IMG/VR virus record: IMGVR_UViG_3300034523_000174 | Location: 13,608 to 77,607 of that record | DNA length: 64,000 nt | Direction: 5' to 3' (one strand) | DNA from: a virus | In this document: positions 1-64,000 of the stretch, piece after piece | Layout: the number at the start of each line of letters is the position of its first letter | How positions within the stretch are numbered: position 1 is the stretch's first letter | The notes under the pieces: model-generated | Seen by the model: only the letters and a program-made list of their open reading frames with translations | The model's database searches: none | What the model was told of the DNA's origin: nothing | Position numbers and translations under genes: made by a program

Positions 1-76
1 GCTGCCTACCGTTGCGTACCTGCGCTACCTGAAAGAGAAGTGCGGGATTACCACAGCGGTTAGGACGGTTCGGTAA
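1..76 (+). CDS. Partial 3' end of a virion gene (position of P1 gp26-like baseplate protein)
   Basis: Frame from nt 2 reads LPTVAYLRYLKEKCGITTAVRTVR*; the TAA overlaps the next ATG (TAATG). Confidence 0.5.
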   Translation, partial: LPTVAYLRYLKEKCGITTAVRTVR

Positions 77-1149
77 TGGCTGGCCAGGACCAGGGCGCCA
101 ACATCGTCCAGGACGCGCGCAAGTCAGCCAAGCAGGCCCGTGAGGCGTTTGAGTTCGATCTAAAGCGCCGCCTCGGGGATCAAGCTAAGATCCTTTCCGC
201 CGACGATATGGGTGGTCTGTACGAGCCTAAGCGGGCGCTGTTCACGACGATTGACGGCAAGCCCCGGATGCTCACGTTTGACGACATCCTGGCATTCAAG
301 GCCGCCGTCAAAGACATTCAGCGCATGCACGGCCAGCATGGCAAACAGGCGTCCGGCGGGATCCTGGTCAAGAAGGTGATCGACCTGGCCACTCCCCAAG
401 ATCGGGAGCGCGCCAACAAACAAATCCATACGGCATTTCCCGTAGTCGACCGTGGCGGCGGCGTGGTGCAGTTCCAGACCAATGCTGGGCCAAACTCCGA
501 CGTATCGCGGCACACGGTTATGGTGCAGTTCCTCAGCTATGACACCGCGCTGTCGGGGGGCGATTCGGCCGCCAACGCCGCCAAGCTGCTGGCGCGCGGT
601 AAGGTCAAATACGATTGCGACTGCAACCGCCACACTTTCTGGTTTCGCTACATCGCCAGCATTGGCAACTTCAACTATGGGCGCGCCGAGGACGGTTTCC
701 CGCGCATCCGTAACCCCAAGCTGTACGGGGTGGCCTGCAAGCACGTCGTAAAGGTCATGGGCATGCTGGGTCACGCTGGCACGTTCAGCAACTTCGCCCG
801 CCGCATGATCGAGCACGGGCGCAAAACGCTGAGCGGAAAGCAAAAGGTCATGACCGTGAAAGAGCAGCAGGCGTTTATCGACAATGCCGCCAAAGCTCGC
901 AAGCGCGACCGCACCATAAAAACCACTGAAGAGCGGCGCCTGGAGCGCGCAGCGCAGCCCGCACAGCAGCGCAAGGCCGCCGAAGCTGCCAAGGTCCGGG
1001 CCGCGAACGAATCGCTGCGCAAGACACACGCCGCCAAGGTCAATAAGCCCGTGCCACTGGATAAGAAAATCAAGGCCATGATGAAGCTGGGCTATTCCGA
1101 ACAAGCCGCGCGGATCGCCATCACCGCCGCCGACAACGCACAGGGTTAA
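76..1149 (+). CDS. P1 gp25-like morphogenesis protein with SWIM-like Zn motif
   Basis: CDC-x2-H...ACKH motif, basic C-terminus, synteny with 26-25-7. Confidence 0.6.
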   Translation: MAGQDQGANIVQDARKSAKQAREAFEFDLKRRLGDQAKILSADDMGGLYEPKRALFTTIDGKPRMLTFDDILAFKAAVKDIQRMHGQHGKQASGGILVKKVIDLATPQDRERANKQIHTAFPVVDRGGGVVQFQTNAGPNSDVSRHTVMVQFLSYDTALSGGDSAANAAKLLARGKVKYDCDCNRHTFWFRYIASIGNFNYGRAEDGFPRIRNPKLYGVACKHVVKVMGMLGHAGTFSNFARRMIEHGRKTLSGKQKVMTVKEQQAFIDNAAKARKRDRTIKTTEERRLERAAQPAQQRKAAEAAKVRAANESLRKTHAAKVNKPVPLDKKIKAMMKLGYSEQAARIAITAADNAQG

Positions 1150-1152
1150 GAC

Positions 1153-1662
1153 ATGCTCAATAACGTCGCAATTCAGATCAACCGGGCCAACCGCCAGCGC
1201 ACGCTACGCGAGCCCAATGCTATCGACTGCGTGCTGTTCTCCAAACAGGTCGACCGGGAGTCAGATAGCGCCAGCGTCGACGGCTACCCCACGCTGGGTG
1301 GCGCTGGCGTGATGAGCGATGAGGATGAGGTGAACTATTCGTGGGTGTACGCCTGTGACGCCAAGATCCACTTCGCCCAAGGCTTCGCCGCGCCACTGGG
1401 CAACACCGCCGACAATGGCGGGCGCCTGGATTACCCCGAGGGCGTGACTGAGGCGTCTATCGAGCCAATCCTTGAGCCAGGCGCCGAGGGTTACGTGCAG
1501 CCAGCCAAGCGGATGCTGGTGGCCTTGCTGATGGGTGACGGCCTGATCATCAATTACGAGATTGTCGATGTGACCGGCAACGTGAACATTCCGCCGTATA
1601 CCCGCAAGTACCTGGTCAACCCGCGCCCTGATGAGGAAGTAACCGGCGACCTGGAACCGTAA
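1153..1662 (+). CDS. Head-tail connector, P1 gp7-like
   Basis: 169 aa ORF in a virion operon; assigned by synteny. Confidence 0.5.
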   Translation: MLNNVAIQINRANRQRTLREPNAIDCVLFSKQVDRESDSASVDGYPTLGGAGVMSDEDEVNYSWVYACDAKIHFAQGFAAPLGNTADNGGRLDYPEGVTEASIEPILEPGAEGYVQPAKRMLVALLMGDGLIINYEIVDVTGNVNIPPYTRKYLVNPRPDEEVTGDLEP

Positions 1663-1683
1663 CGCGCACGTCCTCCATATGGT

Positions 1684-1724
1684 GCAAAGCCCCTCCCGGA
1701 AGGGCTAAAAACCGCCTGTACGCT
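1684..1724 (+). promoter_or_regulatory. Putative late promoter (GCAAAGC...TACGCT)
   Basis: Conserved motif with a -10-like hexamer starting 35 nt downstream; 72 nt before the portal ATG. Confidence 0.7.
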
Positions 1725-1755
1725 GACCGATAAATGGGACTAATGCGTACAGACA

Positions 1756-3348
1756 ATGGCCGACGAAAAGAAACCGAAAAAAAGCCTGATGGGGTCGCTC
1801 GCCGGCGCCACCAAGCTTTTGCTGGGCGAGGTGAGTACCGCGCCCGATATCCGGATGGAAGGGATCAGCACGTTTGACGCCGATTACGTCGGCATTGAAA
1901 TGCTGCTTGGGTCTAGCGAGCGCCCGGCCCGGTCACGTTCTGCGATCTATCAGAAGTGGCATTACATGATTCAGGACGGGCTGATCAGCACCATCCTGCG
2001 CTTGCATGTACAGATGGCGCTGGGCGGCCATGAAACAACCGGGGAAACGATCTTTATCGAAGCCAAGCCCGGTATCTCGGCGGCCGATCAGAAGGCTGTC
2101 GATGAGCTGCAATTTATCGCCAAAATTCTCAACAAGCACGCCCACGGCATTTGCTTCAACGCCTGCGCGTTCGGTGACGCCTACGCCCGTCTGTATACCG
2201 AGAAAGGCATAGGCCTGATCACCATCGACACGGAGTCGGTGTTTTCGCCGCTTGTGCAGGCCTTCGAAGAGATTGGCCATACCGTGGGCTACGTGGTCAG
2301 CATTGGGTCGAAGCTACAGAGCCGGTTCAACCATCTAAAAATGTGCCGTATGCGGATGCCGCGCATGGTGTACCTGCCTCAGATGCGCGCGGTAGAGAAC
2401 GCCCAAAAGATCAACCTGGAAGCCGACACCGCTGATCACCTGGTGCCATTGCCAGCGCTGGTGGGCGGCTCGTTCCTGGAAGCGGCCGAAACGGACTACG
2501 ACAACCTGCTGTCTTCCCTGCGCGGGATGATCGGCCAGCGTATTACCGGATCGATTGACGAAACGATGATCGGCGCCAACCTCTCCGACATGACGGCGCA
2601 GCAACAGAAGCTGTTCATGGATTCGCTCGAAAAGATGCTCAAGAGCATGAAGGATCGGGCCGAGGAAGCGGTGCGCACAGGCACCTACGCTACTTCGCGA
2701 AACTTCCATGTCATGCCGACCTTCAACGAAAAGCAGCTGACGCAAATCAGCTCGTTTCAGGGCGGCTCAAATTCCGGCGCCGGCGCCAACATCGAAGACG
2801 TGATGTTTTGCGCCCGCAAACTGGCGGGCACGCTGGGCATTGACCTGTCGATGGTGGGCTTTGCTGACCAAATGACCGGTGGCCTTGGCGAGGGTGGGTT
2901 TAACCGCACCAGCAGCCAGGCTGCTGAGCGCTCACGGATCATCCGTACTGCTTTCATGAGCATGGTCAATGACGTGATCGACCGCCACAAGCTGGCCAAA
3001 GACGGCAAGGTGTGGGCGGACGATGAGCGCCCGTATGCCGTGAATTTCTTCGGCTCCATCGCCGCGCTTGAGGCTGAGAAACAGGCCAGCCGTGAGCGAT
3101 CGATCAACGGCGGCGTGATGCTGCTCCAGGGTATGGACCTGATGCGCAACATGGGATTGCCCGTGGATGTGATGGAGCAGTTCATGTCCGGATCTATGGA
3201 AATCGACGCCGACAAAGCCAAGGTTTATGCCAAGGGGATCAAGGATGCAAAACCGCCTGCGCCAGACATGGGCGGCGGGAACTTCGGTGGTGATGACAAC
3301 GAGCCGCCATTACTACCGAACGGCACTACAGATAATGGGGAAGAGTGA
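1756..3348 (+). CDS. Portal protein (P1 Prt-like)
   Basis: 530 aa, FGDAY motif, acidic Gly/Pro tail, directly upstream of the protease. Confidence 0.8.
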   Translation: MADEKKPKKSLMGSLAGATKLLLGEVSTAPDIRMEGISTFDADYVGIEMLLGSSERPARSRSAIYQKWHYMIQDGLISTILRLHVQMALGGHETTGETIFIEAKPGISAADQKAVDELQFIAKILNKHAHGICFNACAFGDAYARLYTEKGIGLITIDTESVFSPLVQAFEEIGHTVGYVVSIGSKLQSRFNHLKMCRMRMPRMVYLPQMRAVENAQKINLEADTADHLVPLPALVGGSFLEAAETDYDNLLSSLRGMIGQRITGSIDETMIGANLSDMTAQQQKLFMDSLEKMLKSMKDRAEEAVRTGTYATSRNFHVMPTFNEKQLTQISSFQGGSNSGAGANIEDVMFCARKLAGTLGIDLSMVGFADQMTGGLGEGGFNRTSSQAAERSRIIRTAFMSMVNDVIDRHKLAKDGKVWADDERPYAVNFFGSIAALEAEKQASRERSINGGVMLLQGMDLMRNMGLPVDVMEQFMSGSMEIDADKAKVYAKGIKDAKPPAPDMGGGNFGGDDNEPPLLPNGTTDNGEE

Positions 3349-3350
3349 TC

Positions 3351-4250
3351 ATGCGTAAGCGCACAGGGGTTATCAGTTACAACGTGAACGAGCGCGGGCG
3401 CCAATTCGCCGGCCAAGATCGCAAAGTCAACATTCCGGCGCTGATGGCGCTGATCAACGGCCCGATGGTGCAGGAGTTAGTGCGCAAAGGGGACGTGTAT
3501 GGGTACTTCGGCCATACGTTCCGCGAGAAATACGGCCTCAACGTGCCGGAAACAGTCATTGAGGGCGGAAAAGTGGTGGTGCTGGAGCCCACTGTGCGCA
3601 CGGTGATGATCAAGTGTCTGCCAGACGGCACCATCCAGCATAACCAAGAGTTTTTGAACAACGCGCCGGGGCGTATCGCTGGCCGCCTGTACGACAGCAA
3701 GGCCTATGGGTTCAGTTCGGTGTTCCATGCCCCCGAAGAAGCTGGCCTACGCACGCCCAAGACATTCCACGGTATGGATTTTGTCAGAACCCCGAACTAC
3801 GACACGAACCGGGGCTATGACGCCATGCTGGATAGTGTCGAGGCGGGCGCCATTGAGTCGCTGGGCTTCGCGGGCGAGTGCGCTGCCATGATGGACAGCG
3901 TAGAGGCGATGATGGCGCAGAGCGATGCACAGGCGGCAGAAATCAGTGAAGCCTACCTTCACCAGTGCAAAGTAAACGATGACCTGGTGGACCTCAACGC
4001 TCGCCTGATGCTGCGCCTACAGAAGGCTGGCACGGGCGCCATGCTCGACAGCGCCGATCCGACCACACTTCAGCGCGGTTCGGAGTTCCTGCCAAGCCGT
4101 GCGGCGGCCATGCTCGACAGCGCCGACCGCTTCATGAAAGCCGACCTGCCAGACCTTGAGCCGTCGCCCGAGGAAGTCGCCACCGAGAAGAAAGCCGGCG
4201 TCCTGGCCAAAAGCGTGGATCTGGTGCGTAAAGTGATCGGGGGGGTGTAA
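3351..4250 (+). CDS. Prohead (head-processing) protease, P1 Pro-like
   Basis: YGYFGH, YGFSS and GMDFV..PNY motifs of T4 gp21/herpes-like proteases; four AM(L/M)DS repeats in the C-terminal half. Confidence 0.8.
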   Translation: MRKRTGVISYNVNERGRQFAGQDRKVNIPALMALINGPMVQELVRKGDVYGYFGHTFREKYGLNVPETVIEGGKVVVLEPTVRTVMIKCLPDGTIQHNQEFLNNAPGRIAGRLYDSKAYGFSSVFHAPEEAGLRTPKTFHGMDFVRTPNYDTNRGYDAMLDSVEAGAIESLGFAGECAAMMDSVEAMMAQSDAQAAEISEAYLHQCKVNDDLVDLNARLMLRLQKAGTGAMLDSADPTTLQRGSEFLPSRAAAMLDSADRFMKADLPDLEPSPEEVATEKKAGVLAKSVDLVRKVIGGV

Positions 4251-6872
4251 GTGAGCATTCTCCCCTCCGATGGTGATGGCTTTCTAACGGGCGCGGTGTC
4301 CGAGAATCTGGAAAAGATCGCCCGCGAGATTGCGGTACTCAAGGCGATCCGCTCGGACACGCACGCCACCTTGGCACAACTGCGCTCTATAGCTAATTCG
4401 CTGGGAAGCGTCCGTGTAGAAGGGCCGGCCCCCAGCAATAGCGCGCCACCAGCTTCCCCCGTCATACCTCCTGACAGGCCATCGCGCCGCAATTCGCCAG
4501 CACCTGGCGCGCCACCTAGTGCACCGTCCGACGGCTCGCCAAGACCTGCCCCGCCCCCACGGCCTGTACCGCCACCACAGCCGCCCGACCGGGATGCCTC
4601 GCCAACGCCCGCTCCTGACCGTCACCGGGATGAGAGCGGCCGGTGGCGCCGCCGTAACGCTGGCCCCGATGGTGCACCAAGCCCTGACGCCTCGGGAAGC
4701 GACAAGGAAAGCCGTGCGGCTGGCGCAATGGGGGATGCCGCCGACACCTTGAAGGGTGTGGCCAGTGCCGTGGGTTCTGGTACAGACGGCATCGATCCAA
4801 CCGTTCAGGCCGTCAAAGAGATAGGGGGCATAGTTGCCCCTGTGGTTGGCGTTCTTAAGCCTATGGGGCGCCTGTTCGGTATTGGTAAGCGCCCCGAGCA
4901 AAAGAATCAGCGCGAAAACGTTGCCTGGTACCGCCGTATATGGGCGGCCGTAAAAACCCCGGCCGGCGGTGGCGGTGGCGGCCTAATGGGCCTGGTCCTG
5001 TCGGGCCTTTTGTCGATGCTGGGTATGCTGCTGGGGCCGATCAAGGCCCTGAGCAAGCTGATGGGGCTTGCCAGTCTACTCAAGGGCGCAGGCTCGATGC
5101 TTGGGGGTGGACGTGGCTCCGGTGGCGGCAGGGGCGCACGAGGTGGCAGAGGTGGGGGTGGGCCTAACCCCCCTGATACGAATCGACGCGGCGCGCGTAA
5201 TGGTCCAACCCCGCCCGATGCCAATGGCCGCCGGAATCAACCGCGCCCACCTAGGCCACCTGGTGGCAGTGGCGGCTTAGGAGGGATGGTTAAAGGGGTA
5301 TTGAAAAAACTTCCATTCATTGGCGCCTTACTCGGCGGCGGCATGATCGCCAATGCGTTTATGAAGGATGAAGATCCGAACGCAACCCCCGATGAGAAGG
5401 CCGCTGCCAAGGCAGACAAGTGGGGCACCGTAGGCGGCGTGGCTGGTGGTGTTGTTGGCGCGGCCGTTGGCTCCTTACTCGGCCCGGTTGGCACCATCGT
5501 CGGCGGTATCGTAGGTGACTACATTGGCTCTGCCATGGGCGAATGGCTGTCTACCGTCGATTTTGCCGCTGTAGCCACAACGGTCAGTGATACGTTTTCG
5601 GCGCTGGCGTCAGGCGCCATGGACCTGGCCAGCTCAGCTTTCGATTCGGTTAAAGGTGCCTGGAACGGCCTGGTAGAGAGTGGCGCTAAAGTCTTCACAG
5701 GCATGAGCGACTGGGCCAAAGACACCTGGAAGGCCGCCACAGATGCCGTGATGGGCATTAAGGACACCGTGGCCGACAAGGTGCAGACGGCCAAGGACTA
5801 TGTGGGCGATAAAGCCACGTCTGTGAAGGATGCCGGCCAGAACCTGCTGAATAAGGCCACCGGTGGCAAGTACACAGGCGGCTCCAACGCCGCGAAAGAC
5901 GAAATGATCAAGGCCATGGATGCGGGCGGTATCACTGATCCCAAATCTAAAGCCATGCTCATGGCCAACGTCGACCACGAATCGGGTGGGTTCAAGAAGA
6001 ACGAGGAAAACCTTAACTACAGCGCCAAACGCTTGCAGGAGGTTTTCCCCAAATACTACAAGACCCCCGAGGACGCCCGAGCCGACGCCAACAACCCGGA
6101 AGCCATCGCCAACAAGGTCTATGGCGGGCGCATGGGTAATACCGAGGCTGGTGACGGCTACAAATACCGTGGGCGCGGTAACTTGCAGCTGACGGGCAAG
6201 GCTCAGTATGCGGAAATGGGCAAGAAGCTGGGCATAGACCTGGTGAACAATCCAGACCTGGCCATGGATCCTAAATACTCGGCGCAGATCGCGGTGCAGC
6301 ACTGGAAGAGTTCCGGCGCCGACAAGGCCGCCCAAGCCGGCGACCAGACGCGCGCCCGTAAACTCACCAACGGCGGCACCAATGGCCTGGAGGATGTAAA
6401 CAGCAAATATGACGCCTATCTGGCCCAAGCTAAGGCCGGCGACCTGACGCCAACCCGTCGCGCCGATGAAGGCAAGGTGCAAGCGCCAGCCGCCGCCAGC
6501 ACCGCCATTGCCAGTACCATGGCCACGGTAAAGGGAGCGCCCACTGGCGCTAAACCGATCACCCCCGGCATGCCTGGCGCCAACACGGTGGGCATTATGG
6601 CCGCGCCGGCGACGGCTCCAACCCTGGCGACCAAAGGGGTTACGTCAATCAGTCCTGTGAGCGCCGGCACACTGGTCGCTCCTCGTTACACACCGCCCGC
6701 GCCGGAAGCCGCTCAAATGAAGATTCCGGCCACGCCAGCCGTAGAAAAGCCAATGATGATGGCCAACAAACCAGCCGCCCCCACCACTATCCAAATGTCG
6801 GTACCGCTCAGTCAGAACCTGGAAGATCGCCAGATTGCCCACGTCGCTGGCGGAGGGGTTGGTATGGGTTAA
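4251..6872 (+). CDS. Tape measure protein (Sit-like) with GH19 lysozyme/chitinase domain
   Basis: Gly/Ala-rich and W/F-periodic repeats; HESGGF..EENLNYS...YRGRGNLQLTG...NPDL...NGGTNGL is a GH19 signature. Confidence 0.8.
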   Translation: MSILPSDGDGFLTGAVSENLEKIAREIAVLKAIRSDTHATLAQLRSIANSLGSVRVEGPAPSNSAPPASPVIPPDRPSRRNSPAPGAPPSAPSDGSPRPAPPPRPVPPPQPPDRDASPTPAPDRHRDESGRWRRRNAGPDGAPSPDASGSDKESRAAGAMGDAADTLKGVASAVGSGTDGIDPTVQAVKEIGGIVAPVVGVLKPMGRLFGIGKRPEQKNQRENVAWYRRIWAAVKTPAGGGGGGLMGLVLSGLLSMLGMLLGPIKALSKLMGLASLLKGAGSMLGGGRGSGGGRGARGGRGGGGPNPPDTNRRGARNGPTPPDANGRRNQPRPPRPPGGSGGLGGMVKGVLKKLPFIGALLGGGMIANAFMKDEDPNATPDEKAAAKADKWGTVGGVAGGVVGAAVGSLLGPVGTIVGGIVGDYIGSAMGEWLSTVDFAAVATTVSDTFSALASGAMDLASSAFDSVKGAWNGLVESGAKVFTGMSDWAKDTWKAATDAVMGIKDTVADKVQTAKDYVGDKATSVKDAGQNLLNKATGGKYTGGSNAAKDEMIKAMDAGGITDPKSKAMLMANVDHESGGFKKNEENLNYSAKRLQEVFPKYYKTPEDARADANNPEAIANKVYGGRMGNTEAGDGYKYRGRGNLQLTGKAQYAEMGKKLGIDLVNNPDLAMDPKYSAQIAVQHWKSSGADKAAQAGDQTRARKLTNGGTNGLEDVNSKYDAYLAQAKAGDLTPTRRADEGKVQAPAAASTAIASTMATVKGAPTGAKPITPGMPGANTVGIMAAPATAPTLATKGVTSISPVSAGTLVAPRYTPPAPEAAQMKIPATPAVEKPMMMANKPAAPTTIQMSVPLSQNLEDRQIAHVAGGGVGMG

Positions 6873-6889
6873 CCGCCCCTCGATTCACT

Positions 6890-6930
6890 GCAAACCGCCC
6901 CGCAATAGGGCGGTTTTTGTTTGCCATGAT
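6890..6930 (+). promoter_or_regulatory. Late promoter overlapping an intrinsic terminator hairpin
   Basis: GCAAACCGCCC-cgcaata-GGGCGGTTTTT, then CATGAT at +35. Confidence 0.7.
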
Positions 6931-6958
6931 GCAATCAATAAACCGCTATCGGTGCCCC

Positions 6959-7279
6959 ATGGCAGACGACACATTAAACACAGACCTCCTGTTCCGGATG
7001 ATCGCCCACTGGGCTGGGACAAGGCCGGGTAGCTACTACGGCTCGACCTATGGCGCACCCACTGAGGAACTGTTGCAAAAGCCCCTCAGCTCGCCCATTG
7101 CGGACGCCTACCTGGCCAAGATGCGCGAGGACATTCCCGTCCTTGCCGCGCTGCCTGTGGGCACCATCAACATGCACGCGGCCAATGATGGCTTTGAGCG
7201 CAAAAACATCTTTATCGAAATTAGTGGCTCCTACGTGAGCCTTTCAGAGCTTGGAGAGGTCAACCGTGGCAACTACTAA
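6959..7279 (+). CDS. Baseplate wedge/sheath initiator (PmgA/gp25-like)
   Basis: Small ORF before the wedge gene; YYGSTYG motif. Confidence 0.6.
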   Translation: MADDTLNTDLLFRMIAHWAGTRPGSYYGSTYGAPTEELLQKPLSSPIADAYLAKMREDIPVLAALPVGTINMHAANDGFERKNIFIEISGSYVSLSELGEVNRGNY

Positions 7280-8654
7280 AGACGAGTTCCTACAGTCCGC
7301 AGTCAATGAAATCTCCAGTTATCCCACGATTGCGCTGCGCTTTTCGATTGGCGACCCCCTGATTCAGCAAGGGCTGGCGTCTATGTCAGCCATGCTGGCG
7401 GATCTGAGCAACCAGGTGGAAATGACGGCGGGCGAGGCGTTCATTAAGGCGCGGCCTGTGACGGTGCTGGCTGACGCGGCAGTGAAGGGTATTCTGCCTT
7501 TCGCAACGCCCACCATCGCATCGATCACCCTGCTCAACAGCGGCAGTACAGCCGTCCAGGTTCTACAGGGCCGCTCGCTGATGGATCAGGGTGGGCGGTA
7601 CTGGCGTGTTATCTCGGGCGGCAGCGCTGAGCCCGGTGCAAGCGTCCTGATACTGGCCAAGCAGGTCGTGTTGCGCTCCCTGACCCACTCAGTCACGAAA
7701 AACACACCGTTCTATACCGTGGAGCTGGATGACCCCGCCGTGGGTTACATCGCAGAGGTTGCGGTGACTGGCTATGAGTACACCGCCGAATTCTGCAACG
7801 TCTCCCCCGGTGATCTGGTCTACCACGTCAAATCTGATGAAAACCAGATTTTGAGCCTGATGTTTGGCGTGGACGCGCTGGCGGGTAAGCAACCGGCAGT
7901 AGGTGAGTCGCTGGCCATATCGATCTACGACACTGAGGGCGAAATCAGCCTGAGCGTGGGCGGCACGTTCTCGTTTGAGTACACCACCGCTGGAGACCAG
8001 TTTGTCATCATGACGCTTGCCGAGGTCACTCAGACCGGCGCAGCGCCGATGGATATCGAAACGATGCGCGAGGTGTGCAGCTACCCCGGCATCTACAGCA
8101 AATCCGCCGTCTACCTGTCGAACTTCGATTTTCTGGTGCGTAGTCAGATTCAGTCGCTCAACTTCCTGTCGGTATGGAACGAGGCCCGCGAAGAGGCTGT
8201 GCGCGGGGCTGACGTGCTCAACATGAACAGGCTTTTCGTGGCGGTTCTGCGCGATGGCACCAACGTGGAAACCCTGCGCTCTGAAATCTCGACAGTGGTC
8301 TACACCGCCGACGACAGCCTGCGGTTGCGCTGGGTTGATGCGGTGGAGATTGAATTGCCTCTGGTGCTCACCCTTACCATTCCGTCTACCTACGACTCCG
8401 CAGCGGTGCTCCAGGCCGTCCGGGCATTGGTGCTGATCAACTACGGGCGGAACTCGGCATGGGCTCGCCGTGGGGGTGCAAAGATCCTCAGGAAAGACAT
8501 TTACGCGCTGATCGACAAGAATATCCCGGCACTCACACAGCGCCTGGCAGACCTGTCCGTTGATACCAGCGCTGCGGTTGCGCCGCTTCCTGAGCACTTC
8601 CGCTACGTCACAGATGCGAGCCTGCAAGTCGTGCCTGTGAGTGAGGATGCGTAA
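7266..8654 (+). CDS. Baseplate wedge protein (BplA / J-like)
   Basis: About 460 aa, GTG start with GGAGAGG SD, synteny. Confidence 0.7.
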   Translation: MATTKDEFLQSAVNEISSYPTIALRFSIGDPLIQQGLASMSAMLADLSNQVEMTAGEAFIKARPVTVLADAAVKGILPFATPTIASITLLNSGSTAVQVLQGRSLMDQGGRYWRVISGGSAEPGASVLILAKQVVLRSLTHSVTKNTPFYTVELDDPAVGYIAEVAVTGYEYTAEFCNVSPGDLVYHVKSDENQILSLMFGVDALAGKQPAVGESLAISIYDTEGEISLSVGGTFSFEYTTAGDQFVIMTLAEVTQTGAAPMDIETMREVCSYPGIYSKSAVYLSNFDFLVRSQIQSLNFLSVWNEAREEAVRGADVLNMNRLFVAVLRDGTNVETLRSEISTVVYTADDSLRLRWVDAVEIELPLVLTLTIPSTYDSAAVLQAVRALVLINYGRNSAWARRGGAKILRKDIYALIDKNIPALTQRLADLSVDTSAAVAPLPEHFRYVTDASLQVVPVSEDA

Positions 8655-9475
8655 TGGAACTGATCCCGCTAAAGCGTAGCGCCGAATACGACGACCTTGA
8701 GTCTGAATTCAAGGCGCTGTTTCTGAGCCTGTACCGCCAATACGTCAGCGATGACCTTAGCGAGCTGATGCTGTACGGGATGCCGCACCTAAGCTCGGAT
8801 GAGGTCATTAGCATGCATCTGGGGCGTGACGGCCTGGCCATGCTGCGCGACACCACGAACGAGCGTATTCGCTACCTGTTCCACGCCTGGCGCTACAACA
8901 ACCCCCAGCGCGGAACAGCGTTTCTGGACACCTACCTGCGCACGCTGTTTGGGCCTACGTTCCAGATAAATCAATTGTGGTGCCCGGTAGATGGCGTCTA
9001 TCCCCATGATGCGGTATCGGAGGCCGAAGTTATCGCGCTGGGCGAGAGCACGGACGATTACTTTCTAACGAGCCGCCTACAGGTCGATATCGACACGGAA
9101 ATTGTCCCGCTGCGCATTGCCGAGGCGGCTAAGACGGCGGTTTCCGCCAAGTTCGTGCTGGACGTGCGTCTGGCCAAGACGATCAGCCTTGTTTACAAGG
9201 TGGCGATGCTGGGGTGGGGCATCCAGGTCGTGCGAGCGGCGGGCAAGGCCCTGTATCACCAGCGTGAGATTATCGCCTCGGTTACGGTTGGTGGCGGCAT
9301 GTACGCGGTCGGCAGCGGTGACGCCATCAAGCTGGTACATACGGGTGGTAGCCAGGTGGTCCGCGCACCAGAAGTGCGCAGCACGGTGCGTACAGGCCCT
9401 GCCAGTCGTCCAGGCGCGGCGACGATGATTTTCAGCTCAATTCCCCGCGTAGACATGCAAACCTACCCCAAATAG
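8654..9475 (+). CDS. Baseplate wedge protein (P1 gp16-like)
   Basis: NPQRGTAFLDTYLRTLFG motif; lies between the wedge and fibre genes. Confidence 0.65.
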   Translation: MELIPLKRSAEYDDLESEFKALFLSLYRQYVSDDLSELMLYGMPHLSSDEVISMHLGRDGLAMLRDTTNERIRYLFHAWRYNNPQRGTAFLDTYLRTLFGPTFQINQLWCPVDGVYPHDAVSEAEVIALGESTDDYFLTSRLQVDIDTEIVPLRIAEAAKTAVSAKFVLDVRLAKTISLVYKVAMLGWGIQVVRAAGKALYHQREIIASVTVGGGMYAVGSGDAIKLVHTGGSQVVRAPEVRSTVRTGPASRPGAATMIFSSIPRVDMQTYPK

Positions 9476-9497
9476 GGCGTTTTTCCGACTGTAACCT
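9457..9497 (+). promoter_or_regulatory. Putative late promoter of the tail fibre gene
   Basis: GCAAACC at 9457 and TAACCT at 9492, partly inside the upstream gene end. Confidence 0.6.
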
Positions 9498-9528
9498 TCT
9501 GCCATATATCAACCGTTTAGGTGGCGTT

Positions 9529-11925
9529 ATGGCAGATCCAGTTCTTATTGAACCCACGTTAACCCAGGCCGGGCAGGCGGCGGCGTTCAATGCCGACAAC
9601 ACCGGCCTGGAACTCAAAATCACCCATGCTTCGTTCGGCCTGGCGCACTACGACCCGACTGGCGAGGAACGTGACCTGCTGGCTCCGGTTGGCAGTAAGG
9701 TTCCTCTCTCTGGCGGCAGTCGCCCGACGCCTTACCAGCTGCGCATGGTGGTGTCTTGGCGCGAAGACGTAGGCGAAGTGCCGGTAGGTGAAATCGGTTT
9801 CTGGTCCAATGACACCCTGGTGTTTATCTGGTCAAAGGCTGACGGCACCAATGCGTCCTACAAGACCGATGGCGTCACTTATGTGCTGTTCAATGACCTG
9901 ACCTTTGCTCAGGTTCCGGCAGGCAGCATCAACGTACAGGTAGACCCTAACGAAAGCGTGGCGCTGGCAGCTCTTGCAGCACACGAAGGGTCGGATAACG
10001 CCCACCCGCAATACCTGCTTCGCAAGGACGCATCCAAGGACGTAGCGTCGCTGTCGTGGCTTGGTCTGGCAGAGGGGGCCGAAAACGCCCTGGTACTCAC
10101 GCCAGTAGCGGCAGAAACGGTTATTACCACCTACTCGGCGGGTCAGAAGTTCACTTTCATGGCCACCGCAACTAACACGTCTGTCGTCACCGCCAATATT
10201 GATGGAGCTGGCGCGGTGGCGTTGAGAAAGGCAGTCGCGGGTGGCGTTGCAGCCCTTGAGGCTGGTGATATTAGTCCGGGGGTGATCTACGATCTGGTGT
10301 TTAACGGCACCTATTTTCAGCTGACTGGTGGCGGTCTGGGTGGCTCCAGCTCTGGCGGCGGCGGGGCTGGTGTAGGTGGCAGTTACACCAAGGACGTTGG
10401 CACAGTAAACACCTACAAGGGCACCTATCTGCCTGCCGTTACATCCTTGGTTGATGGCCTTGAGTTGGTTTTCCTGGCTAAAACAACCAACACCAACAAA
10501 AGCACCTTCTCGCCCAATTCCTTGGCAGCGAAACCTATTCTAGACCTTCGCTACGCCGAGCTTTCTGCTGGGAAAATCGGGGTAGGTGCTATCTGTACCG
10601 TGCGCTATCTGGCGAGCCTAGACTCTTGGGTTTTGACAGGCATTGCGGGGAGTGGCGTTCCATCCACGCTGGCCGCTTACGGCATCACCGATGCCTATAC
10701 GAAGGCCCAAGTGGATGCCGCTGTGGGTACTCAGGCGAAAGTGGTAGGAACGCCCGCTGTTACAGGCTCCAGCAGCGTTACCGCAGGTACTGTGGTTGCA
10801 CTTACTGCAACGGCAGCCAGCTTGCTGACGGGAGGCGCTATCGCAAGTTTCACCTGGACGCTGCCAGACGGCACTACGAGCACTGTGGCGGCAAGTAGCG
10901 GTAGCGCCTCAAAGTCGGTTACAGCTATCGGTAGCATTGGCTCCAACTACGCGGTGCAGGTTTACGCCATAGACACGGCGGGTAACAAGTCGGCGGTGAC
11001 TACCAAGCTGATTGCTATTACCAGCCACAACGCGCCAACCCCGCCAACGGTCATCACTACCGCTGGAACGATTTATCAAAACTCAACCGGCAACACGATC
11101 ACTATTAGCGGTTCGACAGCCTCTGATGGCGCAACGCTCACGTACACCATCAACCAATCGGGTGATGCGGCGCTGACCTTTAGCAAGACCAGCGGCATCG
11201 TGGCAGGCGAGTCGATAACTTTTTCAGCACCAGCGGTGGCGGCGGACACGGTTGTCACGCTAAGCGCCGTAGCTGTTGACTCGCTGGGAGGGCAAAGTAC
11301 CGCTAAGACGGCGGCTATCACCGTAGCCACCTACCCTACCGTCTTGGGTGTTCCTTTTGGTGGCGGGTATTACGCGGGCCGCATTAAAAACGGCACTGAT
11401 GTTTACCTTCTTATTGTCGCGCCTAAGGCTTCTGGCGAGACAACGCTTGCACTTAGAGACAGAGACGGTACAGGCATGCAGTACAGTGTCTGGGATGGTG
11501 CGAGTAACACCGCAAGTTTGTTGGCGGAATCAGCTGCATCAACAACCATGAAATCTCCAGCGGCTGAATTTTGCAAAGCCCTGAATATTGGCGGGTTTAC
11601 GGATTGGGCAATCCCAGCAGAAAACCAGCTTGACCTTATCTATCGTACATTTAAGCCGTACACGGGCACAAACAGTACGACCGAAGGTGCTAACGGCAAC
11701 CTTGATCCCGTACAACAGAACTACACGGCGGCGGCTCCTGCACAAACAGCCATTGCCGCGTTTAAATTGGGTGGCGCGGAGGCGTTTACCCTAGATCGGT
11801 ATTGGACATCTACATCGTATAACGGGAGTTACGGAAAGCCGATTGACTTCACAGATGGGTATCGCGCTATCTCAACCAAAACGACTCAGCGAAAGTTGCG
11901 CGCCGTCCGTATGGTGAAAATGTAA
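9529..11925 (+). CDS. Tail fibre / receptor-binding protein with C-terminal DUF1566 (Lcl/CLec-like) domain
   Basis: N-terminal collar (LTQAG, EIGF, HxxxxNAHPQY), duplicated central domain, Ig-like Thr/Ser repeats, C-terminal GGFTDWAIP...YWTST...RAVR. Confidence 0.8.
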   Translation: MADPVLIEPTLTQAGQAAAFNADNTGLELKITHASFGLAHYDPTGEERDLLAPVGSKVPLSGGSRPTPYQLRMVVSWREDVGEVPVGEIGFWSNDTLVFIWSKADGTNASYKTDGVTYVLFNDLTFAQVPAGSINVQVDPNESVALAALAAHEGSDNAHPQYLLRKDASKDVASLSWLGLAEGAENALVLTPVAAETVITTYSAGQKFTFMATATNTSVVTANIDGAGAVALRKAVAGGVAALEAGDISPGVIYDLVFNGTYFQLTGGGLGGSSSGGGGAGVGGSYTKDVGTVNTYKGTYLPAVTSLVDGLELVFLAKTTNTNKSTFSPNSLAAKPILDLRYAELSAGKIGVGAICTVRYLASLDSWVLTGIAGSGVPSTLAAYGITDAYTKAQVDAAVGTQAKVVGTPAVTGSSSVTAGTVVALTATAASLLTGGAIASFTWTLPDGTTSTVAASSGSASKSVTAIGSIGSNYAVQVYAIDTAGNKSAVTTKLIAITSHNAPTPPTVITTAGTIYQNSTGNTITISGSTASDGATLTYTINQSGDAALTFSKTSGIVAGESITFSAPAVAADTVVTLSAVAVDSLGGQSTAKTAAITVATYPTVLGVPFGGGYYAGRIKNGTDVYLLIVAPKASGETTLALRDRDGTGMQYSVWDGASNTASLLAESAASTTMKSPAAEFCKALNIGGFTDWAIPAENQLDLIYRTFKPYTGTNSTTEGANGNLDPVQQNYTAAAPAQTAIAAFKLGGAEAFTLDRYWTSTSYNGSYGKPIDFTDGYRAISTKTTQRKLRAVRMVKM

Positions 11926-11981
11926 AACCCCCTTAACTAAGGGGGCCTGGCACTGTGCCCCCGCTACAGCCAGGAGACGTT

Positions 11982-12608
11982 ATGCGTTATTTGGAATATA
12001 CCCATGTGGACTCGGTAACAGGCGTGCCGGTATCAATCGCTCGCGCCGTGAACGGGCCGAAAGAACCTTTAGTTGCCGGGTTGGAGTTTGTGTTCGCGCT
12101 GGAGTCTCTGTATCCAGCTCCCGCGCCTGCTTTATACGGAACAGCACCAGACGACTCAGCTATTACGGTAGCCGGTGTATTGCGTGAGCTGACTAAGGAA
12201 GAGTTTGATGCAGTTCAGGCTGCTGAGCTTACCAATCGAACTATCAAACGAAATAACGGGTGGATGACTCAGATTCAGAACGAGCGCTGGCTTCGTGAAG
12301 TGTCCGGCCTGATCTGGAGCGGCGTGTTCATCGACACTGATGAAAAGTCGCAACCCAAGATCCAGTCGGCGCGCTCAGCGGCTCAGGACGGCTTGCGGGT
12401 AGATGGCTCAGCCTGGAAGTGTGGCGACCCGCAGACGGGTGAAATCATCTACCGCGCCACCAGCAACGCTGAAATGATCGAGATTGGCAGCATGGCGTTC
12501 AACTACGTCCAGGGCTGCTACGACCGTGAAGGCGTGCTGATGACGGCGGTGAAGGACGGCACCTACACCGCTGACATGATCGATCTGGGCTGGCCTGCTC
12601 GGGTATAG
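11982..12608 (+). CDS. Tail fibre assembly-like protein (DUF4376-like C-terminus)
   Basis: RW.REVSG...IDTDEKSQ...WK...VQGCYDRE motif; follows the fibre gene. Confidence 0.65.
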   Translation: MRYLEYTHVDSVTGVPVSIARAVNGPKEPLVAGLEFVFALESLYPAPAPALYGTAPDDSAITVAGVLRELTKEEFDAVQAAELTNRTIKRNNGWMTQIQNERWLREVSGLIWSGVFIDTDEKSQPKIQSARSAAQDGLRVDGSAWKCGDPQTGEIIYRATSNAEMIEIGSMAFNYVQGCYDREGVLMTAVKDGTYTADMIDLGWPARV

Positions 12609-12627
12609 CGCCACCGGCCGAAACCAC

Positions 12628-12668
12628 GCAAACCGCCGCGCAATGTGGCGGTTTTTGTGGGGCACCAT
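12628..12668 (+). promoter_or_regulatory. Late promoter overlapping a terminator hairpin
   Basis: GCAAACCGCCGC-gcaat-GTGGCGGTTTTT, then CACCAT at +35. Confidence 0.7.
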
Positions 12669-12701
12669 TCACGGATAACCCCGTAGATTGAGCGCCCCAC
12701 T

Positions 12702-13484
12702 ATGCCCCGAACCCTCAATGGCAGTTTCGATCAGATCAAGATCGGATTTTCTCAGTACCTGAGCCGCTGGCGCGAGGGCGTCTATCCCGATTACGTCGAT
12801 ACCAAAGCGGTCCAGGCATTCCTAGACAAGCCATTCAGTCAGGCTGTGATATGGGCGGCGGCGCGAATGGTCGACGATGCAGAATCCATGCTCAAGGCGT
12901 ACCAGAAGAACGACAACGGTCCGCCAGGCAAGACCACGCTGTTTCCTGTCGTGTTGCTGGCGATGGACGATAACTTTGCGGGTACCGGCGCGGACTGGGG
13001 CGGCGATCACATTGCCCGAACGATGCAGCAGATCGAAGAGGGCGGATCCTGGTACGGCTATAAGCAGGTTATGCAGGATCGGCGCCTACAGATGGTGATC
13101 ATCGCCAGCGAGGCCGGTACAGCGCAGAGCCTGGCCGCGCAACTGTCGTCGTTCATCAAAGAACCGTCCAATCGTTATTTCGATGCCGTGTACGAGTTCG
13201 GCCAATACAAGGTGCCGATGCCGCAAACGCTGGAATCGGTGCGCATTGACTGGATGGACGTAAGGCCTGACGGGATCAAGAACATCAAGATCCTGGTAGC
13301 CGACTTAACGCTCAAGTGCTCGATTCCATACTTCGACGCACCTGGTGATGGCCAACCGAACGACGGCAGCACCAACAACCCACCAGGCTATCCGTCCATG
13401 CGTGAGGTGGCGCACACCGACAAGTTCAGTCACACCGGTTCAACGACTACAAATTCCGGCATCAAATGGGGAAAGCCTGAGTGA
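12702..13484 (+). CDS. Tail terminator-like protein (P1 gp24-like)
   Basis: 260 aa; synteny 24-6-5. Confidence 0.55.
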   Translation: MPRTLNGSFDQIKIGFSQYLSRWREGVYPDYVDTKAVQAFLDKPFSQAVIWAAARMVDDAESMLKAYQKNDNGPPGKTTLFPVVLLAMDDNFAGTGADWGGDHIARTMQQIEEGGSWYGYKQVMQDRRLQMVIIASEAGTAQSLAAQLSSFIKEPSNRYFDAVYEFGQYKVPMPQTLESVRIDWMDVRPDGIKNIKILVADLTLKCSIPYFDAPGDGQPNDGSTNNPPGYPSMREVAHTDKFSHTGSTTTNSGIKWGKPE

Positions 13485-14380
13485 ACGTCTACCTGAGCGA
13501 GAACGGCGATCAATTGCCGTCTGACGTGGTGCTTAAGTGGGTGGGCCGCTCCGACCTTACCCCGGTACCGCGCTCGATTGAGTTCACGGCAAAGCTGATC
13601 GATGGCGTACAGGAAAAGCTCAAGGTGGGCGCCTCGATCTGGTCAGGCCGCGAGAATCTGCGCTATGAGGTGGTCAAGACCGACCGGGCGCCACCGTTGG
13701 GCCAGGTGCAAGGCAAGAGTCAGCAGCAGGCCATGAAAGTCACGGCCTTGCTGCACCGCTGCGCCTCTGTGGCGCGTCCGTTGAATGGGGCGGTCATACT
13801 CTCCAATACCACGCTTGGGGCCATCTACCGGGCTTGTGGCGCCTTCATGCCGGTGGGGAGCGACTTCGCTGTGCCACGCTTTACCTGTTTCAAGGGAAAA
13901 GAACCAAGCTATGCGTTGGCGCAGGTGCTACAGGAGGAAGGCGCGGCGCTGGTGCTCAGGAATGGCAGTATCAGTGCCATGCGCCTGACCGACATGGCCA
14001 AACAGGCGCCGGTTTCCGATATCGGCCAGGTGGACAGCAGCGCCAAAATCGAAAGCGAATTCCTGCAACTGCAAGACATCCCGTCGTACTACTCAGTCGA
14101 CGATACCGCCGCGATTGTTACAGGGCAGATGGGCCAGGCGCGGCGGGTGGCGTTCCTTGCTCGGGCCGATTCGCGCCAGCTCAGGAACGTCAGCTGTGTG
14201 CTGGTGCGCAATAAGACGGTAGACAGCACCATTTGCCAGCAGATCCAAGCCGGTGATGTGCTGCGCGTATCGGGGGAAAACCTGATCGTGATCACCGCCG
14301 CCCACGCCTTTGAGAGCCTAGAGGGTGCGCAGGAAAGCCGCAGCCGCTTATGGCTCGGGAGTATCGTTAATGCCCAGTAA
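13481..14380 (+). CDS. Baseplate hub protein (P1 gp6-like)
   Basis: RSDLTPVP motif; precedes the spike gene. Confidence 0.6.
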   Translation: MNVYLSENGDQLPSDVVLKWVGRSDLTPVPRSIEFTAKLIDGVQEKLKVGASIWSGRENLRYEVVKTDRAPPLGQVQGKSQQQAMKVTALLHRCASVARPLNGAVILSNTTLGAIYRACGAFMPVGSDFAVPRFTCFKGKEPSYALAQVLQEEGAALVLRNGSISAMRLTDMAKQAPVSDIGQVDSSAKIESEFLQLQDIPSYYSVDDTAAIVTGQMGQARRVAFLARADSRQLRNVSCVLVRNKTVDSTICQQIQAGDVLRVSGENLIVITAAHAFESLEGAQESRSRLWLGSIVNAQ

Positions 14381-14903
14381 ATGGCCGGGAGTCATTGCCG
14401 AGGTGGATCGGGAGCGCCGAGAGATTCGCGTATCAATCCCGCCCTTCACCGACGGCGCCAGCGAGCTGCCTATCGCTGAAATCGAATACCCGATAGGCGA
14501 CGACTCGCAAAACACAGAGATACGCATGGTGGTGGGGCGCCCGGTGTGGATATCGTTCATCGCGGACGATCCGCGCCGCCCGATCATCACCGGCTTCCGT
14601 AACCCGAACACGGGCAATGAAGTGGGTACCAGGCGCTGGAATCACGACAACTTTGAATTCAATGCCGACAAGGTGTTTACCGTGAACGCTGGGGAGAAAA
14701 TCGCCTTGGTCGTGGGCGGTACATCGATTGTCCTGACAGCTGAGTCCATCGCGCAGATTGCTACGGCGCTGAGCATCAAGGCCACGACAACGATTGAAGG
14801 GGCGGTAACGCAGACCGGTGGCGATATCACCAGCGACGGCATTAGCCTTCAGCATCACAAGACGCCTACTGCGCCGCCTGGTCCGCTCAGCGAGCCAGTG
14901 TAG
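14370..14903 (+). CDS. Baseplate central spike (gpV/gp5-like)
   Basis: OB-fold N-terminus (VWISF..DDPRRPII), beta-helix, C-terminal GISLQHH. Confidence 0.75.
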   Translation: MPSKWPGVIAEVDRERREIRVSIPPFTDGASELPIAEIEYPIGDDSQNTEIRMVVGRPVWISFIADDPRRPIITGFRNPNTGNEVGTRRWNHDNFEFNADKVFTVNAGEKIALVVGGTSIVLTAESIAQIATALSIKATTTIEGAVTQTGGDITSDGISLQHHKTPTAPPGPLSEPV

Positions 14904-15098
14904 TAATGGCGGTGGGTGACGTCAGGTTGCCCGCTTTCTTGGCCGCAAAGCACCTGGAGCCCTTTATTTTCAAGTGGCTTGAGGTGACGTCAGTTGGCTC
15001 TCTTTGTACCTTGCTATCTAGGTACATCCCAACATGCCTACTGGTTCAAATGTACTCTTCTCAGTGAGTACAAATCCTGTCGCGGACCTTATTAGCCA

Positions 15099-16127
15099 TT
15101 ATTTCAGGTGGTCCAGTGACTTGCGGTAAACCATGCGTAGCTGTGGTCCGCGCTGGCCAGCCTCTTCGGATAGATCGTATTCCGGTACGTCGTTCTCCTT
15201 GATCACCTTGCGCAGGCTTCTGGAGAACTCTTTGAACGTGGTGTCGCTCCCGCTGCGCTGGTAGATCAGATCAAAACCCCAGGTGGACATGTCCTTGCCG
15301 GCGGTCTTGCGCGCCAGCCGGTAGATAAAGCGGCTGTAGCCCGATTCGCTCTCGAAATACTCAGGGTGTACCGCCAGGATGTCCGGTTTAACGTTGCCGG
15401 TAATCTCTTTATAGAGCCAGTCCGCCACCTTGAATTCGATGTATTCGATATTCCCATTTTTGGCGTTCGCGATGGTGCGGTAAGGCCCTATCAGGTTCTC
15501 GCCTTCGTCGGTGACCACCATCCGATCCTTGATCATCCGGGTGCGTTGGATCTTGACGTGCGTGGTGCTCAGTCGCTCAAGGGCACCAACCACCGCCGCG
15601 CGCTGATTGCCCCCTTCGGTCTTTTTGGTGAATTTGATCACGTCGCCTATGTGCGGGCGGAACACCTGCAAGGGCTTCTCCCCGTCGCCCTTGCGAAAGC
15701 GATTCATTGCCTCGGTCAGGTGTGAGGTGGCCATCAGCACCAGGTCATAATCGAACACCGAGGCCATTCCGTAGACGCCAGAAGAGACGATCACCTCACC
15801 ATCGGGCAGCTCGTAACGAATAACGTCGTTCTCGCGCTTTTTGGTTTTCGACAGGCGAAATGGGGCAACGTCCATCAGGCTGCGGATATCGCGCGTGCCT
15901 ATGTCGTAAATCATCGGCACGAAAAAATCAGGCTGCTGCGGTTCCTTGCTGGCGGCCTTTGTGGGTTTTGTCACCGCCTTGGCTTTAGGGACTTTTGCCC
16001 TGCCCGGTTGCGGTTCGGTGCCGCCAAGGAGGTCGCCCTGGCGGTCTGACTTCTTCCGGCTCTTGATGGTATCAAGGCGCCGATTGTGTTGATTGACAGG
16101 TTCCGCAGGGCTCTTATTGGCTGACAT
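15099..16127 (-). CDS. repA: Plasmid replication initiator (RPA family)
   Basis: PFRLSK, GMASVFDYDLV and RFIYRLARK motifs; adjacent iterons. Confidence 0.85.
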   Translation of the reverse strand: MSANKSPAEPVNQHNRRLDTIKSRKKSDRQGDLLGGTEPQPGRAKVPKAKAVTKPTKAASKEPQQPDFFVPMIYDIGTRDIRSLMDVAPFRLSKTKKRENDVIRYELPDGEVIVSSGVYGMASVFDYDLVLMATSHLTEAMNRFRKGDGEKPLQVFRPHIGDVIKFTKKTEGGNQRAAVVGALERLSTTHVKIQRTRMIKDRMVVTDEGENLIGPYRTIANAKNGNIEYIEFKVADWLYKEITGNVKPDILAVHPEYFESESGYSRFIYRLARKTAGKDMSTWGFDLIYQRSGSDTTFKEFSRSLRKVIKENDVPEYDLSEEAGQRGPQLRMVYRKSLDHLK

Positions 16128-16166
16128 GATCGCTTCCGTAGCTACTTGTGGTGAAGAGAGTTAATG

Positions 16167-16480
16167 GGTGGGTGAATTACAAAACGTTACAGGTGAAAAC
16201 CCTATAAGCCTCGACAGGAGCGCTCTACAAGGCGAAAAAAGTGGTCAACCGATCGGTTTTTTGTAATTCACCCACCGAAACACGCCTTTTTTGTAATTCA
16301 CCCACCAAAGTATGTAATTCACCCACCTTTCTTTGTAATTCACCCACCGATTGTTGTAATTCACCCACCCATCCACAGGGTTGTTAGGGTGGTCTAGACC
16401 AAGTGGGGCGCGGTCTGTAGCGCTTATCCACAATGGCCAAAACATAGATATAAAACCTTTTTAAAACTCTTAATCTTATA
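16167..16480. repeat. Iteron origin of replication (oriV)
   Basis: TGTAATTCACCCACC at 16262, 16292, 16313, 16334 and 16355 (21-bp period for the last four), inverted copy at 16167-16181, DnaA box TTATCCACA at 16424-16432, AT-rich tract 16439-16480. Confidence 0.9.
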
Positions 16481-16511
16481 GAGGGGTACTTTCCCCTTCC
16501 GTGGCGCGCTG

Positions 16512-16796
16512 TCAGGCGGCGCGCAACCGAGCAATCGCCGGCACTTCTTTGTGTTGGGCTTGCCATAGGTCGTAAGCCGACTGGCGCCCGAGCCAAATAT
16601 GAGCTTTGCCCAGCCCCGCCAGCTCTAGGCGCCAAGCGAGGTCGGCGCTGATCGCAGAGCGGCAGTGCAACACGCTGGACAGCTGCACCCTGGAATAGCC
16701 GAGGTGTTTAGCCAGTGCGGTAACGGTCATCTTGATTTCTGGCAGCACGTCTTTGCGCAGCCCCTCGCCCGGATGGGGAGGATTGTGCATGGTCAT
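16512..16796 (-). CDS. higA: HigA-family antitoxin / XRE regulator (orphan)
   Basis: MHNPPHPGE...ISADLAWRL...WLGRQSAYDLWQA. Confidence 0.85.
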   Translation of the reverse strand: MTMHNPPHPGEGLRKDVLPEIKMTVTALAKHLGYSRVQLSSVLHCRSAISADLAWRLELAGLGKAHIWLGRQSAYDLWQAQHKEVPAIARLRAA

Positions 16797-16827
16797 TTGC
16801 CGTGTTCCTTTCGAATATGACGGACTT

Positions 16828-16883
16828 ACTGTAAAGCCAGGCTTTACACTTCGCAAGCATTTTGTGTATGGCCATGCTTTACA
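16828..16883 (-). promoter_or_regulatory. higA promoter with two 19-bp operator palindromes
   Basis: TTGCGA-N17-TACAGT on the minus strand; TGTAAAGCC-A-GGCTTTACA (16830-16848) and TGTATGGCC-A-TGCTTTACA (16865-16883). Confidence 0.7.
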
Positions 16884-16914
16884 CTAAACAATAGGTTTCC
16901 AGCCCTCTGGAGGC

Positions 16915-16955
16915 GCAAAGCGCGCCGGGGCTACGTCCATTTATCCCCTCACAAT
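16915..16955 (+). promoter_or_regulatory. Putative late promoter
   Basis: GCAAAGC at 16915, CACAAT at 16950. Confidence 0.65.
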
Positions 16956-16987
16956 GTCCCCAGTAAATCCAATCCATGGGGGCAGTC

Positions 16988-18157
16988 ATGCCAGCAACGA
17001 ACACGCTCGATTTTTCCAATGCCCAGGCCGCTGCCAAGGCGCTCAAGAAAGTAAGTCAGATCATGATCCGCGCGGGCCAGCCCGTGGTTACGTCTGAATT
17101 CAATCCGTCCCCGAAACGCACCTCCGGCGTCACCTATCGCGAAGCCTCGTTAACCGTGGCCAGTGGGCAGGTGGTCGTTCTGCGTGTGAATGCCACCGGC
17201 GACATCTTCCAAGTACTGATCAACAAGTCAGTGACGCCACTCAAAAATCAGACTGATTCGGAAAAGGCCGTAAAGGAAATTGCCGGGTTGCTGGAAAGTG
17301 GGCAGGTGGCATTCCAGAAGGCCCAGGCCCGCAAGGCGATTGCCCTTCCCAAGGGGATGAGCACGCCGGCGCCGAAACAGGCGGCGGTGTATGCCGAGCG
17401 TGTGGCGCAGCTCGATACACAGATTGCCGAACGCCAAGCGACCGTAGCGGGCCTACAGCAGCAGTTGGGGGCAATGACCGACAGCCTTGAGCCAAGTGCG
17501 CTGGATAATTTCGCCAAAGAAGTGTTGGCGCAGTTGCAAGCCGGTGCAGTCGAGGACGGTGATCTGATCAGCAAGCAGGGCCGTGACGATCTGGTCGCCG
17601 CAAAGCTGGCGGCTCGCGATGATGGCGCCAACTGGCTTACCGATGAAGGTAAGAAACTTGCCGGCGCGCTGTTGGATGGTATCGATCAGCCTCTTCACGA
17701 AGCGTTGACGGTTTCAGGCGCCTACGTGGCTGCGCGGGAGATTGTCCTGGCTGATCCGGCGATGATGGATAGCGTGGCCACCGCTGGCGCAATCGAACAG
17801 CTCAGGCAGGCGCTCAGAGTGGTCGAGACGAATGCGCCGATCAATGAGGCCGAGGGCAATCATGATCAAGCGGCCCTTGAGCGCAGCCTGGCCAAATCCT
17901 TTATCACTGCGATTGCCATGCTCGACAGCATGAGCCCCGACCTCGGTGATTCGGGGCTTTCCGAGCTGGTGAACATCGCCATTGTGTCGGCGGCGGACGT
18001 GAGCGACATCAAGGATGAGGACGCATTGGCGCAGTTGTTGGCACTGGGCCTGGTGGAGACGGCCGAGGGACTTTACATGTTGACCAGTGAGGGCCGCAGC
18101 GCCCTGGAAGACGCTGGCTTTGACGCCTACGGCGAGCCCTTTGCCGCGAACGATTAA
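16988..18157 (+). CDS. Hdf-like protein (DarA N-terminal domain), putative head-associated anti-restriction component
   Basis: KRTSGV...SGQ.V.LRV..TGDIFQVLIN resembles DarA_N/Hdf; several (M/L)(L/M/T)D(S/G) motifs; alternative start at 16976. Confidence 0.65.
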   Translation: MPATNTLDFSNAQAAAKALKKVSQIMIRAGQPVVTSEFNPSPKRTSGVTYREASLTVASGQVVVLRVNATGDIFQVLINKSVTPLKNQTDSEKAVKEIAGLLESGQVAFQKAQARKAIALPKGMSTPAPKQAAVYAERVAQLDTQIAERQATVAGLQQQLGAMTDSLEPSALDNFAKEVLAQLQAGAVEDGDLISKQGRDDLVAAKLAARDDGANWLTDEGKKLAGALLDGIDQPLHEALTVSGAYVAAREIVLADPAMMDSVATAGAIEQLRQALRVVETNAPINEAEGNHDQAALERSLAKSFITAIAMLDSMSPDLGDSGLSELVNIAIVSAADVSDIKDEDALAQLLALGLVETAEGLYMLTSEGRSALEDAGFDAYGEPFAAND

Positions 18158-18636
18158 ATCGACGTGATTTGATACAGGCGGGCGATATCGTCAGTCATAC
18201 GCCCCAGTGACTCAATGCCGCGTTGGCGTGACATGAAGTGCGCCAGCGCCAGCACCGCCACCTCTGCGTTGCTGATATCGGCCGCCAGGCGGTATTTCTG
18301 TCCATGAGTGTCTACGCCATCTGATTCGATCCGTGGGCGCCAACGCGCTACATCGTCTGCCAGCTGAATGGTGGCCATGCCTTCGGCTTCCTTGTACGCG
18401 GTGATCGCATCTGCCAGGTGTTCCTCCTTGAACAGGCAGTCGTAATTTTGTAGGCGAAGGTTCGTCACAAACGCAAAGCCCTCGTCTGCAATCTCCCTAT
18501 ACGTGATCCGGTCCAATACCGTCAGCGTCCCCAATGCGTTGCTTTTGAACGCCATGAGCGTGACAGGCTCAGCCCCTGCGCCACCATAACCGCCTATGGA
18601 AACCATAATCTTCATACCAGCCGGCGCTTCTGACAT
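18154..18636 (-). CDS. Hypothetical protein
   Basis: 160 aa ORF with GGAG SD. Confidence 0.6.
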   Translation of the reverse strand: MSEAPAGMKIMVSIGGYGGAGAEPVTLMAFKSNALGTLTVLDRITYREIADEGFAFVTNLRLQNYDCLFKEEHLADAITAYKEAEGMATIQLADDVARWRPRIESDGVDTHGQKYRLAADISNAEVAVLALAHFMSRQRGIESLGRMTDDIARLYQITSI

Positions 18637-18750
18637 TGCCTATCTCCGAATAAATACATAAATTTGATGTTGTGTGTTTACACATTAAACAATCAAATGA
18701 TAATGTCCTTTTCGTCGAAGGTTACGACAGACACGAAAAGGAAAAGAGTG

Positions 18751-18984
18751 ATGAGAGCGCAAGAGCTTAAGCGGTTAAGGCGGTACATCTGGATGGGCGG
18801 TTTGCTCATGGCTGTGCTTTATCTCCTGGTGGTTGCAGGGCTTGGTGGTAGCGATTACGACCAAGCCGTAGCGGATCATGCGTGGAAGTGCCAAATGATC
18901 AATGAGGGCGTTTGGCCCCATGATCCGGCCATTCATTGCCCGATACCGCTTGAGACTCTGGCGCTCAATACCGTTAGCCGGTAA
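18751..18984 (+). CDS. Small single-TM membrane protein
   Basis: Basic N-terminus and hydrophobic helix; own AT-rich promoter region and terminator. Confidence 0.6.
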   Translation: MRAQELKRLRRYIWMGGLLMAVLYLLVVAGLGGSDYDQAVADHAWKCQMINEGVWPHDPAIHCPIPLETLALNTVSR

Positions 18985-19001
18985 CGCCATAATCTGCCGG
19001 A

Positions 19002-19024
19002 AGCCCCGCAAGCCGGGGCTTTTT
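19002..19024 (+). terminator. Intrinsic terminator
   Basis: AGCCCC-N7-GGGGCT-TTTT. Confidence 0.75.
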
Positions 19025-19041
19025 CACATCTATCGTTACAA

Positions 19042-19111
19042 GATAGCGCATTAACGCTAAAGCGCCATAGCGTGACAACCCTATTGCGTTATAGCGTGAT
19101 AGCGCTAGAAT
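19042..19111 (+). repeat. 8-bp tandem array (parS/operator-like) over the parA promoter
   Basis: GATAGCGC ATTAACGC TAAAGCGC CATAGCGT GACAACCC TATTGCGT TATAGCGT GATAGCGC; TTGCGT-N16-TAGAAT. Confidence 0.7.
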
Positions 19112-19144
19112 CCGGCCATCATTCAAACGGACGGAGTACAGGGC

Positions 19145-19780
19145 ATGACGGTTATCGCGGTGATGAATCAGAAGGGCGGTGCGGGTAAATCGACGGTCTG
19201 CACCGGCTTGGCGCAAGCGCTTAATCTGGTGGGGCGTGACGTGGTGCTGATCGACTCCGATCCGCAGGGCAGCATGAAGGACTGGACCGAGGCCAATCCC
19301 GATCAGCCGGTAACGATCTATACCATCGAGCGTAATCAGCTGGCGTCACAGATCCCGCGCCTGCCCAATGACATCGTGATTATCGACGGTACAGCGAAGG
19401 CCGCCGACCTCGCCAAAAAGACGATTGCAGTGGCCGATATCATCATTATCCCGGTACAGCCAGCTCCGTTTGATGTGTGGTCTACCGGCGACATGGTGGC
19501 CATGATTCAAGATCGAATGGATGAACTGCGCGGTACTGGCCAGAGCCTGAGAGCATACTTTCTGGTAAATCGCGCAATTGGTAACTCGAAACTGAGCAAG
19601 AGCATTTCCAAGACGCTGGCCGGTTATGGATTCCCGGTATTGAAGTCGCGGCTGGTGTCGCGTACTGCGCACCCGAACGCTCAGATGATCGGGAAAACCC
19701 CGCTTGACACCCAGCCTGGCGGCCTTGCTGCTCGCGAACTGCGGGCGCTTCGTGACGAAGTGCTTACCCTCCTGGCGTAG
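19145..19780 (+). CDS. parA: ParA partition ATPase (type Ib, ParF-like)
   Basis: Deviant Walker A NQKGGAGKST, DSDPQGS, IIDG; short, with no N-terminal HTH. Confidence 0.9.
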   Translation: MTVIAVMNQKGGAGKSTVCTGLAQALNLVGRDVVLIDSDPQGSMKDWTEANPDQPVTIYTIERNQLASQIPRLPNDIVIIDGTAKAADLAKKTIAVADIIIIPVQPAPFDVWSTGDMVAMIQDRMDELRGTGQSLRAYFLVNRAIGNSKLSKSISKTLAGYGFPVLKSRLVSRTAHPNAQMIGKTPLDTQPGGLAARELRALRDEVLTLLA

Positions 19781-19851
19781 TGAATAGACGTTAAGGCGTC
19801 AGATACACTATGATGCGCGAAACGCCGTAACGTTAAACAGGCAGGTGACTT

Positions 19852-20106
19852 ATGAGTGAAATGACAATCAAGACGCGCCCGCGCCCAGTGGATGAAGTCA
19901 TGGCGGACGTGGACGCGGCGGCTGGCCGTACTGGTGCCAAGCCACCAGCGCCTAAAGTGATCAAGCTGGGTGCAAAAGAACGGTTGAACAGCTACGTGAC
20001 GCCCGAGCAGAAGCGTAAGCTGCGCCTGCTGGCTATTGCGAAAGGCTGCTCACTTTCTGAGGTAGTCGGTGTACTGATCGACGAGACTCCTAAGCCGGAA
20101 GTTTAG
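19852..20106 (+). CDS. Small ribbon-helix-helix centromere-binding protein (ParG-like)
   Basis: Disordered N-terminus plus RLNSYVTPEQKRKLRLLA...SLSEVV; follows parA. Confidence 0.7.
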   Translation: MSEMTIKTRPRPVDEVMADVDAAAGRTGAKPPAPKVIKLGAKERLNSYVTPEQKRKLRLLAIAKGCSLSEVVGVLIDETPKPEV

Positions 20107-20124
20107 GGGAAAGGCTTCAAGCCC

Positions 20125-20150
20125 AAGGGCGCCGCGTGGCGCCCTTTTTT
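20125..20150 (+). terminator. Intrinsic terminator of the par operon
   Basis: AAGGGCGCC-GCGT-GGCGCCCTT-TTTT. Confidence 0.8.
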
Positions 20151-20166
20151 GTGCCTGTGATTTGGC

Positions 20167-20207
20167 GCAAACCGCCCGCCGGGAGCGGGGAAAACGGACG
20201 GTATCGT
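20167..20207 (+). promoter_or_regulatory. Putative late promoter
   Basis: GCAAACC at 20167, TATCGT at 20202. Confidence 0.65.
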
Positions 20208-20231
20208 GGCTGCTTTCAGGGAGCGGCTTCT

Positions 20232-23200
20232 ATGACCGACGTTTTTAGCAAACTCCAAAGCGCCGCCCATGCTGGCGCTTTCGGCATGGGTTCTACCGCA
20301 CAGCCCACGCCCGCGCAGATCCGGGCCGGGAACTATGCCAAGGGGACCGTTCGCCTGCATGGCCTGCGCATCACCATCGAAACGCCCATGTTCCAGTCCC
20401 GTCGCGGAAAAGAGGACGGGAAACCGTGGTCGATCACCTGTATGGCGCATTACGGCTATGTGAACGGTACCAGGGGCGCCGACGGGGACGCGGTGGACGT
20501 GTTTGTTGGTCCGGCGCCCGAGAGCCTGCGCGTGTACGTGATCAACCAGAACGGCAAGACCGGCACCTTCGACGAGCACAAGGTAATGCTGGGGTTCATC
20601 GACCATGACCAGGCCTGCACCGCGTACATGAATTCCTATGAAAAGGGATGGACCGGCTTGGGCAGTGTCGCGGCGTGCACCATCAAGCAATTCAAGTATT
20701 GGCTTAAACACGGGGATCTAAGCCGCCCCCTCTCCCCCGACTTACCCAATATCCCAAAAGATGAGGCTTTGAGCATGACTGATGTATTCGCGCGCTGGGG
20801 CGCTGACAACCTCCCTGTAGGTCAGACAGTTGGCGCGTTGCTGTACGAGCTGCGCCGTAGCGATCCGGACGGCCTGATGTTCGACAGCGCCACCATGGCC
20901 GATATCACCGAGAGCCTGGCCGACGACGGCACAATGCTCGATGCCATGGTGATCGAGTACAAACAGTTTGAGCGCAAGGCCGCTCAGCTGCTCAAGGTGA
21001 TGCAGAACGTAGGCGGTGAAGTCCAGGCGGCCACCGTGGAAGTGAGTAAGCCATTCAAGAACAAGGGCACCACTCAAGTGGCCATGTTGTTCGGTATGAG
21101 CGACGGCCAGAGTGTGTCGGTGTTCTTTCACAACCCGGACAGCACGCCCAACAAACTCATGCCAGCCGACGAACTGATCAGTTGGAAGTGGGTACAGAAC
21201 AAGAAGGACATCACCGCTGTGGTGGCGCCTGAAAGCGGCCAGGATCTAAACCCGCGCATTGTCGCCCGCCGCATCATGTCGCTGATCCAGAAGAACAGCG
21301 CCAAGTTCATCAAGGCGAACGAAGGCAAGGCCGCCCGTACCGCTGCGCTCGATGAGCAAAAGGCGCTGGTAGAAAGCAAAACCGCCGAACTGGCTGCACT
21401 GGATACGCAAATCAGCGAGCTGACTGCCCAGCTTGAGGCGCAGAAGGCTGAGCTGGCGACAACGATCACCCCTGAGCCTGTGAATGAGCCCGAGGCTGAG
21501 GCTGCAATCGCCAATGCCGACGCATCGAATGCCAGCTACATGGCCAGCACCCTGGCGAAAATCCCGGCAATCAAGGCCGAGATTGAGGCGCTTGGCGGTG
21601 TACCGATGACCGAAGCCGAGTTTATGGACCGTGTAAACGCGGGCACCAACCAGGGCTTTAGCGTGGCCGAGCTGCAATCGAAGCTGGCAGACGCCAAGGC
21701 GCAACTGGCAGGAATCCAATCGGGTAGCGTTAAGCCGCGCACCATCGTGGGCAAGGGCGGTACTAAGAAAGGCGCTACGGCCTGGCTGAATAACATGATT
21801 GCCGAGGTAGAGACGGCGCTGGCGAATGACGGCTTCATGTACACCGTGAACGTGAGCAACTACGCCTATAACCTGAATGCTCAACTGCGCGAATTGAAGG
21901 CGAAGGCTGCCGATCCTGTAGCACCTGTGAGCACCGCCAGCATCCTCCTGGAGGACTACGCCGACGTTGCAGCGCTGGGGTCGGCCACCGTACTCAGCGT
22001 GGGCTCTGAAAACGTCTACTTCGACAAGGACGGCAAGCAGTACATGACGAAATTGCTCAACACTGACGACTATGAGCCGAAAGTGGGTGAGGTGGTCGAC
22101 CTGTCGGGCGTTGTCGATCCGTACACCGCTCCCGCCTCTAAGCTGTCTTTCACGGAATGGGAAGGCAAGGTGTTAGAGGCGCTGGCGGAACTGATGGAAG
22201 TCAGCACCGGGGATGCCGACGCCATTGCCATGGGCCAGACCACCCTAGTGAAACAGCTCTACGCCGACGGTGTAGCGCCGGCTGAGGCTGCCAATGCCGT
22301 CAAAGCCGCCGCGACCGCAGCGCCCGAGACGCCAGAAGAAGAGGCTATGTTGGCTGCCCACTTGGCAGAACGGGCCGAAGCCGCAGCCCAGGCCGCTGCT
22401 GGCGGCGTAAACGTGGACGATATGAAAGCCGTGATGACAGAGAATGTCGTGATCGATGTTCCGGCCGGCTGGCTTGTGATGAATGCACCGCGCCCGCTGG
22501 TTGGGCAAAAGACCGTCGAAAATGGCGAGTTCCTGACGGGCCGCTTCTACGGTGCCGTTGATCCGTCCGACACCTACGCCGCCAGCACTATCGAAACCAA
22601 TCGCAAGTTGGACGCTGCCATTGTGATGCAGGGCATTGACCGGGCCACACAAATGGCAATGGCGATGGTCGGCAACAAGTACCGCGATGATTACCTTGCC
22701 ATGCCCGAGGCCGAGCGTTACCAGGCTCTGAGCCCTAAGATCAAGAAACTGTACGGCAAGCCATATGGCGAACTGAAAGCGCTTCTAGAGCAAGCCAAGG
22801 CCGAACCGGCGCCAGCGGCTGTATCTGCCGAAGACGAAGACACTGGCACTATCGAAGCCGAAGGCCGCGACAACGCCGTCAAAACCGCCAAGGGCACCAA
22901 GGTCGTGACCGGCTTCAAGGTGATCGAGGCGAAGAACCTGATCATCAGCCACGAAACGGACGGCACGGTAAACCCGGAATACCCGCCCGAGATTCAGCCG
23001 CGTGACCGTGCACGTACCACTTCTCAGGCATGGGTGCAGAAAACCGCCCGCAACCTTGATCCGGATAGCCTGGGACGCACCCAGCGCGCCGACAGTGGCG
23101 CGCCTATCGTTGGCGCTGACCGTGTGGTCGAGTCGGGCAACGGCCGCGCCATGGCGATCCGTGAGGCCTACCGTATCGGCCAGGCGGATGAATACCGCGA

Positions 23201-24350
23201 ATGGCTGGTGGAAAACGCGGAGTACTTCGGCGTCGACGTGGCCAAGATCCAGCGCATGAAAGCCCCGGTGCTGGTGCGAGTGCGTAAAACCGCCATCAAC
23301 CGCGTGGAGTTCGCTGTGGAGGCGAACCAGGACGATAAGCTGGCGATGACTGCCACCGAGAAAGCCCGCAGCGATGCCAAGCGCCTGGACACCGCCATGC
23401 TGGCCAAGCTGGCAGACGGCGACCTCAACAGCGCGGCAAACCGTGACTTTGTGGCGGCCTTCCTGCAATCGCTGGGTGATGCCGAGGCGGCGCAGTACCT
23501 GACCACCGACGGTAAGCCTACGTCCGGCCTTATCAGTCGCCTACAGGCCGCGCTGTTTGCTGGCGCCTACTCCGATGACCGTTTGCTGGAAATGACGGCG
23601 GACCAGGCCAAGCCTGAGATTGCCAACATCGTTTCGGCCTTGAACAGCGCAGCGCCTGACTTCATGCGGGCCAAGGAACAGGACCGGATCGGCGCCGAGC
23701 AAGCGGGTGAGCAGGTAACTGACTCCCTGGAGCTGTCGCTTAACCAGGAGGCGGTAAACGCCATCATTGGCGCGACCAACGTGCTGCGCCAGGCAAAAGA
23801 GGCTGGCATGGGCCTGGACGAGTTCCTGCGCCAAGGGGACATGTTCGGCGGCACGGATCCGGCTGTAGCGGCCATGGCTGTGTTTATCAGCGCCAACAAC
23901 CGCAGCGCTAAGCGCATGAGCACCGCATTCAAGGCCATGGCGCAGTTCGTCGAGAGCGAGAACATCCGCAAGCAGACCGCCGGCCTGTTTGGTGATGAGC
24001 CTGCCAGCTTTACCGACATCGTAGGCGCGGCCAACCGCAAGCTTGAGCAAGAGTATGGCGAGGGTCTGTTTGCCATCGACCAGGGCGACATGTTCAGCCA
24101 GCCAGCGCCGGCCGCACCACCGGTGCCAGAGCCAGAAGGCCCAAGCGAAGACGATGCCCTGCAAGCGGCCAAGTCCTACCTGGATAGCATCATTGGCGGC
24201 ACCACTGACCTGGGTAGCCCTGGCGACGTGCTCAAGGAGCTTGAGCGGATCTATGCAGCCTACGGCGAGGACAAGTTGAGCGAGCTGTTTGTAGAAGCCT
24301 CGGACGCCTTCCGGGACTACGCGCTCAAGGCTACCGCTGGCGCGTTCTAA
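20232..24350 (+). CDS. Large polyvalent DarA-like protein: InPase domain + DarA_N + coiled coil + DdrB-like ParB domain
   Basis: PT.AQ..AGNY.KG...HYGY...GADGD.VDVF...FDEHKVMLGF (InPase); FFHNPD...SWKW..NKKDITAVVAPE (DarA_N); NPEYP.EIQPRDR...GAPIV...VESGNGR (DdrB-ParB). Confidence 0.8.
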   Translation: MTDVFSKLQSAAHAGAFGMGSTAQPTPAQIRAGNYAKGTVRLHGLRITIETPMFQSRRGKEDGKPWSITCMAHYGYVNGTRGADGDAVDVFVGPAPESLRVYVINQNGKTGTFDEHKVMLGFIDHDQACTAYMNSYEKGWTGLGSVAACTIKQFKYWLKHGDLSRPLSPDLPNIPKDEALSMTDVFARWGADNLPVGQTVGALLYELRRSDPDGLMFDSATMADITESLADDGTMLDAMVIEYKQFERKAAQLLKVMQNVGGEVQAATVEVSKPFKNKGTTQVAMLFGMSDGQSVSVFFHNPDSTPNKLMPADELISWKWVQNKKDITAVVAPESGQDLNPRIVARRIMSLIQKNSAKFIKANEGKAARTAALDEQKALVESKTAELAALDTQISELTAQLEAQKAELATTITPEPVNEPEAEAAIANADASNASYMASTLAKIPAIKAEIEALGGVPMTEAEFMDRVNAGTNQGFSVAELQSKLADAKAQLAGIQSGSVKPRTIVGKGGTKKGATAWLNNMIAEVETALANDGFMYTVNVSNYAYNLNAQLRELKAKAADPVAPVSTASILLEDYADVAALGSATVLSVGSENVYFDKDGKQYMTKLLNTDDYEPKVGEVVDLSGVVDPYTAPASKLSFTEWEGKVLEALAELMEVSTGDADAIAMGQTTLVKQLYADGVAPAEAANAVKAAATAAPETPEEEAMLAAHLAERAEAAAQAAAGGVNVDDMKAVMTENVVIDVPAGWLVMNAPRPLVGQKTVENGEFLTGRFYGAVDPSDTYAASTIETNRKLDAAIVMQGIDRATQMAMAMVGNKYRDDYLAMPEAERYQALSPKIKKLYGKPYGELKALLEQAKAEPAPAAVSAEDEDTGTIEAEGRDNAVKTAKGTKVVTGFKVIEAKNLIISHETDGTVNPEYPPEIQPRDRARTTSQAWVQKTARNLDPDSLGRTQRADSGAPIVGADRVVESGNGRAMAIREAYRIGQADEYREWLVENAEYFGVDVAKIQRMKAPVLVRVRKTAINRVEFAVEANQDDKLAMTATEKARSDAKRLDTAMLAKLADGDLNSAANRDFVAAFLQSLGDAEAAQYLTTDGKPTSGLISRLQAALFAGAYSDDRLLEMTADQAKPEIANIVSALNSAAPDFMRAKEQDRIGAEQAGEQVTDSLELSLNQEAVNAIIGATNVLRQAKEAGMGLDEFLRQGDMFGGTDPAVAAMAVFISANNRSAKRMSTAFKAMAQFVESENIRKQTAGLFGDEPASFTDIVGAANRKLEQEYGEGLFAIDQGDMFSQPAPAAPPVPEPEGPSEDDALQAAKSYLDSIIGGTTDLGSPGDVLKELERIYAAYGEDKLSELFVEASDAFRDYALKATAGAF

Positions 24351-24369
24351 CCCTTAACCCACTGACCAT

Positions 24370-24394
24370 AAGCCCGCCGTGTGCGGGCTTTTTT
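24370..24394 (+). terminator. Intrinsic terminator
   Basis: AAGCCCGC-cgtgt-GCGGGCTT-TTTT. Confidence 0.8.
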
Positions 24395-24411
24395 GTGGGT
24401 GTGCGGCGTGT

Positions 24412-24490
24412 ATTGGCGCTATAGCGCTTTAACTTATTTGAGTTAAAGCGTTAAAACGTTGTTGACCAATAGGCACGAAGTGCCTATTAT
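24412..24490 (+). promoter_or_regulatory. Octamer array followed by a sigma70 promoter with a KorC-like operator
   Basis: Six 8-mers at 24412-24459; TTGACC-N17-TATTAT; perfect IR AATAGGCAC-GAA-GTGCCTATT at 24468-24488. Confidence 0.75.
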
Positions 24491-24539
24491 CGCCCTAAGC
24501 CGAACGAAACGGCGCCAACCAAACACGGAGCACGAAGAC

Positions 24540-25016
24540 ATGACCAAGACCATGAACCTTGACCAGCTGATTGGCGCCGCCTACGTGACCAAAGACTTCA
24601 CCTGCCTGAATGACTACACCCTGCTGGATTGCATCTGCCGTATCGAAACCTTGGGCCGCAACATGCCGGAAAACATGCTGGTGAGCTTCCAGGCCGAAGC
24701 CGACAAGCGCGGTCTGCGCGCCGAGCTGATTCTGTCGGACCTGGACGCGCCAGTAACTGCCGCCCCGGTTATCACCCGCACAGCGAAGAAGCTGACCGTC
24801 ACCCTGGCGAACGGTGACAAGGCCAGTCGCGCCACCTCCAACACGTACCAGTCTGTAGTGGTCGGCTACAACGCCAGCGGCAAGTTGGTCGTTCTGTCTG
24901 CCCACTGGCTGGCGGCTGATGCGCTCAAGGCTGTCGACACCTTCAAGGCCGGAAAGTTTGTGAACTTCAACTACCGCGACAAGCTGGTTGGCGCCCCGAT
25001 CATCGTAAGCGCCTGA
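24540..25016 (+). CDS. Hypothetical protein
   Basis: GGAG SD; first gene after the promoter. Confidence 0.7.
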   Translation: MTKTMNLDQLIGAAYVTKDFTCLNDYTLLDCICRIETLGRNMPENMLVSFQAEADKRGLRAELILSDLDAPVTAAPVITRTAKKLTVTLANGDKASRATSNTYQSVVVGYNASGKLVVLSAHWLAADALKAVDTFKAGKFVNFNYRDKLVGAPIIVSA

Positions 25017-25059
25017 TCAAGCCAGCCCGGAGCGATCCGGGCACCACTGGAGCAAAGAC

Positions 25060-25353
25060 ATGGCAACTTTCATCACCTGTAAGCGCTGCGAAGGCAAAGG
25101 CCGTTTGGCCCACTTCGGCCACGTCGATAACGGCGTGTGCTTGAAATGCCGTGGTACTGGCCAGGTAATGAAAATGCGTAATGTCGTTACTTTCGAAACC
25201 CATTACCACGCTGTTACAGACAACGGCGCCCGCGTGCTGTGTGACGCCGACAAAGCCAAAGCTGAAATGCTGCTTGCTGCATGGGCTGAAATGAACTGCC
25301 CAGGCACCCTGGAAACTCGCGAAGTAAAGAAAACCGAGCGTGTGCCAGCCTAA
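25060..25353 (+). CDS. CxxCxGxG zinc-finger protein
   Basis: CKRCEGKG and CLKCRGTG. Confidence 0.7.
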   Translation: MATFITCKRCEGKGRLAHFGHVDNGVCLKCRGTGQVMKMRNVVTFETHYHAVTDNGARVLCDADKAKAEMLLAAWAEMNCPGTLETREVKKTERVPA

Positions 25354-25395
25354 TCAATCCCGCCCGGTTCGCCGGGCACATCCGAGGGGGAAATA

Positions 25396-25563
25396 ATGAA
25401 TTTCGTTTATGTGGGAGGCCCAAAGCTCGATCCGGACGACGATGAGGATTATTGGCATGAGTGCCACGCCTGCGGCCGCCACAACACCTCAGATGATTAC
25501 AGGGGGAATGACGGCGACTGTCGCTGTGGTGCTGCATACCGGAAAGAAGAACAAGCCTCTTAA
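25396..25563 (+). CDS. 55-aa Cys-rich protein (not in ORF track)
   Basis: GAGGGGG SD; MNFVYVGGPKLDPDDDEDYWHECHACGRH...CRCG. Confidence 0.55.
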   Translation: MNFVYVGGPKLDPDDDEDYWHECHACGRHNTSDDYRGNDGDCRCGAAYRKEEQAS

Positions 25564-25600
25564 TTGAGGCTTTGCCGGTACCAACAAAGGGAAAAGCCCA

Positions 25601-25849
25601 ATGAGTTTTAAACACCTTCTCGGCGCCAAGCCAGATCCGACTCTGCATAACCCCGATGCGGCCTACATACGCAGCCTTGTCGATGCGTGCGGCCTTACTC
25701 AGGCGCAGGCGGCCGAGGCTATCGATATCAGTGAGCGGGCCATGCGCTACTACCTGAGCACCACTACAGCAACCTTTCGGCCAGCCCCTTACGCCGTCCA
25801 GTTCACACTTGAGCAGTTGGCCGCCCACATGGATGCGGTGAAGCAATGA
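25601..25849 (+). CDS. KorC/ArdK-like HTH repressor
   Basis: YIRSLVDACGLTQAQAAEAIDISERAMRYY...PYA. Confidence 0.7.
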   Translation: MSFKHLLGAKPDPTLHNPDAAYIRSLVDACGLTQAQAAEAIDISERAMRYYLSTTTATFRPAPYAVQFTLEQLAAHMDAVKQ

Positions 25850-26202
25850 CGCGCGATCCCTTCAAGCACCACTACCGGCTCAAGCGCCCGTGTGCAAACT
25901 GTCCGTTTCTCAAGGTCGGCGCCATCGAACTGCAACCGGGGCGCCTGGACGGGATCGTCTCGGATCTGCTGGAGAGCGATCAAGGCACGTTCCAATGCCA
26001 TAAGACGGTTCATTGCGCCCGTGGGGGCGAGTGGGGCGGCGAGGACAACTATCAGCCGTCGGGGCATGAGGCAATGTGTGCCGGCGCCGCCGCGCTACTG
26101 ATGAAGCGGGGGCGGCCGACGGTAAGCATGCGGTTCGCCTTTGTCACTGGAGCCGCAAGCCCCAGCGACTGGGATGCAGTACAACCACTGGTAATTGACT
26201 GA
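25846..26202 (+). CDS. Cys-rich conserved phage protein
   Basis: PCANCPF...FQCHKT...CAG. Confidence 0.65.
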   Translation: MTRDPFKHHYRLKRPCANCPFLKVGAIELQPGRLDGIVSDLLESDQGTFQCHKTVHCARGGEWGGEDNYQPSGHEAMCAGAAALLMKRGRPTVSMRFAFVTGAASPSDWDAVQPLVID

Positions 26203-26217
26203 GGAAGCCCATAACCA

Positions 26218-26496
26218 ATGATCGTAGATATTAGATTTCAGAAAGAAACTACCTTGATCGTTTTCAAGGGCAAAGACTTTACTTCCCATGATGACATCTT
26301 GACGATTGCCAGCAGCCTCGCCGCAGGTGGCTATTGCTTTGAGGCTGGGACTTTGCTTAGCCCATCGTTCGGCCAGTTCGTTGATGGTGTTAAGCCGCGA
26401 AGTGAGTACGGCGTACTTGTTGGGCGCGATGCCGAGGGTAAGCCATTTGTTCGTTGGGGCAAGATGGAAAAATCGCCAGCCGGGCTACCGATTTAA
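26218..26496 (+). CDS. Hypothetical protein
   Basis: ORF in operon with GAGG SD. Confidence 0.5.
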   Translation: MIVDIRFQKETTLIVFKGKDFTSHDDILTIASSLAAGGYCFEAGTLLSPSFGQFVDGVKPRSEYGVLVGRDAEGKPFVRWGKMEKSPAGLPI

Positions 26497-26538
26497 TGAA
26501 CCTGTAAACAATCCGCACACAAGAAAGGAGCCCCCGCC

Positions 26539-26778
26539 ATGACCGAGCTGTGCACAGTAGATAGGCTGTATCAGGGTGATACCGTGGCGCGGCTGATGGA
26601 GTTGGCCGAGAACCCCAACGAAAAGCTAGCGCAACGGCTGGATGCCCTCACGGCACTGGGGATGTGGCCCCCGTCGCTGAGAATTCGTGATTTCCTGATG
26701 CGCTTCAAGAATAACCCGGAATGGGAGGCACCATTGCGCGAGGTCGCTACGGCGGCCCTGGTGCGAAGCTTCGAATAA
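26539..26778 (+). CDS. Hypothetical protein
   Basis: AAGGAG SD. Confidence 0.6.
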   Translation: MTELCTVDRLYQGDTVARLMELAENPNEKLAQRLDALTALGMWPPSLRIRDFLMRFKNNPEWEAPLREVATAALVRSFE

Positions 26779-26849
26779 TTCATACAAAGAAACCCCGGCC
26801 GGGCCAGAGTGGAGCGGCCAACGCAAACCAAACCGCCAGAGATAAACGT

Positions 26850-27323
26850 ATGACAAAGACACTTATGGAAGCCCCACGGCTTGAATCCACGCCTTGCGCG
26901 CACTGTACCGCCACTGGGCTGCGCGCTGGTGTCGATTGCCCCCGCTGTCACGGCAACGGATCGTTCCTTACCAAGCGCGGCCAGGCAGCGCGCGCCTACA
27001 TGCGCACACTGCTGGAAAAGCCAGCCAAAGAGGTAGCCGTGGGGGATGTCGCATGGTTTCCGGTTGGGGGTGTGAAGGTTGCGGCCGCCGTGCTTCGGGT
27101 TGAGCTGGATGTCGGCCCTACCCTGCGCGTTCGACTGCACGGCAAACGCCGCAAGACTGGCGAAGACATTGCCTTTACCGTAGCAACGCATGGCGCTGTG
27201 GATCTGGCGTTTACACCGCTGGAACTGGAAGCTATCCGGGCGAAGGTCGAGGCGTATCAGGCCACGCTGACAATGAAAGGCCTCGCTTCCAAGCGCCCGC
27301 GCATGCTCAAGCGCGCCGCGTAA
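26850..27323 (+). CDS. CxxC zinc-finger protein
   Basis: CAHC...CPRCHGNG; preceded by CGCCAGAGATAA. Confidence 0.65.
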   Translation: MTKTLMEAPRLESTPCAHCTATGLRAGVDCPRCHGNGSFLTKRGQAARAYMRTLLEKPAKEVAVGDVAWFPVGGVKVAAAVLRVELDVGPTLRVRLHGKRRKTGEDIAFTVATHGAVDLAFTPLELEAIRAKVEAYQATLTMKGLASKRPRMLKRAA

Positions 27324-27370
27324 ATGACGCAAAGGCGCCAAAGCGGCAAAGCGTTTTAGTGTCTTAGAGT
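27323..27370 (+). repeat. Octamer array overlapping a variant late promoter
   Basis: AATGACGC AAAGGCGC CAAAGCGG CAAAGCGT TTTAGTGT CTTAGAGT; GCAAAGG at 27329. Confidence 0.6.
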
Positions 27371-27416
27371 TAGCCCTACGGCCATTCGGGCCGACCGGAC
27401 ATTAAGGACGTAGGGC

Positions 27417-28073
27417 ATGAGCGAAGTATTAGCGGTGCGTGGTAGTGATCAGGTAATGCGCGAGCTGGCGCAGACGAAAGCATCCGTGATCGAAGCTAAG
27501 CGGGTGCTGATCGTCGGCGCTGGCGCTCTCCCTAAGCTGCTGGGGGAGTTGAACGATAGCCTGGCCGAGCTGGGCTATGTGTGCGTGCCGCTTGAGCCCG
27601 CGCAAGGCCTGTACAAGACATTTGCGGATCTGCTGGCGTGTCCTTCGCTGGCGCCGCTGCTGGCGGTTGAGGCCGACACCCCGGCGCTGGGGATCGATCC
27701 ACCGGCGGATTACGCGCCCCAGCTGATCAATAATGTCACCGCGCGCCCTGAGCCCCTTCCTGTGGATCCTGAGCACGCCGATCCCGAGCCGGAGCCTACT
27801 GTGGTCGACGTGTCGGGCCTGGATATGGGCAAGCCAATCAACTGGAAGTTGGGGGATGTGTTTATCTCCAATCCCCGTATCACGCTACCGCACAAGAGCC
27901 GCAAGTGGATTCTCGACTCGCTGGATATTTCCGATCTGGAAAACCTGAGCGGGATCGACGTTCAAATCAGAAGCCCGAACACGACGACTACCGAGCTGCT
28001 GACGCTCAAGCAATTTATGGCTCAGTACGTGTTCCATAAGCGCCCTGCCGCAGAGCAAAGCGCCGCCGAGTAA
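27417..28073 (+). CDS. Hypothetical protein, possible Dar accessory factor
   Basis: 218 aa directly upstream of the LPD1 and MTase genes. Confidence 0.6.
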   Translation: MSEVLAVRGSDQVMRELAQTKASVIEAKRVLIVGAGALPKLLGELNDSLAELGYVCVPLEPAQGLYKTFADLLACPSLAPLLAVEADTPALGIDPPADYAPQLINNVTARPEPLPVDPEHADPEPEPTVVDVSGLDMGKPINWKLGDVFISNPRITLPHKSRKWILDSLDISDLENLSGIDVQIRSPNTTTTELLTLKQFMAQYVFHKRPAAEQSAAE

Positions 28074-28095
28074 CCCCGTTTCGACGCCTCAAAAT
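28055..28095 (+). promoter_or_regulatory. Putative late promoter
   Basis: GCAAAGC at 28055, CAAAAT at 28090. Confidence 0.6.
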
Positions 28096-28129
28096 ATGGG
28101 CTTGCATACCACTATGTAGGCCCATATCC

Positions 28130-30451
28130 ATGCCCCTCAATCCCCTTGAACAGGCCCGGAGCGCCGCCAAGCTGTTACAGCTTCGCGAGCAGCTACAGTC
28201 GGGCACGCTCAATCCCATCGAACAAGTTCGCGTAACTGCCGAGGCGCTGGCGCTGTACACCGCGTTAGGTGGCGCCCCTATGGACGGCCCTAAGCCTGTC
28301 GACGCTGAGCAGGCCGCCGCTTTCGCCGCTGACGACGGCCTGAGTGATGACCCGAACGCCGAAAACTACCGCTACAAAGACACCGGGTATATCGCCGGGA
28401 GCCGAAAGGAGGAAGCCGCCGAGCTGATCCGTGGCGCCCGCGCATCCGGCACCATGCTGCGCGCCAGCGATATCGACTTTACCGCTATCGAAGCGAACCC
28501 CCGCGAAGCCAAGAAGCTGATCACCAAGTCCAACCTTTTCGGCGTGGTCGACTGGGCCGAACTGCAAGCGGGCGGCATGGACCCGGCGGCCGGCTTCCTG
28601 CTGGATCGCGCGTATGCCTCCGTAGGCAAGGAGCCTGGTGAGAATACCCCCGAGGCGCGCAAATCGTTTGTGCTGGGCATGGAGACGCTGCGCACCCGCA
28701 TGGAAGGGTGCAAGACCAGCAAGGACGTGCTGGCGGTAATGGACGATATCCGTGACGAGCTGATGGGCGCCAAGCTCAACGCCGACGAGACGGATCAATA
28801 TAAGACGCTCAGTCAGCAGTCCCATGAGCTTTATCAGCGCAGCCAAGCACTGCGCGACGTACAAGCTGGCCTCAGTGATTCCATGAACCGCGCCAGCCAA
28901 GCCGCGCGCACTGCCAAGTACGACATAGAAAAGCGCCTGAGCCGTGGTTGGAAGCTGACAGACGAGCACGAAAAGGCTGTGACTGATGCCGAAGCGGAAT
29001 CGCGCAAGGCTACAGAGGCCTGGCGGCAGAACCTGGAGCAAAACCGCGAAGCGCTCGATGACATGGACAATCAGCGCCGTGTGCTCAGCAAGCAACAACG
29101 TGAAATCGTCGATATCGCCAAGGTTCGCAACCTCAAGTCGCCGGAGTCTCAGGCCTGGCTATCGTTGGGCGAGCGCTTTATCAAGGCGGCCATGTTCCGC
29201 AGCCGTGCCGGATCGAGCACGTTCCGCGATCACGCGGCCAATGCGCTGGCGGGCGAGCCCAAGACGTGGGAGTGGGCGGAAAAGGACACTGCCACCGTTG
29301 AAAAGAAGGTGACTCAGAAGCGCCGGACCTTCGCGCTCAAGGTGATCGATGTCTTTGAGCGCAAGGGTGGGCGCACCGTACCGATCAACTCCACCAAGGA
29401 TCTGGAAACCCTCTGTGGATTCCGCGCCGTGCAAACGGGCAACTGGGTACAGAAGGACATCGACAGCGCCAAGTGGCATGTCGAGCAGGCCGCCGGCGCC
29501 ATGTGTGACATGGCCGACATGCTGGGGATCAGCGAAAAGGCCTTGGGGTTCGGCGGCCGGCTGGGCATGGCGTTCGGCGCGCGCGGCACTGGCAACGCTG
29601 GCGGCGCCACAGCCAAAGGCACCTATGAGCCGATCCACCGCGTAATCAATATCACCAAGATGAATGGCGGCGGGAGCCTGGGGCATGAGTGCTGGCACGC
29701 GGTCGATAACATCCTGCACAGCGTCCTGCGCGGTGAAGATGGCGGCGCCGAGGACTTCGCCAGCGCCAACCCGAGCCTGATGCCAGAGGGGCCGATTCGT
29801 GATGCGTTCACTTCGCTCAAGAAGGCCTTAACCGAGGGCGATCACAGGCTACCCGAGTCGATCAAGTTCACCGATAGGCAGCGCGCCAACGCCCGCCACA
29901 ACATCGACAGCCCGCATAACGAGGTCAGCCGCAAGATCAAGGCCGCCGGCAGTGCTGAGGCCGCTGTGCTCGCCGTGGATAGCCATTTTTCCGGGATTGA
30001 TAGCGAGCGCCTGCTGAAACTCAAGAAGCAATGGCGAACCCTGGCCGCCGCCTACTACGCCCCCGAGGGGGTAAGCGATATCCAGCTCAACACAGGCCGT
30101 GGCGTTTCCAAGTACATGGCCGAGGCCAAGGTGCTCGATGGAGCCAAGAGCAAAGAATATTGGTCCAGCGCTGACGAACTATCGGCCCGCGCTTTCCAGG
30201 GCTACCTGGAGGATCGCCTTGCGGAAAAGGGCCGCCAAAACGACTACCTGAGCAGTCTGGCCGACAACAAACACCACTACTTCCCTGAAATGGGGGAGCC
30301 CTTCAAGCCCTACCCCGAGGGCGAAGAGCGCACGCGCATAAACGCCGCATTTGATCAGGTGTTCCAGGCGCTACGCGACGAAAAGGCCTTTGAGAAGGCA
30401 CTGGAAAACACCGCTCTACTCGATTCGATTTTTGGGGTTCACCATGACTGA
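28130..30451 (+). CDS. Polyvalent protein with zincin-like HExxH and LPD1 domain
   Basis: LGMAFGARG...YEP...GSLGHECWHAVD; YWSS..ELSARAF..Y...YPEGEER..INAAFD. Confidence 0.75.
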   Translation: MPLNPLEQARSAAKLLQLREQLQSGTLNPIEQVRVTAEALALYTALGGAPMDGPKPVDAEQAAAFAADDGLSDDPNAENYRYKDTGYIAGSRKEEAAELIRGARASGTMLRASDIDFTAIEANPREAKKLITKSNLFGVVDWAELQAGGMDPAAGFLLDRAYASVGKEPGENTPEARKSFVLGMETLRTRMEGCKTSKDVLAVMDDIRDELMGAKLNADETDQYKTLSQQSHELYQRSQALRDVQAGLSDSMNRASQAARTAKYDIEKRLSRGWKLTDEHEKAVTDAEAESRKATEAWRQNLEQNREALDDMDNQRRVLSKQQREIVDIAKVRNLKSPESQAWLSLGERFIKAAMFRSRAGSSTFRDHAANALAGEPKTWEWAEKDTATVEKKVTQKRRTFALKVIDVFERKGGRTVPINSTKDLETLCGFRAVQTGNWVQKDIDSAKWHVEQAAGAMCDMADMLGISEKALGFGGRLGMAFGARGTGNAGGATAKGTYEPIHRVINITKMNGGGSLGHECWHAVDNILHSVLRGEDGGAEDFASANPSLMPEGPIRDAFTSLKKALTEGDHRLPESIKFTDRQRANARHNIDSPHNEVSRKIKAAGSAEAAVLAVDSHFSGIDSERLLKLKKQWRTLAAAYYAPEGVSDIQLNTGRGVSKYMAEAKVLDGAKSKEYWSSADELSARAFQGYLEDRLAEKGRQNDYLSSLADNKHHYFPEMGEPFKPYPEGEERTRINAAFDQVFQALRDEKAFEKALENTALLDSIFGVHHD

Positions 30452-32999
30452 TTTAGCTGAAAAGCACTTTAGCGCTATGGAGTTAATGCGCTTTAGCGCT
30501 GAGCTATTGCAAGTGCGCGCCACCCTGGTGGCGGACAAGCTAAACCCACTTGAGCGAGTGCGGTATAGCGCCAGAGGGTTGGAATTACGGGGCTTGCTGG
30601 GTTCGGCTGGCGTATCCCGCCGACCACAGCGCCGCCGAAATGCTGGCGCAGCGCCTGAGCCGCTACCGGCCGCGCCCACGCAACTGATAACGGACAAGAT
30701 CCCGCAGAAAAACGGCGGCGTCCTGGTGGTCGGTGATCCGGAGGCACTGGATACCTACGCCCGCACCTATCTCGACCAGGCCAAGTACACCAAGGCGCCT
30801 ACCGGGTTGCTGCTGACCAAGAGCCAGGCGCGACTGGCGCAGTACCTCCCGACCAGCCAAGAGGTATTGCCGTCGGGTGCGGTGATTTACCGCTATGCCG
30901 ATGGCGGCGTGGCGGTGGCCTTCGAACGAGAGCTGTCGGGTATTGCCAGTGACCTGGCCGACCTCAAGAGCCAGATGGGGCAGCGGTGGGGTGCGGAGAA
31001 ATACCGGGCCGTCTTTGGCGAAGACGCGGCACCGGCGGATATTGCGGCCTTCCAGGCAGAGCAGGACGCCATTGCGCAGCGTAAGGCCGAAAACGCCGCC
31101 GCTGCGATTGAAGAGGCCGAGGCGCCGCAACGGGAAAAGGAGGCGGCTGAGGCGCTGGCCAAGGTACAGGCCGAAGAGTTGGCGCGTATCCAGGCTGAGC
31201 AGGATCAAGCGAGCCGCGAGGACTTTGAAAAGACTATCGGCGTCGGCAAGGCTGAAAACCCGATCTATCAGGCCTACCTGGACACCCTAGAGACGCTGCC
31301 AACCTATGAGGACGGCAACTCTGCATTCCTTGGCTGGGCAACCCTGCGTGCTGGCGAGTTTGAGCGCCTGAGCAAAGGTCGTGTATCGGCCGACAAGGCT
31401 GGCCATCTGGCTTATGTGCGTCAGTGGGCAGATGAGCATCTTTCGGAGCGCGTGAAGTCCGGCGCCCAAGAGCCTGCCCCGGCCACTCAACACGAAATCA
31501 TTGAGTACACCACCAAGCGCGGGAAGGTTCTGCGCGGGATCATCCGCACCGACTTGAGCCAAGCCCAAGCCAAGGCCATCGACCCGTACACCTGGCGCAT
31601 GAATGGCGGTTACTTCATTCGCGAGCAACACCTGGACGGCGATACCGCGCATATCCAGGCCGCACCGGCGCCGGTCGTGCTCTCTCCCGAGCAGCAAGCG
31701 GAGAAGGCCGCCGCTGATGAGCGTCTGGCCGAAGAACGCCGCCAGAAGGCTCTTAGCACCCAAGTCGAGAAGCTGCGCGCGGTGGCTGACAAGGCCGTTG
31801 AAGGGGGTGAGGCGGATATGGGCCGGGATCGGCTCACCAACACCGCCAGACGCGCCGGTATGGCCGCCAGCGCCATCGCCAAGGCTGCCACCAACAAGGC
31901 CGACGGCCTGACGCTCAACAACATCGCGGACGCTATCGAAGTCGGCGCTGCTGGCCTGCTGACCAAGCTCAGCAGCCGCGCCCAACTGGAAGAGCTGCAA
32001 AGAGCGTTGCGCCTGGCGCAGTACGAGACGGATCGGCGCCTGAGCTACAGCGAGCAGCTGAAGCGCAAAGGCCGGCCGTTCGATGAAGATGATTTAAAAA
32101 ATGTCGTCATGCCGAGCCAGGTAACGTGGGCGAACCGCTTCAATGACGCCGCCAAGATCATTGCCAAGAAGAGCCCGACCGGTAATGCCCGGCTTATTGC
32201 TGCCCTGTACAAGATGGGCGCCCGCGCCGAACGCTTCACCATGAACCCCGAGGACGCCGCGATTACCCGAAAGGCCTATGACGTGCTCAAGGGGCTGAAA
32301 GAGGGGTACACGCTGCAAGACGCCGTGGAAAGCCTCGCCCGCCAGGATCGTCTGGCGCGTATGGGCATCACGGACGCATCGACCTTGCGCGAAGCCGCAC
32401 GCGAGCTGCTGCCGATGATGGTTGCAAAGACCGAAGAGAGCGCCGTCAAAAAAGCAGAGCGGGCAATCATTGGCCAGAAGGTCGGGATCGACTTTTTCCC
32501 AACGCCTGCAAACGTGGCGCAGCGCATGGCGCGCCTGGCGGGTATCAGTAAAGGGACGCGAGTACTTGAGCCAAGCGCCGGCAATGGCAACCTGGCAGAT
32601 GCTGCAAAGGCCGTCGGCGGCGAAGTGGACGTTATCGAGATATCCAGCCAGCTACGCGACATCCTGACGGCCAAGGGGTACACCGTCGTCGCTCATGACT
32701 TCGACGACTTCACGCCCGAGCAGCCATATCAGGCCATCGTGATGAATCCACCCTGGAGTTCTCGCAAAGACGCCAGCCAGATCATGCGCGCCTTCGACAT
32801 GCTGGCCAGTGGTGGGCGCCTGGTGGCGATTGCAGGTGAGGGCGTATTTTTCGGCCAGGATCAAAAGGCCGTGGCTTTCCGCGAATGGCTGGACACTCAC
32901 AACGCCACGGTTGAAAAGCTGGAAGGCGGTACATTCAAGGACAAAGACCTGTTGGCGCAAACCGGCGCAAACGGTCGAATTATCGTCCTCAAAAAGTAG
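30444..32999 (+). CDS. Large protein with C-terminal N6-adenine DNA methyltransferase (DarB-like MTase module)
   Basis: FFPTP, VLEPSAGNG (motif I), MNPPW (motif IV), GGRLVAI. Confidence 0.8.
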   Translation: MTDLAEKHFSAMELMRFSAELLQVRATLVADKLNPLERVRYSARGLELRGLLGSAGVSRRPQRRRNAGAAPEPLPAAPTQLITDKIPQKNGGVLVVGDPEALDTYARTYLDQAKYTKAPTGLLLTKSQARLAQYLPTSQEVLPSGAVIYRYADGGVAVAFERELSGIASDLADLKSQMGQRWGAEKYRAVFGEDAAPADIAAFQAEQDAIAQRKAENAAAAIEEAEAPQREKEAAEALAKVQAEELARIQAEQDQASREDFEKTIGVGKAENPIYQAYLDTLETLPTYEDGNSAFLGWATLRAGEFERLSKGRVSADKAGHLAYVRQWADEHLSERVKSGAQEPAPATQHEIIEYTTKRGKVLRGIIRTDLSQAQAKAIDPYTWRMNGGYFIREQHLDGDTAHIQAAPAPVVLSPEQQAEKAAADERLAEERRQKALSTQVEKLRAVADKAVEGGEADMGRDRLTNTARRAGMAASAIAKAATNKADGLTLNNIADAIEVGAAGLLTKLSSRAQLEELQRALRLAQYETDRRLSYSEQLKRKGRPFDEDDLKNVVMPSQVTWANRFNDAAKIIAKKSPTGNARLIAALYKMGARAERFTMNPEDAAITRKAYDVLKGLKEGYTLQDAVESLARQDRLARMGITDASTLREAARELLPMMVAKTEESAVKKAERAIIGQKVGIDFFPTPANVAQRMARLAGISKGTRVLEPSAGNGNLADAAKAVGGEVDVIEISSQLRDILTAKGYTVVAHDFDDFTPEQPYQAIVMNPPWSSRKDASQIMRAFDMLASGGRLVAIAGEGVFFGQDQKAVAFREWLDTHNATVEKLEGGTFKDKDLLAQTGANGRIIVLKK

Positions 33000-33021
33000 G
33001 TTCGAAACGCGCGAAAACCAT

Positions 33022-33062
33022 GCAAACCCCCGCCAAAAACGGGGGTTTTTGGCCCTTACCAT
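33022..33062 (+). promoter_or_regulatory. Late promoter overlapping a terminator hairpin
   Basis: GCAAACCCCCG-ccaaaaa-CGGGGGTTTTT, then TACCAT at +35. Confidence 0.7.
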
Positions 33063-33115
33063 CATTTCTGAAACTAATCGGGCGCAGCCCACCATTATCA
33101 GAAATGAGGTAACAC

Positions 33116-34801
33116 ATGCCTACGAACATTTACGCGCCCGGATCCGGCTTGGGTGAGGTTGCTGCCAAGGTTGGTGCATTGGTCGGTGCTGCGCGCGGCA
33201 ACGACAACATGCTCGACAGTCTCAGCGCTCCAGCCATGGATGCCGTGAAACTCGCCGTAGCAGACGCCAAAAACCTGCTGCCTGAGCGTATGGCTCGCCT
33301 GCTGGACAAGATCGAGGGCGAGGGCAGTCGCGCGTTGGCCGTTACCAGTATGCTGGACGGTATCGCCAGCTTTCAACGCAAGTGTGGTTTCTCCCCGTCC
33401 GCCGACATGATCGACGCGGTAATCTCCCAGGCGGAAAACCTGGCAGACGGCAAAGCTACCGACGTGCTGCCGCACGGAACCACCCTGGACAGCATCAGTA
33501 CCAACAATGCCTCGGCCACCCTGTCGCACCAGCCTAACCGCATCGCGGTAGCTATCACTGGCGGCCTGAGCGAGGCGATCCCGTTCGGCGCCTACCTGCC
33601 ATCCGACCTCAGTTCTAACGAGTCGAAGCTGGCCATCATCACCTCGATTGCCGGTTCGAACTTTGGCGCGTACAAGTCGGGCGAAATCATCGACGGCACT
33701 TCCGGCGGCCGCGAATACACCCGCTCCGAACGTGTTGTGGACGTTACTGTTGACGTAGCACGTACCGGTGGCACTTTCGCCATCAAAACCCAGTCGGATG
33801 GTGGCGGCGCTACCGTTCCATTGCTGCGTGGTCGTACCTCGATCACCGCCAACGGCTTCCCGGTTGCTTTCGAGCAAACCAACAACTCCGGTACAGACAG
33901 CTCGCTGATTTCTGGCCAGTTCAAGCAGGGCGCACAGTCTTACGTCATTACCGGTAGCGTCAACGTCGCCACCGGCGCCGGCACCCTGACCTTTGCCCCA
34001 GCCCTGGCCGCTGATATTGATATCGAAGCGCAAGGCTTCATCGACTTCGAAAGCAAGCCTGAGCTGGCGCCAAATATCGGCACCATCGCACAGAGCTACA
34101 GCCTGTACTGTGCACCGTCTCGCCTGATCATGCAGGCCACCCCGGATTCGCGCAGCCAGTCCCAGTCGGAATTGGGCGCCGACCGCCTGACCATCGCTGT
34201 GCAGGCCGCTCGCACCCAGCTGGCGAACGAGCGTTACATCGCCGCGCTGCATAAGGTCCGCAAGCTGGCCAAAAACACCAGTCGCGAATACGACTTTAAC
34301 GCTGCTGAGCAACTGACGCTGAAAACTCGTGCGGACGCCCTGCGCGACCTGGGCTCGTTCGTGTCGGCTGTTGACCAGGACGTGGCCAACCAGACCATGG
34401 AATACGGCCTGAGCTTCATGTACGTCGGTTCTAAGGGCATGTCCCAGTTCCTGACCATGGACGCCTCGGACTTCACCCCGTCCGGCCTCCAGTCGAAGCC
34501 AGGTATCTGGCGCATCGGCCGCTACAAGAACAAGTACGACGTGTACTACACCCCGTATGTCGTCCAGGAAACCGACACCGATATCGAAATCCTGTGCATC
34601 GGTCGCTCCCCGCAAGTGGCGCGTAACCCGATTGTCTTCTCGGATGCGGTATCCCCGACCCTGATCCCGCTGGCGGTGAACTCGGATCTGAAAACCGGCG
34701 CGGCGCTGTTCTCCCGCCAGCTGACCGAAGTGAACCCGCACAAGCCGTCGTCGTTGGGCTGCGCGCTGCTCACCATCAAAAACGTGTACGCACTGGGCTA
34801 A
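33116..34801 (+). CDS. Major capsid protein (P1 gp23-like)
   Basis: 561 aa, high-expression codon use, N-terminal propeptide with MLDS/MLDG/TLDS, lies upstream of the sheath gene. Confidence 0.8.
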   Translation: MPTNIYAPGSGLGEVAAKVGALVGAARGNDNMLDSLSAPAMDAVKLAVADAKNLLPERMARLLDKIEGEGSRALAVTSMLDGIASFQRKCGFSPSADMIDAVISQAENLADGKATDVLPHGTTLDSISTNNASATLSHQPNRIAVAITGGLSEAIPFGAYLPSDLSSNESKLAIITSIAGSNFGAYKSGEIIDGTSGGREYTRSERVVDVTVDVARTGGTFAIKTQSDGGGATVPLLRGRTSITANGFPVAFEQTNNSGTDSSLISGQFKQGAQSYVITGSVNVATGAGTLTFAPALAADIDIEAQGFIDFESKPELAPNIGTIAQSYSLYCAPSRLIMQATPDSRSQSQSELGADRLTIAVQAARTQLANERYIAALHKVRKLAKNTSREYDFNAAEQLTLKTRADALRDLGSFVSAVDQDVANQTMEYGLSFMYVGSKGMSQFLTMDASDFTPSGLQSKPGIWRIGRYKNKYDVYYTPYVVQETDTDIEILCIGRSPQVARNPIVFSDAVSPTLIPLAVNSDLKTGAALFSRQLTEVNPHKPSSLGCALLTIKNVYALG

Positions 34802-34813
34802 CAGGGGGCTGTC

Positions 34814-35431
34814 ATGGCTGCGAAGACTGGCGTTAAAGCGGCGGTGAAAACCGCTGCTGCTAAAACCGCAGCGGCCCCCAAGACCCCGGAAACCGTGGAG
34901 AAATCCACGGCCCTTCCGGGCGTTGGTGCGCCTGCTGATAACACCGTCCCACCAGGTGGCGAAAGCGAGACGGCCAAGGCCGAGCGCGAAGCTGCGGAAA
35001 AGCTCATGGACGAACTGCGCGAAGAGGCCGAGCGCCTGAATCGGGAGTGGGACGACAGCGCCGCGCGCTTGCTGGCCGAGCAAATGGGCCTGCTGGAAGA
35101 CGAAGCCCGCGCGGAGGATTTGGAGCGCGCCGAGCGCCTGAAAACCACGCAAACCACCCCCGAAGAGGGCGCCGCCGGTGCCGTAACTTTGATCGGGTGG
35201 GCGCTTCCAGAAATCAGCGAGTTTCCGGCCACTGTCACCCTCGAAAACCACACTCGCAACCGCGTCCCGGTGGCCGGCGCGAACATCGGCCTGGCCCCAT
35301 ATGAGCGGGTTGAAGTCACGGTTTCACAGGAGCAGTTCGCCAAGCTCGCCAAAGCGCTGACCAGCAGTGCGCGGGCGCACAAGTGGGACAACCTCAAAGG
35401 CTTGCAGGTGAAATATGACCGTAAAAATTGA
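34814..35431 (+). CDS. Hypothetical virion protein (Lys/Ala-rich N-terminus)
   Basis: In the capsid operon; C-terminus resembles the next gene. Confidence 0.65.
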   Translation: MAAKTGVKAAVKTAAAKTAAAPKTPETVEKSTALPGVGAPADNTVPPGGESETAKAEREAAEKLMDELREEAERLNREWDDSAARLLAEQMGLLEDEARAEDLERAERLKTTQTTPEEGAAGAVTLIGWALPEISEFPATVTLENHTRNRVPVAGANIGLAPYERVEVTVSQEQFAKLAKALTSSARAHKWDNLKGLQVKYDRKN

Positions 35432-35741
35432 TCGACAGGCTGGTAAAGCCCCGCGCCCACTCGTTGAGGCGTTGGTGGCAGGCCAGCAGTATCCGTTCCT
35501 GGCGTCGTTGACGCACATGAACAAAAAACCGGTGGTGGTCCCGTCCTCGGGCATCAATACCCCAATTGCACCAGGTGAGCCGGTTCAAGTGAAGGTTAAG
35601 AGCTTCGACCAGGCTTGGCTGTTGGTCACGGACCTGGCTGAGCTGGCGCACCGCGCTGGCAATGACGCCGCCGATTTTGCGGTGTTGGCAGCCCCCAAGG
35701 TCGCCAAGGCCAAGGCCGTCGAAGCCCAGGAGGCTAAGTAA
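35415..35741 (+). CDS. Hypothetical virion protein
   Basis: Translationally coupled to the sheath gene. Confidence 0.65.
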   Translation: MTVKIDRQAGKAPRPLVEALVAGQQYPFLASLTHMNKKPVVVPSSGINTPIAPGEPVQVKVKSFDQAWLLVTDLAELAHRAGNDAADFAVLAAPKVAKAKAVEAQEAK

Positions 35742-37387
35742 TGACTATCCCTTTTTCCCGCTCCATTGATAAGCGTTCGGGCGTACAGCTCAACTACATC
35801 AATGACATGTCGGAAATGCCGAGCACCAGCACCGTGGCGCACAACATGGCCATTACTGGTCGTTTTGCCCGTGGTCGCACGGACAAGGTGTTTGCGGTTT
35901 CTCGCGACAAGATCAAGCGCGTGCTGGGTTCTGCTCAGTCGTTGTCGGTAAGTGCACTGGGTGAGCCCTATGTGCATATCTATGAAGCGCTCAAGAAGGG
36001 CACCGTTCAGGCCATCGTTTCCCGCCTGGTCAGCGCCGACGCCACCAACAAGCTGATGGTTGCCACGGCCGCTGTTGCCCCCGCAGAAGGTCAGCCGGCG
36101 CCACCGGTCTGGACGCTGGTGGACGAAGCCACGGGCGCCACCGGTACCTACCTGATCGCCATCAAGCATTTGGAATGCTTCTCCGACGGCGTTAAGGCCG
36201 AGATTCACGCCGACGCCGCAACGGACGCCGAGGGCGAGCCTGTCGCGTCCAAAATCATCACCCTGCAACTGCGCGACGTGGCTACCAACGCCATCGTCCT
36301 CGGGCCTTACAAGGGCTCGCTTGATCCGGCGGCGCTCGATGAGTTCGGCCAGAGCAATTACATTGCCGATATCGTGGCGCAGTACACCGACCTGCTTCAG
36401 GTCGTCGACGTACATGCAGACGCAGAGGTACCAGTCGCGTGCGTGTTTTACGGCAAGAAGGACAATAAGGATGTCTATGCATCGGCAGCCCTGAATTACT
36501 TCACCGAAGGCTCTACGCTGTACACCACCGAGGATCTGGACGCCGCGATTGACCGTATCAAGCGTTCTAAGCCGACTTTTACTTACATCGGCGGTGGCGG
36601 TACCGAAAGCCTGGCGCTGATTTCTCGCCTGTTGGACCTGGGCAAGCAGATCAACAAGCAAGTGGTTTGGGACATTGCTGGTCGCTTCACTCCAGAAGCC
36701 GCCGCGACCTTCTACGCTTCGGTTGGCGGTGCGACTGACAGCCTGTACAGCCAGTGCTATTGGGCGCCGATCACGGCCACCAACCCGGTGGTAGGCGGTA
36801 AGGCCTATATGGGCACCTCGGGCATGAACATCGGCCTGCGCTGCGCTCGCAACGCACAGACCAACGCCAAGGGTATCGCCCCGCGCAACGTTGTGATTGC
36901 TGGTAGTGACTTCGCCGTCGACCGTACCAGCATGGTGCAAACCTATGAGCCGTCGGATGACGAACTGGAAGTGCTTGCCGCCAGCCGGATCAACCCGGTT
37001 ATCTACAAGGACTACGCCAGCGGCGGCAAATACGCCTGGCTCGATTCCTTGACCGGCGCGCAAACCGAAGGCGCTACCAAGCTGATCGCAGTTGTTGAAA
37101 TGGCAACTTACGTCGACGACACCATTGCCTCGGCGGCTCAGGAAGCTTTGCAGAAGCCTATGGCCAAGGCCATCGAGAAAACCACGAAGTTCATCGCCAC
37201 CTTCCTGGAATCGCTGCAATCGGCTAACTGGCTGCAACCAAGCGAAGCCCTCGACGGTGCCTGCTACCAGGCCACCATCCAGGCGAACGCCAACCAGCCT
37301 TTCGAGAAAATGAACATCGATACGGCCATCTGCTACGACGGTACGGCTCGCATCATCGTTCAGCAGCAGTCTATCGTCCGCACTTAA
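35741..37387 (+). CDS. Tail sheath protein (P1 gp22-like)
   Basis: 548 aa; GRFARGRTDK N-terminus, LAASRINPV...DSLT. Confidence 0.8.
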   Translation: MTIPFSRSIDKRSGVQLNYINDMSEMPSTSTVAHNMAITGRFARGRTDKVFAVSRDKIKRVLGSAQSLSVSALGEPYVHIYEALKKGTVQAIVSRLVSADATNKLMVATAAVAPAEGQPAPPVWTLVDEATGATGTYLIAIKHLECFSDGVKAEIHADAATDAEGEPVASKIITLQLRDVATNAIVLGPYKGSLDPAALDEFGQSNYIADIVAQYTDLLQVVDVHADAEVPVACVFYGKKDNKDVYASAALNYFTEGSTLYTTEDLDAAIDRIKRSKPTFTYIGGGGTESLALISRLLDLGKQINKQVVWDIAGRFTPEAAATFYASVGGATDSLYSQCYWAPITATNPVVGGKAYMGTSGMNIGLRCARNAQTNAKGIAPRNVVIAGSDFAVDRTSMVQTYEPSDDELEVLAASRINPVIYKDYASGGKYAWLDSLTGAQTEGATKLIAVVEMATYVDDTIASAAQEALQKPMAKAIEKTTKFIATFLESLQSANWLQPSEALDGACYQATIQANANQPFEKMNIDTAICYDGTARIIVQQQSIVRT

Positions 37388-37397
37388 GGGGTATCAC

Positions 37398-38126
37398 ATG
37401 GAAAAGTTACTGCAAAACGTACTCGCCACTGGCGCCGCGATCAGCAAGGCCTACGCGAGCCCGGCACCGGAATCTCAGGCGCCAAACCTGGCGCTGTCGG
37501 GCCTCTCCGCTGCCATGCTCGACGCGCTCAATCCGGACAATGCGCCCGCTGCGCTGTTCACTGACGAAATGCGCCAAGAAGCGGTAAGCATCGTCCAGGA
37601 GTGGGCTGAGTCGGAGCTGGAAACCGGCGAAGGCTATGGTGATCGTCTTTACGCACTGATCGTTGGCAGCGCCACCGATGGCGATGAAGACATGAGCGAT
37701 GACGAAGCGGAATACGCCGCCTCCTTGGCTGAGCTGGTGGGCGACTACCTGGAAGGCAAGGGCATCGACGCCGGCGACGTGGAATCGCTGCTGAGCGATG
37801 ATCCGTCGTTTGACAATGACGTGGCCGCACGCATTCACGATGCGCTGCTGGACAAGCTCCCACAGGGCGAGGACGCCATGCTCGATGACGCTGACAAGTT
37901 CGTCAGCGGTGACGACGACGAAATGCTCGATGCGGTCTACAAAAAGGTCGTGGCTATTCGTGGCGGCAAGAAGGTTCGCATCAAGAAGCGCATCAGTGGC
38001 CGCGTGCGGCTGACAGCAGCGCAGAAAGGTGCGGTGCGCAAAATGCAGCGCAAAGCCTTCTCGGGTGCGGCGAAAATGAAGCGCGCCAAGTCCATGCGCT
38101 TGCGCCACCGCCTGCTCGGTAAGTAA
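37398..38126 (+). CDS. Prohead core/scaffold-like protein (acidic body, very basic C-terminus)
   Basis: Three MLD motifs; K/R-rich tail after EMLDA. Confidence 0.6.
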   Translation: MEKLLQNVLATGAAISKAYASPAPESQAPNLALSGLSAAMLDALNPDNAPAALFTDEMRQEAVSIVQEWAESELETGEGYGDRLYALIVGSATDGDEDMSDDEAEYAASLAELVGDYLEGKGIDAGDVESLLSDDPSFDNDVAARIHDALLDKLPQGEDAMLDDADKFVSGDDDEMLDAVYKKVVAIRGGKKVRIKKRISGRVRLTAAQKGAVRKMQRKAFSGAAKMKRAKSMRLRHRLLGK

Positions 38127-38129
38127 AAC

Positions 38130-39311
38130 ATGGCTGACTTTAGCGTAGACAGCCTGGGTAAAACCGTCTCTTCCAGCATCAAGGGTGTTACCGGGACGGT
38201 GGCCGGGAGTACGTCGAACAAGCTGCTAGGGTCAGCCACCAAATTCCTGGGGAACGGCGCCGCTGGCGCCGCTTCCGGCATCCTTACGGCCGGGGTGTCA
38301 CAGATTGACGGCCTGGTGGGCGGTACCGCCAACCGTAAGGCGATAGAGGGCGCAGTAAGCACCGTCACCGGCACGGTGTCGGATCTGTGGTCAGGCAAAA
38401 CGACGATTGGCCAGGTATACGACGACGCCTCAAGCAAAGTCATGGGCTTGGTCGATGGCGTCAAGTCGGGCGACCTTGAGGGGACTGTCGGCAACATTAT
38501 CGGCGGTACCAGCTTGGCCATACCGGGCTTAACGTCGCTCAGCTCTGACCTGGGTGGCGACTGGGGCAGTCTTTCGCCCCTTTTCTTGGCCCGTATATTC
38601 GTGTGTGACGCCAAGGGCGTGGCTGACATTCAGGAGTTTGCTGGGGTGTATGGGGCGCTCAAAGAGGGCTCGCTTGAAATCCAGCAAAACTGGCAATCCC
38701 CGTTTGAGAACACCGGCCCGGAAACTAAGGCGCCAGCGCTGGCCGGCATGCTGCAATCGGGTTCGCTGGTGCCGGTCCTTAATGCGCTGCAAGCCATTTC
38801 ACCGTTCAAAGAAGGTGCGATATCCGACACGCTCAATGCCGGCTCTGACAAGCTCAAGAGCATCATGCGCGACCTTGAGGGGCGCACCGGGATAACCAAG
38901 CTCAACTCCCGCCAAGTTTTCTCGGGCATGCCACCGGTAAAGATCAACCTCACGCTGCACTTTCGGGCGATGAGCGATCCGTTGAAAGAGGTGGAGGCGC
39001 CGTTAACGCGATTGCTTGAGTGGATTTTCCCGCAAGAGCTGGCGGCCGACGGGATCCTTTCGGAGGTACTGCAAACCACTCAGGACGTGGATTCATTCAT
39101 CAAGGCGCTGTTTCCGTCCAAGGCACCCAAACTACTGGGATTCACCTACGCGGGGCGGACCTTCTCCCCCATGGTGATCGAGAGCGTCAATTTTCCCTTG
39201 GATTCACCGAAGAATTCACAGGGCTATTACATCGACCTGCCAGTACAGGTGTCCATGGCCACGCTTACCGCGCTCGACCGGCCGGATATCAAGCGTTTCT
39301 TTGGTCGATAA
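38130..39311 (+). CDS. Baseplate tail-tube cap-like protein (PmgG/gp48-like)
   Basis: NWQSPFE...NSRQVFSGMPP...EVEAP; precedes the tube gene. Confidence 0.55.
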   Translation: MADFSVDSLGKTVSSSIKGVTGTVAGSTSNKLLGSATKFLGNGAAGAASGILTAGVSQIDGLVGGTANRKAIEGAVSTVTGTVSDLWSGKTTIGQVYDDASSKVMGLVDGVKSGDLEGTVGNIIGGTSLAIPGLTSLSSDLGGDWGSLSPLFLARIFVCDAKGVADIQEFAGVYGALKEGSLEIQQNWQSPFENTGPETKAPALAGMLQSGSLVPVLNALQAISPFKEGAISDTLNAGSDKLKSIMRDLEGRTGITKLNSRQVFSGMPPVKINLTLHFRAMSDPLKEVEAPLTRLLEWIFPQELAADGILSEVLQTTQDVDSFIKALFPSKAPKLLGFTYAGRTFSPMVIESVNFPLDSPKNSQGYYIDLPVQVSMATLTALDRPDIKRFFGR

Positions 39312-39326
39312 CAGGCCGCAAACCCT

Positions 39327-39367
39327 GCAAACCCCGCCCCGAAGCGGGGTTTTTTACGTGTGACGAT
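39327..39367 (+). promoter_or_regulatory. Late promoter overlapping a terminator hairpin
   Basis: GCAAACCCCGC-cccgaa-GCGGGGTTTTTT, then GACGAT at +35. Confidence 0.7.
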
Positions 39368-39401
39368 TGCCCGGAGTGTTCCATTCTCCAGAGGGTGATT
39401 T

Positions 39402-39875
39402 ATGACCGTTTCCAGTTTGGCGGTATTGAGCCGCACGTTTCAAAACACCAACGATATCGGGGCCAAGGCTGTCCAGGCGGACGCCACCATGGTGATCGAA
39501 GGTTTCGAAGACATGATGTTGCTGTGCAAGCAATTCCCATGGGGCGTGGCGACCTCGGGCGGGGTGGTTGAATACTTCGGCCCGCTGGGTCAGAAGATGG
39601 GTCAGCCGGGGCAAGTCAAGACCATGCAGGAAGGCCCGATTCAGATTTACGAAACCCGCAAAAACCACGCGGGCGAGTTCCTGAAAAACCTGATCGCCGC
39701 CGGTGGCGAATTCAACTGCACCGTCTACGCCGGCCGCCCGGATGATTACACCAAAAAAGAAGACTACAAAAAGTGCATGTTGGTGATGGACACCCCAGAT
39801 CGTGACTGGGAGAACGACATGCAGACGTTCGTGCTCGCCGGCACCATGACCTTCCACTGGTTCGGCAACCAGTAA
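39402..39875 (+). CDS. Tail tube protein (BplB-like)
   Basis: 157 aa beta-rich protein with its own late promoter. Confidence 0.6.
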   Translation: MTVSSLAVLSRTFQNTNDIGAKAVQADATMVIEGFEDMMLLCKQFPWGVATSGGVVEYFGPLGQKMGQPGQVKTMQEGPIQIYETRKNHAGEFLKNLIAAGGEFNCTVYAGRPDDYTKKEDYKKCMLVMDTPDRDWENDMQTFVLAGTMTFHWFGNQ

Positions 39876-39877
39876 TC

Positions 39878-40282
39878 ATGAAAATCAGCCAATTAGTTGA
39901 CCAGTACCTTGCTGAGCTACCGATTGGCTGTGTGCTGACGGAAGAGCAAATAGCCCGCCATCTGCGCGATGCAGTGCGCCAGTATTGCGGGTATGCCCGT
40001 CTGACCAGCGCTCAGTCACTAGACACTGTGCACAGCGACCTCTATACGCCCGAAGACGTGCCGGCGCCGGTAGACGTTGATCTGACGCACAGTGAGCTGG
40101 CGATCATCCGCCCCTTATGGCTGCTCTACATCGAGCACGAAAACGCCATGGCCCTGGAAGCCTCCAGAAGCCAGGGCGCGGATCCTTATGGCCGGTCTAC
40201 GCCCGAGGTCAAGCAATCAATCCTCGACTATGAGCGCAGCCTTCCACAACTGACATTTGTGTTTGAAGTGAGGTCGATTTAA
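39878..40282 (+). CDS. Head-tail adaptor-like protein (PmgC-like)
   Basis: AVRQYCGY...IIRPLW.LY.E.ENA; synteny pmgC-tub-pmgB. Confidence 0.5.
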   Translation: MKISQLVDQYLAELPIGCVLTEEQIARHLRDAVRQYCGYARLTSAQSLDTVHSDLYTPEDVPAPVDVDLTHSELAIIRPLWLLYIEHENAMALEASRSQGADPYGRSTPEVKQSILDYERSLPQLTFVFEVRSI

Positions 40283-40995
40283 TGGCCAACATCTTCGAGC
40301 GGCTGGCCTATCAAGGCGTGGAAAAGGCGGCGGGCAGCGTCCAAAAAGGGCTGCCTAACGCAGTCCTAAAATACACCAGCGCCGCCCGCAACCTGCTCGG
40401 CGGCAATTTGAGTGGCGCAGCCAACGGGGTTCTGGATAACGTCTTTGGTCGTACCAGCATGTTTTCCGCCGGCGGCAACGTCATTTTGGCGGGGCAGTCC
40501 TGGAACAGCATTCTGGAGAGTTTCGAAGAGGCGTCGAGCGTTCTTCGTGAGCGCACGAACCTGTGGCATGTCGCTGTCGATCCGGTGGGCAAAATCAGCG
40601 CGCCGCGCATCAACCTGCTTTCCACCGAAGTCTCCTATAACAGCGTCCAGCTGGGCTACGAGCCGGTAAAGATCGGCTCAGGGTTTACGCAAGCCCCCAC
40701 TGGCGCCGATCCGGTAGAGCTGCGAATCGTCTGCTACGACGTGGATGGCGAGATAAAAGCGTGGTTCGACCAGCTTAAGGCTACCGCCACGCCTCGGGAT
40801 GGCTCCTTTGCCGTGCCATCGGACTACGCCAACACCATCACCGTCACCCACGGCTCAATCGAAGAGAGCCGCGGCTACTCCGCAAAGTGGGTAATGGTCC
40901 CCGTGTCCTGCGAGGTCAGCCTGTCACGCAGCACTGACGAGTTCACCGCGCTCAATCTCACATTCACGCAGCACGATTCCTTTGGTGCCCTATGA
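40282..40995 (+). CDS. Tail tube initiator-like protein (Tub-like)
   Basis: Tube-like fold features; synteny. Confidence 0.5.
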   Translation: MANIFERLAYQGVEKAAGSVQKGLPNAVLKYTSAARNLLGGNLSGAANGVLDNVFGRTSMFSAGGNVILAGQSWNSILESFEEASSVLRERTNLWHVAVDPVGKISAPRINLLSTEVSYNSVQLGYEPVKIGSGFTQAPTGADPVELRIVCYDVDGEIKAWFDQLKATATPRDGSFAVPSDYANTITVTHGSIEESRGYSAKWVMVPVSCEVSLSRSTDEFTALNLTFTQHDSFGAL

Positions 40996-41762
40996 AGTAC
41001 ATCAACCCGATCAACACTCGCCGTATTTCCGTGGAAATGAGCGAACTGCTCATTGAGGACGTGGAAAAGCTGTGTGAGATACCCGCGATTTATGAGCAGC
41101 GCACAGTGAGCGAGCTGCTACGTCGAATCTGCAAGCCGATAGATCGCCCTGGTGCGGTAGCGGATCCGCGCTTTTGGTCAGTTAACGAGCGCATTTTTGT
41201 GGTGGCCAGCTACATGGCTGCTACCCGCGATGATGGCCCGGACTTCCCTGTGGGCGAGAAAGGTAGCGGAGCCCACTTTAGCGACTACCTGCTGGCCAAC
41301 ACGGACTATGCCAGTGATATCCCGTTCAGCTTTGAAGGTGAGGCGCTGCTATTCAGTCCGTTGCTGGGCTACCAGGCTGAAATTATCGAGGCGCTGATTG
41401 CTGGCGGCACCTACAAGCCCACTGATTTCAGTTGGTGGTGTGGCGCCATGGCTGCGTGTGTACGCGGGGCAAACGATGATCCGTTGGAGTACACCGACGA
41501 CGCCAGCTATGAAACGGCCTTGGTGGGGCGTATCGCGGCTATTCGCCAAATGCCAGAGGCCAAGTTTGTCGGGCTATTCCATGCCTATCTGGACGCCACT
41601 CAGATGGGTGCGCACCTGGTGCATGCGATTACCAGTTCCCATGGCGTAATTGCCGCCCCTGTCTCCGAGCCGAAAGAAGGAGGGCCAGAGTTAGCACCTG
41701 CCCGATTTCCTGCCCATACCTGTATCAGCTTCGGGGCGCGTCGAGCTATGGGATTCGTATAA
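40992..41762 (+). CDS. Tail assembly chaperone (PmgB-like)
   Basis: DPRFWSVNER motif; ends ...PARF...; overlaps the next frame. Confidence 0.55.
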   Translation: MKYINPINTRRISVEMSELLIEDVEKLCEIPAIYEQRTVSELLRRICKPIDRPGAVADPRFWSVNERIFVVASYMAATRDDGPDFPVGEKGSGAHFSDYLLANTDYASDIPFSFEGEALLFSPLLGYQAEIIEALIAGGTYKPTDFSWWCGAMAACVRGANDDPLEYTDDASYETALVGRIAAIRQMPEAKFVGLFHAYLDATQMGAHLVHAITSSHGVIAAPVSEPKEGGPELAPARFPAHTCISFGARRAMGFV

Positions 41763-41988
41763 CGCGGTACGTGCAGAGCTCGCGCTGTACTTCGGCCAAG
41801 ACCTGGTGCAGTGCGGAAAGCTGACCGATACCCGCGTGCGAAAGCTGTTCGACAGTAAGCCTTTCAGCAACTGGAAGACTGGCCGCGAGAACGAGAACAA
41901 AGTCGTCAAGGCTGAGCTTGAGCGCCTGGACGCCATCATCAAGTCACTGGGCAACGTGGCGCAGATCATCGCCAAAAGAGGCGTCTGA
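41707..41988 (+). CDS. Downstream chaperone frame, probably reached by frameshift
   Basis: Open 41695-41988 with no ATG; reads ...WDSYNAVRAELALYFGQD...FDSKPFSNW. Confidence 0.5.
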   Translation, partial: FLPIPVSASGRVELWDSYNAVRAELALYFGQDLVQCGKLTDTRVRKLFDSKPFSNWKTGRENENKVVKAELERLDAIIKSLGNVAQIIAKRGV

Positions 41989-41993
41989 AACGC

Positions 41994-42034
41994 GCAAACC
42001 AGCCACGGAAGGCTGGCACAAAGCCATAGACAAT
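41994..42034 (+). promoter_or_regulatory. Putative late promoter of the lysis cassette
   Basis: GCAAACC at 41994, CCAGCC-N6-GGCTGG hairpin, GACAAT at 42029. Confidence 0.7.
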
Positions 42035-42069
42035 ATCGGTAAATCACCATGCGTAGATGGGACAACGAT

Positions 42070-42375
42070 ATGGCCGCTGACGTGCAGCGCTTTATGGATA
42101 CACCGCTGGCCAAGCTGACCCTTGGCATCGCCCAAGCGGCCGGGGCAGCCCTGCTTATTGGCCTTGCGAGCAGCATCACCACCAAACTCGACAACATCCA
42201 GAACACCGTCAATCAGGGCACCCAAAACATGGCCCTGGTGCAGCGTGATGTTCGATTGCTGGAGACGACGACCACCGAACTGCGCACCGAGCAAGCACAG
42301 GGTGAAAAGCGCACCGCGCGCCTGGAATTCAAGGTGGAACAACTGGAAAAGGAGCGCGCCAATGACCGCAAGTAA
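42070..42375 (+). CDS. Single-TM coiled-coil lysis protein (holin/antiholin-like)
   Basis: N-terminal TM helix and coiled coil; alternative start at 42049. Confidence 0.55.
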   Translation: MAADVQRFMDTPLAKLTLGIAQAAGAALLIGLASSITTKLDNIQNTVNQGTQNMALVQRDVRLLETTTTELRTEQAQGEKRTARLEFKVEQLEKERANDRK

Positions 42376-42619
42376 GGCCAGGAAGCCGAAAGCACCCAAG
42401 ACCTGGCGCCAGAAGCTCCAACCCTATAACACCGGGTTTATCGCCCTCGGCCTGTTCACTGACGCACTGGTGACGATCCTCACCGTGTACGGAGAAACCC
42501 CACCATTTGACCCCGTTATCTACGGGATGCTTTCCGCCACAGTGAAGGCCGCCAACGTGTCGATTCACTATGTAATCAAGAGCATCAGGGAAGAGGACAA
42601 CACCGATGTTGCAGCCTAA
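42362..42619 (+). CDS. Putative holin
   Basis: Basic N-terminus and two hydrophobic segments; directly before the endolysin. Confidence 0.55.
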   Translation: MTASKARKPKAPKTWRQKLQPYNTGFIALGLFTDALVTILTVYGETPPFDPVIYGMLSATVKAANVSIHYVIKSIREEDNTDVAA

Positions 42620-43049
42620 CCAAACGCTGGCTTCCGAGGCAGATATTGCCGTGTTGGCCAGAACACTATGGGGCGAGGCCCGAGGCGAAAGCTCTGCCGG
42701 TATGGAAGCCGTGGGCTGGACCATCCGCAACCGGGTATTCGATGGGCGAAAAAACTCTTGGTGGGGTGAAGGCTATGCCGGCGTCTGCCAAAAACCGTGG
42801 CAGTTCAGCTGCTGGAACGCCAACGATCCCAACTCGCCATACCTCAAGGGCGCCAAGTCGATCCCGGCGGGCGAGTACAAAAAGGCGCTGGCGGCTGCTA
42901 TGGCTGTGGTGAACGGTTCGGTACCGGATCCCACCAACGGCGCGACCCATTACTACGCGACCACCATGCCCAAGCCACCGGCCTGGGTCAAAGGAGCCAA
43001 GCAAACACTGAAGCTTGGCGGACACATCTTTTTCAAGGACGTACCATGA
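42606..43049 (+). CDS. Endolysin, cell wall hydrolase (Hydrolase_2/SleB family)
   Basis: LARTLWGEARGE...NRV...QFSCWN...DPTNGATHYY...GGHIFF. Confidence 0.9.
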   Translation: MLQPNQTLASEADIAVLARTLWGEARGESSAGMEAVGWTIRNRVFDGRKNSWWGEGYAGVCQKPWQFSCWNANDPNSPYLKGAKSIPAGEYKKALAAAMAVVNGSVPDPTNGATHYYATTMPKPPAWVKGAKQTLKLGGHIFFKDVP

Positions 43050-43483
43050 AACGATTGATTATTGCCTGTCTGTTCCTGTCAGTTTTTACGGCTTTCACGG
43101 CCTGTTCAGGCGTCAAAACGGTGGTATCCACGGTAGGTGGTGCGGTGTACAACGTCGCCGGCGATGCAGTGCATGCCTACTGCTCTCTTTCCGAAGCGCA
43201 ACGCGAAGTCGCGCAACTGGTGGTCGCGGGTAAGACGTACAACTCAGGGGTGTGTAACGTCGTCAATGGCGATAAATCCATTGGCACCGTGCTGGCGGCG
43301 GTTCCTCCCGACCAGGCGCCGGCCGTACTCGACGCAGCGATTCAAAATGCCGTGGATAATGGCGAACTGAGCGCCGATAAGGCGGCAAAAATCAAGGCGA
43401 TGCCAGCCGATACTAGCGCCACGAAACCGCCGGAGAAACCGGCCTGTGCGGTTCCTGCCGAGGGAGCGCGTATCTATGGCTAA
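43046..43483 (+). CDS. Lipoprotein (possible spanin-like)
   Basis: MKR, hydrophobic stretch, lipobox FTAC; follows the endolysin. Confidence 0.6.
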   Translation: MKRLIIACLFLSVFTAFTACSGVKTVVSTVGGAVYNVAGDAVHAYCSLSEAQREVAQLVVAGKTYNSGVCNVVNGDKSIGTVLAAVPPDQAPAVLDAAIQNAVDNGELSADKAAKIKAMPADTSATKPPEKPACAVPAEGARIYG

Positions 43484-43988
43484 GCCGGGATTTGACCTGA
43501 TCCCGCGCTTTCGCCCATTTCGCTCAGTGGGCGCCAACAACCTGTGGACCTTGCTGGACACCTTCCGCTACACCGCTGTAGACGGTCGGATCTATGAGGC
43601 GCCACGGGGCATGTTGACGGAGTTGGCCAGCATTCCAGTGGTGGCTGGCTGGGCTTTCGACAAAGTTGATCATCGTCTGCCAGGTGCTATGCATGATGCC
43701 CAATACCTGATCAGCACCATTACCGGCGCGAAGCGCCACGATCTGGACCGCCTGTTTGCTGAAATGTGCGGGGTTATGGGTGGCACAGAGATACAGCAGG
43801 GACTGTTGCATGCGGGCCTGGATGTCGGCGGCGGGGCAAGCTGGGACAAGTGCCAGAAGGCCGGGGTGACATGGGCGGATTTTGACGTGGCAATTCTCAC
43901 CGATAGCGAGATTGCGGATTACCGCGCCCGATTCAATATTGCCGATATTCAGCACGTAGCCGAATGCCGGCCGCAACAATCGGCGTAA
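43476..43988 (+). CDS. DUF1353-like protein
   Basis: GMLTELASIP...AMHDAQY...DRLF. Confidence 0.7.
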   Translation: MAKPGFDLIPRFRPFRSVGANNLWTLLDTFRYTAVDGRIYEAPRGMLTELASIPVVAGWAFDKVDHRLPGAMHDAQYLISTITGAKRHDLDRLFAEMCGVMGGTEIQQGLLHAGLDVGGGASWDKCQKAGVTWADFDVAILTDSEIADYRARFNIADIQHVAECRPQQSA

Positions 43989-44021
43989 TTGGGCTCGCCC
44001 ATGGGGTGATGTAACAGACAG

Positions 44022-44055
44022 GGGCAGCGCGCATATTCGCGTCTGCCCTTTTTTT
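44022..44055 (+). terminator. Intrinsic terminator between the convergent lysis and int genes
   Basis: GGGCAG-CGCG...CGCG-T-CTGCCC-TTTTTTT. Confidence 0.65.
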
Positions 44056-45277
44056 ATGCGTGCGCGCTGAGCATTTCTTTCGTCGATTTTGTCGAGGGTG
44101 CGGCACGCGACTCAATTTGACGTGGCGCTGTGCTGCGCTCCATCACGTACTTGGCCCAGCGCTCCATCAGTGGCCGGCGGCGCTCCAGCAGGTTGCCCCG
44201 GTTGTAGGCTCGCGTGGTCGCGTTGCCAACCGAATGCGACAGAGCTACCTCGCACAAGTCCGATGGGAACTTGGTTTTCTCGGCCGCCCACATGCGAAAC
44301 GTCGCCCGAAATCCATGTGGTGTGCAGCTTTCACCGTAGCGGATCAGTACACGGCGCATGGCGTTGTTCGGCATGATCGCCGCCAGGGTGCGGTTCGGGA
44401 AAATCAAATTACTCTTGCCACGGGTGTGCACGTCCTTGAGCACGGCCATGGCTGCATCGCTCAGCGGAATCTGGTGCGGCAGGCGGTTTTTCATGCGCTC
44501 GGCCGGAATGTTCCACGTTTTGGTTTCAAAATCGATTTCGTCCCAAGTAGCGCCCATGGCCTCGCCACTGCGACAAGCTGTCAATATTACGAATTGTAGG
44601 CAGCGCGCAGCACGGGTTACATCACCCTCCAATTTCTCCATAAAGGATGGGAGGCGCGAGTACGGCATGGATTCCAGGTGAGTGGTTTCCGGGATCGACC
44701 GCGACAGAATGTTTTGCAGGTGTCCACGCCAGCGCGCCGGGTTATCACCGGAACGGTTGCCCCGCGTTTTAGCGAAGTCGAGAATCAGCTCGATGCGGTT
44801 ACGCACGCGCCGGGCCGATTCTGGCAATTCACGCCAAATAGGCTCAAGGACCGACATCACCGCGTCAGTGTCGATATCGCTCACTGGCAAGTGGCCAATT
44901 TTCGGGAATACGTGGTCGCGCAGCGAGGAAAACCACTGTGCGGCGTGCTTATCTGACCAGTCGTGTTTGTAGCGCTCAATACGTGCAAGCGCTTCGTCTT
45001 CAAAGGTAATGACCTGTTTGGCTTGTTGAAGCTTTTCGGCCAGCGGATCAATGCCGTTATGGATCTGTATGCGCAATTGCAGGCACGCGGCCCGAGCATC
45101 CGCCAGCGACACAAGCGGGAACGAGCCCAGCCCCATGTCGTGGCGTTTGCCGTTGAGCTGGTATCGGAAGATCCAGGATTTTGCGCCCGTTTTGGTGACG
45201 CGCAGGGCTAAGCCATGCTTGTCCGAGTACGTCTGCGGGATCGTTATGTTTTGGATCACTTTTTGCGTGAGAGCCAT
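44054..45277 (-). CDS. int: P4-type tyrosine integrase (Arm DNA-binding domain)
   Basis: YSD..GL.LRV...KSWIFRY...GLGSFP.VSLADAR; LTACRSGE, MK, HGFR, LSH, AYNR. Confidence 0.92.
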   Translation of the reverse strand: MALTQKVIQNITIPQTYSDKHGLALRVTKTGAKSWIFRYQLNGKRHDMGLGSFPLVSLADARAACLQLRIQIHNGIDPLAEKLQQAKQVITFEDEALARIERYKHDWSDKHAAQWFSSLRDHVFPKIGHLPVSDIDTDAVMSVLEPIWRELPESARRVRNRIELILDFAKTRGNRSGDNPARWRGHLQNILSRSIPETTHLESMPYSRLPSFMEKLEGDVTRAARCLQFVILTACRSGEAMGATWDEIDFETKTWNIPAERMKNRLPHQIPLSDAAMAVLKDVHTRGKSNLIFPNRTLAAIMPNNAMRRVLIRYGESCTPHGFRATFRMWAAEKTKFPSDLCEVALSHSVGNATTRAYNRGNLLERRRPLMERWAKYVMERSTAPRQIESRAAPSTKSTKEMLSAHA

Positions 45278-45592
45278 GTGAGTACCTTTTATGCGCGATT
45301 TGTTGGCTAAAGCGTTCCGATATCCATTTCGTGAGTGAAATTAGCGTTGGTGCGAATAGACAGATTTTTAATTTAGTGGGTTCAGAGACAGCCGTTCTCT
45401 CAGATAGTGCTGAAAGTACGGGGGATATGGTATCCCCGTTCCGCCGCCGGTAAACCCCAACAACGAAAGGCTTTTGACATAAATCGCAAGGCGTGATCCC
45501 ACACTTGCCCCCACATCAAACCGTAGAAGGTTTGCCGGTGGGGGCTGGGGCTTTGTAGAGGGGGGGTGTAACGTTTCCGACGAGTGGTCAGA

Positions 45593-45937
45593 TCAGAAGG
45601 GCGATTTTTCGCTGTTTTTACTGCGTAAATACGTTAGGTAGGCGTCTGCACTGCCAAATATTTCAATCATGCGTTCGGCATGGCGCTGTTCTGAGGTCAT
45701 TCGTCGGTCGGCGCGCTCGATTTGCAACTGAGTTTGATGACTTCCCAAGCGCTCAATCCCTCGCCCGACTTCGACCGGAAAAAGGTAGCCCACGGACACG
45801 CTCAAAACCATGATCACCAACCCAATGCCGACCCGTACACGCTTGGCAATTCGCGGGATTGGGTGGAGTGCCGGGTGCATGGCGCGGTATACGAACATCA
45901 GCGCCAGACATAGGACTGCTGTGGCAATTGACAGCAT
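45593..45937 (-). CDS. Two-TM membrane protein
   Basis: Two hydrophobic helices. Confidence 0.6.
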   Translation of the reverse strand: MLSIATAVLCLALMFVYRAMHPALHPIPRIAKRVRVGIGLVIMVLSVSVGYLFPVEVGRGIERLGSHQTQLQIERADRRMTSEQRHAERMIEIFGSADAYLTYLRSKNSEKSPF

Positions 45938-45941
45938 GCGT

Positions 45942-46445
45942 TTACCCCTTGAATTCAAATTGAATGAGCCAGCACCAGGGGTTAGATTCCGCCGGGGTAC
46001 CGGGTAGGCTGCGCGCCCAATATTTATGAAACTCGACCTTGGTTGAATATCCGCACGCCAGCAAATCATGCTTTCCAAGATCGTCAAAGCGGGCGATATC
46101 CAGGTGCTTGACGCGGGCAATGCCGAACCGCGCGAGCTTTTGCGGGGGTAGCTCTTGCAGCAGTTCGAAGGCGTTCCCCTGTTGAATCGGGGCGATGTCT
46201 CGCCCTATCAGGCCGATCCGGAAGGCCAGGCGAACGGCCCGCATTAAGGCTGGCGCATCGTCGATACTCAGACCTACAGCGGCCAGCTCCTGGTGGTTGA
46301 TCACTGGCTGCGGATCAAATGGCACAATGACCATGCGCACGGCGCCGCTTTGCACTTTGGCGCTGATTTCAGGCGTAAAAGCCATTTTCCTTAACGAAAA
46401 GTCGGAGTTTCCGTCATTGGCGCGGGATAGGGCGACATCATTCAT
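45942..46445 (-). CDS. Hypothetical protein (PUA/ASCH-like C-terminus)
   Basis: F..YW......W..NPWCWLIQF-type ending. Confidence 0.55.
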   Translation of the reverse strand: MNDVALSRANDGNSDFSLRKMAFTPEISAKVQSGAVRMVIVPFDPQPVINHQELAAVGLSIDDAPALMRAVRLAFRIGLIGRDIAPIQQGNAFELLQELPPQKLARFGIARVKHLDIARFDDLGKHDLLACGYSTKVEFHKYWARSLPGTPAESNPWCWLIQFEFKG

Positions 46446-46869
46446 TAGGTGTCGCTACCGGTACCGCTTCGCGCCAAGCCACCATGCTCAGGTTGGGACA
46501 TAGTTCGCTAAGTCGTTGGCCGTGCCAGTGCAATTCTGCGAGCCCTTTGCCCGCGCATGCGACAGCCAGCAACACGCTACCATCATCAAGCCTTACGTCT
46601 ATGAGGCAAGGCGCCACGGGCAACTCATCGTGCTCCCAGCTATTGGCATCTTTGGTCAGACGGTCCACAGCTTCAACAACCTGGCTAACTTCGAAGCCTT
46701 GTCGGGTATTCAGGCCGACGGATGAGGCGATTAGCAGGATTCCCGTCTGCCAGCGATCTTTTCGTACCGGCTTATCATCACCGGGGCGCAGCTCATAATC
46801 CTCAAGCTTCGCGGTGCGGAATTCAGGAAGGCGAAAATCAGCCTCGGTTACTACTCGTTTGTGGTTCAT
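46438..46869 (-). CDS. Hypothetical protein
   Basis: Coupled ORF in the leftward operon. Confidence 0.6.
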   Translation of the reverse strand: MNHKRVVTEADFRLPEFRTAKLEDYELRPGDDKPVRKDRWQTGILLIASSVGLNTRQGFEVSQVVEAVDRLTKDANSWEHDELPVAPCLIDVRLDDGSVLLAVACAGKGLAELHWHGQRLSELCPNLSMVAWREAVPVATPNE

Positions 46870-46882
46870 ATATGCCCCCGGC

Positions 46883-47146
46883 TTACCGGCATTCAATGCT
46901 GAAAGTGACACGATCCGGCACGCGGCCAGTGGTTTCGAGGTAGGAGCCCTCGGCTTCGTCCATGGCCCGGTGCACGCCTTGTATGGCCTCTTCGTAGGTC
47001 AGTGGCCGACCCTTTTGGGAGTTCCATTTGACCTCTGTAGCATCACCGGTCTTGCCCACTGCCGTGACCATGCCCCACCAGGTGGTGCTTTTCCTCGGGC
47101 GGTTGCCGAAAGTGGCCGTGGTGTGGCCGTTGAATATGGCTTTCAT
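46883..47146 (-). CDS. Hypothetical protein
   Basis: AGGGA SD; downstream of CGCCAGAGATAA. Confidence 0.55.
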   Translation of the reverse strand: MKAIFNGHTTATFGNRPRKSTTWWGMVTAVGKTGDATEVKWNSQKGRPLTYEEAIQGVHRAMDEAEGSYLETTGRVPDRVTFSIECR

Positions 47147-47218
47147 CGGATAGTCCCTTGCATAACTGGCGCCCATGCGTAGAATCCGGGCGACTTATCT
47201 CTGGCGATTTAAGTGGGG

Positions 47219-47257
47219 AAAAACCGCGCAGCCGTAACAGGCCGCGCGGTTTTTTTT
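47219..47257. terminator. Bidirectional intrinsic terminator
   Basis: AAAAACCGCGC-N14-GCGCGGTTTTTTTT. Confidence 0.75.
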
Positions 47258-47271
47258 CGTCTTGAGTTTGG

Positions 47272-48192
47272 TCAGATGCCTTGTGGCACTTCTTCGCCGC
47301 CCAAGGCTTCCACCAGGGCGCCAAAGAACGCATTGAGCGTCAGCATCATCAGCACGAAGCTGGACGCGAACTGTCCATCTGCATCGTCACCGCCATCCGC
47401 ATCGGCCTGATCCTTCAAAATGCTTTCAAAGCGCAGGCGGCGAATGACCATCTTGTCGTCGAGCACAAAAGACAATTTGTCGGCGTAGGCAAGCGCCAGC
47501 TGGGTGACGACCTTCCCGGTACTGAGGTGCAGCTTGATTTCGTCGCTGGTCAGATCCTGGCCGCGTGCCGTGATGGTGCCGCCGTCTTCATGGGTGTCGC
47601 GCAGCAGGGCGCTGTCGAGAACGTAGATGTCAGTCGGAGCTTCCTCGGTTTTTACCCACTCCGTCATGCTGGCTGCCGGGCTGACTTTGACCGTTAGCGG
47701 GCGTACAGGCAGCGTGCCGATCACTTCACGCAAGGTCGACAGCAAGTCCTCGGCGGTGTTGGCGCTGGACGTGTTGACCAGAATCAGGCCGGCTTTTAGG
47801 TCAATCGCTGCTAGGGTGTGGGAGTTGCGCACGAAGGCATGCGGCATCAGTGCCTGGATGATTTCATCCTTGAGCTGGTCGCGTTCCTTCTTGTAGACCT
47901 TTCGTTGCTGTTCGAACTCGATGGCTTCGACCTTCTTCACCACCGCTTCACGAATCACTGTCGCCGGGAGCTGGCGCGTAGCCTTGCGGGTGGCGATCAG
48001 AATGTAGCCGTTACGCTCGTACACCAGTGGCGACTCTTCACCCTTGCCATAGGGGGCAATGAAGCCGTAGGTGCTCAGCTCTTGCGTGCCAGGTTCGCGG
48101 GCGGGCTTGGTAGCCAGCGCCGTTTGCAGCCCTTCGGCGTCGACTGTCAGGGGTTGAGTCAGGCGGTAGGCCAGCAGATTCTTGAAAAACAT
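47272..48192 (-). CDS. rdgC: Recombination-associated protein RdgC
   Basis: [11 protein letters not shown]...[15 protein letters not shown]...GKVVTQLAL...LVEALGGE. Confidence 0.92.
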
Positions 48193-48242
48193 GGGTGTCC
48201 TTAGCGGTGTAGGAAGGGGCGGACCGAGTGGTCCGCGCAGGG

Positions 48243-48758
48243 TTAAGCGCCAGCCAGGTAGGGCAGGGGCCGGAATGGGATGTCATCGTCTTGGAGCGGA
48301 TCTTTATCAGGGCCATGGCCGCCCTGCTGATTCTGTTGCGGGCGTGGTGCCGGCTGGCGTGCGGCTTGGTTCTGATTTGGGCGCTGCTGTTGCTGGCCTT
48401 GCTGGTCGCCTTGTGGTCGGCCGCCGAGTAGCTGCATGGCGCCCTGCATGTCGACGACGATTTCAGTGGTGTAGCGCTTGATGCCGTCCTTTTCCCATTC
48501 ACGGGTTTGCAGCTTGCCCTCGATATAGACCTGAGAGCCCTTGCGCAGATACTCGCCCGCGATTTCCGCGACCTTGCCGAACATGCTTACCCGGTGCCAT
48601 TCGGTCTTCTCGACCTTCTGGCCGGTTTGCTTGTCGGTCCATTGCTCGCTGGTGGCCAGACTGAGGTTTGTTACTGCATTGCCGTTGGGCAAATAGCGCG
48701 TTTCGGGATCCTGGCCGCATGTACCGACCAAAATCACTTTGTTGATCCCGCGAGCCAT
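48243..48758 (-). CDS. ssb: Single-stranded DNA-binding protein
   Basis: [12 protein letters not shown]...TEWHRV...[17 protein letters not shown]; DDDIPF. Confidence 0.95.
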
Positions 48759-48912
48759 AAAAGACCCCTCCTAAACTATCCCTATACATGGTTCGGGCGC
48801 AAAACCCGTGTTCGGCGCATAAGATAATGCCTTCTCAAGATTTAAAACAGCGCTTTTATGTCCGCATAGTTTAGTATCAGGTCATACGAACTGAATCAGG
48901 GCTGTAGCGACA

Positions 48913-49404
48913 ATGAATTTGGAAGTGTTTGAGGGGGCAGTGACGGACGAAGAGGCCGTACAAGCCAGTTACCTGGAGCGTCAGCGGCGATTTTACCTAT
49001 ACGTCGACCTTAAGGCCGATGGTGTGCGCCTGGACTTGTTCCGGCACTTGCCAGAAAAGGAGCTGCACATTCTGTCGAATCAGGTGAGTGTGGCGTGCAG
49101 GGGCCGGACGGGCATCACCGAAAAGCTGGCAAGGCGCTTGGAGTACGTGATTGGGCTGCCTTTTGGCTTCTTTGACCATCCGTTGCCGGAGAGTGAATTG
49201 CGGGCGTCGGTGGCACGCGGTACCCGGCTGGTGCGCAAGCTGGCTAAGTACGACCTTGATCCGGAATGGGCAGGGCGCAGCAAGAAGAAGATCGCTCAGA
49301 TTATGGAGGCGCCCACCGGTCAGCGAGGGGTGTCGAAAGCCCTGTATTTGCAAGTGGTTGCAGCACTTCGGCCAAAAAAGACGAGTGAGGGGATGGATGT
49401 ATAG
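48913..49404 (+). CDS. Putative transcriptional regulator (repressor-like)
   Basis: ITEKLARRLE..IGLPFGFFD is typical of the end of a phage HTH domain; divergent from ssb. Confidence 0.55.
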   Translation: MNLEVFEGAVTDEEAVQASYLERQRRFYLYVDLKADGVRLDLFRHLPEKELHILSNQVSVACRGRTGITEKLARRLEYVIGLPFGFFDHPLPESELRASVARGTRLVRKLAKYDLDPEWAGRSKKKIAQIMEAPTGQRGVSKALYLQVVAALRPKKTSEGMDV

Positions 49405-49794
49405 GGATCTGGCAATGTTAGACGGCCAGCATTCAGCTATGTTATACAGCACGCCGATTTGAGGCCACTGGCCTAGTCCCACTAAATAGGAGACGAAAAA
49501 AAAGAACCCGCCCCGACCAAGGTTATAGGTTCTTTTCGACGTAACGAGTGAAAACATTACACGATCAATCCGTAAGCTCTCCTTGCTTACCCCGTGCTAT
49601 CGGAAGATGGCGCCAGGGGGATCTACTTTGTTGACGCCCCGAGTATACCACAGGCTCGGGATCTGCAAACTTTCCCACCCTATACAAGAAACCTCTAACG
49701 GCGTTTCGCTGAGCCGGCCTATTGGCTGTGATCCTCAGCGCCCGTTTGTGTCCGTCACTTTTGCCATCAGCATCCAATCATTAGGGGGTGCTCG

Positions 49795-50811
49795 ATGAGC
49801 ATCATTCGCGCCGCACGAAAATCCCAGTTCTACAGTCTGCCTACTGCCACCATCGACGACGACCGACTGTCATGGGAGGCGCGCGGCCTGCTGGTCTACC
49901 TGCTGAGCAAGCCAGACCATTGGAAGGTGCAGGTTAAAGACCTAATGAATCGCACCAAGAACGCCATAGGCCGGTCAGCGGGCCGTGACAAGGTGTACAC
50001 CATCATCAACGAGCTGCGCGCTGCCGGTTATCTCGTTCGATTCTTCAAGCGTGAGGATGGGGACTTCTCCGGTGTTGAGTACGAAATATTTGATACCCCC
50101 GATCTAGAGGCTGGCGCCGAGTATCTTCGGAGCTTGGAAAATAAGGGAAAGCGACCGTTTCCGGCTAAGACGGAAACGGTAGATTCGTGTGAGGCTGAGG
50201 CGTCAGCGCCGGAAGCGTTTACGCCTAAGCCCGAAACATTAGATAAGACTGAAAGAGCAACTAAGATTGAAAAAGCAGTAAAACCTATCACCGACCCCAT
50301 GGCTGAGAAATCGAGTCAGGATCAGGGCGCCGATATCGACTCAACGCTACCCGTTGATTACCCAAGCGAATACCCAAGCAACCCGGCCAGCTCGATCTAT
50401 GCAGCCTGGCGGGCGTATGCCGTAGCATTCCGTGAGCGGTACAAGATTTGGCCGGTCTACAACGCCACGGTGGCCGGAATCATGGGCAAGGCCGTTGCCC
50501 GCATCCAAGACGCAACGCCAGCCGCTGCGACCCATTACCTCAAGTATGAATCTGCCGGATCACTGACCGACAAGCTCCACCCCGTTGCCATCTTTTTGAA
50601 GAATTGCGAAAGCTACGCCGGCAAGGCGGTGCTGACCCAGCAAAGCAAAAAGCGGGCGGACAGGGCGGCGGTGGCCGTGCAAGAAGCGGAAAGAGCCAGC
50701 GCCTCAGCGCCCCAGGCAAACGAAAACACTAAATCTACACCGTCGCCAGCCTCGGCCGGCGCCGCAGCCCTGAGCGCGCTTAAAACTCGCGTGGGCATCC
50801 AGAGCAAGTGA
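49795..50811 (+). CDS. Phage (lytic) replication initiator with N-terminal wHTH
   Basis: LSWEARGLLVYLLSKPDHW...GRDKVY.IINEL..AGY. Confidence 0.75.
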   Translation: MSIIRAARKSQFYSLPTATIDDDRLSWEARGLLVYLLSKPDHWKVQVKDLMNRTKNAIGRSAGRDKVYTIINELRAAGYLVRFFKREDGDFSGVEYEIFDTPDLEAGAEYLRSLENKGKRPFPAKTETVDSCEAEASAPEAFTPKPETLDKTERATKIEKAVKPITDPMAEKSSQDQGADIDSTLPVDYPSEYPSNPASSIYAAWRAYAVAFRERYKIWPVYNATVAGIMGKAVARIQDATPAAATHYLKYESAGSLTDKLHPVAIFLKNCESYAGKAVLTQQSKKRADRAAVAVQEAERASASAPQANENTKSTPSPASAGAAALSALKTRVGIQSK

Positions 50812-50856
50812 TTCACCCGTAACACCAAACACTCAATCGCCAGAGAGAAAACAACC

Positions 50857-51264
50857 ATGCGCCATTCCGGTACCAACCCAAACAAGGCCCAAAACCAGTG
50901 GTTCAACGACATCGCGGACATTTGCGGCTGTGTGTGCTGCATGTTGGACGGCCACCATCGGGACTTTTCCGAACCGGCCCACGTATCGATCCACCACTGT
51001 GACGGCCGCACCAAGGCCCATGCCCATTACTACGTGCTGCCGCTGTGCGCTGGCCACCACCAGCAAGGGTATGGCCCACGGCCGGACATGCTGGCGGTCC
51101 ACGGCAACAAAGCCCGGTTTATCGAGGCTTATGCTCGTGAAATCGAGCTGGTAGAGATTTGCGTGCAGATGGTGGAAACCTCGGGCCGTGTGGTGCCGGA
51201 TGGTGTTTATGCACTGCTGGCCAAGTGGCGCGAAAGCAAGCAATACACCGATGAGGCTGCGTAA
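50857..51264 (+). CDS. ref: Ref-family recombination enhancement HNH nuclease
   Basis: GCVCC...IHH.DGR....AH..VLPLC..HH. Confidence 0.7.
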   Translation: MRHSGTNPNKAQNQWFNDIADICGCVCCMLDGHHRDFSEPAHVSIHHCDGRTKAHAHYYVLPLCAGHHQQGYGPRPDMLAVHGNKARFIEAYAREIELVEICVQMVETSGRVVPDGVYALLAKWRESKQYTDEAA

Positions 51265-51437
51265 TGAGCACCAAAGCTTGCCGGTGCGGAAGCACCAACC
51301 TGATCAAGTTCCCATCGCTCAACCGTAAGCGCTGTAGCGATTGCAACAAGCTCATCTACTGGCCGCTTTCAACCGGCCAGGAACCACTCAACGGCTCGCA
51401 CCGGGCGGGCCGCAAGACCAAAGGGCAAGACCAATGA
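51264..51437 (+). CDS. 57-aa zinc-ribbon protein (not in ORF track)
   Basis: CRCGS...CSDC; coupled TAATG and ATGA overlaps. Confidence 0.6.
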   Translation: MSTKACRCGSTNLIKFPSLNRKRCSDCNKLIYWPLSTGQEPLNGSHRAGRKTKGQDQ

Positions 51438-51874
51438 ACATCAAGCGTATCGGCTCCCACAGCCTGCCAATCCCTGAGCGTGCCAAGGCCCGGGATTTTG
51501 GTTATGACCTGCGCACTGTCCAGGCTGTAACGCTGGCACCCCGTCAGCGCGCCACGATCCCGACAGGTTTCGCCTATGAGTTCCTGGCCGACCAGGGCGC
51601 GCAAGTGTGGCCGCGCAGCGGGCTGGCAGAAAAGTACGGTATCGACACCCTGGCAGGCCTGGTCGACGGCGGCTATCAGGGCGAGGCCAAAGTGATTTTG
51701 ATCAACCACGGCGATGAAACGGTGTCGTTTGAGGCGGGGGATAGAATTGCACAGTTGGTGATCGTCACCCGCGTATCTCCGTCGTTTTTCAGTACTGAGC
51801 TGGTAGAGGTGGAAGAGTTCACCACCGCCTCAGACCGTGGCGCCGCTGGTTTCGGCCATACAGGCACTGCTTAG
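51434..51874 (+). CDS. dut: dUTPase
   Basis: GYDL, PRSG, GLVDGGYQGE, RIAQ, RGAAGFGHTG. Confidence 0.92.
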   Translation: MNIKRIGSHSLPIPERAKARDFGYDLRTVQAVTLAPRQRATIPTGFAYEFLADQGAQVWPRSGLAEKYGIDTLAGLVDGGYQGEAKVILINHGDETVSFEAGDRIAQLVIVTRVSPSFFSTELVEVEEFTTASDRGAAGFGHTGTA

Positions 51875-51885
51875 TTTTAGCTTTG

Positions 51886-51919
51886 TTTGTCCGGGGATAG
51901 TTTTGTATCCCCGGACAAA
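51886..51919. repeat. 34-bp inverted repeat with 13-8-13 (lox-like) geometry
   Basis: TTTGTCCGGGGAT-AGTTTTGT-ATCCCCGGACAAA. Confidence 0.7.
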
Positions 51920-52008
51920 ACCCATAAGTTTTATTCAAAAAACACTTTATAAAATTCAGGGTATAGTGATAATCTTGCGCCTTCACCAAAACGCCAGAGA
52001 TAAACCAA

Positions 52009-52365
52009 ATGCCAACCCTTCCACTCATGTTTAGCCGGATGTCGGCGGACCTGTTAGCGCACCGCATGCGCTTCCTGGCCTGCCCTGAAATCCTGGCCGA
52101 CTTGTACGAAATCAATCCCCCCGCTGATTTTGATCTGGAGTGCTGGGCCGACACCGCCCGCGCGCTGACTGAGGATCTGCAATCCGGCAAGGCGATTAAC
52201 CCGAACCAAACCGTTATTGCGTTGCTGGTCGAGTCGCTGGAAGGCAATAACGTTATTGGAAAGGCGCCGAAGAGTAGTCGCCCCGGCCTGATTCAAGTGG
52301 CCAACATGATCGCGCAACGCCTTGAGCCCTACGCGGGCCGCTCTATCCATCCGGAGGTTCACTGA
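52009..52365 (+). CDS. Hypothetical protein
   Basis: First gene after an AT-rich promoter region. Confidence 0.65.
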   Translation: MPTLPLMFSRMSADLLAHRMRFLACPEILADLYEINPPADFDLECWADTARALTEDLQSGKAINPNQTVIALLVESLEGNNVIGKAPKSSRPGLIQVANMIAQRLEPYAGRSIHPEVH

Positions 52366-52366
52366 A

Positions 52367-53041
52367 ATGATTGATCAATCCCTAACCCCGGTCGCCGGCA
52401 AACCTGATTGGGTTGGCGCGATGGTGGGCAATCCCCGCTTTGAGTTCACCGCCCGCTTGTGCACCGGGAACAGTCAGCTGCGCCTGATTGCCAAGCACCT
52501 ACCGACGCGCACCACGGCCGAGCTGTTGGTGTGCGGTACCGGGAATGCCGACATGGACCACGCCCGTGTTGAGCTGTGCGAAAAGCTGGTGGCCACCATG
52601 TTGGAGGAAGGCATGGTTGACCACGGCGCGAGCCAGTTCGCCCGCTTACTGCGTTGTGAGTACGCCAATCGGCTGATTGAGGTTATTTCCAGCTATGGCC
52701 GTTGTTTCTTCTACTCCCGCCAGCATGACAGCGTGGCGCGCCTGAGCTTTGACCAGCGGGTGTACCTGCATGACGAGGGCGGGGCGATGATCGAGGCCAA
52801 GGCCACCAGCAAGCGCTGGCCGGGGTTCAGCCACGGCGGCACGCTGCGTGATCTGGTGTTGCAGATGCGCAACTACGTGATGCGTGGCGAGCGGATCGAT
52901 CCGGCCTATCTCGGAATCGATCGTCAGCGCGGCGGCGGCAACATTTGGGGTTATCCGCCTGAGCAGATGCGCTTGTGTCGTGAGGCGGCGCAGCAACTGC
53001 CGATTATCAACGTCCCGTCAGAGCTGGAGTGTGCCGCATGA
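52367..53041 (+). CDS. Conserved phage hypothetical protein
   Basis: W.GFSHGGTLRDLV...NIWGY motif. Confidence 0.65.
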   Translation: MIDQSLTPVAGKPDWVGAMVGNPRFEFTARLCTGNSQLRLIAKHLPTRTTAELLVCGTGNADMDHARVELCEKLVATMLEEGMVDHGASQFARLLRCEYANRLIEVISSYGRCFFYSRQHDSVARLSFDQRVYLHDEGGAMIEAKATSKRWPGFSHGGTLRDLVLQMRNYVMRGERIDPAYLGIDRQRGGGNIWGYPPEQMRLCREAAQQLPIINVPSELECAA

Positions 53042-53238
53042 GCATTCATCCCGGCCCGAAAGTCTTTGGCCATATCCATGTGAAGTCCGTGTGTGATGAG
53101 TGCGGGCGCGCCCGTAGCAGTGGCAATCACCAGAAATGCAGCAAACGGCGCCAAGTGCGCACCGCTGCGCAAGGGGCTGCTAACGCCGAGGCGTCTAAGC
53201 GTTATAGCTCTTTAACGTCATACGCTAGCAATGAGTAA
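53038..53238 (+). CDS. Small Cys/His protein
   Basis: CDECG...NHQKCSKRRQ. Confidence 0.55.
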   Translation: MSIHPGPKVFGHIHVKSVCDECGRARSSGNHQKCSKRRQVRTAAQGAANAEASKRYSSLTSYASNE

Positions 53239-53611
53239 GCGCCGAACCGAAGTACAGGCTGACATGTTCGCCATGCTGGGCGAGGCGCCGAAGCCGGTAC
53301 CAGTAGCGCCGGTGGCCAGTTTGGAAAGCCGGGCACTCAACGCAGTGTATGGCGAGTACCTGGAGCACAGCATTCGCTATTACCTCTTGGACGCCCCTGT
53401 GGTGCCGGACACCTATTTCGACGGCCTTTGCAAAACGCTACTGGCCGGCTGGGAGCTGGTCACGCATCGCCTCAAGAGCATGTGTGATGAATCGGCCTTG
53501 CGCGCGGGGACGGGGTTTCAACTGCCGTTCCACAAGCTCGACCCAATCGTCTGGATGTGCCGCCAGCACCACGAAACCCCACTCAAAGACATCTACGGAA
53601 TCAATCCATGA
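53231..53611 (+). CDS. Stand-alone NAD-dependent ligase subdomain Ia-like protein
   Basis: HSIRYYLLDAPVVPDTYFD.L resembles the LigA H..YY..D.P...D..YD motif. Confidence 0.65.
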   Translation: MSKRRTEVQADMFAMLGEAPKPVPVAPVASLESRALNAVYGEYLEHSIRYYLLDAPVVPDTYFDGLCKTLLAGWELVTHRLKSMCDESALRAGTGFQLPFHKLDPIVWMCRQHHETPLKDIYGINP

Positions 53612-54327
53612 ATAATCGCCCGATTGACCACGGCGACAGCCTTGAACTGAATGACCTGATCGCCAGGGCGCTGACTGATACCCAGTGGACCACTCAACGC
53701 AAACAGATTGCCGAGTACTTGACGCCGATTATTCATGCTGCGCAGCACCAGGGCGAGCCGGCGAAACTGGTTTTCCCCAGCATGCTGCGCAAGATGTGGT
53801 CGGGCGGTGATGTGGGCCAGTGGATTGCCAACGAAGGCCCGTTTTATCGCAAGCCTTTGGTCACTTATGGCGACACCGCCACGCTTCAACGCATCTACGA
53901 GCTGATCGGCATTGGTGAGCTGGCCCGTTCCCCCGCCGCGCTGCTGGACCATTTGGAAACCATTCAGCGCTTTTCCAACTACCTCAGCGCAGTAGAGCGC
54001 GAGTTTTTCATGGTTCCTGGCGAGCCAGGTGATGAGCCTGGAGACGAAGGCGCCGAGCCGGATGAAGATTGTTTGGTGAACAAATGGGCCGCCGAGTCAG
54101 AAGAGCAGTACGTCGAGCAGTTCCGCGCTGCACTTATGCTGATTTCCAAGCCAGCCGGGGAGCCGCTGGCGTACATCCAGTTTGGCGAGGTGGAATCGGG
54201 CGAGATAGGCGATTACGAGATTGAGCCTAACCGTAAGGTCTGCGATGCGTTGAACCTGGCGGACAACGGCAACGGGACGACCTACGACCTGTACCCGTTC
54301 CCGAGCCCGAAGGCCGTCAAGCAATGA
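53608..54327 (+). CDS. Mosaic phage hypothetical protein
   Basis: LRKMWSGGDV..W and GEP linker motifs. Confidence 0.6.
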   Translation: MNNRPIDHGDSLELNDLIARALTDTQWTTQRKQIAEYLTPIIHAAQHQGEPAKLVFPSMLRKMWSGGDVGQWIANEGPFYRKPLVTYGDTATLQRIYELIGIGELARSPAALLDHLETIQRFSNYLSAVEREFFMVPGEPGDEPGDEGAEPDEDCLVNKWAAESEEQYVEQFRAALMLISKPAGEPLAYIQFGEVESGEIGDYEIEPNRKVCDALNLADNGNGTTYDLYPFPSPKAVKQ

Positions 54328-54467
54328 CCACGCGCCTGGTGTGGTTCGCGCCTCAGTACGGTAATGCGGGCTGTTGGCGCGAATGCACCGTCGACCGTTT
54401 CGGCGTGTGGCGTGGGCCTGGCGGTATGTACATGCCCGCCCCAAGCCCTGATCGGGTGAAGCCATGA
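54324..54467 (+). CDS. 47-aa hypothetical protein
   Basis: ATGA overlaps on both sides. Confidence 0.45.
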   Translation: MTTRLVWFAPQYGNAGCWRECTVDRFGVWRGPGGMYMPAPSPDRVKP

Positions 54468-54598
54468 GCAGCCTGGATCGATGCCTTGACGACTACAACA
54501 AAGAGCTGGCGCGGGAAAAGGCGATCAAGCTTGACCCGTACCACCCCGCTCGCCGTACCAAGGGCGAGAAGCACCGGAACAGGAATGCCAAAAAGTGA
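54464..54598 (+). CDS. 44-aa basic hypothetical protein
   Basis: ATGA and GTGA overlaps. Confidence 0.45.
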   Translation: MSSLDRCLDDYNKELAREKAIKLDPYHPARRTKGEKHRNRNAKK

Positions 54599-54663
54599 AA
54601 GCACTATCAATCCGCCAGCCGTGGGCCTGGCTGATCGTCCACGGTGGCAATTATGGGCGGTAG
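54595..54663 (+). pseudogene. Truncated original 5' end of the ASCH gene
   Basis: MKALSIRQPWAWLIVHGG-NYGR* matches the N-terminus of the 55245 gene. Confidence 0.85.
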
Positions 54664-55264
54664 AACTGTCGCAGGACATGAGCGCAAGGCGACCCCGCTA
54701 AGCCCGATCCCTGGCCCTCGACAATCACCAAAAGACGGCTGGGCAATGAGCTGCGCATGTGGATGGGTAGCCCAGCCATTTGCCAGGCGTGCGGATGCGG
54801 AGAAAGCCTACGGCGCCCACCTATTGGATGCGCTCCCAATATGCCAGGGGTGCAACACCAAGAAGCCGACGCGGGAAATGTCGAAGTCAGCGCCACACAA
54901 GTGCAAGGCCTGCGCACGCGCAGCTATCAAAGCATGGGCCGAAGCGAACCCGTCAGAGTGGGAGCGGAGCCGCTGGAAATCTCACCTGAAGCGCCAGTAC
55001 GGAATCACACCGGAGCGATACAACGAGATACTGGCGTCACAGGGAGGGCTTTGTGCGATTTGCTTGAAATCTCCAGCAGATCCGCGAGGCTTTAGGCCGC
55101 ATCTCGATCATGACCACGCTACTGGGCAGGTCAGGGGAATCCTTTGTGGGCCATGTAATAAGGGGCTTGGGATGTTTGGTGATGAGCTGGCAGTGATCCG
55201 CTCGGCTTTGGCCTATCTGGAAAAACACAGCAAGGAGGTGGCGATTGAAAGCATTGTCGATTAA
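54653..55264 (+). CDS. Endonuclease VII-type HNH protein, probable homing endonuclease
   Basis: YGIT...QGGLCAIC...HLDHDHATGQVRGILCGPCNKGLG; start uncertain (54644, 54653 or 54746). Confidence 0.85.
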   Translation: MGGRTVAGHERKATPLSPIPGPRQSPKDGWAMSCACGWVAQPFARRADAEKAYGAHLLDALPICQGCNTKKPTREMSKSAPHKCKACARAAIKAWAEANPSEWERSRWKSHLKRQYGITPERYNEILASQGGLCAICLKSPADPRGFRPHLDHDHATGQVRGILCGPCNKGLGMFGDELAVIRSALAYLEKHSKEVAIESIVD

Positions 55265-55640
55265 GCAACCATGGGCGCATCTGATCATCCATCATGGGAA
55301 AGACATCGAAAATCGTAGTTGGCACACAAAGTACCGGGGCCGCTTCCTGGTGCACGCTTCCAAGGGCGTGACAAGGGACGAATACACCACGGCTTACCAG
55401 TTCGCCCTGGAGCGCGGAATTACTGATATGCCCCGCTTTGCTGAGCTGCAACGGGGCGGGATTATCGGCTCTGTTGAGCTGGTCGACAGCCTGGACCATA
55501 GCGATTCGCCTTGGTACATGGGCCAGAAGGGTTATCTGCTGCGCGATCCTCAGTACCTGCCATTCATTCCTTACCCTGGCCAGCTTCAATTTTTCGAAGT
55601 GCCGAATCACCTACTGCCGCAAGGGACTGCAAATGTCTGA
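55245..55640 (+). CDS. ASCH domain protein
   Basis: KALSIKQPWA.LI..GKDIENRSW.T.YRG...HAS; TTG start with AAGGAGG SD. Confidence 0.88.
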   Translation: MKALSIKQPWAHLIIHHGKDIENRSWHTKYRGRFLVHASKGVTRDEYTTAYQFALERGITDMPRFAELQRGGIIGSVELVDSLDHSDSPWYMGQKGYLLRDPQYLPFIPYPGQLQFFEVPNHLLPQGTANV

Positions 55641-56439
55641 TATCGATCCAACGGAGCTTGAGCGCGTAATTCGCAAGATCAAGCACTGCCTGGCCTTGTC
55701 GGCCAGCTCTAACGAGCACGAAGCGGCAGCGGCCATGCGCCAGGCTCAAAAGCTGATGGCCAAGTATCGTCTCACTGAGACTCAGGTGAATCTGAGCGAT
55801 GTAGGTATGACACAGGGCGAGCAGGCAAAGGCGAAGCGCGATCAGTGGGAATGCTTGCTTTCTGCGGTAGTGGCTGACGTATTCGACTGCGAAGGTCTGA
55901 CCAAAAAGTATTGGTGCAATACGCGAGGCCGCGTCGAGGTGCCTTTGTTTGTCGGTGTGACGCCGGCGCCGGAAATTGCCAAGTACGCCTACGATACCCT
56001 CCACCGCCAATGTAAGACCGCCCGCAAGGCCTACATGGATCGAATCAAGCGCGGAGAACTTCCTAAATCTTCGGTATCTGCCAAGACCAGAGGCAATCAC
56101 TTCGCACTGTATTGGGTTGGTGAAGTGCAGGACAAGCTCAAGGCGCTGATACCGACGGGAGAGGACTCGCCCGAGCAGGCCGAAAGCGATACCCACGCTT
56201 TGATCGCCATCAAGGGCCGTAGTCAGGAACTAATCGACGCCTACCTGCATAACCTCACGGACGGTAAAGGCCCGGCCGAGGGGCCAAACCGTCGCAAGAT
56301 CAAGGTTAACCCGATAGACGCCCATTTTGGCGCGAAGGCCGGCCGCCAGGCTCAAGTCAGTCACGGCGTAGGAACGACGGGCGAGCAGTTGGCCGCCATT
56401 GGCCAGGCGCCTGCCGGGACACAGGGGAGCTTTCTGTGA
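55633..56439 (+). CDS. DUF2786-domain protein
   Basis: IRKIKHCLALSASSNEHEAAAAMRQAQKLMAKY. Confidence 0.8.
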   Translation: MSDIDPTELERVIRKIKHCLALSASSNEHEAAAAMRQAQKLMAKYRLTETQVNLSDVGMTQGEQAKAKRDQWECLLSAVVADVFDCEGLTKKYWCNTRGRVEVPLFVGVTPAPEIAKYAYDTLHRQCKTARKAYMDRIKRGELPKSSVSAKTRGNHFALYWVGEVQDKLKALIPTGEDSPEQAESDTHALIAIKGRSQELIDAYLHNLTDGKGPAEGPNRRKIKVNPIDAHFGAKAGRQAQVSHGVGTTGEQLAAIGQAPAGTQGSFL

Positions 56440-57062
56440 GCGAGTTCGTATTGCAAGACAGCCGAGGCAATACCGGCGACCGCCTGATGTTTTGGGCAAA
56501 GGACGGCGCAGGCTACACGACCAACCTGGACAACGCCCAGCGCTACACCAAAGAGCAGGCCACCAGCCAGAACGAGAGCCGCGAGTCGGATCTACCGTGG
56601 CCGGTGGCGTACCTGATGGACCGTCACACGCTGGCGGTGGATTGCCAGAACGTGAAGCTGGACGAGGTGGAGGCGCAATTGCCTGGCGCTGAGCGCTGCT
56701 ACCTGTACGCGGCCGGCGCCTGGAATGGAAACGACCTGTACTGGCTGACGAATGACGGTGATATCACTGATGATTTCAGTAGGGCGCATGCCTTTCCTGC
56801 GAATATCGCCAAGAGCATGACCGGGCGTGAGCACCATAAGGTTAGGCAGGCGCCGGTGGCCCTGATTGATCCGCTGGTACGCAAGGTGGTGGCCAGCGGC
56901 AAGGTAAAGCACAAAGAAGCGCTGCGTGGTACCGGGATTATGCTGGCCAAGCCGACACGGTACCGGGCGTTTCGTGATCGGTGCGAGCACTGCGGTGTGT
57001 TTATCTCCAACGCCCAGCGCTTCCAGGATTGCCCCAAGTGTGGCGGTAGCAACGCTCCCTGA
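56436..57062 (+). CDS. Conserved phage protein with C-terminal zinc ribbon
   Basis: Duplicated FWAKDGAGYTTNLD.A / YWLT.DG..TDDF..A motif; CEHCG..CPKCG. Confidence 0.7.
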   Translation: MSEFVLQDSRGNTGDRLMFWAKDGAGYTTNLDNAQRYTKEQATSQNESRESDLPWPVAYLMDRHTLAVDCQNVKLDEVEAQLPGAERCYLYAAGAWNGNDLYWLTNDGDITDDFSRAHAFPANIAKSMTGREHHKVRQAPVALIDPLVRKVVASGKVKHKEALRGTGIMLAKPTRYRAFRDRCEHCGVFISNAQRFQDCPKCGGSNAP

Positions 57063-57124
57063 TAGCGCGACACAAAAGCGCTATAACATCTTAACGGCAA
57101 AGCGCCAAAACGCTTTGCCGTTTT
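57061..57124 (+). repeat. Octamer array that also forms a terminator-like hairpin
   Basis: AAAAGCGC TATAACAT CTTAACGG CAAAGCGC CAAAACGC; IR AACGGCAAAGCG-N6-CGCTTTGCCGTT. Confidence 0.65.
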
Positions 57125-57153
57125 AATTTGAGTCATAGAAAAGGCGAGGCGGC

Positions 57154-57900
57154 ATGCTTGAGGTAATAGGGACGGTACGAATGAAGCGGTTTGCGGCGAA
57201 CACTGTGGGCCGAGACTTTGCGGTGGGCGATATCCATGGCCATTTCACCAAGCTGCAAAAGGCACTGGATGCGGTGGGGTTTGATCCCGAGCAGGATCGG
57301 CTATTCAGTGCTGGCGATCTGGTGGACCGTGGGCCGGAGTGCCGCGACGTTCTGGAGTGGCTGGCCAAGCCTTGGTTCCACCCGGTACGTGGCAACCATG
57401 ACGACTATGTATGCCGGTTCGATACATGCGACGTGAACAACTGGATCTATAACGGCGGCTCCTGGTTCGCGGGTCTATCGCTGTTCGAACAGAAAGAGTT
57501 CGCTGTGCAGTTTGGCGAGATTCCTTTTGCTATCGAGGTTGAGACGGCTGGCGGCCTGGTGGGAGTCGTACACGCTGATTGCCCGTTCTCGTCGTGGGAT
57601 CGATTGCGCTACGAACTGGAATCCCCCGAGAGCAAGAAGCGCCTTCGCCTGGTACAGAACACCTGCATGTGGTCGCGTCAGCGCGTGGAAGAGGCCGATA
57701 CGACGCCGGTGGAAGGAGTGCGTGCGCTGGTAGTCGGCCATAACCCACTGCGGGAGCCGTTAGTGCTCGGCAACGTCCATCACATTGATACAGGCGGATG
57801 GCGCGCGGACGGAGAGGGATATTTCACTCTGCTCGACCTATCCACGCTGGCCACCTACCCCCGTGCACTGCCTGCGAAACTTCTGGCCGACTGGCATTAA
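57154..57900 (+). CDS. Ser/Thr protein phosphatase (lambda NinI / P1 Ppp-like)
   Basis: GDIHG, GDLVDRG, RGNHD, GH, IDTG. Confidence 0.9.
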   Translation: MLEVIGTVRMKRFAANTVGRDFAVGDIHGHFTKLQKALDAVGFDPEQDRLFSAGDLVDRGPECRDVLEWLAKPWFHPVRGNHDDYVCRFDTCDVNNWIYNGGSWFAGLSLFEQKEFAVQFGEIPFAIEVETAGGLVGVVHADCPFSSWDRLRYELESPESKKRLRLVQNTCMWSRQRVEEADTTPVEGVRALVVGHNPLREPLVLGNVHHIDTGGWRADGEGYFTLLDLSTLATYPRALPAKLLADWH

Positions 57901-58034
57901 CTGTAAAGAGTTATGGCGTTAAAACGTTAATGACACATTAGCGTTTTTATGTAATTATGCCGTTACTCCGCCAGAGATAAGGAATCCCCCCATGTACGAC
58001 CACCTAACGCCGCCCGCCGGCCAGGAGCACGCAA

Positions 58035-58385
58035 ATGGCTGAATACCTATTAGTCACCCGCGAGCTGTTGGCGGGCCTGTATGCGGATATGGAAAGCGCC
58101 GCCCCCGAACCCCCATCGTTGAAGTCCGACGAAGGCGCCCGGCGCAATCTGCTGCGCATCATTCTGGAGCGCAAGCCGTCCGATCATGTCCGCCCGATTC
58201 CGTCTACGCCCGAGGAAGTTTTGCAGCAAGCGGCCGAAACGACTGAGCGCCTGCGCCATGGCGAGCGTTTGTTGCGCCGTAGCCTGCCGCTGATCGTAGA
58301 GGGCGGGCGTTACGTGGAAGCCGGCTCTGTAACAGACGCTGTAGAGCGTTTTTTGAAGACTGCATACCGTGGGGGTGAGGCATGA
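58035..58385 (+). CDS. Hypothetical protein
   Basis: AGGAG SD. Confidence 0.6.
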   Translation: MAEYLLVTRELLAGLYADMESAAPEPPSLKSDEGARRNLLRIILERKPSDHVRPIPSTPEEVLQQAAETTERLRHGERLLRRSLPLIVEGGRYVEAGSVTDAVERFLKTAYRGGEA

Positions 58386-59248
58386 GTACGCCAGCCGGAC
58401 CAGTTCGCCACGAAATCATGTTTAGCATGTCGGACGCGAGCAAACAGCGCGTTGACAAGCTGCTGCTCCAGTGTGGGCACGCAAACCTCAATCTGTTGCT
58501 GGCGCGTGGTCTGGCGCTGGTGCAGTGGGTTGAGGATCAGCAAGGCCAAGGGCGCGCCATTGCCGCCCTGACCTGTGGTGATGATGTCCCCGAGGATTTG
58601 ATTGAGCTGGAAGAGCGCCCGGAGCTTTTGAAGCCCCAGCCACGCCCCCAATCGATCACAGCCCCAGCAAAGCCCGTTGAGCCGGTACAAGAGCCGGCGC
58701 CGGCGCCGGTGGTCGAGCAAACCCCAGCGCCCGAGCCGGTGGCCAGCGCAGTGCCGGCGATTGATCCCGAGAAGCTAAAAGCGCGTCCAAAGTCGCCGGC
58801 GCCAGTGAAAGAGCCACGATATCGAGCGCCGAGCGGCCGTGAGCAGGTATTGCGCGCCCATATCCCCAATGATAATGGTCCGGTCAAAACCTATACGTGG
58901 GTACGGTGGAAGTGCGGAATGGATAAGCGCTTGCCTCCGATCCTCATTGGTGAGGATCGCGCACTGCCGGGAGAGCTGACCCTTGATCACCTGCCTGAGC
59001 TTGAACGCATGCTGACTGACGCCCGCCACGCAACACACTTCCTTGTGACAAAGGACGGCTTTATGGCGTTCTACGGCTTCCAGGCGGGCAATGGTAAGCG
59101 CGGGGGCTGGTGCTACGTCGAAGAGGGTTCTATGCAGCTTCGCAAGGATGACCACTGCGACGGCGGGTTGTTTGCCATTTTCCCGGTGGTGATGGCTGTC
59201 GAGTACCTACGCCGCCTGGCCAATCCACCCCGCGCGGTGGCGATATGA
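58382..59248 (+). CDS. Hypothetical protein (RHH-like N-terminus, Pro-rich linker)
   Basis: Coupled ORF. Confidence 0.6.
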   Translation: MSTPAGPVRHEIMFSMSDASKQRVDKLLLQCGHANLNLLLARGLALVQWVEDQQGQGRAIAALTCGDDVPEDLIELEERPELLKPQPRPQSITAPAKPVEPVQEPAPAPVVEQTPAPEPVASAVPAIDPEKLKARPKSPAPVKEPRYRAPSGREQVLRAHIPNDNGPVKTYTWVRWKCGMDKRLPPILIGEDRALPGELTLDHLPELERMLTDARHATHFLVTKDGFMAFYGFQAGNGKRGGWCYVEEGSMQLRKDDHCDGGLFAIFPVVMAVEYLRRLANPPRAVAI

Positions 59249-59610
59249 ACGGCCGGATGCACTGCGCCTTTGAGGCGTTCGTGATCGATCAGCACGGCCA
59301 CCACGCGGACGGTGTTATTACGCTGCTTGCCAGCGAGCCCCTGACCAATGCCCAGCGCCAAGAGCTGGCGGCCTGGCTGGAAAAGACCCGGCCCGACTAT
59401 CAGGGGATGCACTGTGCCGATAAGTGGCCAGCCTTCCAAGCGGGCTGGAAGCTGTCGCGGGAGGCGATGGTGATTACGTTACCGGCGCGCGCCCAACCAA
59501 TCGATTACCAGGGCCAGCCGATTTACAGCATGAGCGGTGAAGGCCGTAACGCGGCACTTGATGAGTGCCGCGCCAATATTGAATCTGAAGGGGTAACTAT
59601 CAGTGAGTGA
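59245..59610 (+). CDS. Hypothetical protein
   Basis: Coupled ORF. Confidence 0.6.
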   Translation: MNGRMHCAFEAFVIDQHGHHADGVITLLASEPLTNAQRQELAAWLEKTRPDYQGMHCADKWPAFQAGWKLSREAMVITLPARAQPIDYQGQPIYSMSGEGRNAALDECRANIESEGVTISE

Positions 59611-60160
59611 AGCGAATAAGCATGTGATGGACTGCGTGGACCTGGACGATGGTGGAAGCCGTCGCTGCCTTGGCTGCCGCCAGTTTGTACACGGCAACCT
59701 TACCGAAACCCCACCAGGTGAGTGCCCTACGCCGTACAAGTCGCCCAAGCAGCTGCTGGACGAGGCGCTGGCGCGTGAGGCGGCATTGCGCGAAGAGCTG
59801 GCCGAACTTCGCGAAGAGCTTTCAGAAGAGTTCGACGACGAAGAGCGCAAAACCGAAACCCTGCAAGAGGCTATCGCCTGGATCAAGAAGGACCGCGCCG
59901 ACTACAAGTCTCAGTGGTTGTCGGCCAGTGAGAGCCTGAAACTACAGGGCATTACCATACGGGTGGGGGCGGATCGTGAGGCGGCGCTGCGGGTACAGCT
60001 GAATGACGCTGCCACGTCACTGGAAACAATCAGCAAACAGGCTGGTCGCGACGAGTACATGAAGTATATGAGCCAGGTGTGTGGCTACGCGGAGAGTCGC
60101 GCCAGCGTGGCCCGCAAGTACCTGGATAGGACCACCCAAGAGGTCGCCAGCCATGAATAG
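59603..60160 (+). CDS. Coiled-coil phage protein
   Basis: REAALR occurs twice. Confidence 0.6.
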   Translation: MSEANKHVMDCVDLDDGGSRRCLGCRQFVHGNLTETPPGECPTPYKSPKQLLDEALAREAALREELAELREELSEEFDDEERKTETLQEAIAWIKKDRADYKSQWLSASESLKLQGITIRVGADREAALRVQLNDAATSLETISKQAGRDEYMKYMSQVCGYAESRASVARKYLDRTTQEVASHE

Positions 60161-60641
60161 CGCCGTACTCAGTGATTGCGGCCTATACCGCTACCGCTTG
60201 GATCGCGAAGTATGTGAACCCTACGAGGGCAGCAAGGTGTTTGCGTTCTTCGGTGTTAACCCTTCGACGGCTGACGCCACCCTGGACGATGCCACCGTGC
60301 GCAAGTGGTGGGGCTTTACGCTGCGCAACGGCGGGCACCGGTTCATTATTGGCAACGTGTTCTCCTACCGCGCCACAGACGTGCGTCACCTGGCCGGGCC
60401 GATTGAGCCGAAAGGCCCGGACCATCACGCGCACCTACACGGCATCATCCGAGAAGCTGACGTATTGGTTCCATGCTGGGGCAATTCTGGCAAGGTGCCG
60501 CCGCGCCTGCGCCAATCAATCGACGACCTGCTGCTTTCACTGACTCTCAGCGGAAAGCCGGTTATGCACTTCGGTTTCACCAAGTCCGGCGACCCAAAAC
60601 ACCCTCTTATGCTGGGCTACAGCACGCCACTGAGAAATTGA
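60153..60641 (+). CDS. DUF1643 domain protein
   Basis: SDCGLYRYRL...NPSTAD...DDAT...N.F.YRATD...WG...PKHPL. Confidence 0.85.
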   Translation: MNSAVLSDCGLYRYRLDREVCEPYEGSKVFAFFGVNPSTADATLDDATVRKWWGFTLRNGGHRFIIGNVFSYRATDVRHLAGPIEPKGPDHHAHLHGIIREADVLVPCWGNSGKVPPRLRQSIDDLLLSLTLSGKPVMHFGFTKSGDPKHPLMLGYSTPLRN

Positions 60642-60703
60642 CATGGACCAAGCCGTGACCGACTTCAAGCATGAGCCATTAAAGTGGGCATCCAGCCGAG
60701 CCA

Positions 60704-60751
60704 AACAACGCCATGGCGCTATAGAGCTATTGAGTTAAAGCGCTATAACGT
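60704..60751 (+). repeat. Octamer array
   Basis: AACAACGC CATGGCGC TATAGAGC TATTGAGT TAAAGCGC TATAACGT. Confidence 0.7.
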
Positions 60752-60884
60752 CATAATCGAAATCTCGCCTTGCCACCCCGCGCAGGGCGGGTGCTGGCGC
60801 CCTGCCAGCAGATAGAAGCCTTACGAATCTCTTTCATAGTATCGTGCAGCGATGTACGGAAACTAAACCAAGAGAGAACGTCCC

Positions 60885-61523
60885 TTGATGTCTAAAAAGC
60901 TTATCGCGCTGGCTCTAACTTCGGGCCTTTGCCTGGTGACTGGTATTCAAAGCGCCTCCGCTGGCGTGAGTCTTTTCAAGGATTACACCTACGGCACGCC
61001 CATCGACAAATACACCCGTTCGGCTGGCTATTACGACTGTTCGAATATCGAGCAGAAGGGGCGGTGCACCGACAATTTCAATTTTGTCGGGGAGAAATTC
61101 ACCGTGGCCCTGTTCTTTCGGGAGGACAAGCTGGACATGCTGGCGCTGATCGCCCCGTACAAGCAGACCCTGTACCCGAAAGTCTCCGACGCACTGGCCA
61201 AGTCCTTCAATATCATTTCAATGGAGAACGAGCATTCGTTTATCGACATGGTGACGCTGAGGAATACGGCGACCCAAGAAGACTACGTGAAAAAGTTCGT
61301 AGCCTTTGAAGGCGCGGCGCTCAAGGCGGGCGATTTGACCTATACCTACCTTGAAGTACCGGACACCGCTGGTTTCGCAGATGTTGGCGCGATCATGCAG
61401 GCCTCGCCGGAAGACGTGAGGCGGGCAGCGGTACGCCTGGTGCGGGATAACGAGTCGTCCAGCCTGATCGTGCGGTTTGAACTGCCGAATGTGAGCTACA
61501 AGCACGACCCTGAGTCGCTTTGA
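60885..61523 (+). CDS. Exported protein (moron-like)
   Basis: Sec signal peptide ending ASA; own intergenic region and terminator. Confidence 0.7.
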   Translation: MMSKKLIALALTSGLCLVTGIQSASAGVSLFKDYTYGTPIDKYTRSAGYYDCSNIEQKGRCTDNFNFVGEKFTVALFFREDKLDMLALIAPYKQTLYPKVSDALAKSFNIISMENEHSFIDMVTLRNTATQEDYVKKFVAFEGAALKAGDLTYTYLEVPDTAGFADVGAIMQASPEDVRRAAVRLVRDNESSSLIVRFELPNVSYKHDPESL

Positions 61524-61553
61524 AATGACGGCCGGCGAATAGCCTGAAAGATG

Positions 61554-61589
61554 AGCCCCCGTGCTGGGATCTGGTGCGGGGGCTTTTTT
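61554..61589 (+). terminator. Intrinsic terminator
   Basis: AGCCCCCG...CGGGGGCT-TTTTT. Confidence 0.7.
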
Positions 61590-61688
61590 GTGCCTATTTT
61601 TCATATAAAAACATAAAAATGATGTATTGAGTTTTGTGGCCGGTGTATAGTGCCCGCATGCCAGGATTAGCCACTCAGGTGCAAGGGT

Positions 61689-62423
61689 ATGTTGGACACC
61701 AATAACGTCGTAGAGATAGGCGAGCTGAGGCTTGCAAGGGTTGAGGCGAACTATGCTCGCCGGCATGAAGGCTGCCAGCACCACCGTCTGGAAATGGACG
61801 AAGTGGGCGAAACAGTCATGTGTTTGGACTGTAAAAAGCAAGTATCCGCGTACTGGGCTCTCGAAAAGCTGCGGGGCTTCTGGCAGGACCATGCGAAGAA
61901 GTACAAGCGCGAGCTGGCGGCGGCACAGGAAGAGCGTGGCGCGGTCCTGCACCTGACGGCGGCCAAGAAGGTCGAGGCCGCTTGGCGTAGCAAAACGACG
62001 GTGCCGAGCTGCCCGCATTGCCGGCGTGGCATTTTCCCTCATGACAACCTTGGGGCCGCCACAGTAGCGCGTCGTTTTGAGGATGGTCTGCGGGAGCGGG
62101 AGCGCGCCGACAGCATTGCGCAGGGGGGGCCGGTGTCGAAGCTGTTGCCGGTAAAGCCTGCCGCCAAGGCCAAGAAGACGCCCGCCAACGCCACCATAGG
62201 GCGCTCCAGGGTCAAACCCCGCCCGGCATGGGTCCACGCCCCTGCTTGGGCTGAATGGCTCACAGGCGACGTTAAGGGCCGTTGGACATGGCACCAGATC
62301 GAACCCTTCGACGTATCAAACGAATTTCAAAGCGGCTCCATGTGCGAGTTCGCCGGCACCACGCTGGCGCCTTCGGATGGTGTCGCCATCAAAGAAAAGC
62401 GCCCAAGGGCTGAAACGGTATGA
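61689..62423 (+). CDS. Zinc-binding phage protein
   Basis: CQH...CLDC...CPHC; Trp-rich C-terminal domain. Confidence 0.65.
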   Translation: MLDTNNVVEIGELRLARVEANYARRHEGCQHHRLEMDEVGETVMCLDCKKQVSAYWALEKLRGFWQDHAKKYKRELAAAQEERGAVLHLTAAKKVEAAWRSKTTVPSCPHCRRGIFPHDNLGAATVARRFEDGLRERERADSIAQGGPVSKLLPVKPAAKAKKTPANATIGRSRVKPRPAWVHAPAWAEWLTGDVKGRWTWHQIEPFDVSNEFQSGSMCEFAGTTLAPSDGVAIKEKRPRAETV

Positions 62424-62629
62424 CCTCCCCAGTTATTACCCGTAACCACACGGGCCACCGAGTTGGCGCCTGCCACCAGCGCGCCAAGCTGACCACCGTA
62501 CAAGTCAAGGCTATCCGTGCCGCATACAGCGCCGGGGGCTGGAGCTATGCCAAGTTGGCCGCCGTGTATGGCTGCGGAGTTTCGACTGTGCGGGACATTG
62601 TTCTACTTCGCACCCGCTGGACTGCATAA
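62420..62629 (+). CDS. Small HTH protein
   Basis: AKLT..QVKAIR...SYAKLA..YGCG.STVRDI...R.W. Confidence 0.65.
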   Translation: MTSPVITRNHTGHRVGACHQRAKLTTVQVKAIRAAYSAGGWSYAKLAAVYGCGVSTVRDIVLLRTRWTA

Positions 62630-62664
62630 CAGCTACCAATAAACCGATCGATCTGGACACCACG

Positions 62665-63762
62665 ATGAACGAAGAGCAACGCACCAAGCTGGCCACCGAT
62701 ACCGCTGAGTGGCTGAAAGACCACGCTTACACCGAGCTGACCAATGTGAATGGCGTCGAGGTGTGGCGCTGCCAGAAGCCCGGTAGCCACAATCTAGCGT
62801 TCGATATCTGCATCACCCGGTTCGGAATTTCCGTTATGGGCGATATCGGCTCGCTGGCTTTCTCTGTGGGCGCGAGCTACGGCATTCCGTTTCTGGCCGG
62901 CACGGATGGTGATTACATCTATGGGAAACTGGAGGCGTCCAGCAAGGCCACCGAGTTCGACCTGCCGGGGTTAATTCAGCGCGTGGAAGACGCCATGTGT
63001 GATTGGCTTTCGCACTCGCGGGAGTCGGCTCCGGATTGGATGGATGACTATTCAAAGAATCAGGGGCGCGGAAAGGATATCGAGGCGTGGTTGCTCGCTA
63101 ATGCTGAGGGAGACGGCGAGTTGTCGGCCCTAGTCGTGGCCCTGCGCGAGGCGTGGGCATTTGAAGGCGATTCGTCGAAGGCTCACGAATGGCTGACTGA
63201 GCATGAAGAGCTGCTAGCGGTCAGTGATACGTGGGAGTGGGATCTGCGCAAGCCTACTGACAGCGTGCTTCGCCGTCTGGCCAGGGTTCGCCATGCTGCG
63301 CAGATGATCATGGCTCAGAAGGTCGCGGCCACCGAGGCGGCTCAGCAAGTCGAATACTGCTACTCCCTGGGTCCGGCTGATGAGCGTTGGAGTAGCGACA
63401 GCCTGGCGTCATATGTGAGCGACCACGAATTGACTATGGGCACTGTGATCCGGCGCGGGGTGATTTCCCGTAGGAGCGCAAGCAGCTTCCTGCCTGATGC
63501 CAATGAGGTGATTGAGCACATGGGCAACGCTGCGGCGGACGATAACAGCGAATTTGCCGATGGGTTCCCTAACGCTACCAAGGAACAGGAGGCCGAGCTT
63601 GAGCGCCTAATGAAGCCATTGCAGGCTTGGGCTGACCGCACTTGCGCTGTGAACTTCTACACCGTCGCCTACGACAGCATTGAGTCTTACGTCGTAACTG
63701 CTGAGGACGTGATAGCTGGTGAGGCGTACCGCAAGACCCTGGAAGCCGAGGTGATGGCATGA
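62665..63762 (+). CDS. Conserved phage hypothetical protein
   Basis: 365 aa; FDI......V.GDIG...F motif. Confidence 0.65.
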   Translation: MNEEQRTKLATDTAEWLKDHAYTELTNVNGVEVWRCQKPGSHNLAFDICITRFGISVMGDIGSLAFSVGASYGIPFLAGTDGDYIYGKLEASSKATEFDLPGLIQRVEDAMCDWLSHSRESAPDWMDDYSKNQGRGKDIEAWLLANAEGDGELSALVVALREAWAFEGDSSKAHEWLTEHEELLAVSDTWEWDLRKPTDSVLRRLARVRHAAQMIMAQKVAATEAAQQVEYCYSLGPADERWSSDSLASYVSDHELTMGTVIRRGVISRRSASSFLPDANEVIEHMGNAAADDNSEFADGFPNATKEQEAELERLMKPLQAWADRTCAVNFYTVAYDSIESYVVTAEDVIAGEAYRKTLEAEVMA

Positions 63763-64000
63763 AAGTGTTCGAAATCGAAGTGACCATAACGGCCGTGGTG
63801 GCGGCTGAGGACGAAAACGCTGCTGAGCTGTGGGCGGAACGAAACATGTCCGAGATTTGCAGCGAACTGACAGCACAAACAACCAGTAGCCGCGAAATCA
63901 AGACGCGTGCCGAGCTGGACACGGTGGAGAACGGCCAGTGGATGGATGCTCAGCCCTATGGCCTGCCGTCGGGTGATCAGCGCCTGATCGTCGACCTGCT
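63759..64000 (+). CDS. Hypothetical protein, truncated by the window end
   Basis: ATGA overlap; MKVFEIEVTITAVVAAEDE... open to the end. Confidence 0.55.
   Translation, partial: MKVFEIEVTITAVVAAEDENAAELWAERNMSEICSELTAQTTSSREIKTRAELDTVENGQWMDAQPYGLPSGDQRLIVDL

Follow-up and report, generated by a model that had tools for sequence, protein, structure and literature searches.

A short element, made up of a GCAAASC box, a spacer of 28 nt and a hexamer, is very probably a late-gene promoter, because almost all virion, cargo and lysis operons of the phage-plasmid analyzed here and of its relatives begin with it. Promoter function is what we infer from the arrangement of these sites in the window (the whole stretch of DNA that was analyzed, 64,000 nt) and in related genomes; we consider it likely that the sites serve late transcription in a Pseudomonas phage-plasmid distantly related to P1, as promoters that would be −10-only, read by sigma-70 RNA polymerase and dependent on a phage activator bound near −44. 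The box would define a late regulon that includes injected anti-defence cargo genes, in a phage-plasmid group that is widespread yet unstudied, occurring in Pseudomonadota of soil, plants and wastewater, and the box-28-hexamer element should allow late operons of relatives to be annotated. A literature search found no description of this promoter type, no close DNA relatives of this genome were found among named phages, and no activator for the late promoters of this group is known to have been described.

A box and a hexamer at fixed distance

The pattern GCAAASC-N28-NANNNT has 14 matches in the window, compared with 1.44 ± 1.26 (maximum 5) in 100 shuffled sequences, a clear enrichment; 13 of the 14 lie on the + strand, that of the late genes, and one on the − strand. 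At an offset of 35 nt between box and hexamer there are 13 + strand matches, vs. 0 to 3 at each other offset between 25 and 45. Because the bare box without the hexamer is only mildly enriched (45 vs. 31), the signal lies in the fixed geometry. There are no composite matches in the early region, and the pattern proposed in the initial annotation is confirmed.

All ten boxes listed in that annotation are present at their positions with their hexamers at +35, and the variant that it placed at 27329 is real, with N29 kept in G001 to G005. A canonical −35, said to be lacking, is indeed absent: the scan gave no −35/−10 match coinciding with any site and no TTGACA-like −35 at 16–18 bp from the −10 at any site. 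The maximum of 94 nt from box to start codon is correct, but the range of 65–76 nt given for the other sites is not, the actual distances being 55–94 nt, with the lysis promoter at 55 nt. Beyond the listed ten, there are three further + strand matches (35149, 26823 and 32957) in the window. The sites, in window coordinates unless noted otherwise, are as follows.

Predicted late promoters and further matches
1684..1724, + strand: predicted portal promoter; GCAAAGC, N28, TACGCT; gene start 1756, portal (PHROG 1497)
6890..6930, + strand: predicted promoter of the pmgA-like/baseplate operon; operon start 6959; orthologs in relatives
9457..9497, + strand: predicted promoter of the tail-fibre gene; gene start 9529; spacer hairpin and T-run
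12628..12668, + strand: predicted promoter of gene 12702; nested terminator
16915..16955, + strand: predicted promoter of the Hdf-like gene; hexamer CACAAT; gene start 16976/16988
20167..20207, + strand: predicted cargo gene promoter; 1372-aa InPase/DarA_N/ddrB-ParB gene, start 20232
26823..26863, + strand: doubtful match inside ORF 26721-27323; G000 only; overlaps a CGCCAGAGATAA repeat
27329..27370, + strand: predicted variant promoter; GCAAAGG, N29, TAGAGT; gene 27417
28055..28095, + strand: predicted promoter of the LPD1 cargo gene; gene start 28130
32957..32997, + strand: doubtful match, within the final codons of gene 30351-32999; the 33022 promoter follows at 65 nt
33022..33062, + strand: predicted promoter of a 561-aa conserved virion gene ("capsid" in the initial annotation); start 33116; nested terminator
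35149..35189, + strand: probable late promoter internal to gene 34814-35431; the sheath operon lies downstream
39327..39367, + strand: predicted promoter of the tail/baseplate operon; start 39402; nested terminator; tandem box
41994..42034, + strand: predicted promoter of the lysis operon; operon start 42049
Genome positions 1069, 4103, 8255 and 13317: four more sites, in the 13.6 kb of the genome preceding the window

The Hdf-like, DarA_N/ddrB-ParB and LPD1 genes follow these promoters, as expected if they belong to the late regulon. The site at genome position 4103 is probably a coding coincidence, like 26823 and 32957, and conservation of the latter is explicable by coding.

Conservation among relatives

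In eight related genomes, 11–12 orthologous operon starts retain the box together with a hexamer specific to the operon, at a spacing of 28 nt or, in four cases, 29 nt. Five related genomes carry 13–17 sites on the late strand vs. 0–2 on the other (control, 0–1). Among the anchored sites, the hexamer is nAnnAT, with A2 and T6 in 91 of 91 by construction and with positions 1 and 5 also conserved; pairwise identity among orthologous promoters is 0.98 at hexamer position 1 and about 0.55–0.6 in the spacer. The geometry is also found in P1-like phage-plasmids that are more distantly related, where the box is a different one: TCGGAAAG in P. psychrotolerans (18–23 sites), TTAGGAAAA in Burkholderia (pBVIE05), and either GGAAAA or GGAACA in phage Rb1 of Xanthomonas. 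A conserved box and hexamer, a free spacer of fixed length and strand specificity support the earlier suggestion of an activator-dependent class distinct from the Lpa type of P1.

Individual sites differ in how they are retained. The portal promoter keeps its box and TACGCT throughout its ortholog group (8 genomes), and CAAAAT of the LPD1 promoter, the box of which lies inside the 3′ end of the preceding gene, is invariant across 8 genomes. At 20167, TATCGT is found in 7 of 8 genomes, the box being GGAAAGC in W01 and GAAAACC in W02. The 9457 box sits within the last codons of the preceding gene, where relatives have GCAAAGT. The 12628 promoter is retained in G003 only; other relatives have a different upstream cassette with a ATGTATAGGGATAC motif. 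Second, box-like copies occur upstream of two boxes, 9 bp away at 33022 (8 of 8 genomes) and at 39327 (7 of 8). The 35149 site, which has no adjoining start codon, retains its box and hexamer in 8 of 8 genomes, despite an identity of only about 40% in the protein encoded there. The 27329 variant is overlapped by 8-bp tandem arrays.

Terminators in the spacer and hairpins in the leader

The A/T tract near +24, which had been taken for a promoter element, is the T-run of an intrinsic terminator, which belongs to the preceding operon and is nested in the spacer. Only about one site in two has such a terminator: a GC-rich hairpin with a T-run occurs at 6890 (terminator-like sequence at 6892-6916), 9457, 12628, 33022 and 39327, and is absent at 1684, 16915, 20167, 28055 and 41994. 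The spacer, which appears to carry no sequence information, would serve as a parking space, and where a terminator is nested in it, AAA of the box would double as the terminator's A-tract. Given that 5 of 12 sites have the hairpin and T-run directly after the box, with AAA pairing with TTT, the box might be a mere A-tract flank of intrinsic terminators, the geometry arising from terminators of similar size placed next to ordinary promoters. We regard this as extremely improbable, because the box and the exact N28 are kept without hairpin or T-run at 16915, 28055 and genome position 13317, because the Hdf promoter has unrelated spacers among 6 genomes and yet keeps box, N28 and CACAAT, and because T-run and A-run interchange at the portal promoter.

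Hairpins were also detected in the leaders, and two of them are listed here.

Leader hairpins
28095..28126, + strand: LPD1 leader hairpin; 5′ arm 28095-28105, 3′ arm 28116-28126
33058..33111, + strand: capsid-gene leader hairpin; 5′ arm 33058-33071, 3′ arm 33098-33111

In the LPD1 leader, the 5′ arm extends over the last part of the −10 and the predicted transcription start, with the 3′ arm immediately preceding the ATG; Alifold gives −17 kcal/mol with 3 covarying pairs, and accessibility of the SD is below all 30 shuffles in 3 of 4 genomes and below 29 of 30 in the fourth. In the capsid-gene leader, the GAGG ribosome site is covered by the 3′ arm, and the 5′ arm overlaps both the −10 and the predicted start; Alifold gives −19 kcal/mol, 2 pairs covary, and none of 30 shuffles matches it in 4 genomes. 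The leader hairpins covary, their 5′ arms ending at +46 to +50. The stems at 39327 covary among orthologs as well, as does the pairing 9498-9505 / 9529-9536 in the 9457 leader. Thus, the 14-nt stretch running from the −10 up to the predicted start may, at several promoters, form the 5′ arm of a hairpin over the ribosome site, and because that arm lies upstream of the predicted start, RNA initiated at the promoter would be translatable and read-through RNA would not; the effect is clear at 2–3 promoters only. Fold-back inhibition in IS10, which reportedly acts on read-through transposase mRNA, is similar in that the 5′ arm of the hairpin lies upstream of the element's own start and hides the ribosome site only in entering RNA; here, fold-back is suggested for phage late-operon leaders by covariation and folding. 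A terminator in the spacer combined with fold-back may serve as a design for compact insulated expression parts.

Co-orientation of the sites with genes and the frequency of hairpins nearby could also suggest that the element is no promoter but a signal acting at the RNA level within long read-through transcripts, for processing, antitermination or translation. Such a role seems very unlikely to us: only two short blocks are conserved, and a spacer fixed in length and free in sequence is what would be expected of DNA recognition on one face of the helix. Furthermore, no co-directional gene lies upstream of the Hdf site, the RepA and antitoxin genes there being divergent, so that an upstream transcript in the same direction is not expected and the Hdf promoter must act by itself; and the capsid ribosome site would be sequestered in read-through RNA. 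Among contigs assembled from RNA libraries (four runs, window 26001-46000), which yielded no usable ends, one bridges the 39327 site; another, from X16, starts at 33056, a position 13 nt upstream of the predicted capsid start that is not interpretable.

Promoter architecture and comparison with known systems

In the architecture that we propose, the −10 hexamer is of the host type, nAnnAT, in which A2 and T6 do not vary, and would act without a −35, in place of which there is an asymmetric 7-bp box, (C)RY-GCAAAS(C/T). The hexamer begins 35 nt, rarely 36, after the first base of the box. With transcription starting 7 nt past the hexamer, the box would occupy about −47 to −41, and a purine is common at +47 of the sites. 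A phage-encoded activator bound there, one helical turn upstream of the place of sigma region 4, would recruit the sigma-70 RNA polymerase in the manner of class II activators.

P1 has about a dozen dispersed late promoters (PMC10695390). Eleven in all (LPs, LPsit, LPdar, LPpro, LPpac and others), they are activated by Lpa with host SspA. The resemblance is extensive: both are P1-like myoviruses with plasmid prophages and about a dozen dispersed late promoters; a −10 is combined with an activator box replacing the −35; orthologous operons follow (portal, tail fibre, dar/hdf, baseplate); and the regulator gene, lpa in P1 and the candidate described below, adjoins the terminase genes. The P1 promoters, extracted from AF234172 for comparison, follow the pattern AAGTGACTT-N4-TAnnnT, and the TAnnnT feature before dispersed late operons is found here as well (nAnnAT, partly by construction). 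However, the P1 box has 9 bp, lies 4 bp from the −10 and is centered at about −22, whereas GCAAASC has 7 bp and lies 28 bp from the −10. P1-type AAGTGACTT promoters are absent, the −22 region being variable spacer at the sites in the window, and no homolog of Lpa (gp10) was found when the whole genome was searched by tblastn with the P1 protein (best E 3.2). The Lpa system thus does not appear to be general among P1-like phages.

In Mu, middle and late promoters are activated by Mor and C, which bind dyad-symmetric sites as dimers. These promoters are likewise −10-only, their activator site being centered near −43.5, a helical turn further upstream than the −35 position, which agrees with the presumed center of the present box near −44; however, the boxes in the window are asymmetric, single or tandem-direct, and show no dyad-symmetric site of the Mu type near −43.5. 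The P2 Ogr/Delta dyad TGT-N12-ACA near −55 is absent from the conserved columns; a 56-aa CxxC...CxxC ORF is present and is unrelated in sequence to Ogr/Delta.

The AAA core, at about −45 to −43, falls where proximal UP subsites are reportedly located, and a G-S-A-A-A core is common to all lineages, as if no phage activator were involved and the A-rich box were a proximal UP-element-like site for the alpha subunit or a site for a host factor. We consider this unlikely, since within one host genus two lineages have different, tightly conserved flanks (GCAAASC vs. TCGGAAAGY), the G and C letters of the box are as invariant as its A's, and late timing requires a phage-controlled factor.

ECF −35 elements are GGAAC-like, and the boxes of the GGAAC/GGAAA type resemble them; together with a weak Sigma70_r4_2 match in an 82-aa ORF (window 25601-25849), this could point to a phage-encoded sigma factor or RNA polymerase that reads the promoters with the box as a −35-like element. 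The odds appear very long against it: ECF promoters have a 16–17 bp spacer, the spacer here is 28 nt vs. 16–18, no Sigma70_r2 match was found, and the r4-like ORF, also rejected as an activator, is accessory, being absent from W01 despite the same box. A phage activator near −44 is the reading that we prefer.

A candidate activator

The best candidate for this activator is an HTH protein of the XRE type, 250 aa long, whose gene immediately precedes terS, an assignment that we put forward as plausible though short of probable.

G000 3500-4252, outside the window: candidate XRE-type HTH gene, at the position where P1 has lpa

No other DNA-binding protein was found in every lineage that has the layout, and the gene of the candidate is always upstream of the terminase genes. 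The recognition helix is constant in every GCAAAS lineage (40–87% identity) and different where the box differs, an agreement that may reflect mere shared ancestry. The protein could instead be the prophage repressor, and XRE HTH proteins are usually dimers on palindromes, whereas the box is asymmetric. Foldseek of the HTH model gave generic XRE HTH matches only, and hhalign of the HTH profile against Lpa gave a probability of 0.1%. Box, spacing and candidate activator together make a simple, directly testable hypothesis.

More tentative still is a clade-wide, previously undescribed system in Pseudomonas, Burkholderia and Xanthomonas, in which the XRE HTH protein would be a non-homologous positional replacement of Lpa, acting through a single asymmetric G-S-AAA box at −44 on self-insulating −10-only cassettes. 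In such a cassette, the terminator of the preceding operon would lie in the spacer and a leader hairpin would silence read-through RNA.

Searches for a Mor-family activator (PF08765; six frames of the genome) and for an Ogr_Delta zinc finger (PF04606) gave no match. A LytTR-like 129-aa protein is an unlikely activator, being absent from lineages with other boxes, and a 160-aa conserved protein (18154-18636, − strand) was rejected, its model having an RNase H-like/terminase-nuclease fold.

Composite motif in the late region

All ten GCAAASC boxes of the initial annotation, each with a NANNNT hexamer starting at +35, were confirmed in the sequence as described (10/10). The putative promoters considered here, by box start, are:

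1684, + strand, portal
6890, + strand, pmgA-like/baseplate
9457, + strand, tail fibre
12628, + strand, gene 12702
16915, + strand, Hdf-like
20167, + strand, DarA_N
27329, + strand, variant (N29)
28055, + strand, LPD1 gene
33022, + strand, capsid
39327, + strand, tail operon
41994, + strand, lysis
8255 (whole-genome coordinates, outside the window), terL

The bare box is only mildly commoner than chance in the window (45 vs. 31 expected), but the composite GCAAASC-N28-NANNNT gave 14 matches vs. 1.44 ± 1.26 in shuffled sequences, a count that none of the 100 shuffles attained. On the + strand, offset 35 yielded 13 matches vs. 0–3 at every other offset from 25 to 45; across the whole genome (77.6 kb, with terminal repeats), the pattern occurs 17 times on the + strand and once on the − strand. 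A pattern scan of the early/replication half of the window (beyond 42034) found no + strand composite match.

Conservation among orthologous operon starts

Five IMG/VR comparison genomes (portal identity 80–87%) show 13–17 matches on the late strand, 0–2 on the other strand and 0–1 for a reversed control pattern. When 13 operon starts were located in eight genomes, 11–12 of the 13 were found to keep the box G[C/G]AAA[C/G][C/T] and the same hexamer, including operon-specific ones (TACGCT, portal; TATCGT, DarA_N gene; CAAAAT, LPD1 gene; GACGAT, tail operon). Spacer length is 28 nt, or 29 in four cases, and the spacer sequence can be unrelated though box and hexamer are kept, most clearly in the six Hdf promoters. 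Column-wise pairwise identity is ~0.55–0.6 in the spacer, 0.98 at hexamer position 1 and 0.8–0.85 at positions 4–5, the hexamer positions 1, 4 and 5 not being fixed by site anchoring. Judging from these alignments, the pattern bears the footprint of a pair of elements that are recognised as DNA on a single helix face. Of 91 sites, 84 have a pyrimidine just ahead of the box (−1) and 75 have a purine at −2. The capsid (8/8 genomes) and tail (7/8) promoters carry an additional box-like element, [GCA]AAA[AC]C, which begins 8–9 bp upstream and is rare at the other promoters. This comparative evidence supports the annotation's reading of a putative activator-dependent late promoter class.

The same layout with other boxes

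PHROG and Pfam matches show the window (bases 13608–77607 of the 77.6-kb record; 58.6% G+C) to be from a distant P1-like myovirus also carrying plasmid functions: virion genes (portal, PHROG 1497; BplA-like baseplate; P1-type sheath; PmgG-like), cargo genes (Hdf-like, DarA_N/ddrB-ParB and LPD1 proteins), and RepA with iterons and ParA.

Portal protein identity to the nearest named relatives and to P1
Pseudomonas atacamensis plasmid NZ_CP070504: 70%
P. putida plasmid AP015032: 67%
P. fluorescens plasmid CP048608: 56%
Xanthomonas phage Rb1: 45%
P. psychrotolerans plasmid CP018759: 44%
Burkholderia vietnamiensis pBVIE05: 44%
P1 itself: 27%

An unbiased word-by-offset count was used to follow the wider distribution. 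In the P. psychrotolerans plasmid, counts peak at offset 37 for TCGGAA, 36 for CGGAAA and 35 for GGAAAG (16–18 matches vs. ~1.3), with 18–23 sites of this geometry, and in pBVIE05 the same count recovered TTAGGAAAA with N28/29; orthologous operon starts in Rb1 carry GGAAAA or GGAACA with N28. By this sequence comparison, the layout is shared across the clade, and the window's element represents its Pseudomonas form. In the P. psychrotolerans record (CP018759.1), ~20 kb is repeated at both ends, with sites 9693 and 103935 identical, which suggests an assembled terminal redundancy.

Terminators in the spacer

The spacers at 6890, 9457, 12628, 33022 and 39327 contain a GC hairpin and, after it, a T-run. 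Together these make up the intrinsic terminator of the upstream operon, in which the AAA of the box pairs with the T-run; the stems covary among orthologs. Since at the remaining sites the hairpin lacks a T-run or is itself missing, and the portal promoter has an A-run in the window vs. a T-run in the related genome G003, the terminator is optional cargo and spacer length alone matters. The A/T tract near +24, previously listed as a promoter feature, is this optional T-run. At the variant promoter 27329, the spacer (27335–27365) is built from tandem repeats of 8 bp (CAAAGCGG, TAAAGAGT and the like), which are seen again in relatives, and a further regulator may act at this promoter alone.

Leader hairpins and the predicted RNA start

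RNAalifold analysis of ortholog alignments predicts leader hairpins in which the 5′ arm (between +33 and +50) spans the −10 as far as the putative start site and the 3′ arm masks either the start codon or the ribosome site.

Predicted leader hairpins (RNAalifold)
LPD1 gene: −17 kcal/mol, three covarying pairs
Capsid: −19 kcal/mol, two covarying pairs
Fibre: covarying pairs
Portal, Hdf, pmgA: weaker hairpins

Shuffling the 14-nt segment that runs from the hexamer to +46 raised predicted ribosome-site accessibility from 0.39 to 0.47 (Wilcoxon p = 7 × 10−5, 36 non-independent cases). The effect was clear for the LPD1 and capsid promoters (0/30 shuffles reached the real value in 7/8 genome tests, and 1 in the eighth) and moderate for the tail operon promoter (39327). 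Such hairpins would be meaningful only with an RNA start located between the two arms: transcripts initiated at the promoter would escape the hairpin, whereas those reading through from upstream would be caught. IS10 fold-back inhibition follows this principle, catching read-through RNA while RNA from its own promoter escapes. The modelled hairpins thus lend indirect support to initiation near +47, a position occupied by A at six of twelve sites.

The late-type promoter before terL (8255–8320, whole-genome coordinates) is kept in 8 genomes, and its hexamer overlaps the preceding gene's stop codon. Next come a terminator hairpin and T-run, the 5′ arm of the hairpin straddling the predicted start, so that read-through RNA should terminate and promoter-initiated RNA should not.

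Known systems and a candidate activator

Phage activator-dependent, −10-only late promoters are a well-known kind of system; no description of the present type was found in the literature searched. P1 late promoters, annotated as AAGTGACTT-N4-TAnnnT, differ, and nothing like them occurs in the window. No canonical −35/−10 match was detected at any site, no homolog of P1 Lpa was found, and searches for Mor, Ogr and sigma region 2 gave no match. The sole sigma region 4-like ORF (25601–25849; 82 aa, weak sigma-70 region 4 match, ECF type) is part of a variable small-gene block, is otherwise found only in the P. fluorescens plasmid and was rejected as late regulator, being accessory.

HMM searches of 21 candidate proteins against 11 genomes left three proteins present in all lineages with the layout: a 160-aa RNase H-like protein, a 60-aa late protein and a 250-aa XRE-type HTH protein. 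The last (genome 3500–4252, 10 kb ahead of the window) is always encoded directly upstream of terS or terL, the position of lpa in P1, and is modelled as an HTH followed by a 60-residue helix. In this subclade its gene is preceded by ATGTATAGGGATAC rather than a late box and hence belongs to a non-late class. The recognition helix T-x-[IV]-S-L-[YF]-E-N-G-[HR]-R is invariant across all homologs at 40–87% identity, whose loci all use GCAAAS boxes; the P. psychrotolerans, Burkholderia and Xanthomonas lineages, with other boxes, have a different helix as well. These observations are only suggestive of a late-promoter activator: the agreement of helix and box may reflect shared ancestry, and the protein could be a prophage repressor.

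The 160-aa protein (18154–18636, − strand; PHROG 4179), kept in every lineage examined, has a predicted RNase H-like/terminase-nuclease-like fold (pLDDT 86). Between terS and terL, a 56-aa CxxC-X17-CxxC zinc-ribbon ORF (genome 6887–7057) is conserved only in GCAAASC lineages and by Pfam falls outside the Ogr/Delta family.

Other repeated motifs

ATGTATAGGGATAC, often with TTTTGCGCCCGAA ahead, also precedes the LytTR-like gene and SSB operon and follows gene 48913–49404. Relatives have it in place of the late box ahead of their gene 12702 ortholog, and the related genomes W01, W02 and W05 lack it. The motif may mark a class of early promoters or of repressor operators. Its copies are:

3443–3456, whole-genome coordinates
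12048–12061, whole-genome coordinates
48776–48789, window, − strand
49397–49410, window

The 12-mer CGCCAGAGATAA has five good copies (26834, 47206 on the − strand, 50838, 51992 and 57969), four of them 5–11 nt and one ~31 nt before the start codon of an early/accessory gene. Six copies of GGGTGAATTACAA at 16160–16370, between the RepA gene (PF10134) and an antitoxin-like gene, are probably iterons of a plasmid origin.

Follow-up and report, generated by a model that had tools for sequence, protein, structure and literature searches.

The ASCH gene in the analysed window, a stretch of 64,000 nucleotides from the IMG/VR virus record IMGVR_UViG_3300034523_000174 (positions 13,608 to 77,607 of that record), is split between codons 18 and 19 by a 650-bp insert that is very probably a free-standing homing-endonuclease cassette dedicated to phage ASCH genes. 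The same arrangement of a native gene remnant, a nuclease gene and a substitute gene start is found in four or more unrelated phage backgrounds of the Pseudomonas type, and the site is polymorphic for presence or absence of the nuclease among related genomes. The coordinates of the features are given in Table 1.

Table 1. Features of the interrupted ASCH locus (positions in the window)
Feature	Position	Strand	Description
Upstream 44-aa ORF	54464..54598	+	TGA stop overlaps the GTG of the stub
Resident ASCH 5' stub	54595..54650	+	Native codons 1-18 plus 2 nt; proposed left homology arm
Stub ORF	54595..54663	+	22 codons, GTG start, TAG stop at 54661-54663
Mobile insert	54651..55300	+	650 bp, edges +/-2 nt; nuclease gene and replacement ASCH start
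Nuclease gene	54653..55264	+	203 aa, EndoVII/DHHRN-type HNH
Cassette Shine-Dalgarno	55232..55238	+	AAGGAGG, 6 nt 5' of the rebuilt-ASCH TTG
Replacement (foreign) ASCH start	55245..55300	+	Codons 1-18 plus 2 nt
Rebuilt ASCH gene	55245..55640	+	131 aa, ORF intact
Resident ASCH body	55301..55640	+	Proposed right homology arm

An earlier note on this DNA had described a stub coupled to the upstream gene, an insert encoding an EndoVII-type HNH protein and a second ASCH start with its own AAGGAGG motif that overlaps the nuclease C-terminus, and each of these elements was recovered. The GTGA overlap between the stub and the 44-aa ORF makes the two translationally coupled; the 44-aa ORF is found in the syntenic relative L077 and missing from L076. 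The stub ORF (MKALSIRQPWAWLIVHGG followed by NYGR and the stop) enters the insert by four codons and ends 8 nt beyond the nuclease ATG. The same TAG and overlap are present in two further loci (L124 and L204), while the stub and nuclease genes overlap by ATGA in L206 and form an in-frame fusion in P0018. The nuclease ORF occupies 612 of the 650 nt, and its last six codons are overlapped in another frame by the replacement start (MKALSIKQPWAHLIIHHG), which continues in frame into KDIENR. Joining letters 54650 and 55301 restores ...HGGKDIENR in exact frame, as the note had read it; since an AA is common to both ends, the insert boundary is uncertain by 2 nt. The Shine-Dalgarno motif has its counterparts in AAAGAGG (L124) and AAGGAAG (L204). 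A promoter scan returned no promoter-like site, and the terminator scan returned one terminator-like hairpin (55038-55055), which lies within the nuclease ORF and is below chance expectation.

The protein encoded by the insert belongs to the EndoVII-motif (DHHRN) family, since motif, profile and fold all fit. This motif is defined as CX2-4C, DHDH, R and CX2C-N (PMC6083498, section 7), and the corresponding residues here are C134xxC137, D152-H153-D154-H155, R161, C165xxC168 and N169, all of which except D154 are invariant in 20 homologues. They lie in a C-terminal EndoVII catalytic domain; the roughly 110 aa before it form a Cys-rich N-terminal domain. The match to Pfam Endonuclease_7 (PF02945) reached 88.1 bits (cut-off 23.6; E 4e-25), and the AF2 model (pLDDT 89) had T4 EndoVII (1e7l/1en7) and Hpy99I as its top Foldseek matches (E about 1e-3, probability 1.00). 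Because the 20 homologues begin with M[GS]G[KR]..AGH, the nuclease starts at the 54653 ATG and not at 54651 or 54644. The gene is free-standing, with its own start and stop, a frame different from that of ASCH and an N-terminus conserved in homologues. Its dN/dS of 0.04-0.06 indicates strong purifying selection, which together with the fold and the invariant catalytic and zinc residues suggests that the nuclease is active. Every match among GenBank phages had less than 60% identity, leaving no close relative there, and no relative was found among the PLSDB plasmids.

Insert-free versions of the gene, with which the earlier note had proposed an alignment, were found. In the syntenic relatives L076, L077 and L078 the insert is missing and ASCH is uninterrupted with the exact junction, and the one 5' end of these alleles aligns with the stub as well as with the start of the rebuilt gene. 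The stub matches codons 1-18 of the L076 empty allele at 50 of 53 nt, a resemblance beyond chance. A further contig, from runs X18 (RNA library) and X14 (DNA), has window-like flanks and joins 54605 to 55302 via exactly the 46 predicted letters. More widely, the nuclease was absent from 36 of 38 viral ASCH loci and from 11 of 12 Pseudomonas genomes; Touem01 was the only GenBank phage that gave an uninterrupted ASCH.

The exact restoration of the frame on joining 54650 to 55301, and the lack of the insert in RNA-library contigs, would also be expected if the insert were an intron that splices itself out of the RNA, or were spliced out in some other way, to give back the native ASCH frame. We regard splicing as extremely unlikely. 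The insert region gave no match to any Rfam family at E<=1, the ORF fills nearly all of the insert, and in every copy codons 1-18 are replaced in full and in frame, with a dedicated Shine-Dalgarno motif and start codon. The insert-free form is also present in a DNA run, and the 46 letters of the insert-free contig differ from the stub, so that this contig represents a different allele rather than the outcome of splicing. A group I or group II intron or an intein was likewise rejected, as there was no Rfam match and the nuclease has its own stop and a frame different from that of ASCH. The view of the earlier note that the element does not splice thus agrees with the missing Rfam match, with the Shine-Dalgarno motif and start that ASCH has of its own and with the empty form in DNA.

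The two copies of the gene start differ in their affinities. The stub is the remnant of the invaded gene; stubs match each other at 41-46 of 53 nt and are nearest, at 50 of 53 nt, to the empty alleles of their own lineage. The replacement start matches its own stub at 35 of 53 nt (29-35 of 53 across loci) and the replacement starts of L124 and L204 at 45 of 53. Two copies of the 18 codons flanking an HNH gene could in principle have arisen by tandem duplication of the ASCH 5' end in place, followed by divergence and the entry of an unrelated HNH gene between the copies. Such an origin is highly unlikely, given that the downstream copy is nearer to the downstream copies of unrelated phages than to its own stub, that the stub most resembles its own lineage's empty allele and that both copies and their junction recur in separate backgrounds; the identity patterns of stub, replacement start and body contradict it. 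Downstream of the junction the affinity returns to the local lineage. Compared with L076 in 60-nt segments, the first segment (which includes the 5' 56 nt of the rebuilt ASCH) is 68% identical, the body 83-90% beside the junction and 93-100% from about 95 nt downstream, with a dN/dS of 0.08 for the body. The bodies of the other nuclease-bearing alleles show 39-86% identity to that of the window in such segments. Stub and body are thus resident in the local lineage, while the replacement 5' end travels with the nuclease.

Other EndoVII genes flanked by ASCH stubs, for which the earlier note had proposed a search, were found in part of the family. L124 (identical to L002/L114), a prophage of Pseudomonas sp. 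NFIX28, and L204, from a metagenome, contain stub, nuclease and replacement start at the identical nucleotide position and have the same junction of the stub to T[TC]ATGGGCGGTAG as the window, within unrelated flanks. In L206 the nuclease is 43% identical; this locus has a stub and junction of its own, and residue 12 of its replaced start is again H. A contig recovered from three studies (X15, X16 and X18) is 98% identical to positions 54596-55354, with dissimilar flanks on both sides. Some more distant family members are stub-less (L126, L127, L128 and probably L205), with the nuclease situated just upstream of ASCH or, in L128, of an 11-codon ASCH-like start instead of an ASCH gene. The stub is therefore dispensable for persistence, and the form with a stub is one state of an ASCH-specialised nuclease family. 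An ASCH gene or ASCH-like start adjoins the nuclease end in all nine full-length family loci (eight distinct elements) and in 0 of 235 other loci, where similarity is confined to the HNH domain. A CAATT is found 5' of the nuclease ATG both in the window and in the stub-less L127; microhomology at the original left junction was considered, as was a decayed stub in L125. The origin of this viral genome in a metagenome is a general ground for suspecting a chimeric or otherwise faulty assembly, and nothing specific to this locus adds to it. The arrangement is also present in an isolate genome (NFIX28) and in independent metagenome assemblies, and contigs that hold the stretch come from at least 15 studies, which contradicts an artefact and leaves it a vanishingly small probability.

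Several observations point to co-conversion and to phylogenetic incongruence between the insert and its host gene: the 98% tract, the identity gradient towards L076, the tree and the synonymous divergence. At the same loci, the ASCH bodies had a synonymous divergence of 1.25-1.8 and the nuclease genes one of 0.5-0.8. The HH-type start (n=8) required seven changes when mapped on a tree of 152 ASCH bodies, and supported branches forced at least three of them. Ordinary homologous recombination between co-infecting phages via the ASCH flanks could also spread the insert, without any action of the nuclease.

The differences between replacement start and native start are concentrated in the part of the gene that the nuclease is proposed to cut. 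Among 47 nuclease-free alleles, 31 positions in nt 4-60 are at least 90% conserved. The mean number of mismatches at these positions was 0.7 in nuclease-free alleles, compared with 0-1 in stubs and 6-7 in replacement starts; the stub of the window had none at 29 positions with at least 90% conservation. The mismatches of the replacement starts cluster at nt 33-36 and 48-57, where GCC-TGG is changed to GCG-CAT and CAC-GGC-GGC-AAG to CAT-CAT-GGG-AAA. We infer that the nuclease cuts uninterrupted ASCH in the highly conserved stretch around codons 11-20 and presume the replacement start to be a cleavage-immune version of this target. The earlier note had called the 5' end recoded. It does use different codons and derives from a foreign allele, but it is not synonymous, as at least two amino acids are changed (W12H and G17H), which rules out purely synonymous recoding. 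Both residues are near-invariant (97 of 120 homologues in the clade have W..GG), and G17 is the G of the GxKxxExR motif, which is H in the window allele while K19, E22 and R24 are kept. The rebuilt protein scores 20.9 bits against Pfam ASCH (PF04266), slightly below the cut-off of 21.2, a profile search matched the ASCH domain of human ASC-1 (E 1e-12), and the AF2 model has a pLDDT of 91. It is plausible that the rebuilt ASCH stays functional; since W12 and G17 are altered, the repair of the gene that the earlier note had proposed is putative. The suggested cutting of rival phages by the cassette nuclease is likewise plausible and putative.

These amino-acid changes, being more than silent, would also suit a functional two-gene module of nuclease and HH-type ASCH (for example in defence or anti-defence) that spreads by ordinary recombination, with the stub as a scar and ASCH DNA not a target at all. 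The strict adjacency of nuclease and ASCH throughout the nine family loci fits such a module, as does the fact that PUA-like and ASCH domains accompany nucleases in modification-sensing systems. However, the ASCH bodies beside the nuclease are lineage-resident and mutually unrelated, with only the first 18-20 codons travelling, the insertion lies within coding sequence at the same nucleotide position every time, the changes are concentrated in the most conserved DNA blocks, and the nuclease is missing beside most ASCH genes. We consider a two-gene module unlikely.

For the homing cassette we propose that a break in an empty ASCH gene is repaired from the element-bearing genome, with the 56-nt stub and the body of about 340 nt as homology arms, and that each such repair would copy the cassette in and remake the stub. 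Its two blocks of differences from the native sequence would spare the foreign start from cutting. Translation of the nuclease is probably coupled to that of the stub ORF, which uses the original initiation site of the gene, and ASCH would be translated from the Shine-Dalgarno motif and TTG of the cassette. The form with a stub probably descends from one in which, as among the stub-less relatives, the nuclease gene lay directly upstream of ASCH; the step between them would probably have been a one-sided homologous repair in a recipient genome that had the ASCH gene alone in common. One-sided homology with illegitimate double-strand-break repair has been documented in T4 (PMC2988022).

Of the known systems compared, the fungal mitochondrial mORFs with a foreign gene terminus, described in Glomus atp6, atp9, cox2 and nad3 (PMC3630166) and in Allomyces macrogynus atp6 (Paquin et al. 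1994, as cited in PMC3630166), work in a similar way. They too consist of an endonuclease ORF that has entered a conserved gene and brought along a foreign, diverged version of the end that it displaces (PMC3630166), the native end persists as an adjoining remnant that resembles close relatives while the inserted copy does not, and the outcome is a hybrid gene. In contrast to the phage cassette, they replace the 3' (C-terminal) end, with the resident 5' part leading into it in frame; replacement of the 5' end means that the phage cassette must bring a Shine-Dalgarno motif and a start codon. The phage cassette also differs in that the leftover native start apparently serves nuclease translation, in its nuclease (EndoVII/DHHRN-type and not LAGLIDADG or GIY-YIG) and in its host (bacteriophage and not fungal mitochondria). 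It is thus a mirror image of the mORFs, with an mORF-like working, and stands outside that group.

Free-standing insertions of the T4 type, such as mobA with the gene 60/39 split, mobE in nrdA of Aeh1 and the intronless homing of seg and mob genes (PMC2988022), share with the cassette a free-standing nuclease that belongs to no intron or intein and lies inside or next to a conserved gene, presence or absence among relatives and co-conversion of the flanks. Resistance in these systems comes from sequence differences near the insertion, much as is proposed here. They differ in that the host gene is split into two expressed pieces, or the insertion lies between genes; the ASCH gene, supplied with a substitute 5' end, remains undivided, and the part that was displaced survives as the 22-codon stub. 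F-CphI of cyanophage S-PM2, a DHHRN (EndoVII-motif) homing endonuclease (PMC6083498), has the same motif set (CxxC, DHDH, R, CxxC, N) in a C-terminal catalytic domain after a separate N-terminal domain, and its free-standing gene also adjoins the target gene. Its N-terminal domain is unrelated, its target is psbA and not ASCH, it has no duplicated gene end, and its activity has been demonstrated, while that of the ASCH-cassette nuclease is predicted from sequence. The e14 element and phage 21 in icd of E. coli and prophages in tRNA genes integrate within a gene and bring a diverged version of the displaced terminus, so that the gene stays intact. These elements use site-specific recombinases and replace 3' ends; the ASCH cassette is a 650-bp nuclease cassette that would move by break repair.

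The arrangement offers a free-standing nuclease gene a route into phage coding sequence without an intron or intein and at a lower cost to the host, as the substitute gene start, presumably uncuttable, comes with its own ribosome-binding site. Both homology arms lie inside one conserved gene, so that the cassette would not depend on flanking synteny, which would account for its presence in unrelated phages; carrying an immune substitute terminus, it is proposed to be portable to any genome with that one gene. The nuclease is a candidate sequence-specific EndoVII-type enzyme whose target is predicted to span about 30 bp. With a 98%-identical tract common to different backgrounds in runs of three studies, ASCH may serve as a marker for recent exchange among Pseudomonas phages. 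Both the 22-codon stub and an ASCH gene with a TTG start are readily mis-called in annotation. We see an even chance that phage homing endonucleases include overlooked gene-end-replacing cassettes with a cleavage-immune terminus, the 5' version of which commandeers the original start for the nuclease. At L050, a cassette of the 3'-end kind, in which both the EndoVII nuclease and the host gene are different, suggests that the gene-end-replacing architecture is general and not a one-off.

The ASCH gene of the window is split into a 5' stub (54595-54650) and a resident body (55301-55640) by a 650-bp insert (54651-55300), which carries an EndoVII-type (DHHRN) nuclease gene together with replacement ASCH codons 1-18. 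The stub, insert, EndoVII-type HNH, new Shine-Dalgarno sequence, recoded start and junction described in the earlier note were all present, and joining 54650 to 55301 restored ...HGGKDIENR. Only the nuclease start differed from the layout given there and was placed at 54653 because 20 of 20 nuclease homologues (approximately 195 aa) share the N-terminus M[GS]G[KR]..AGH. The source viral record is complete (77.6 kb) and has direct terminal repeats.

Features of the interrupted ASCH locus in the window and of the transglutaminase-like locus L050
Locus	Feature	Coordinates	Strand	Remarks
Window	Upstream ORF, 44 aa	54464-54598		TGA stop overlaps stub GTG at 54595
Window	Stub ORF, 22 codons	54595-54663		GTG start; codons 1-18 are MKALSIRQPWAWLIVHGG, then NYGR and TAG stop
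Window	Nuclease ORF, 203 aa	54653-55264		ATG start at 54653
Window	Shine-Dalgarno AAGGAGG	55232-55238		Within nuclease 3' end
Window	Rebuilt ASCH ORF, 131 aa	55245-55640		TTG start at 55245, within nuclease 3' end; begins MKALSIKQPWAHLIIHHGKDIENR
L050	Orphan copy of last 16 codons of transglutaminase-like gene	2527-2577	-	
L050	EndoVII nuclease, 212 aa	2602-3240	+	Differs from window nuclease
L050	Transglutaminase-like gene	3245-3799	-	Intact

Uninterrupted, nuclease-free (empty) ASCH alleles with the predicted junction were found in all three syntenic IMG/VR contigs (L076, L077 and L078; 83-86 kb) as well as in a contig from public sequencing runs. The syntenic contigs match the window on both sides of the gene at roughly 75-86% DNA identity, and the stub (54596-54650) and the rebuilt gene (from 55246) align to one common 5' end in each of them. 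While 50 of 53 stub nucleotides are identical to L076 and the window ASCH 3' of the junction shares 93-100% identity with it along the greater part of its extent (83-90% in junction-adjacent windows), the first 60-nt window of the rebuilt gene, which holds the 5' 56 nt, reaches only 68%. In the contig from runs X18 (RNA library) and X14 (DNA), 54605 is linked to 55302 via 46 other letters, exactly as many as an insert-free gene should have (native codons 5-18 account for 45 nt, to which one base is added), and the ASCH body shows no difference from the window over 195 nt. The element had been proposed to be non-splicing, and splicing is indeed unlikely because the insert has no Rfam match, the nuclease ORF occupies 612 of its 650 nt and the insert-free form is also found in DNA, its native 5' segment being of another sequence.

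The module around the window ASCH is a mosaic. The gene 3' of ASCH (55633-56439; DUF2786 and DUF7168, 268 aa) begins with an ATG overlapping the stop region of ASCH; of the three syntenic relatives only L078 has this gene, L076 and L077 do not. The 44-aa upstream ORF is missing in L076. In a further nuclease-free ASCH (L087:3001-3390) the conserved W10 codon reads TAG (QP*AW), a sign of either a pseudogene or a mutated target site.

Further EndoVII genes with ASCH stubs, for which the earlier note had suggested a search, were found in L124, L204 and L206. In the Pseudomonas sp. NFIX28 prophage (L124, identical to L002 and L114) the nuclease protein is 93% identical to that of the window, the stub reads MKALSIRQPWAWLIVHGG followed by DHGR*, ASCH begins MKALSIRQPWAHLITHHRKN, and the junction GGC[AG]A, continued across the boundary by T[TC]ATGGGCGGTAG, is common to both loci, while the flanks are unrelated. 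The metagenome contig L204 (nuclease 94% identical) has the same stub-nuclease-replacement arrangement in a third context. L206, with a nuclease only 43% identical, has its own stub (MILRGLVLKQPWASACVAGGK...), whose stop overlaps the nuclease start as ATGA, and a replaced start (MILRALVLKQPWAHGCIFLQKDIENR) with H at residue 12 as in the window and the GG pair lost. Runs X15, X16 and X18 each contain a contig 98% identical to 54596-55354 (stub, insert and 54 nt of body) with sequence unlike the window directly beyond both ends, the footprint of a recent conversion event confined to the ASCH gene. This contig, with identical flanks, occurs in RNA libraries from three studies that are unrelated to one another, one of leaf litter, one of a mixed culture and one a single-organism transcriptome; rather than three independent habitats, this points to a Pseudomonas strain or phage that is either widespread or a contaminant.

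The stubs were nearest to nuclease-free alleles of their own lineage, with L124 and L087 also sharing 50 of 53 nt, and matched one another at 41-46 of 53, while the replacement starts matched at 45/53 among themselves and at only 29-35/53 to their own stubs. Synonymous divergence among the three loci was 0.5-0.8 for the nuclease and 1.25-1.8 for the ASCH bodies. When the replacement start with H12 and H17 (HH-type start) was mapped onto a tree built from 152 ASCH bodies (residue 21 onward), the 8 alleles carrying it required 7 changes (label-shuffle mean 7.9), and at least three changes were forced by well-supported branches. Nuclease-adjacent ASCH bodies are intact and constrained (dN/dS 0.08-0.19 versus the nearest empty alleles). 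Judged from these comparisons, the insert is very probably a mobile cassette and appears to have spread recently; the data support a gene-end-replacing homing cassette in phages, in which an ASCH-specialised EndoVII-type family replaces the 5' end.

In the full-length nuclease family, which includes the Cys-rich N-terminal 110 residues, ASCH starts at the nuclease end in all nine loci (eight distinct elements, with L002, L114 and L124 counted as one), among them L128 with an ASCH-like start of 11 codons only; none of 235 other loci with similarity in the HNH domain only has ASCH at the nuclease end. That nuclease and ASCH form an obligatory two-gene functional module is argued against by the majority of ASCH genes, as the nuclease is absent from 36 of 38 viral ASCH loci and from 11 of the 12 genomes with an ASCH gene in a set of 401 Pseudomonas species representatives. 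This sporadic, site-faithful distribution counts against such a module and is the product expected of a homing element. L126, L127 and L128 have no stub, L205 probably lacks one, and that of L125 may have decayed. In L128 (2501-3363) the ORF behind the family member (48% identity) opens with 11 ASCH-like codons (MKALSIKQPYA) and then turns into unrelated sequence; possibly the ASCH start was brought to a non-ASCH gene or stayed behind there. The ASCH 3' of the nuclease in L125 (3075-3420) has ACG CGA instead of ATG AAA and no canonical start, the nuclease frame continues into it, and it may be broken or use an unusual start.

Nuclease residues 114-194 match Pfam Endonuclease_7 (88 bits), the catalytic domain has the DHHRN/EndoVII motif (CxxC, DHDH, R, CxxC-N) as defined for F-CphI (PMC6083498), and the best structural matches of the structure model were T4 EndoVII and Hpy99I. 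The nuclease is under strong purifying selection (dN/dS 0.04-0.06). Its N-terminal domain (54653-54980, residues 1-110), with invariant C34, C36, C64, C67, C84 and C87 as well as W30/W38, matched no Pfam family, lacked a clear structural neighbour and is presumably the DNA-recognition module setting ASCH specificity.

At the 31 positions of nt 4-60 that are at least 90% conserved among 47 nuclease-free alleles, these alleles had a mean of 0.7 mismatches (30 of 47 had none) and the stubs 0-1, while the three replacement starts had 6-7. The mismatches of the replacement are concentrated in two blocks, GCC TGG to GCG CAT/C (nt 33-36) and CAC GGC GGC AAG to CAT CAT GGG AAA (nt 48-57), with all three positions of codons 12 and 17 altered. 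The start is thus written in other codons, as the earlier note had it, but it represents a foreign allele whose protein also differs at near-invariant residues (W12H and G17H), so that recoding describes it only in part. W..GG was present in 97 of the 120 nearest ASCH homologues, with HH-type or intermediate forms in a few. G17H alters the G of GxKxxExR, and both residues lie within the first helix (10-17) of the ASCH structure model (pLDDT 91); in the homologous human ASC-1 ASCH domain (E 1e-12) residue 12 is S. Since HH-type alleles keep intact ORFs and all other invariant residues, the sequences suggest that the H12/H17 protein is fully functional. Intermediate starts (WAH..HGG, WAH..YGG, WAH..HCG, WAF..YCG and WAT..HHG) were seen in P0183, P0150, P0123, P0125, P0193 and locus L286 and could be partial conversion tracts, nuclease-loss alleles or resistant target variants.

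The anatomy, polymorphism, recurrence, resident and travelling parts and selection on the nuclease are established here, and we propose that the nuclease would cut empty ASCH genes near codons 11-20, with the break repaired from a cassette-bearing genome using stub and body as homology arms. Such repair would remake the stub in every new host, and any phage sharing only ASCH would be invadable; the replacement start would be immune to cutting. Nuclease translation is probably coupled to the stub ORF, which opens at the original ASCH start; the distance from stub ORF end to nuclease ATG is 0-8 nt in all four stub-bearing loci, and in a fifth member, P0018, a MKALSILQP... segment is fused in frame to the nuclease. 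ASCH would be translated from the cassette Shine-Dalgarno sequence and TTG. The stub-bearing form probably goes back to an arrangement in which the nuclease gene directly preceded ASCH; its left junction would have been made illegitimately, in a repair guided by homology on one side only, a pathway that is documented for T4 intron homing (PMC2988022).

The cassette resembles the fungal mitochondrial mORF elements, in which a nuclease ORF plus a foreign C-terminal gene segment is inserted and the native C-terminus is left as a remnant (Allomyces atp6; Glomus atp6, atp9, cox2 and nad3; PMC3630166), but is mirrored in that the 5' gene end is replaced. In contrast, the known nuclease insertions into phage genes, mobE in Aeh1 nrdA and mobA with T4 gene 60/39, split a gene and replace no end (PMC2988022). 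A full-text literature search returned neither a phage nuclease cassette with a replacement gene start nor a link between homing endonucleases and ASCH, an absence that is no proof of novelty. A screen of 236 EndoVII-type loci, in which the two sequences flanking each nuclease were compared for similarity, picked up the ASCH loci again and a single case of another kind, L050 (2527-3799), where the nuclease has an intact transglutaminase-like gene on one side and, on the other, an orphan copy of the 3' end of that gene. The two copies (GWQPPVGEVLTDWGRD and GWQPPRGEVLTDWGKD) differ mostly at third-codon positions, and the locus resembles a form of the gene-end-replacing architecture that acts on the 3' end. 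Diverged similar coding segments (EGLLLFW...TIDLEQ and EDMLLFW...TIDVDK) around another EndoVII-type nuclease gene in L280 (2056-2150 and 3002-3093) may be a further example or paralogous genes. The strongest flank similarity of the screen (score 116; L116, about 2500-3700) resembles the nuclease's own C-terminal region (..LERAA.YL..); a tandem pair of EndoVII genes is the likely cause there, rather than duplication of the end of a host gene.
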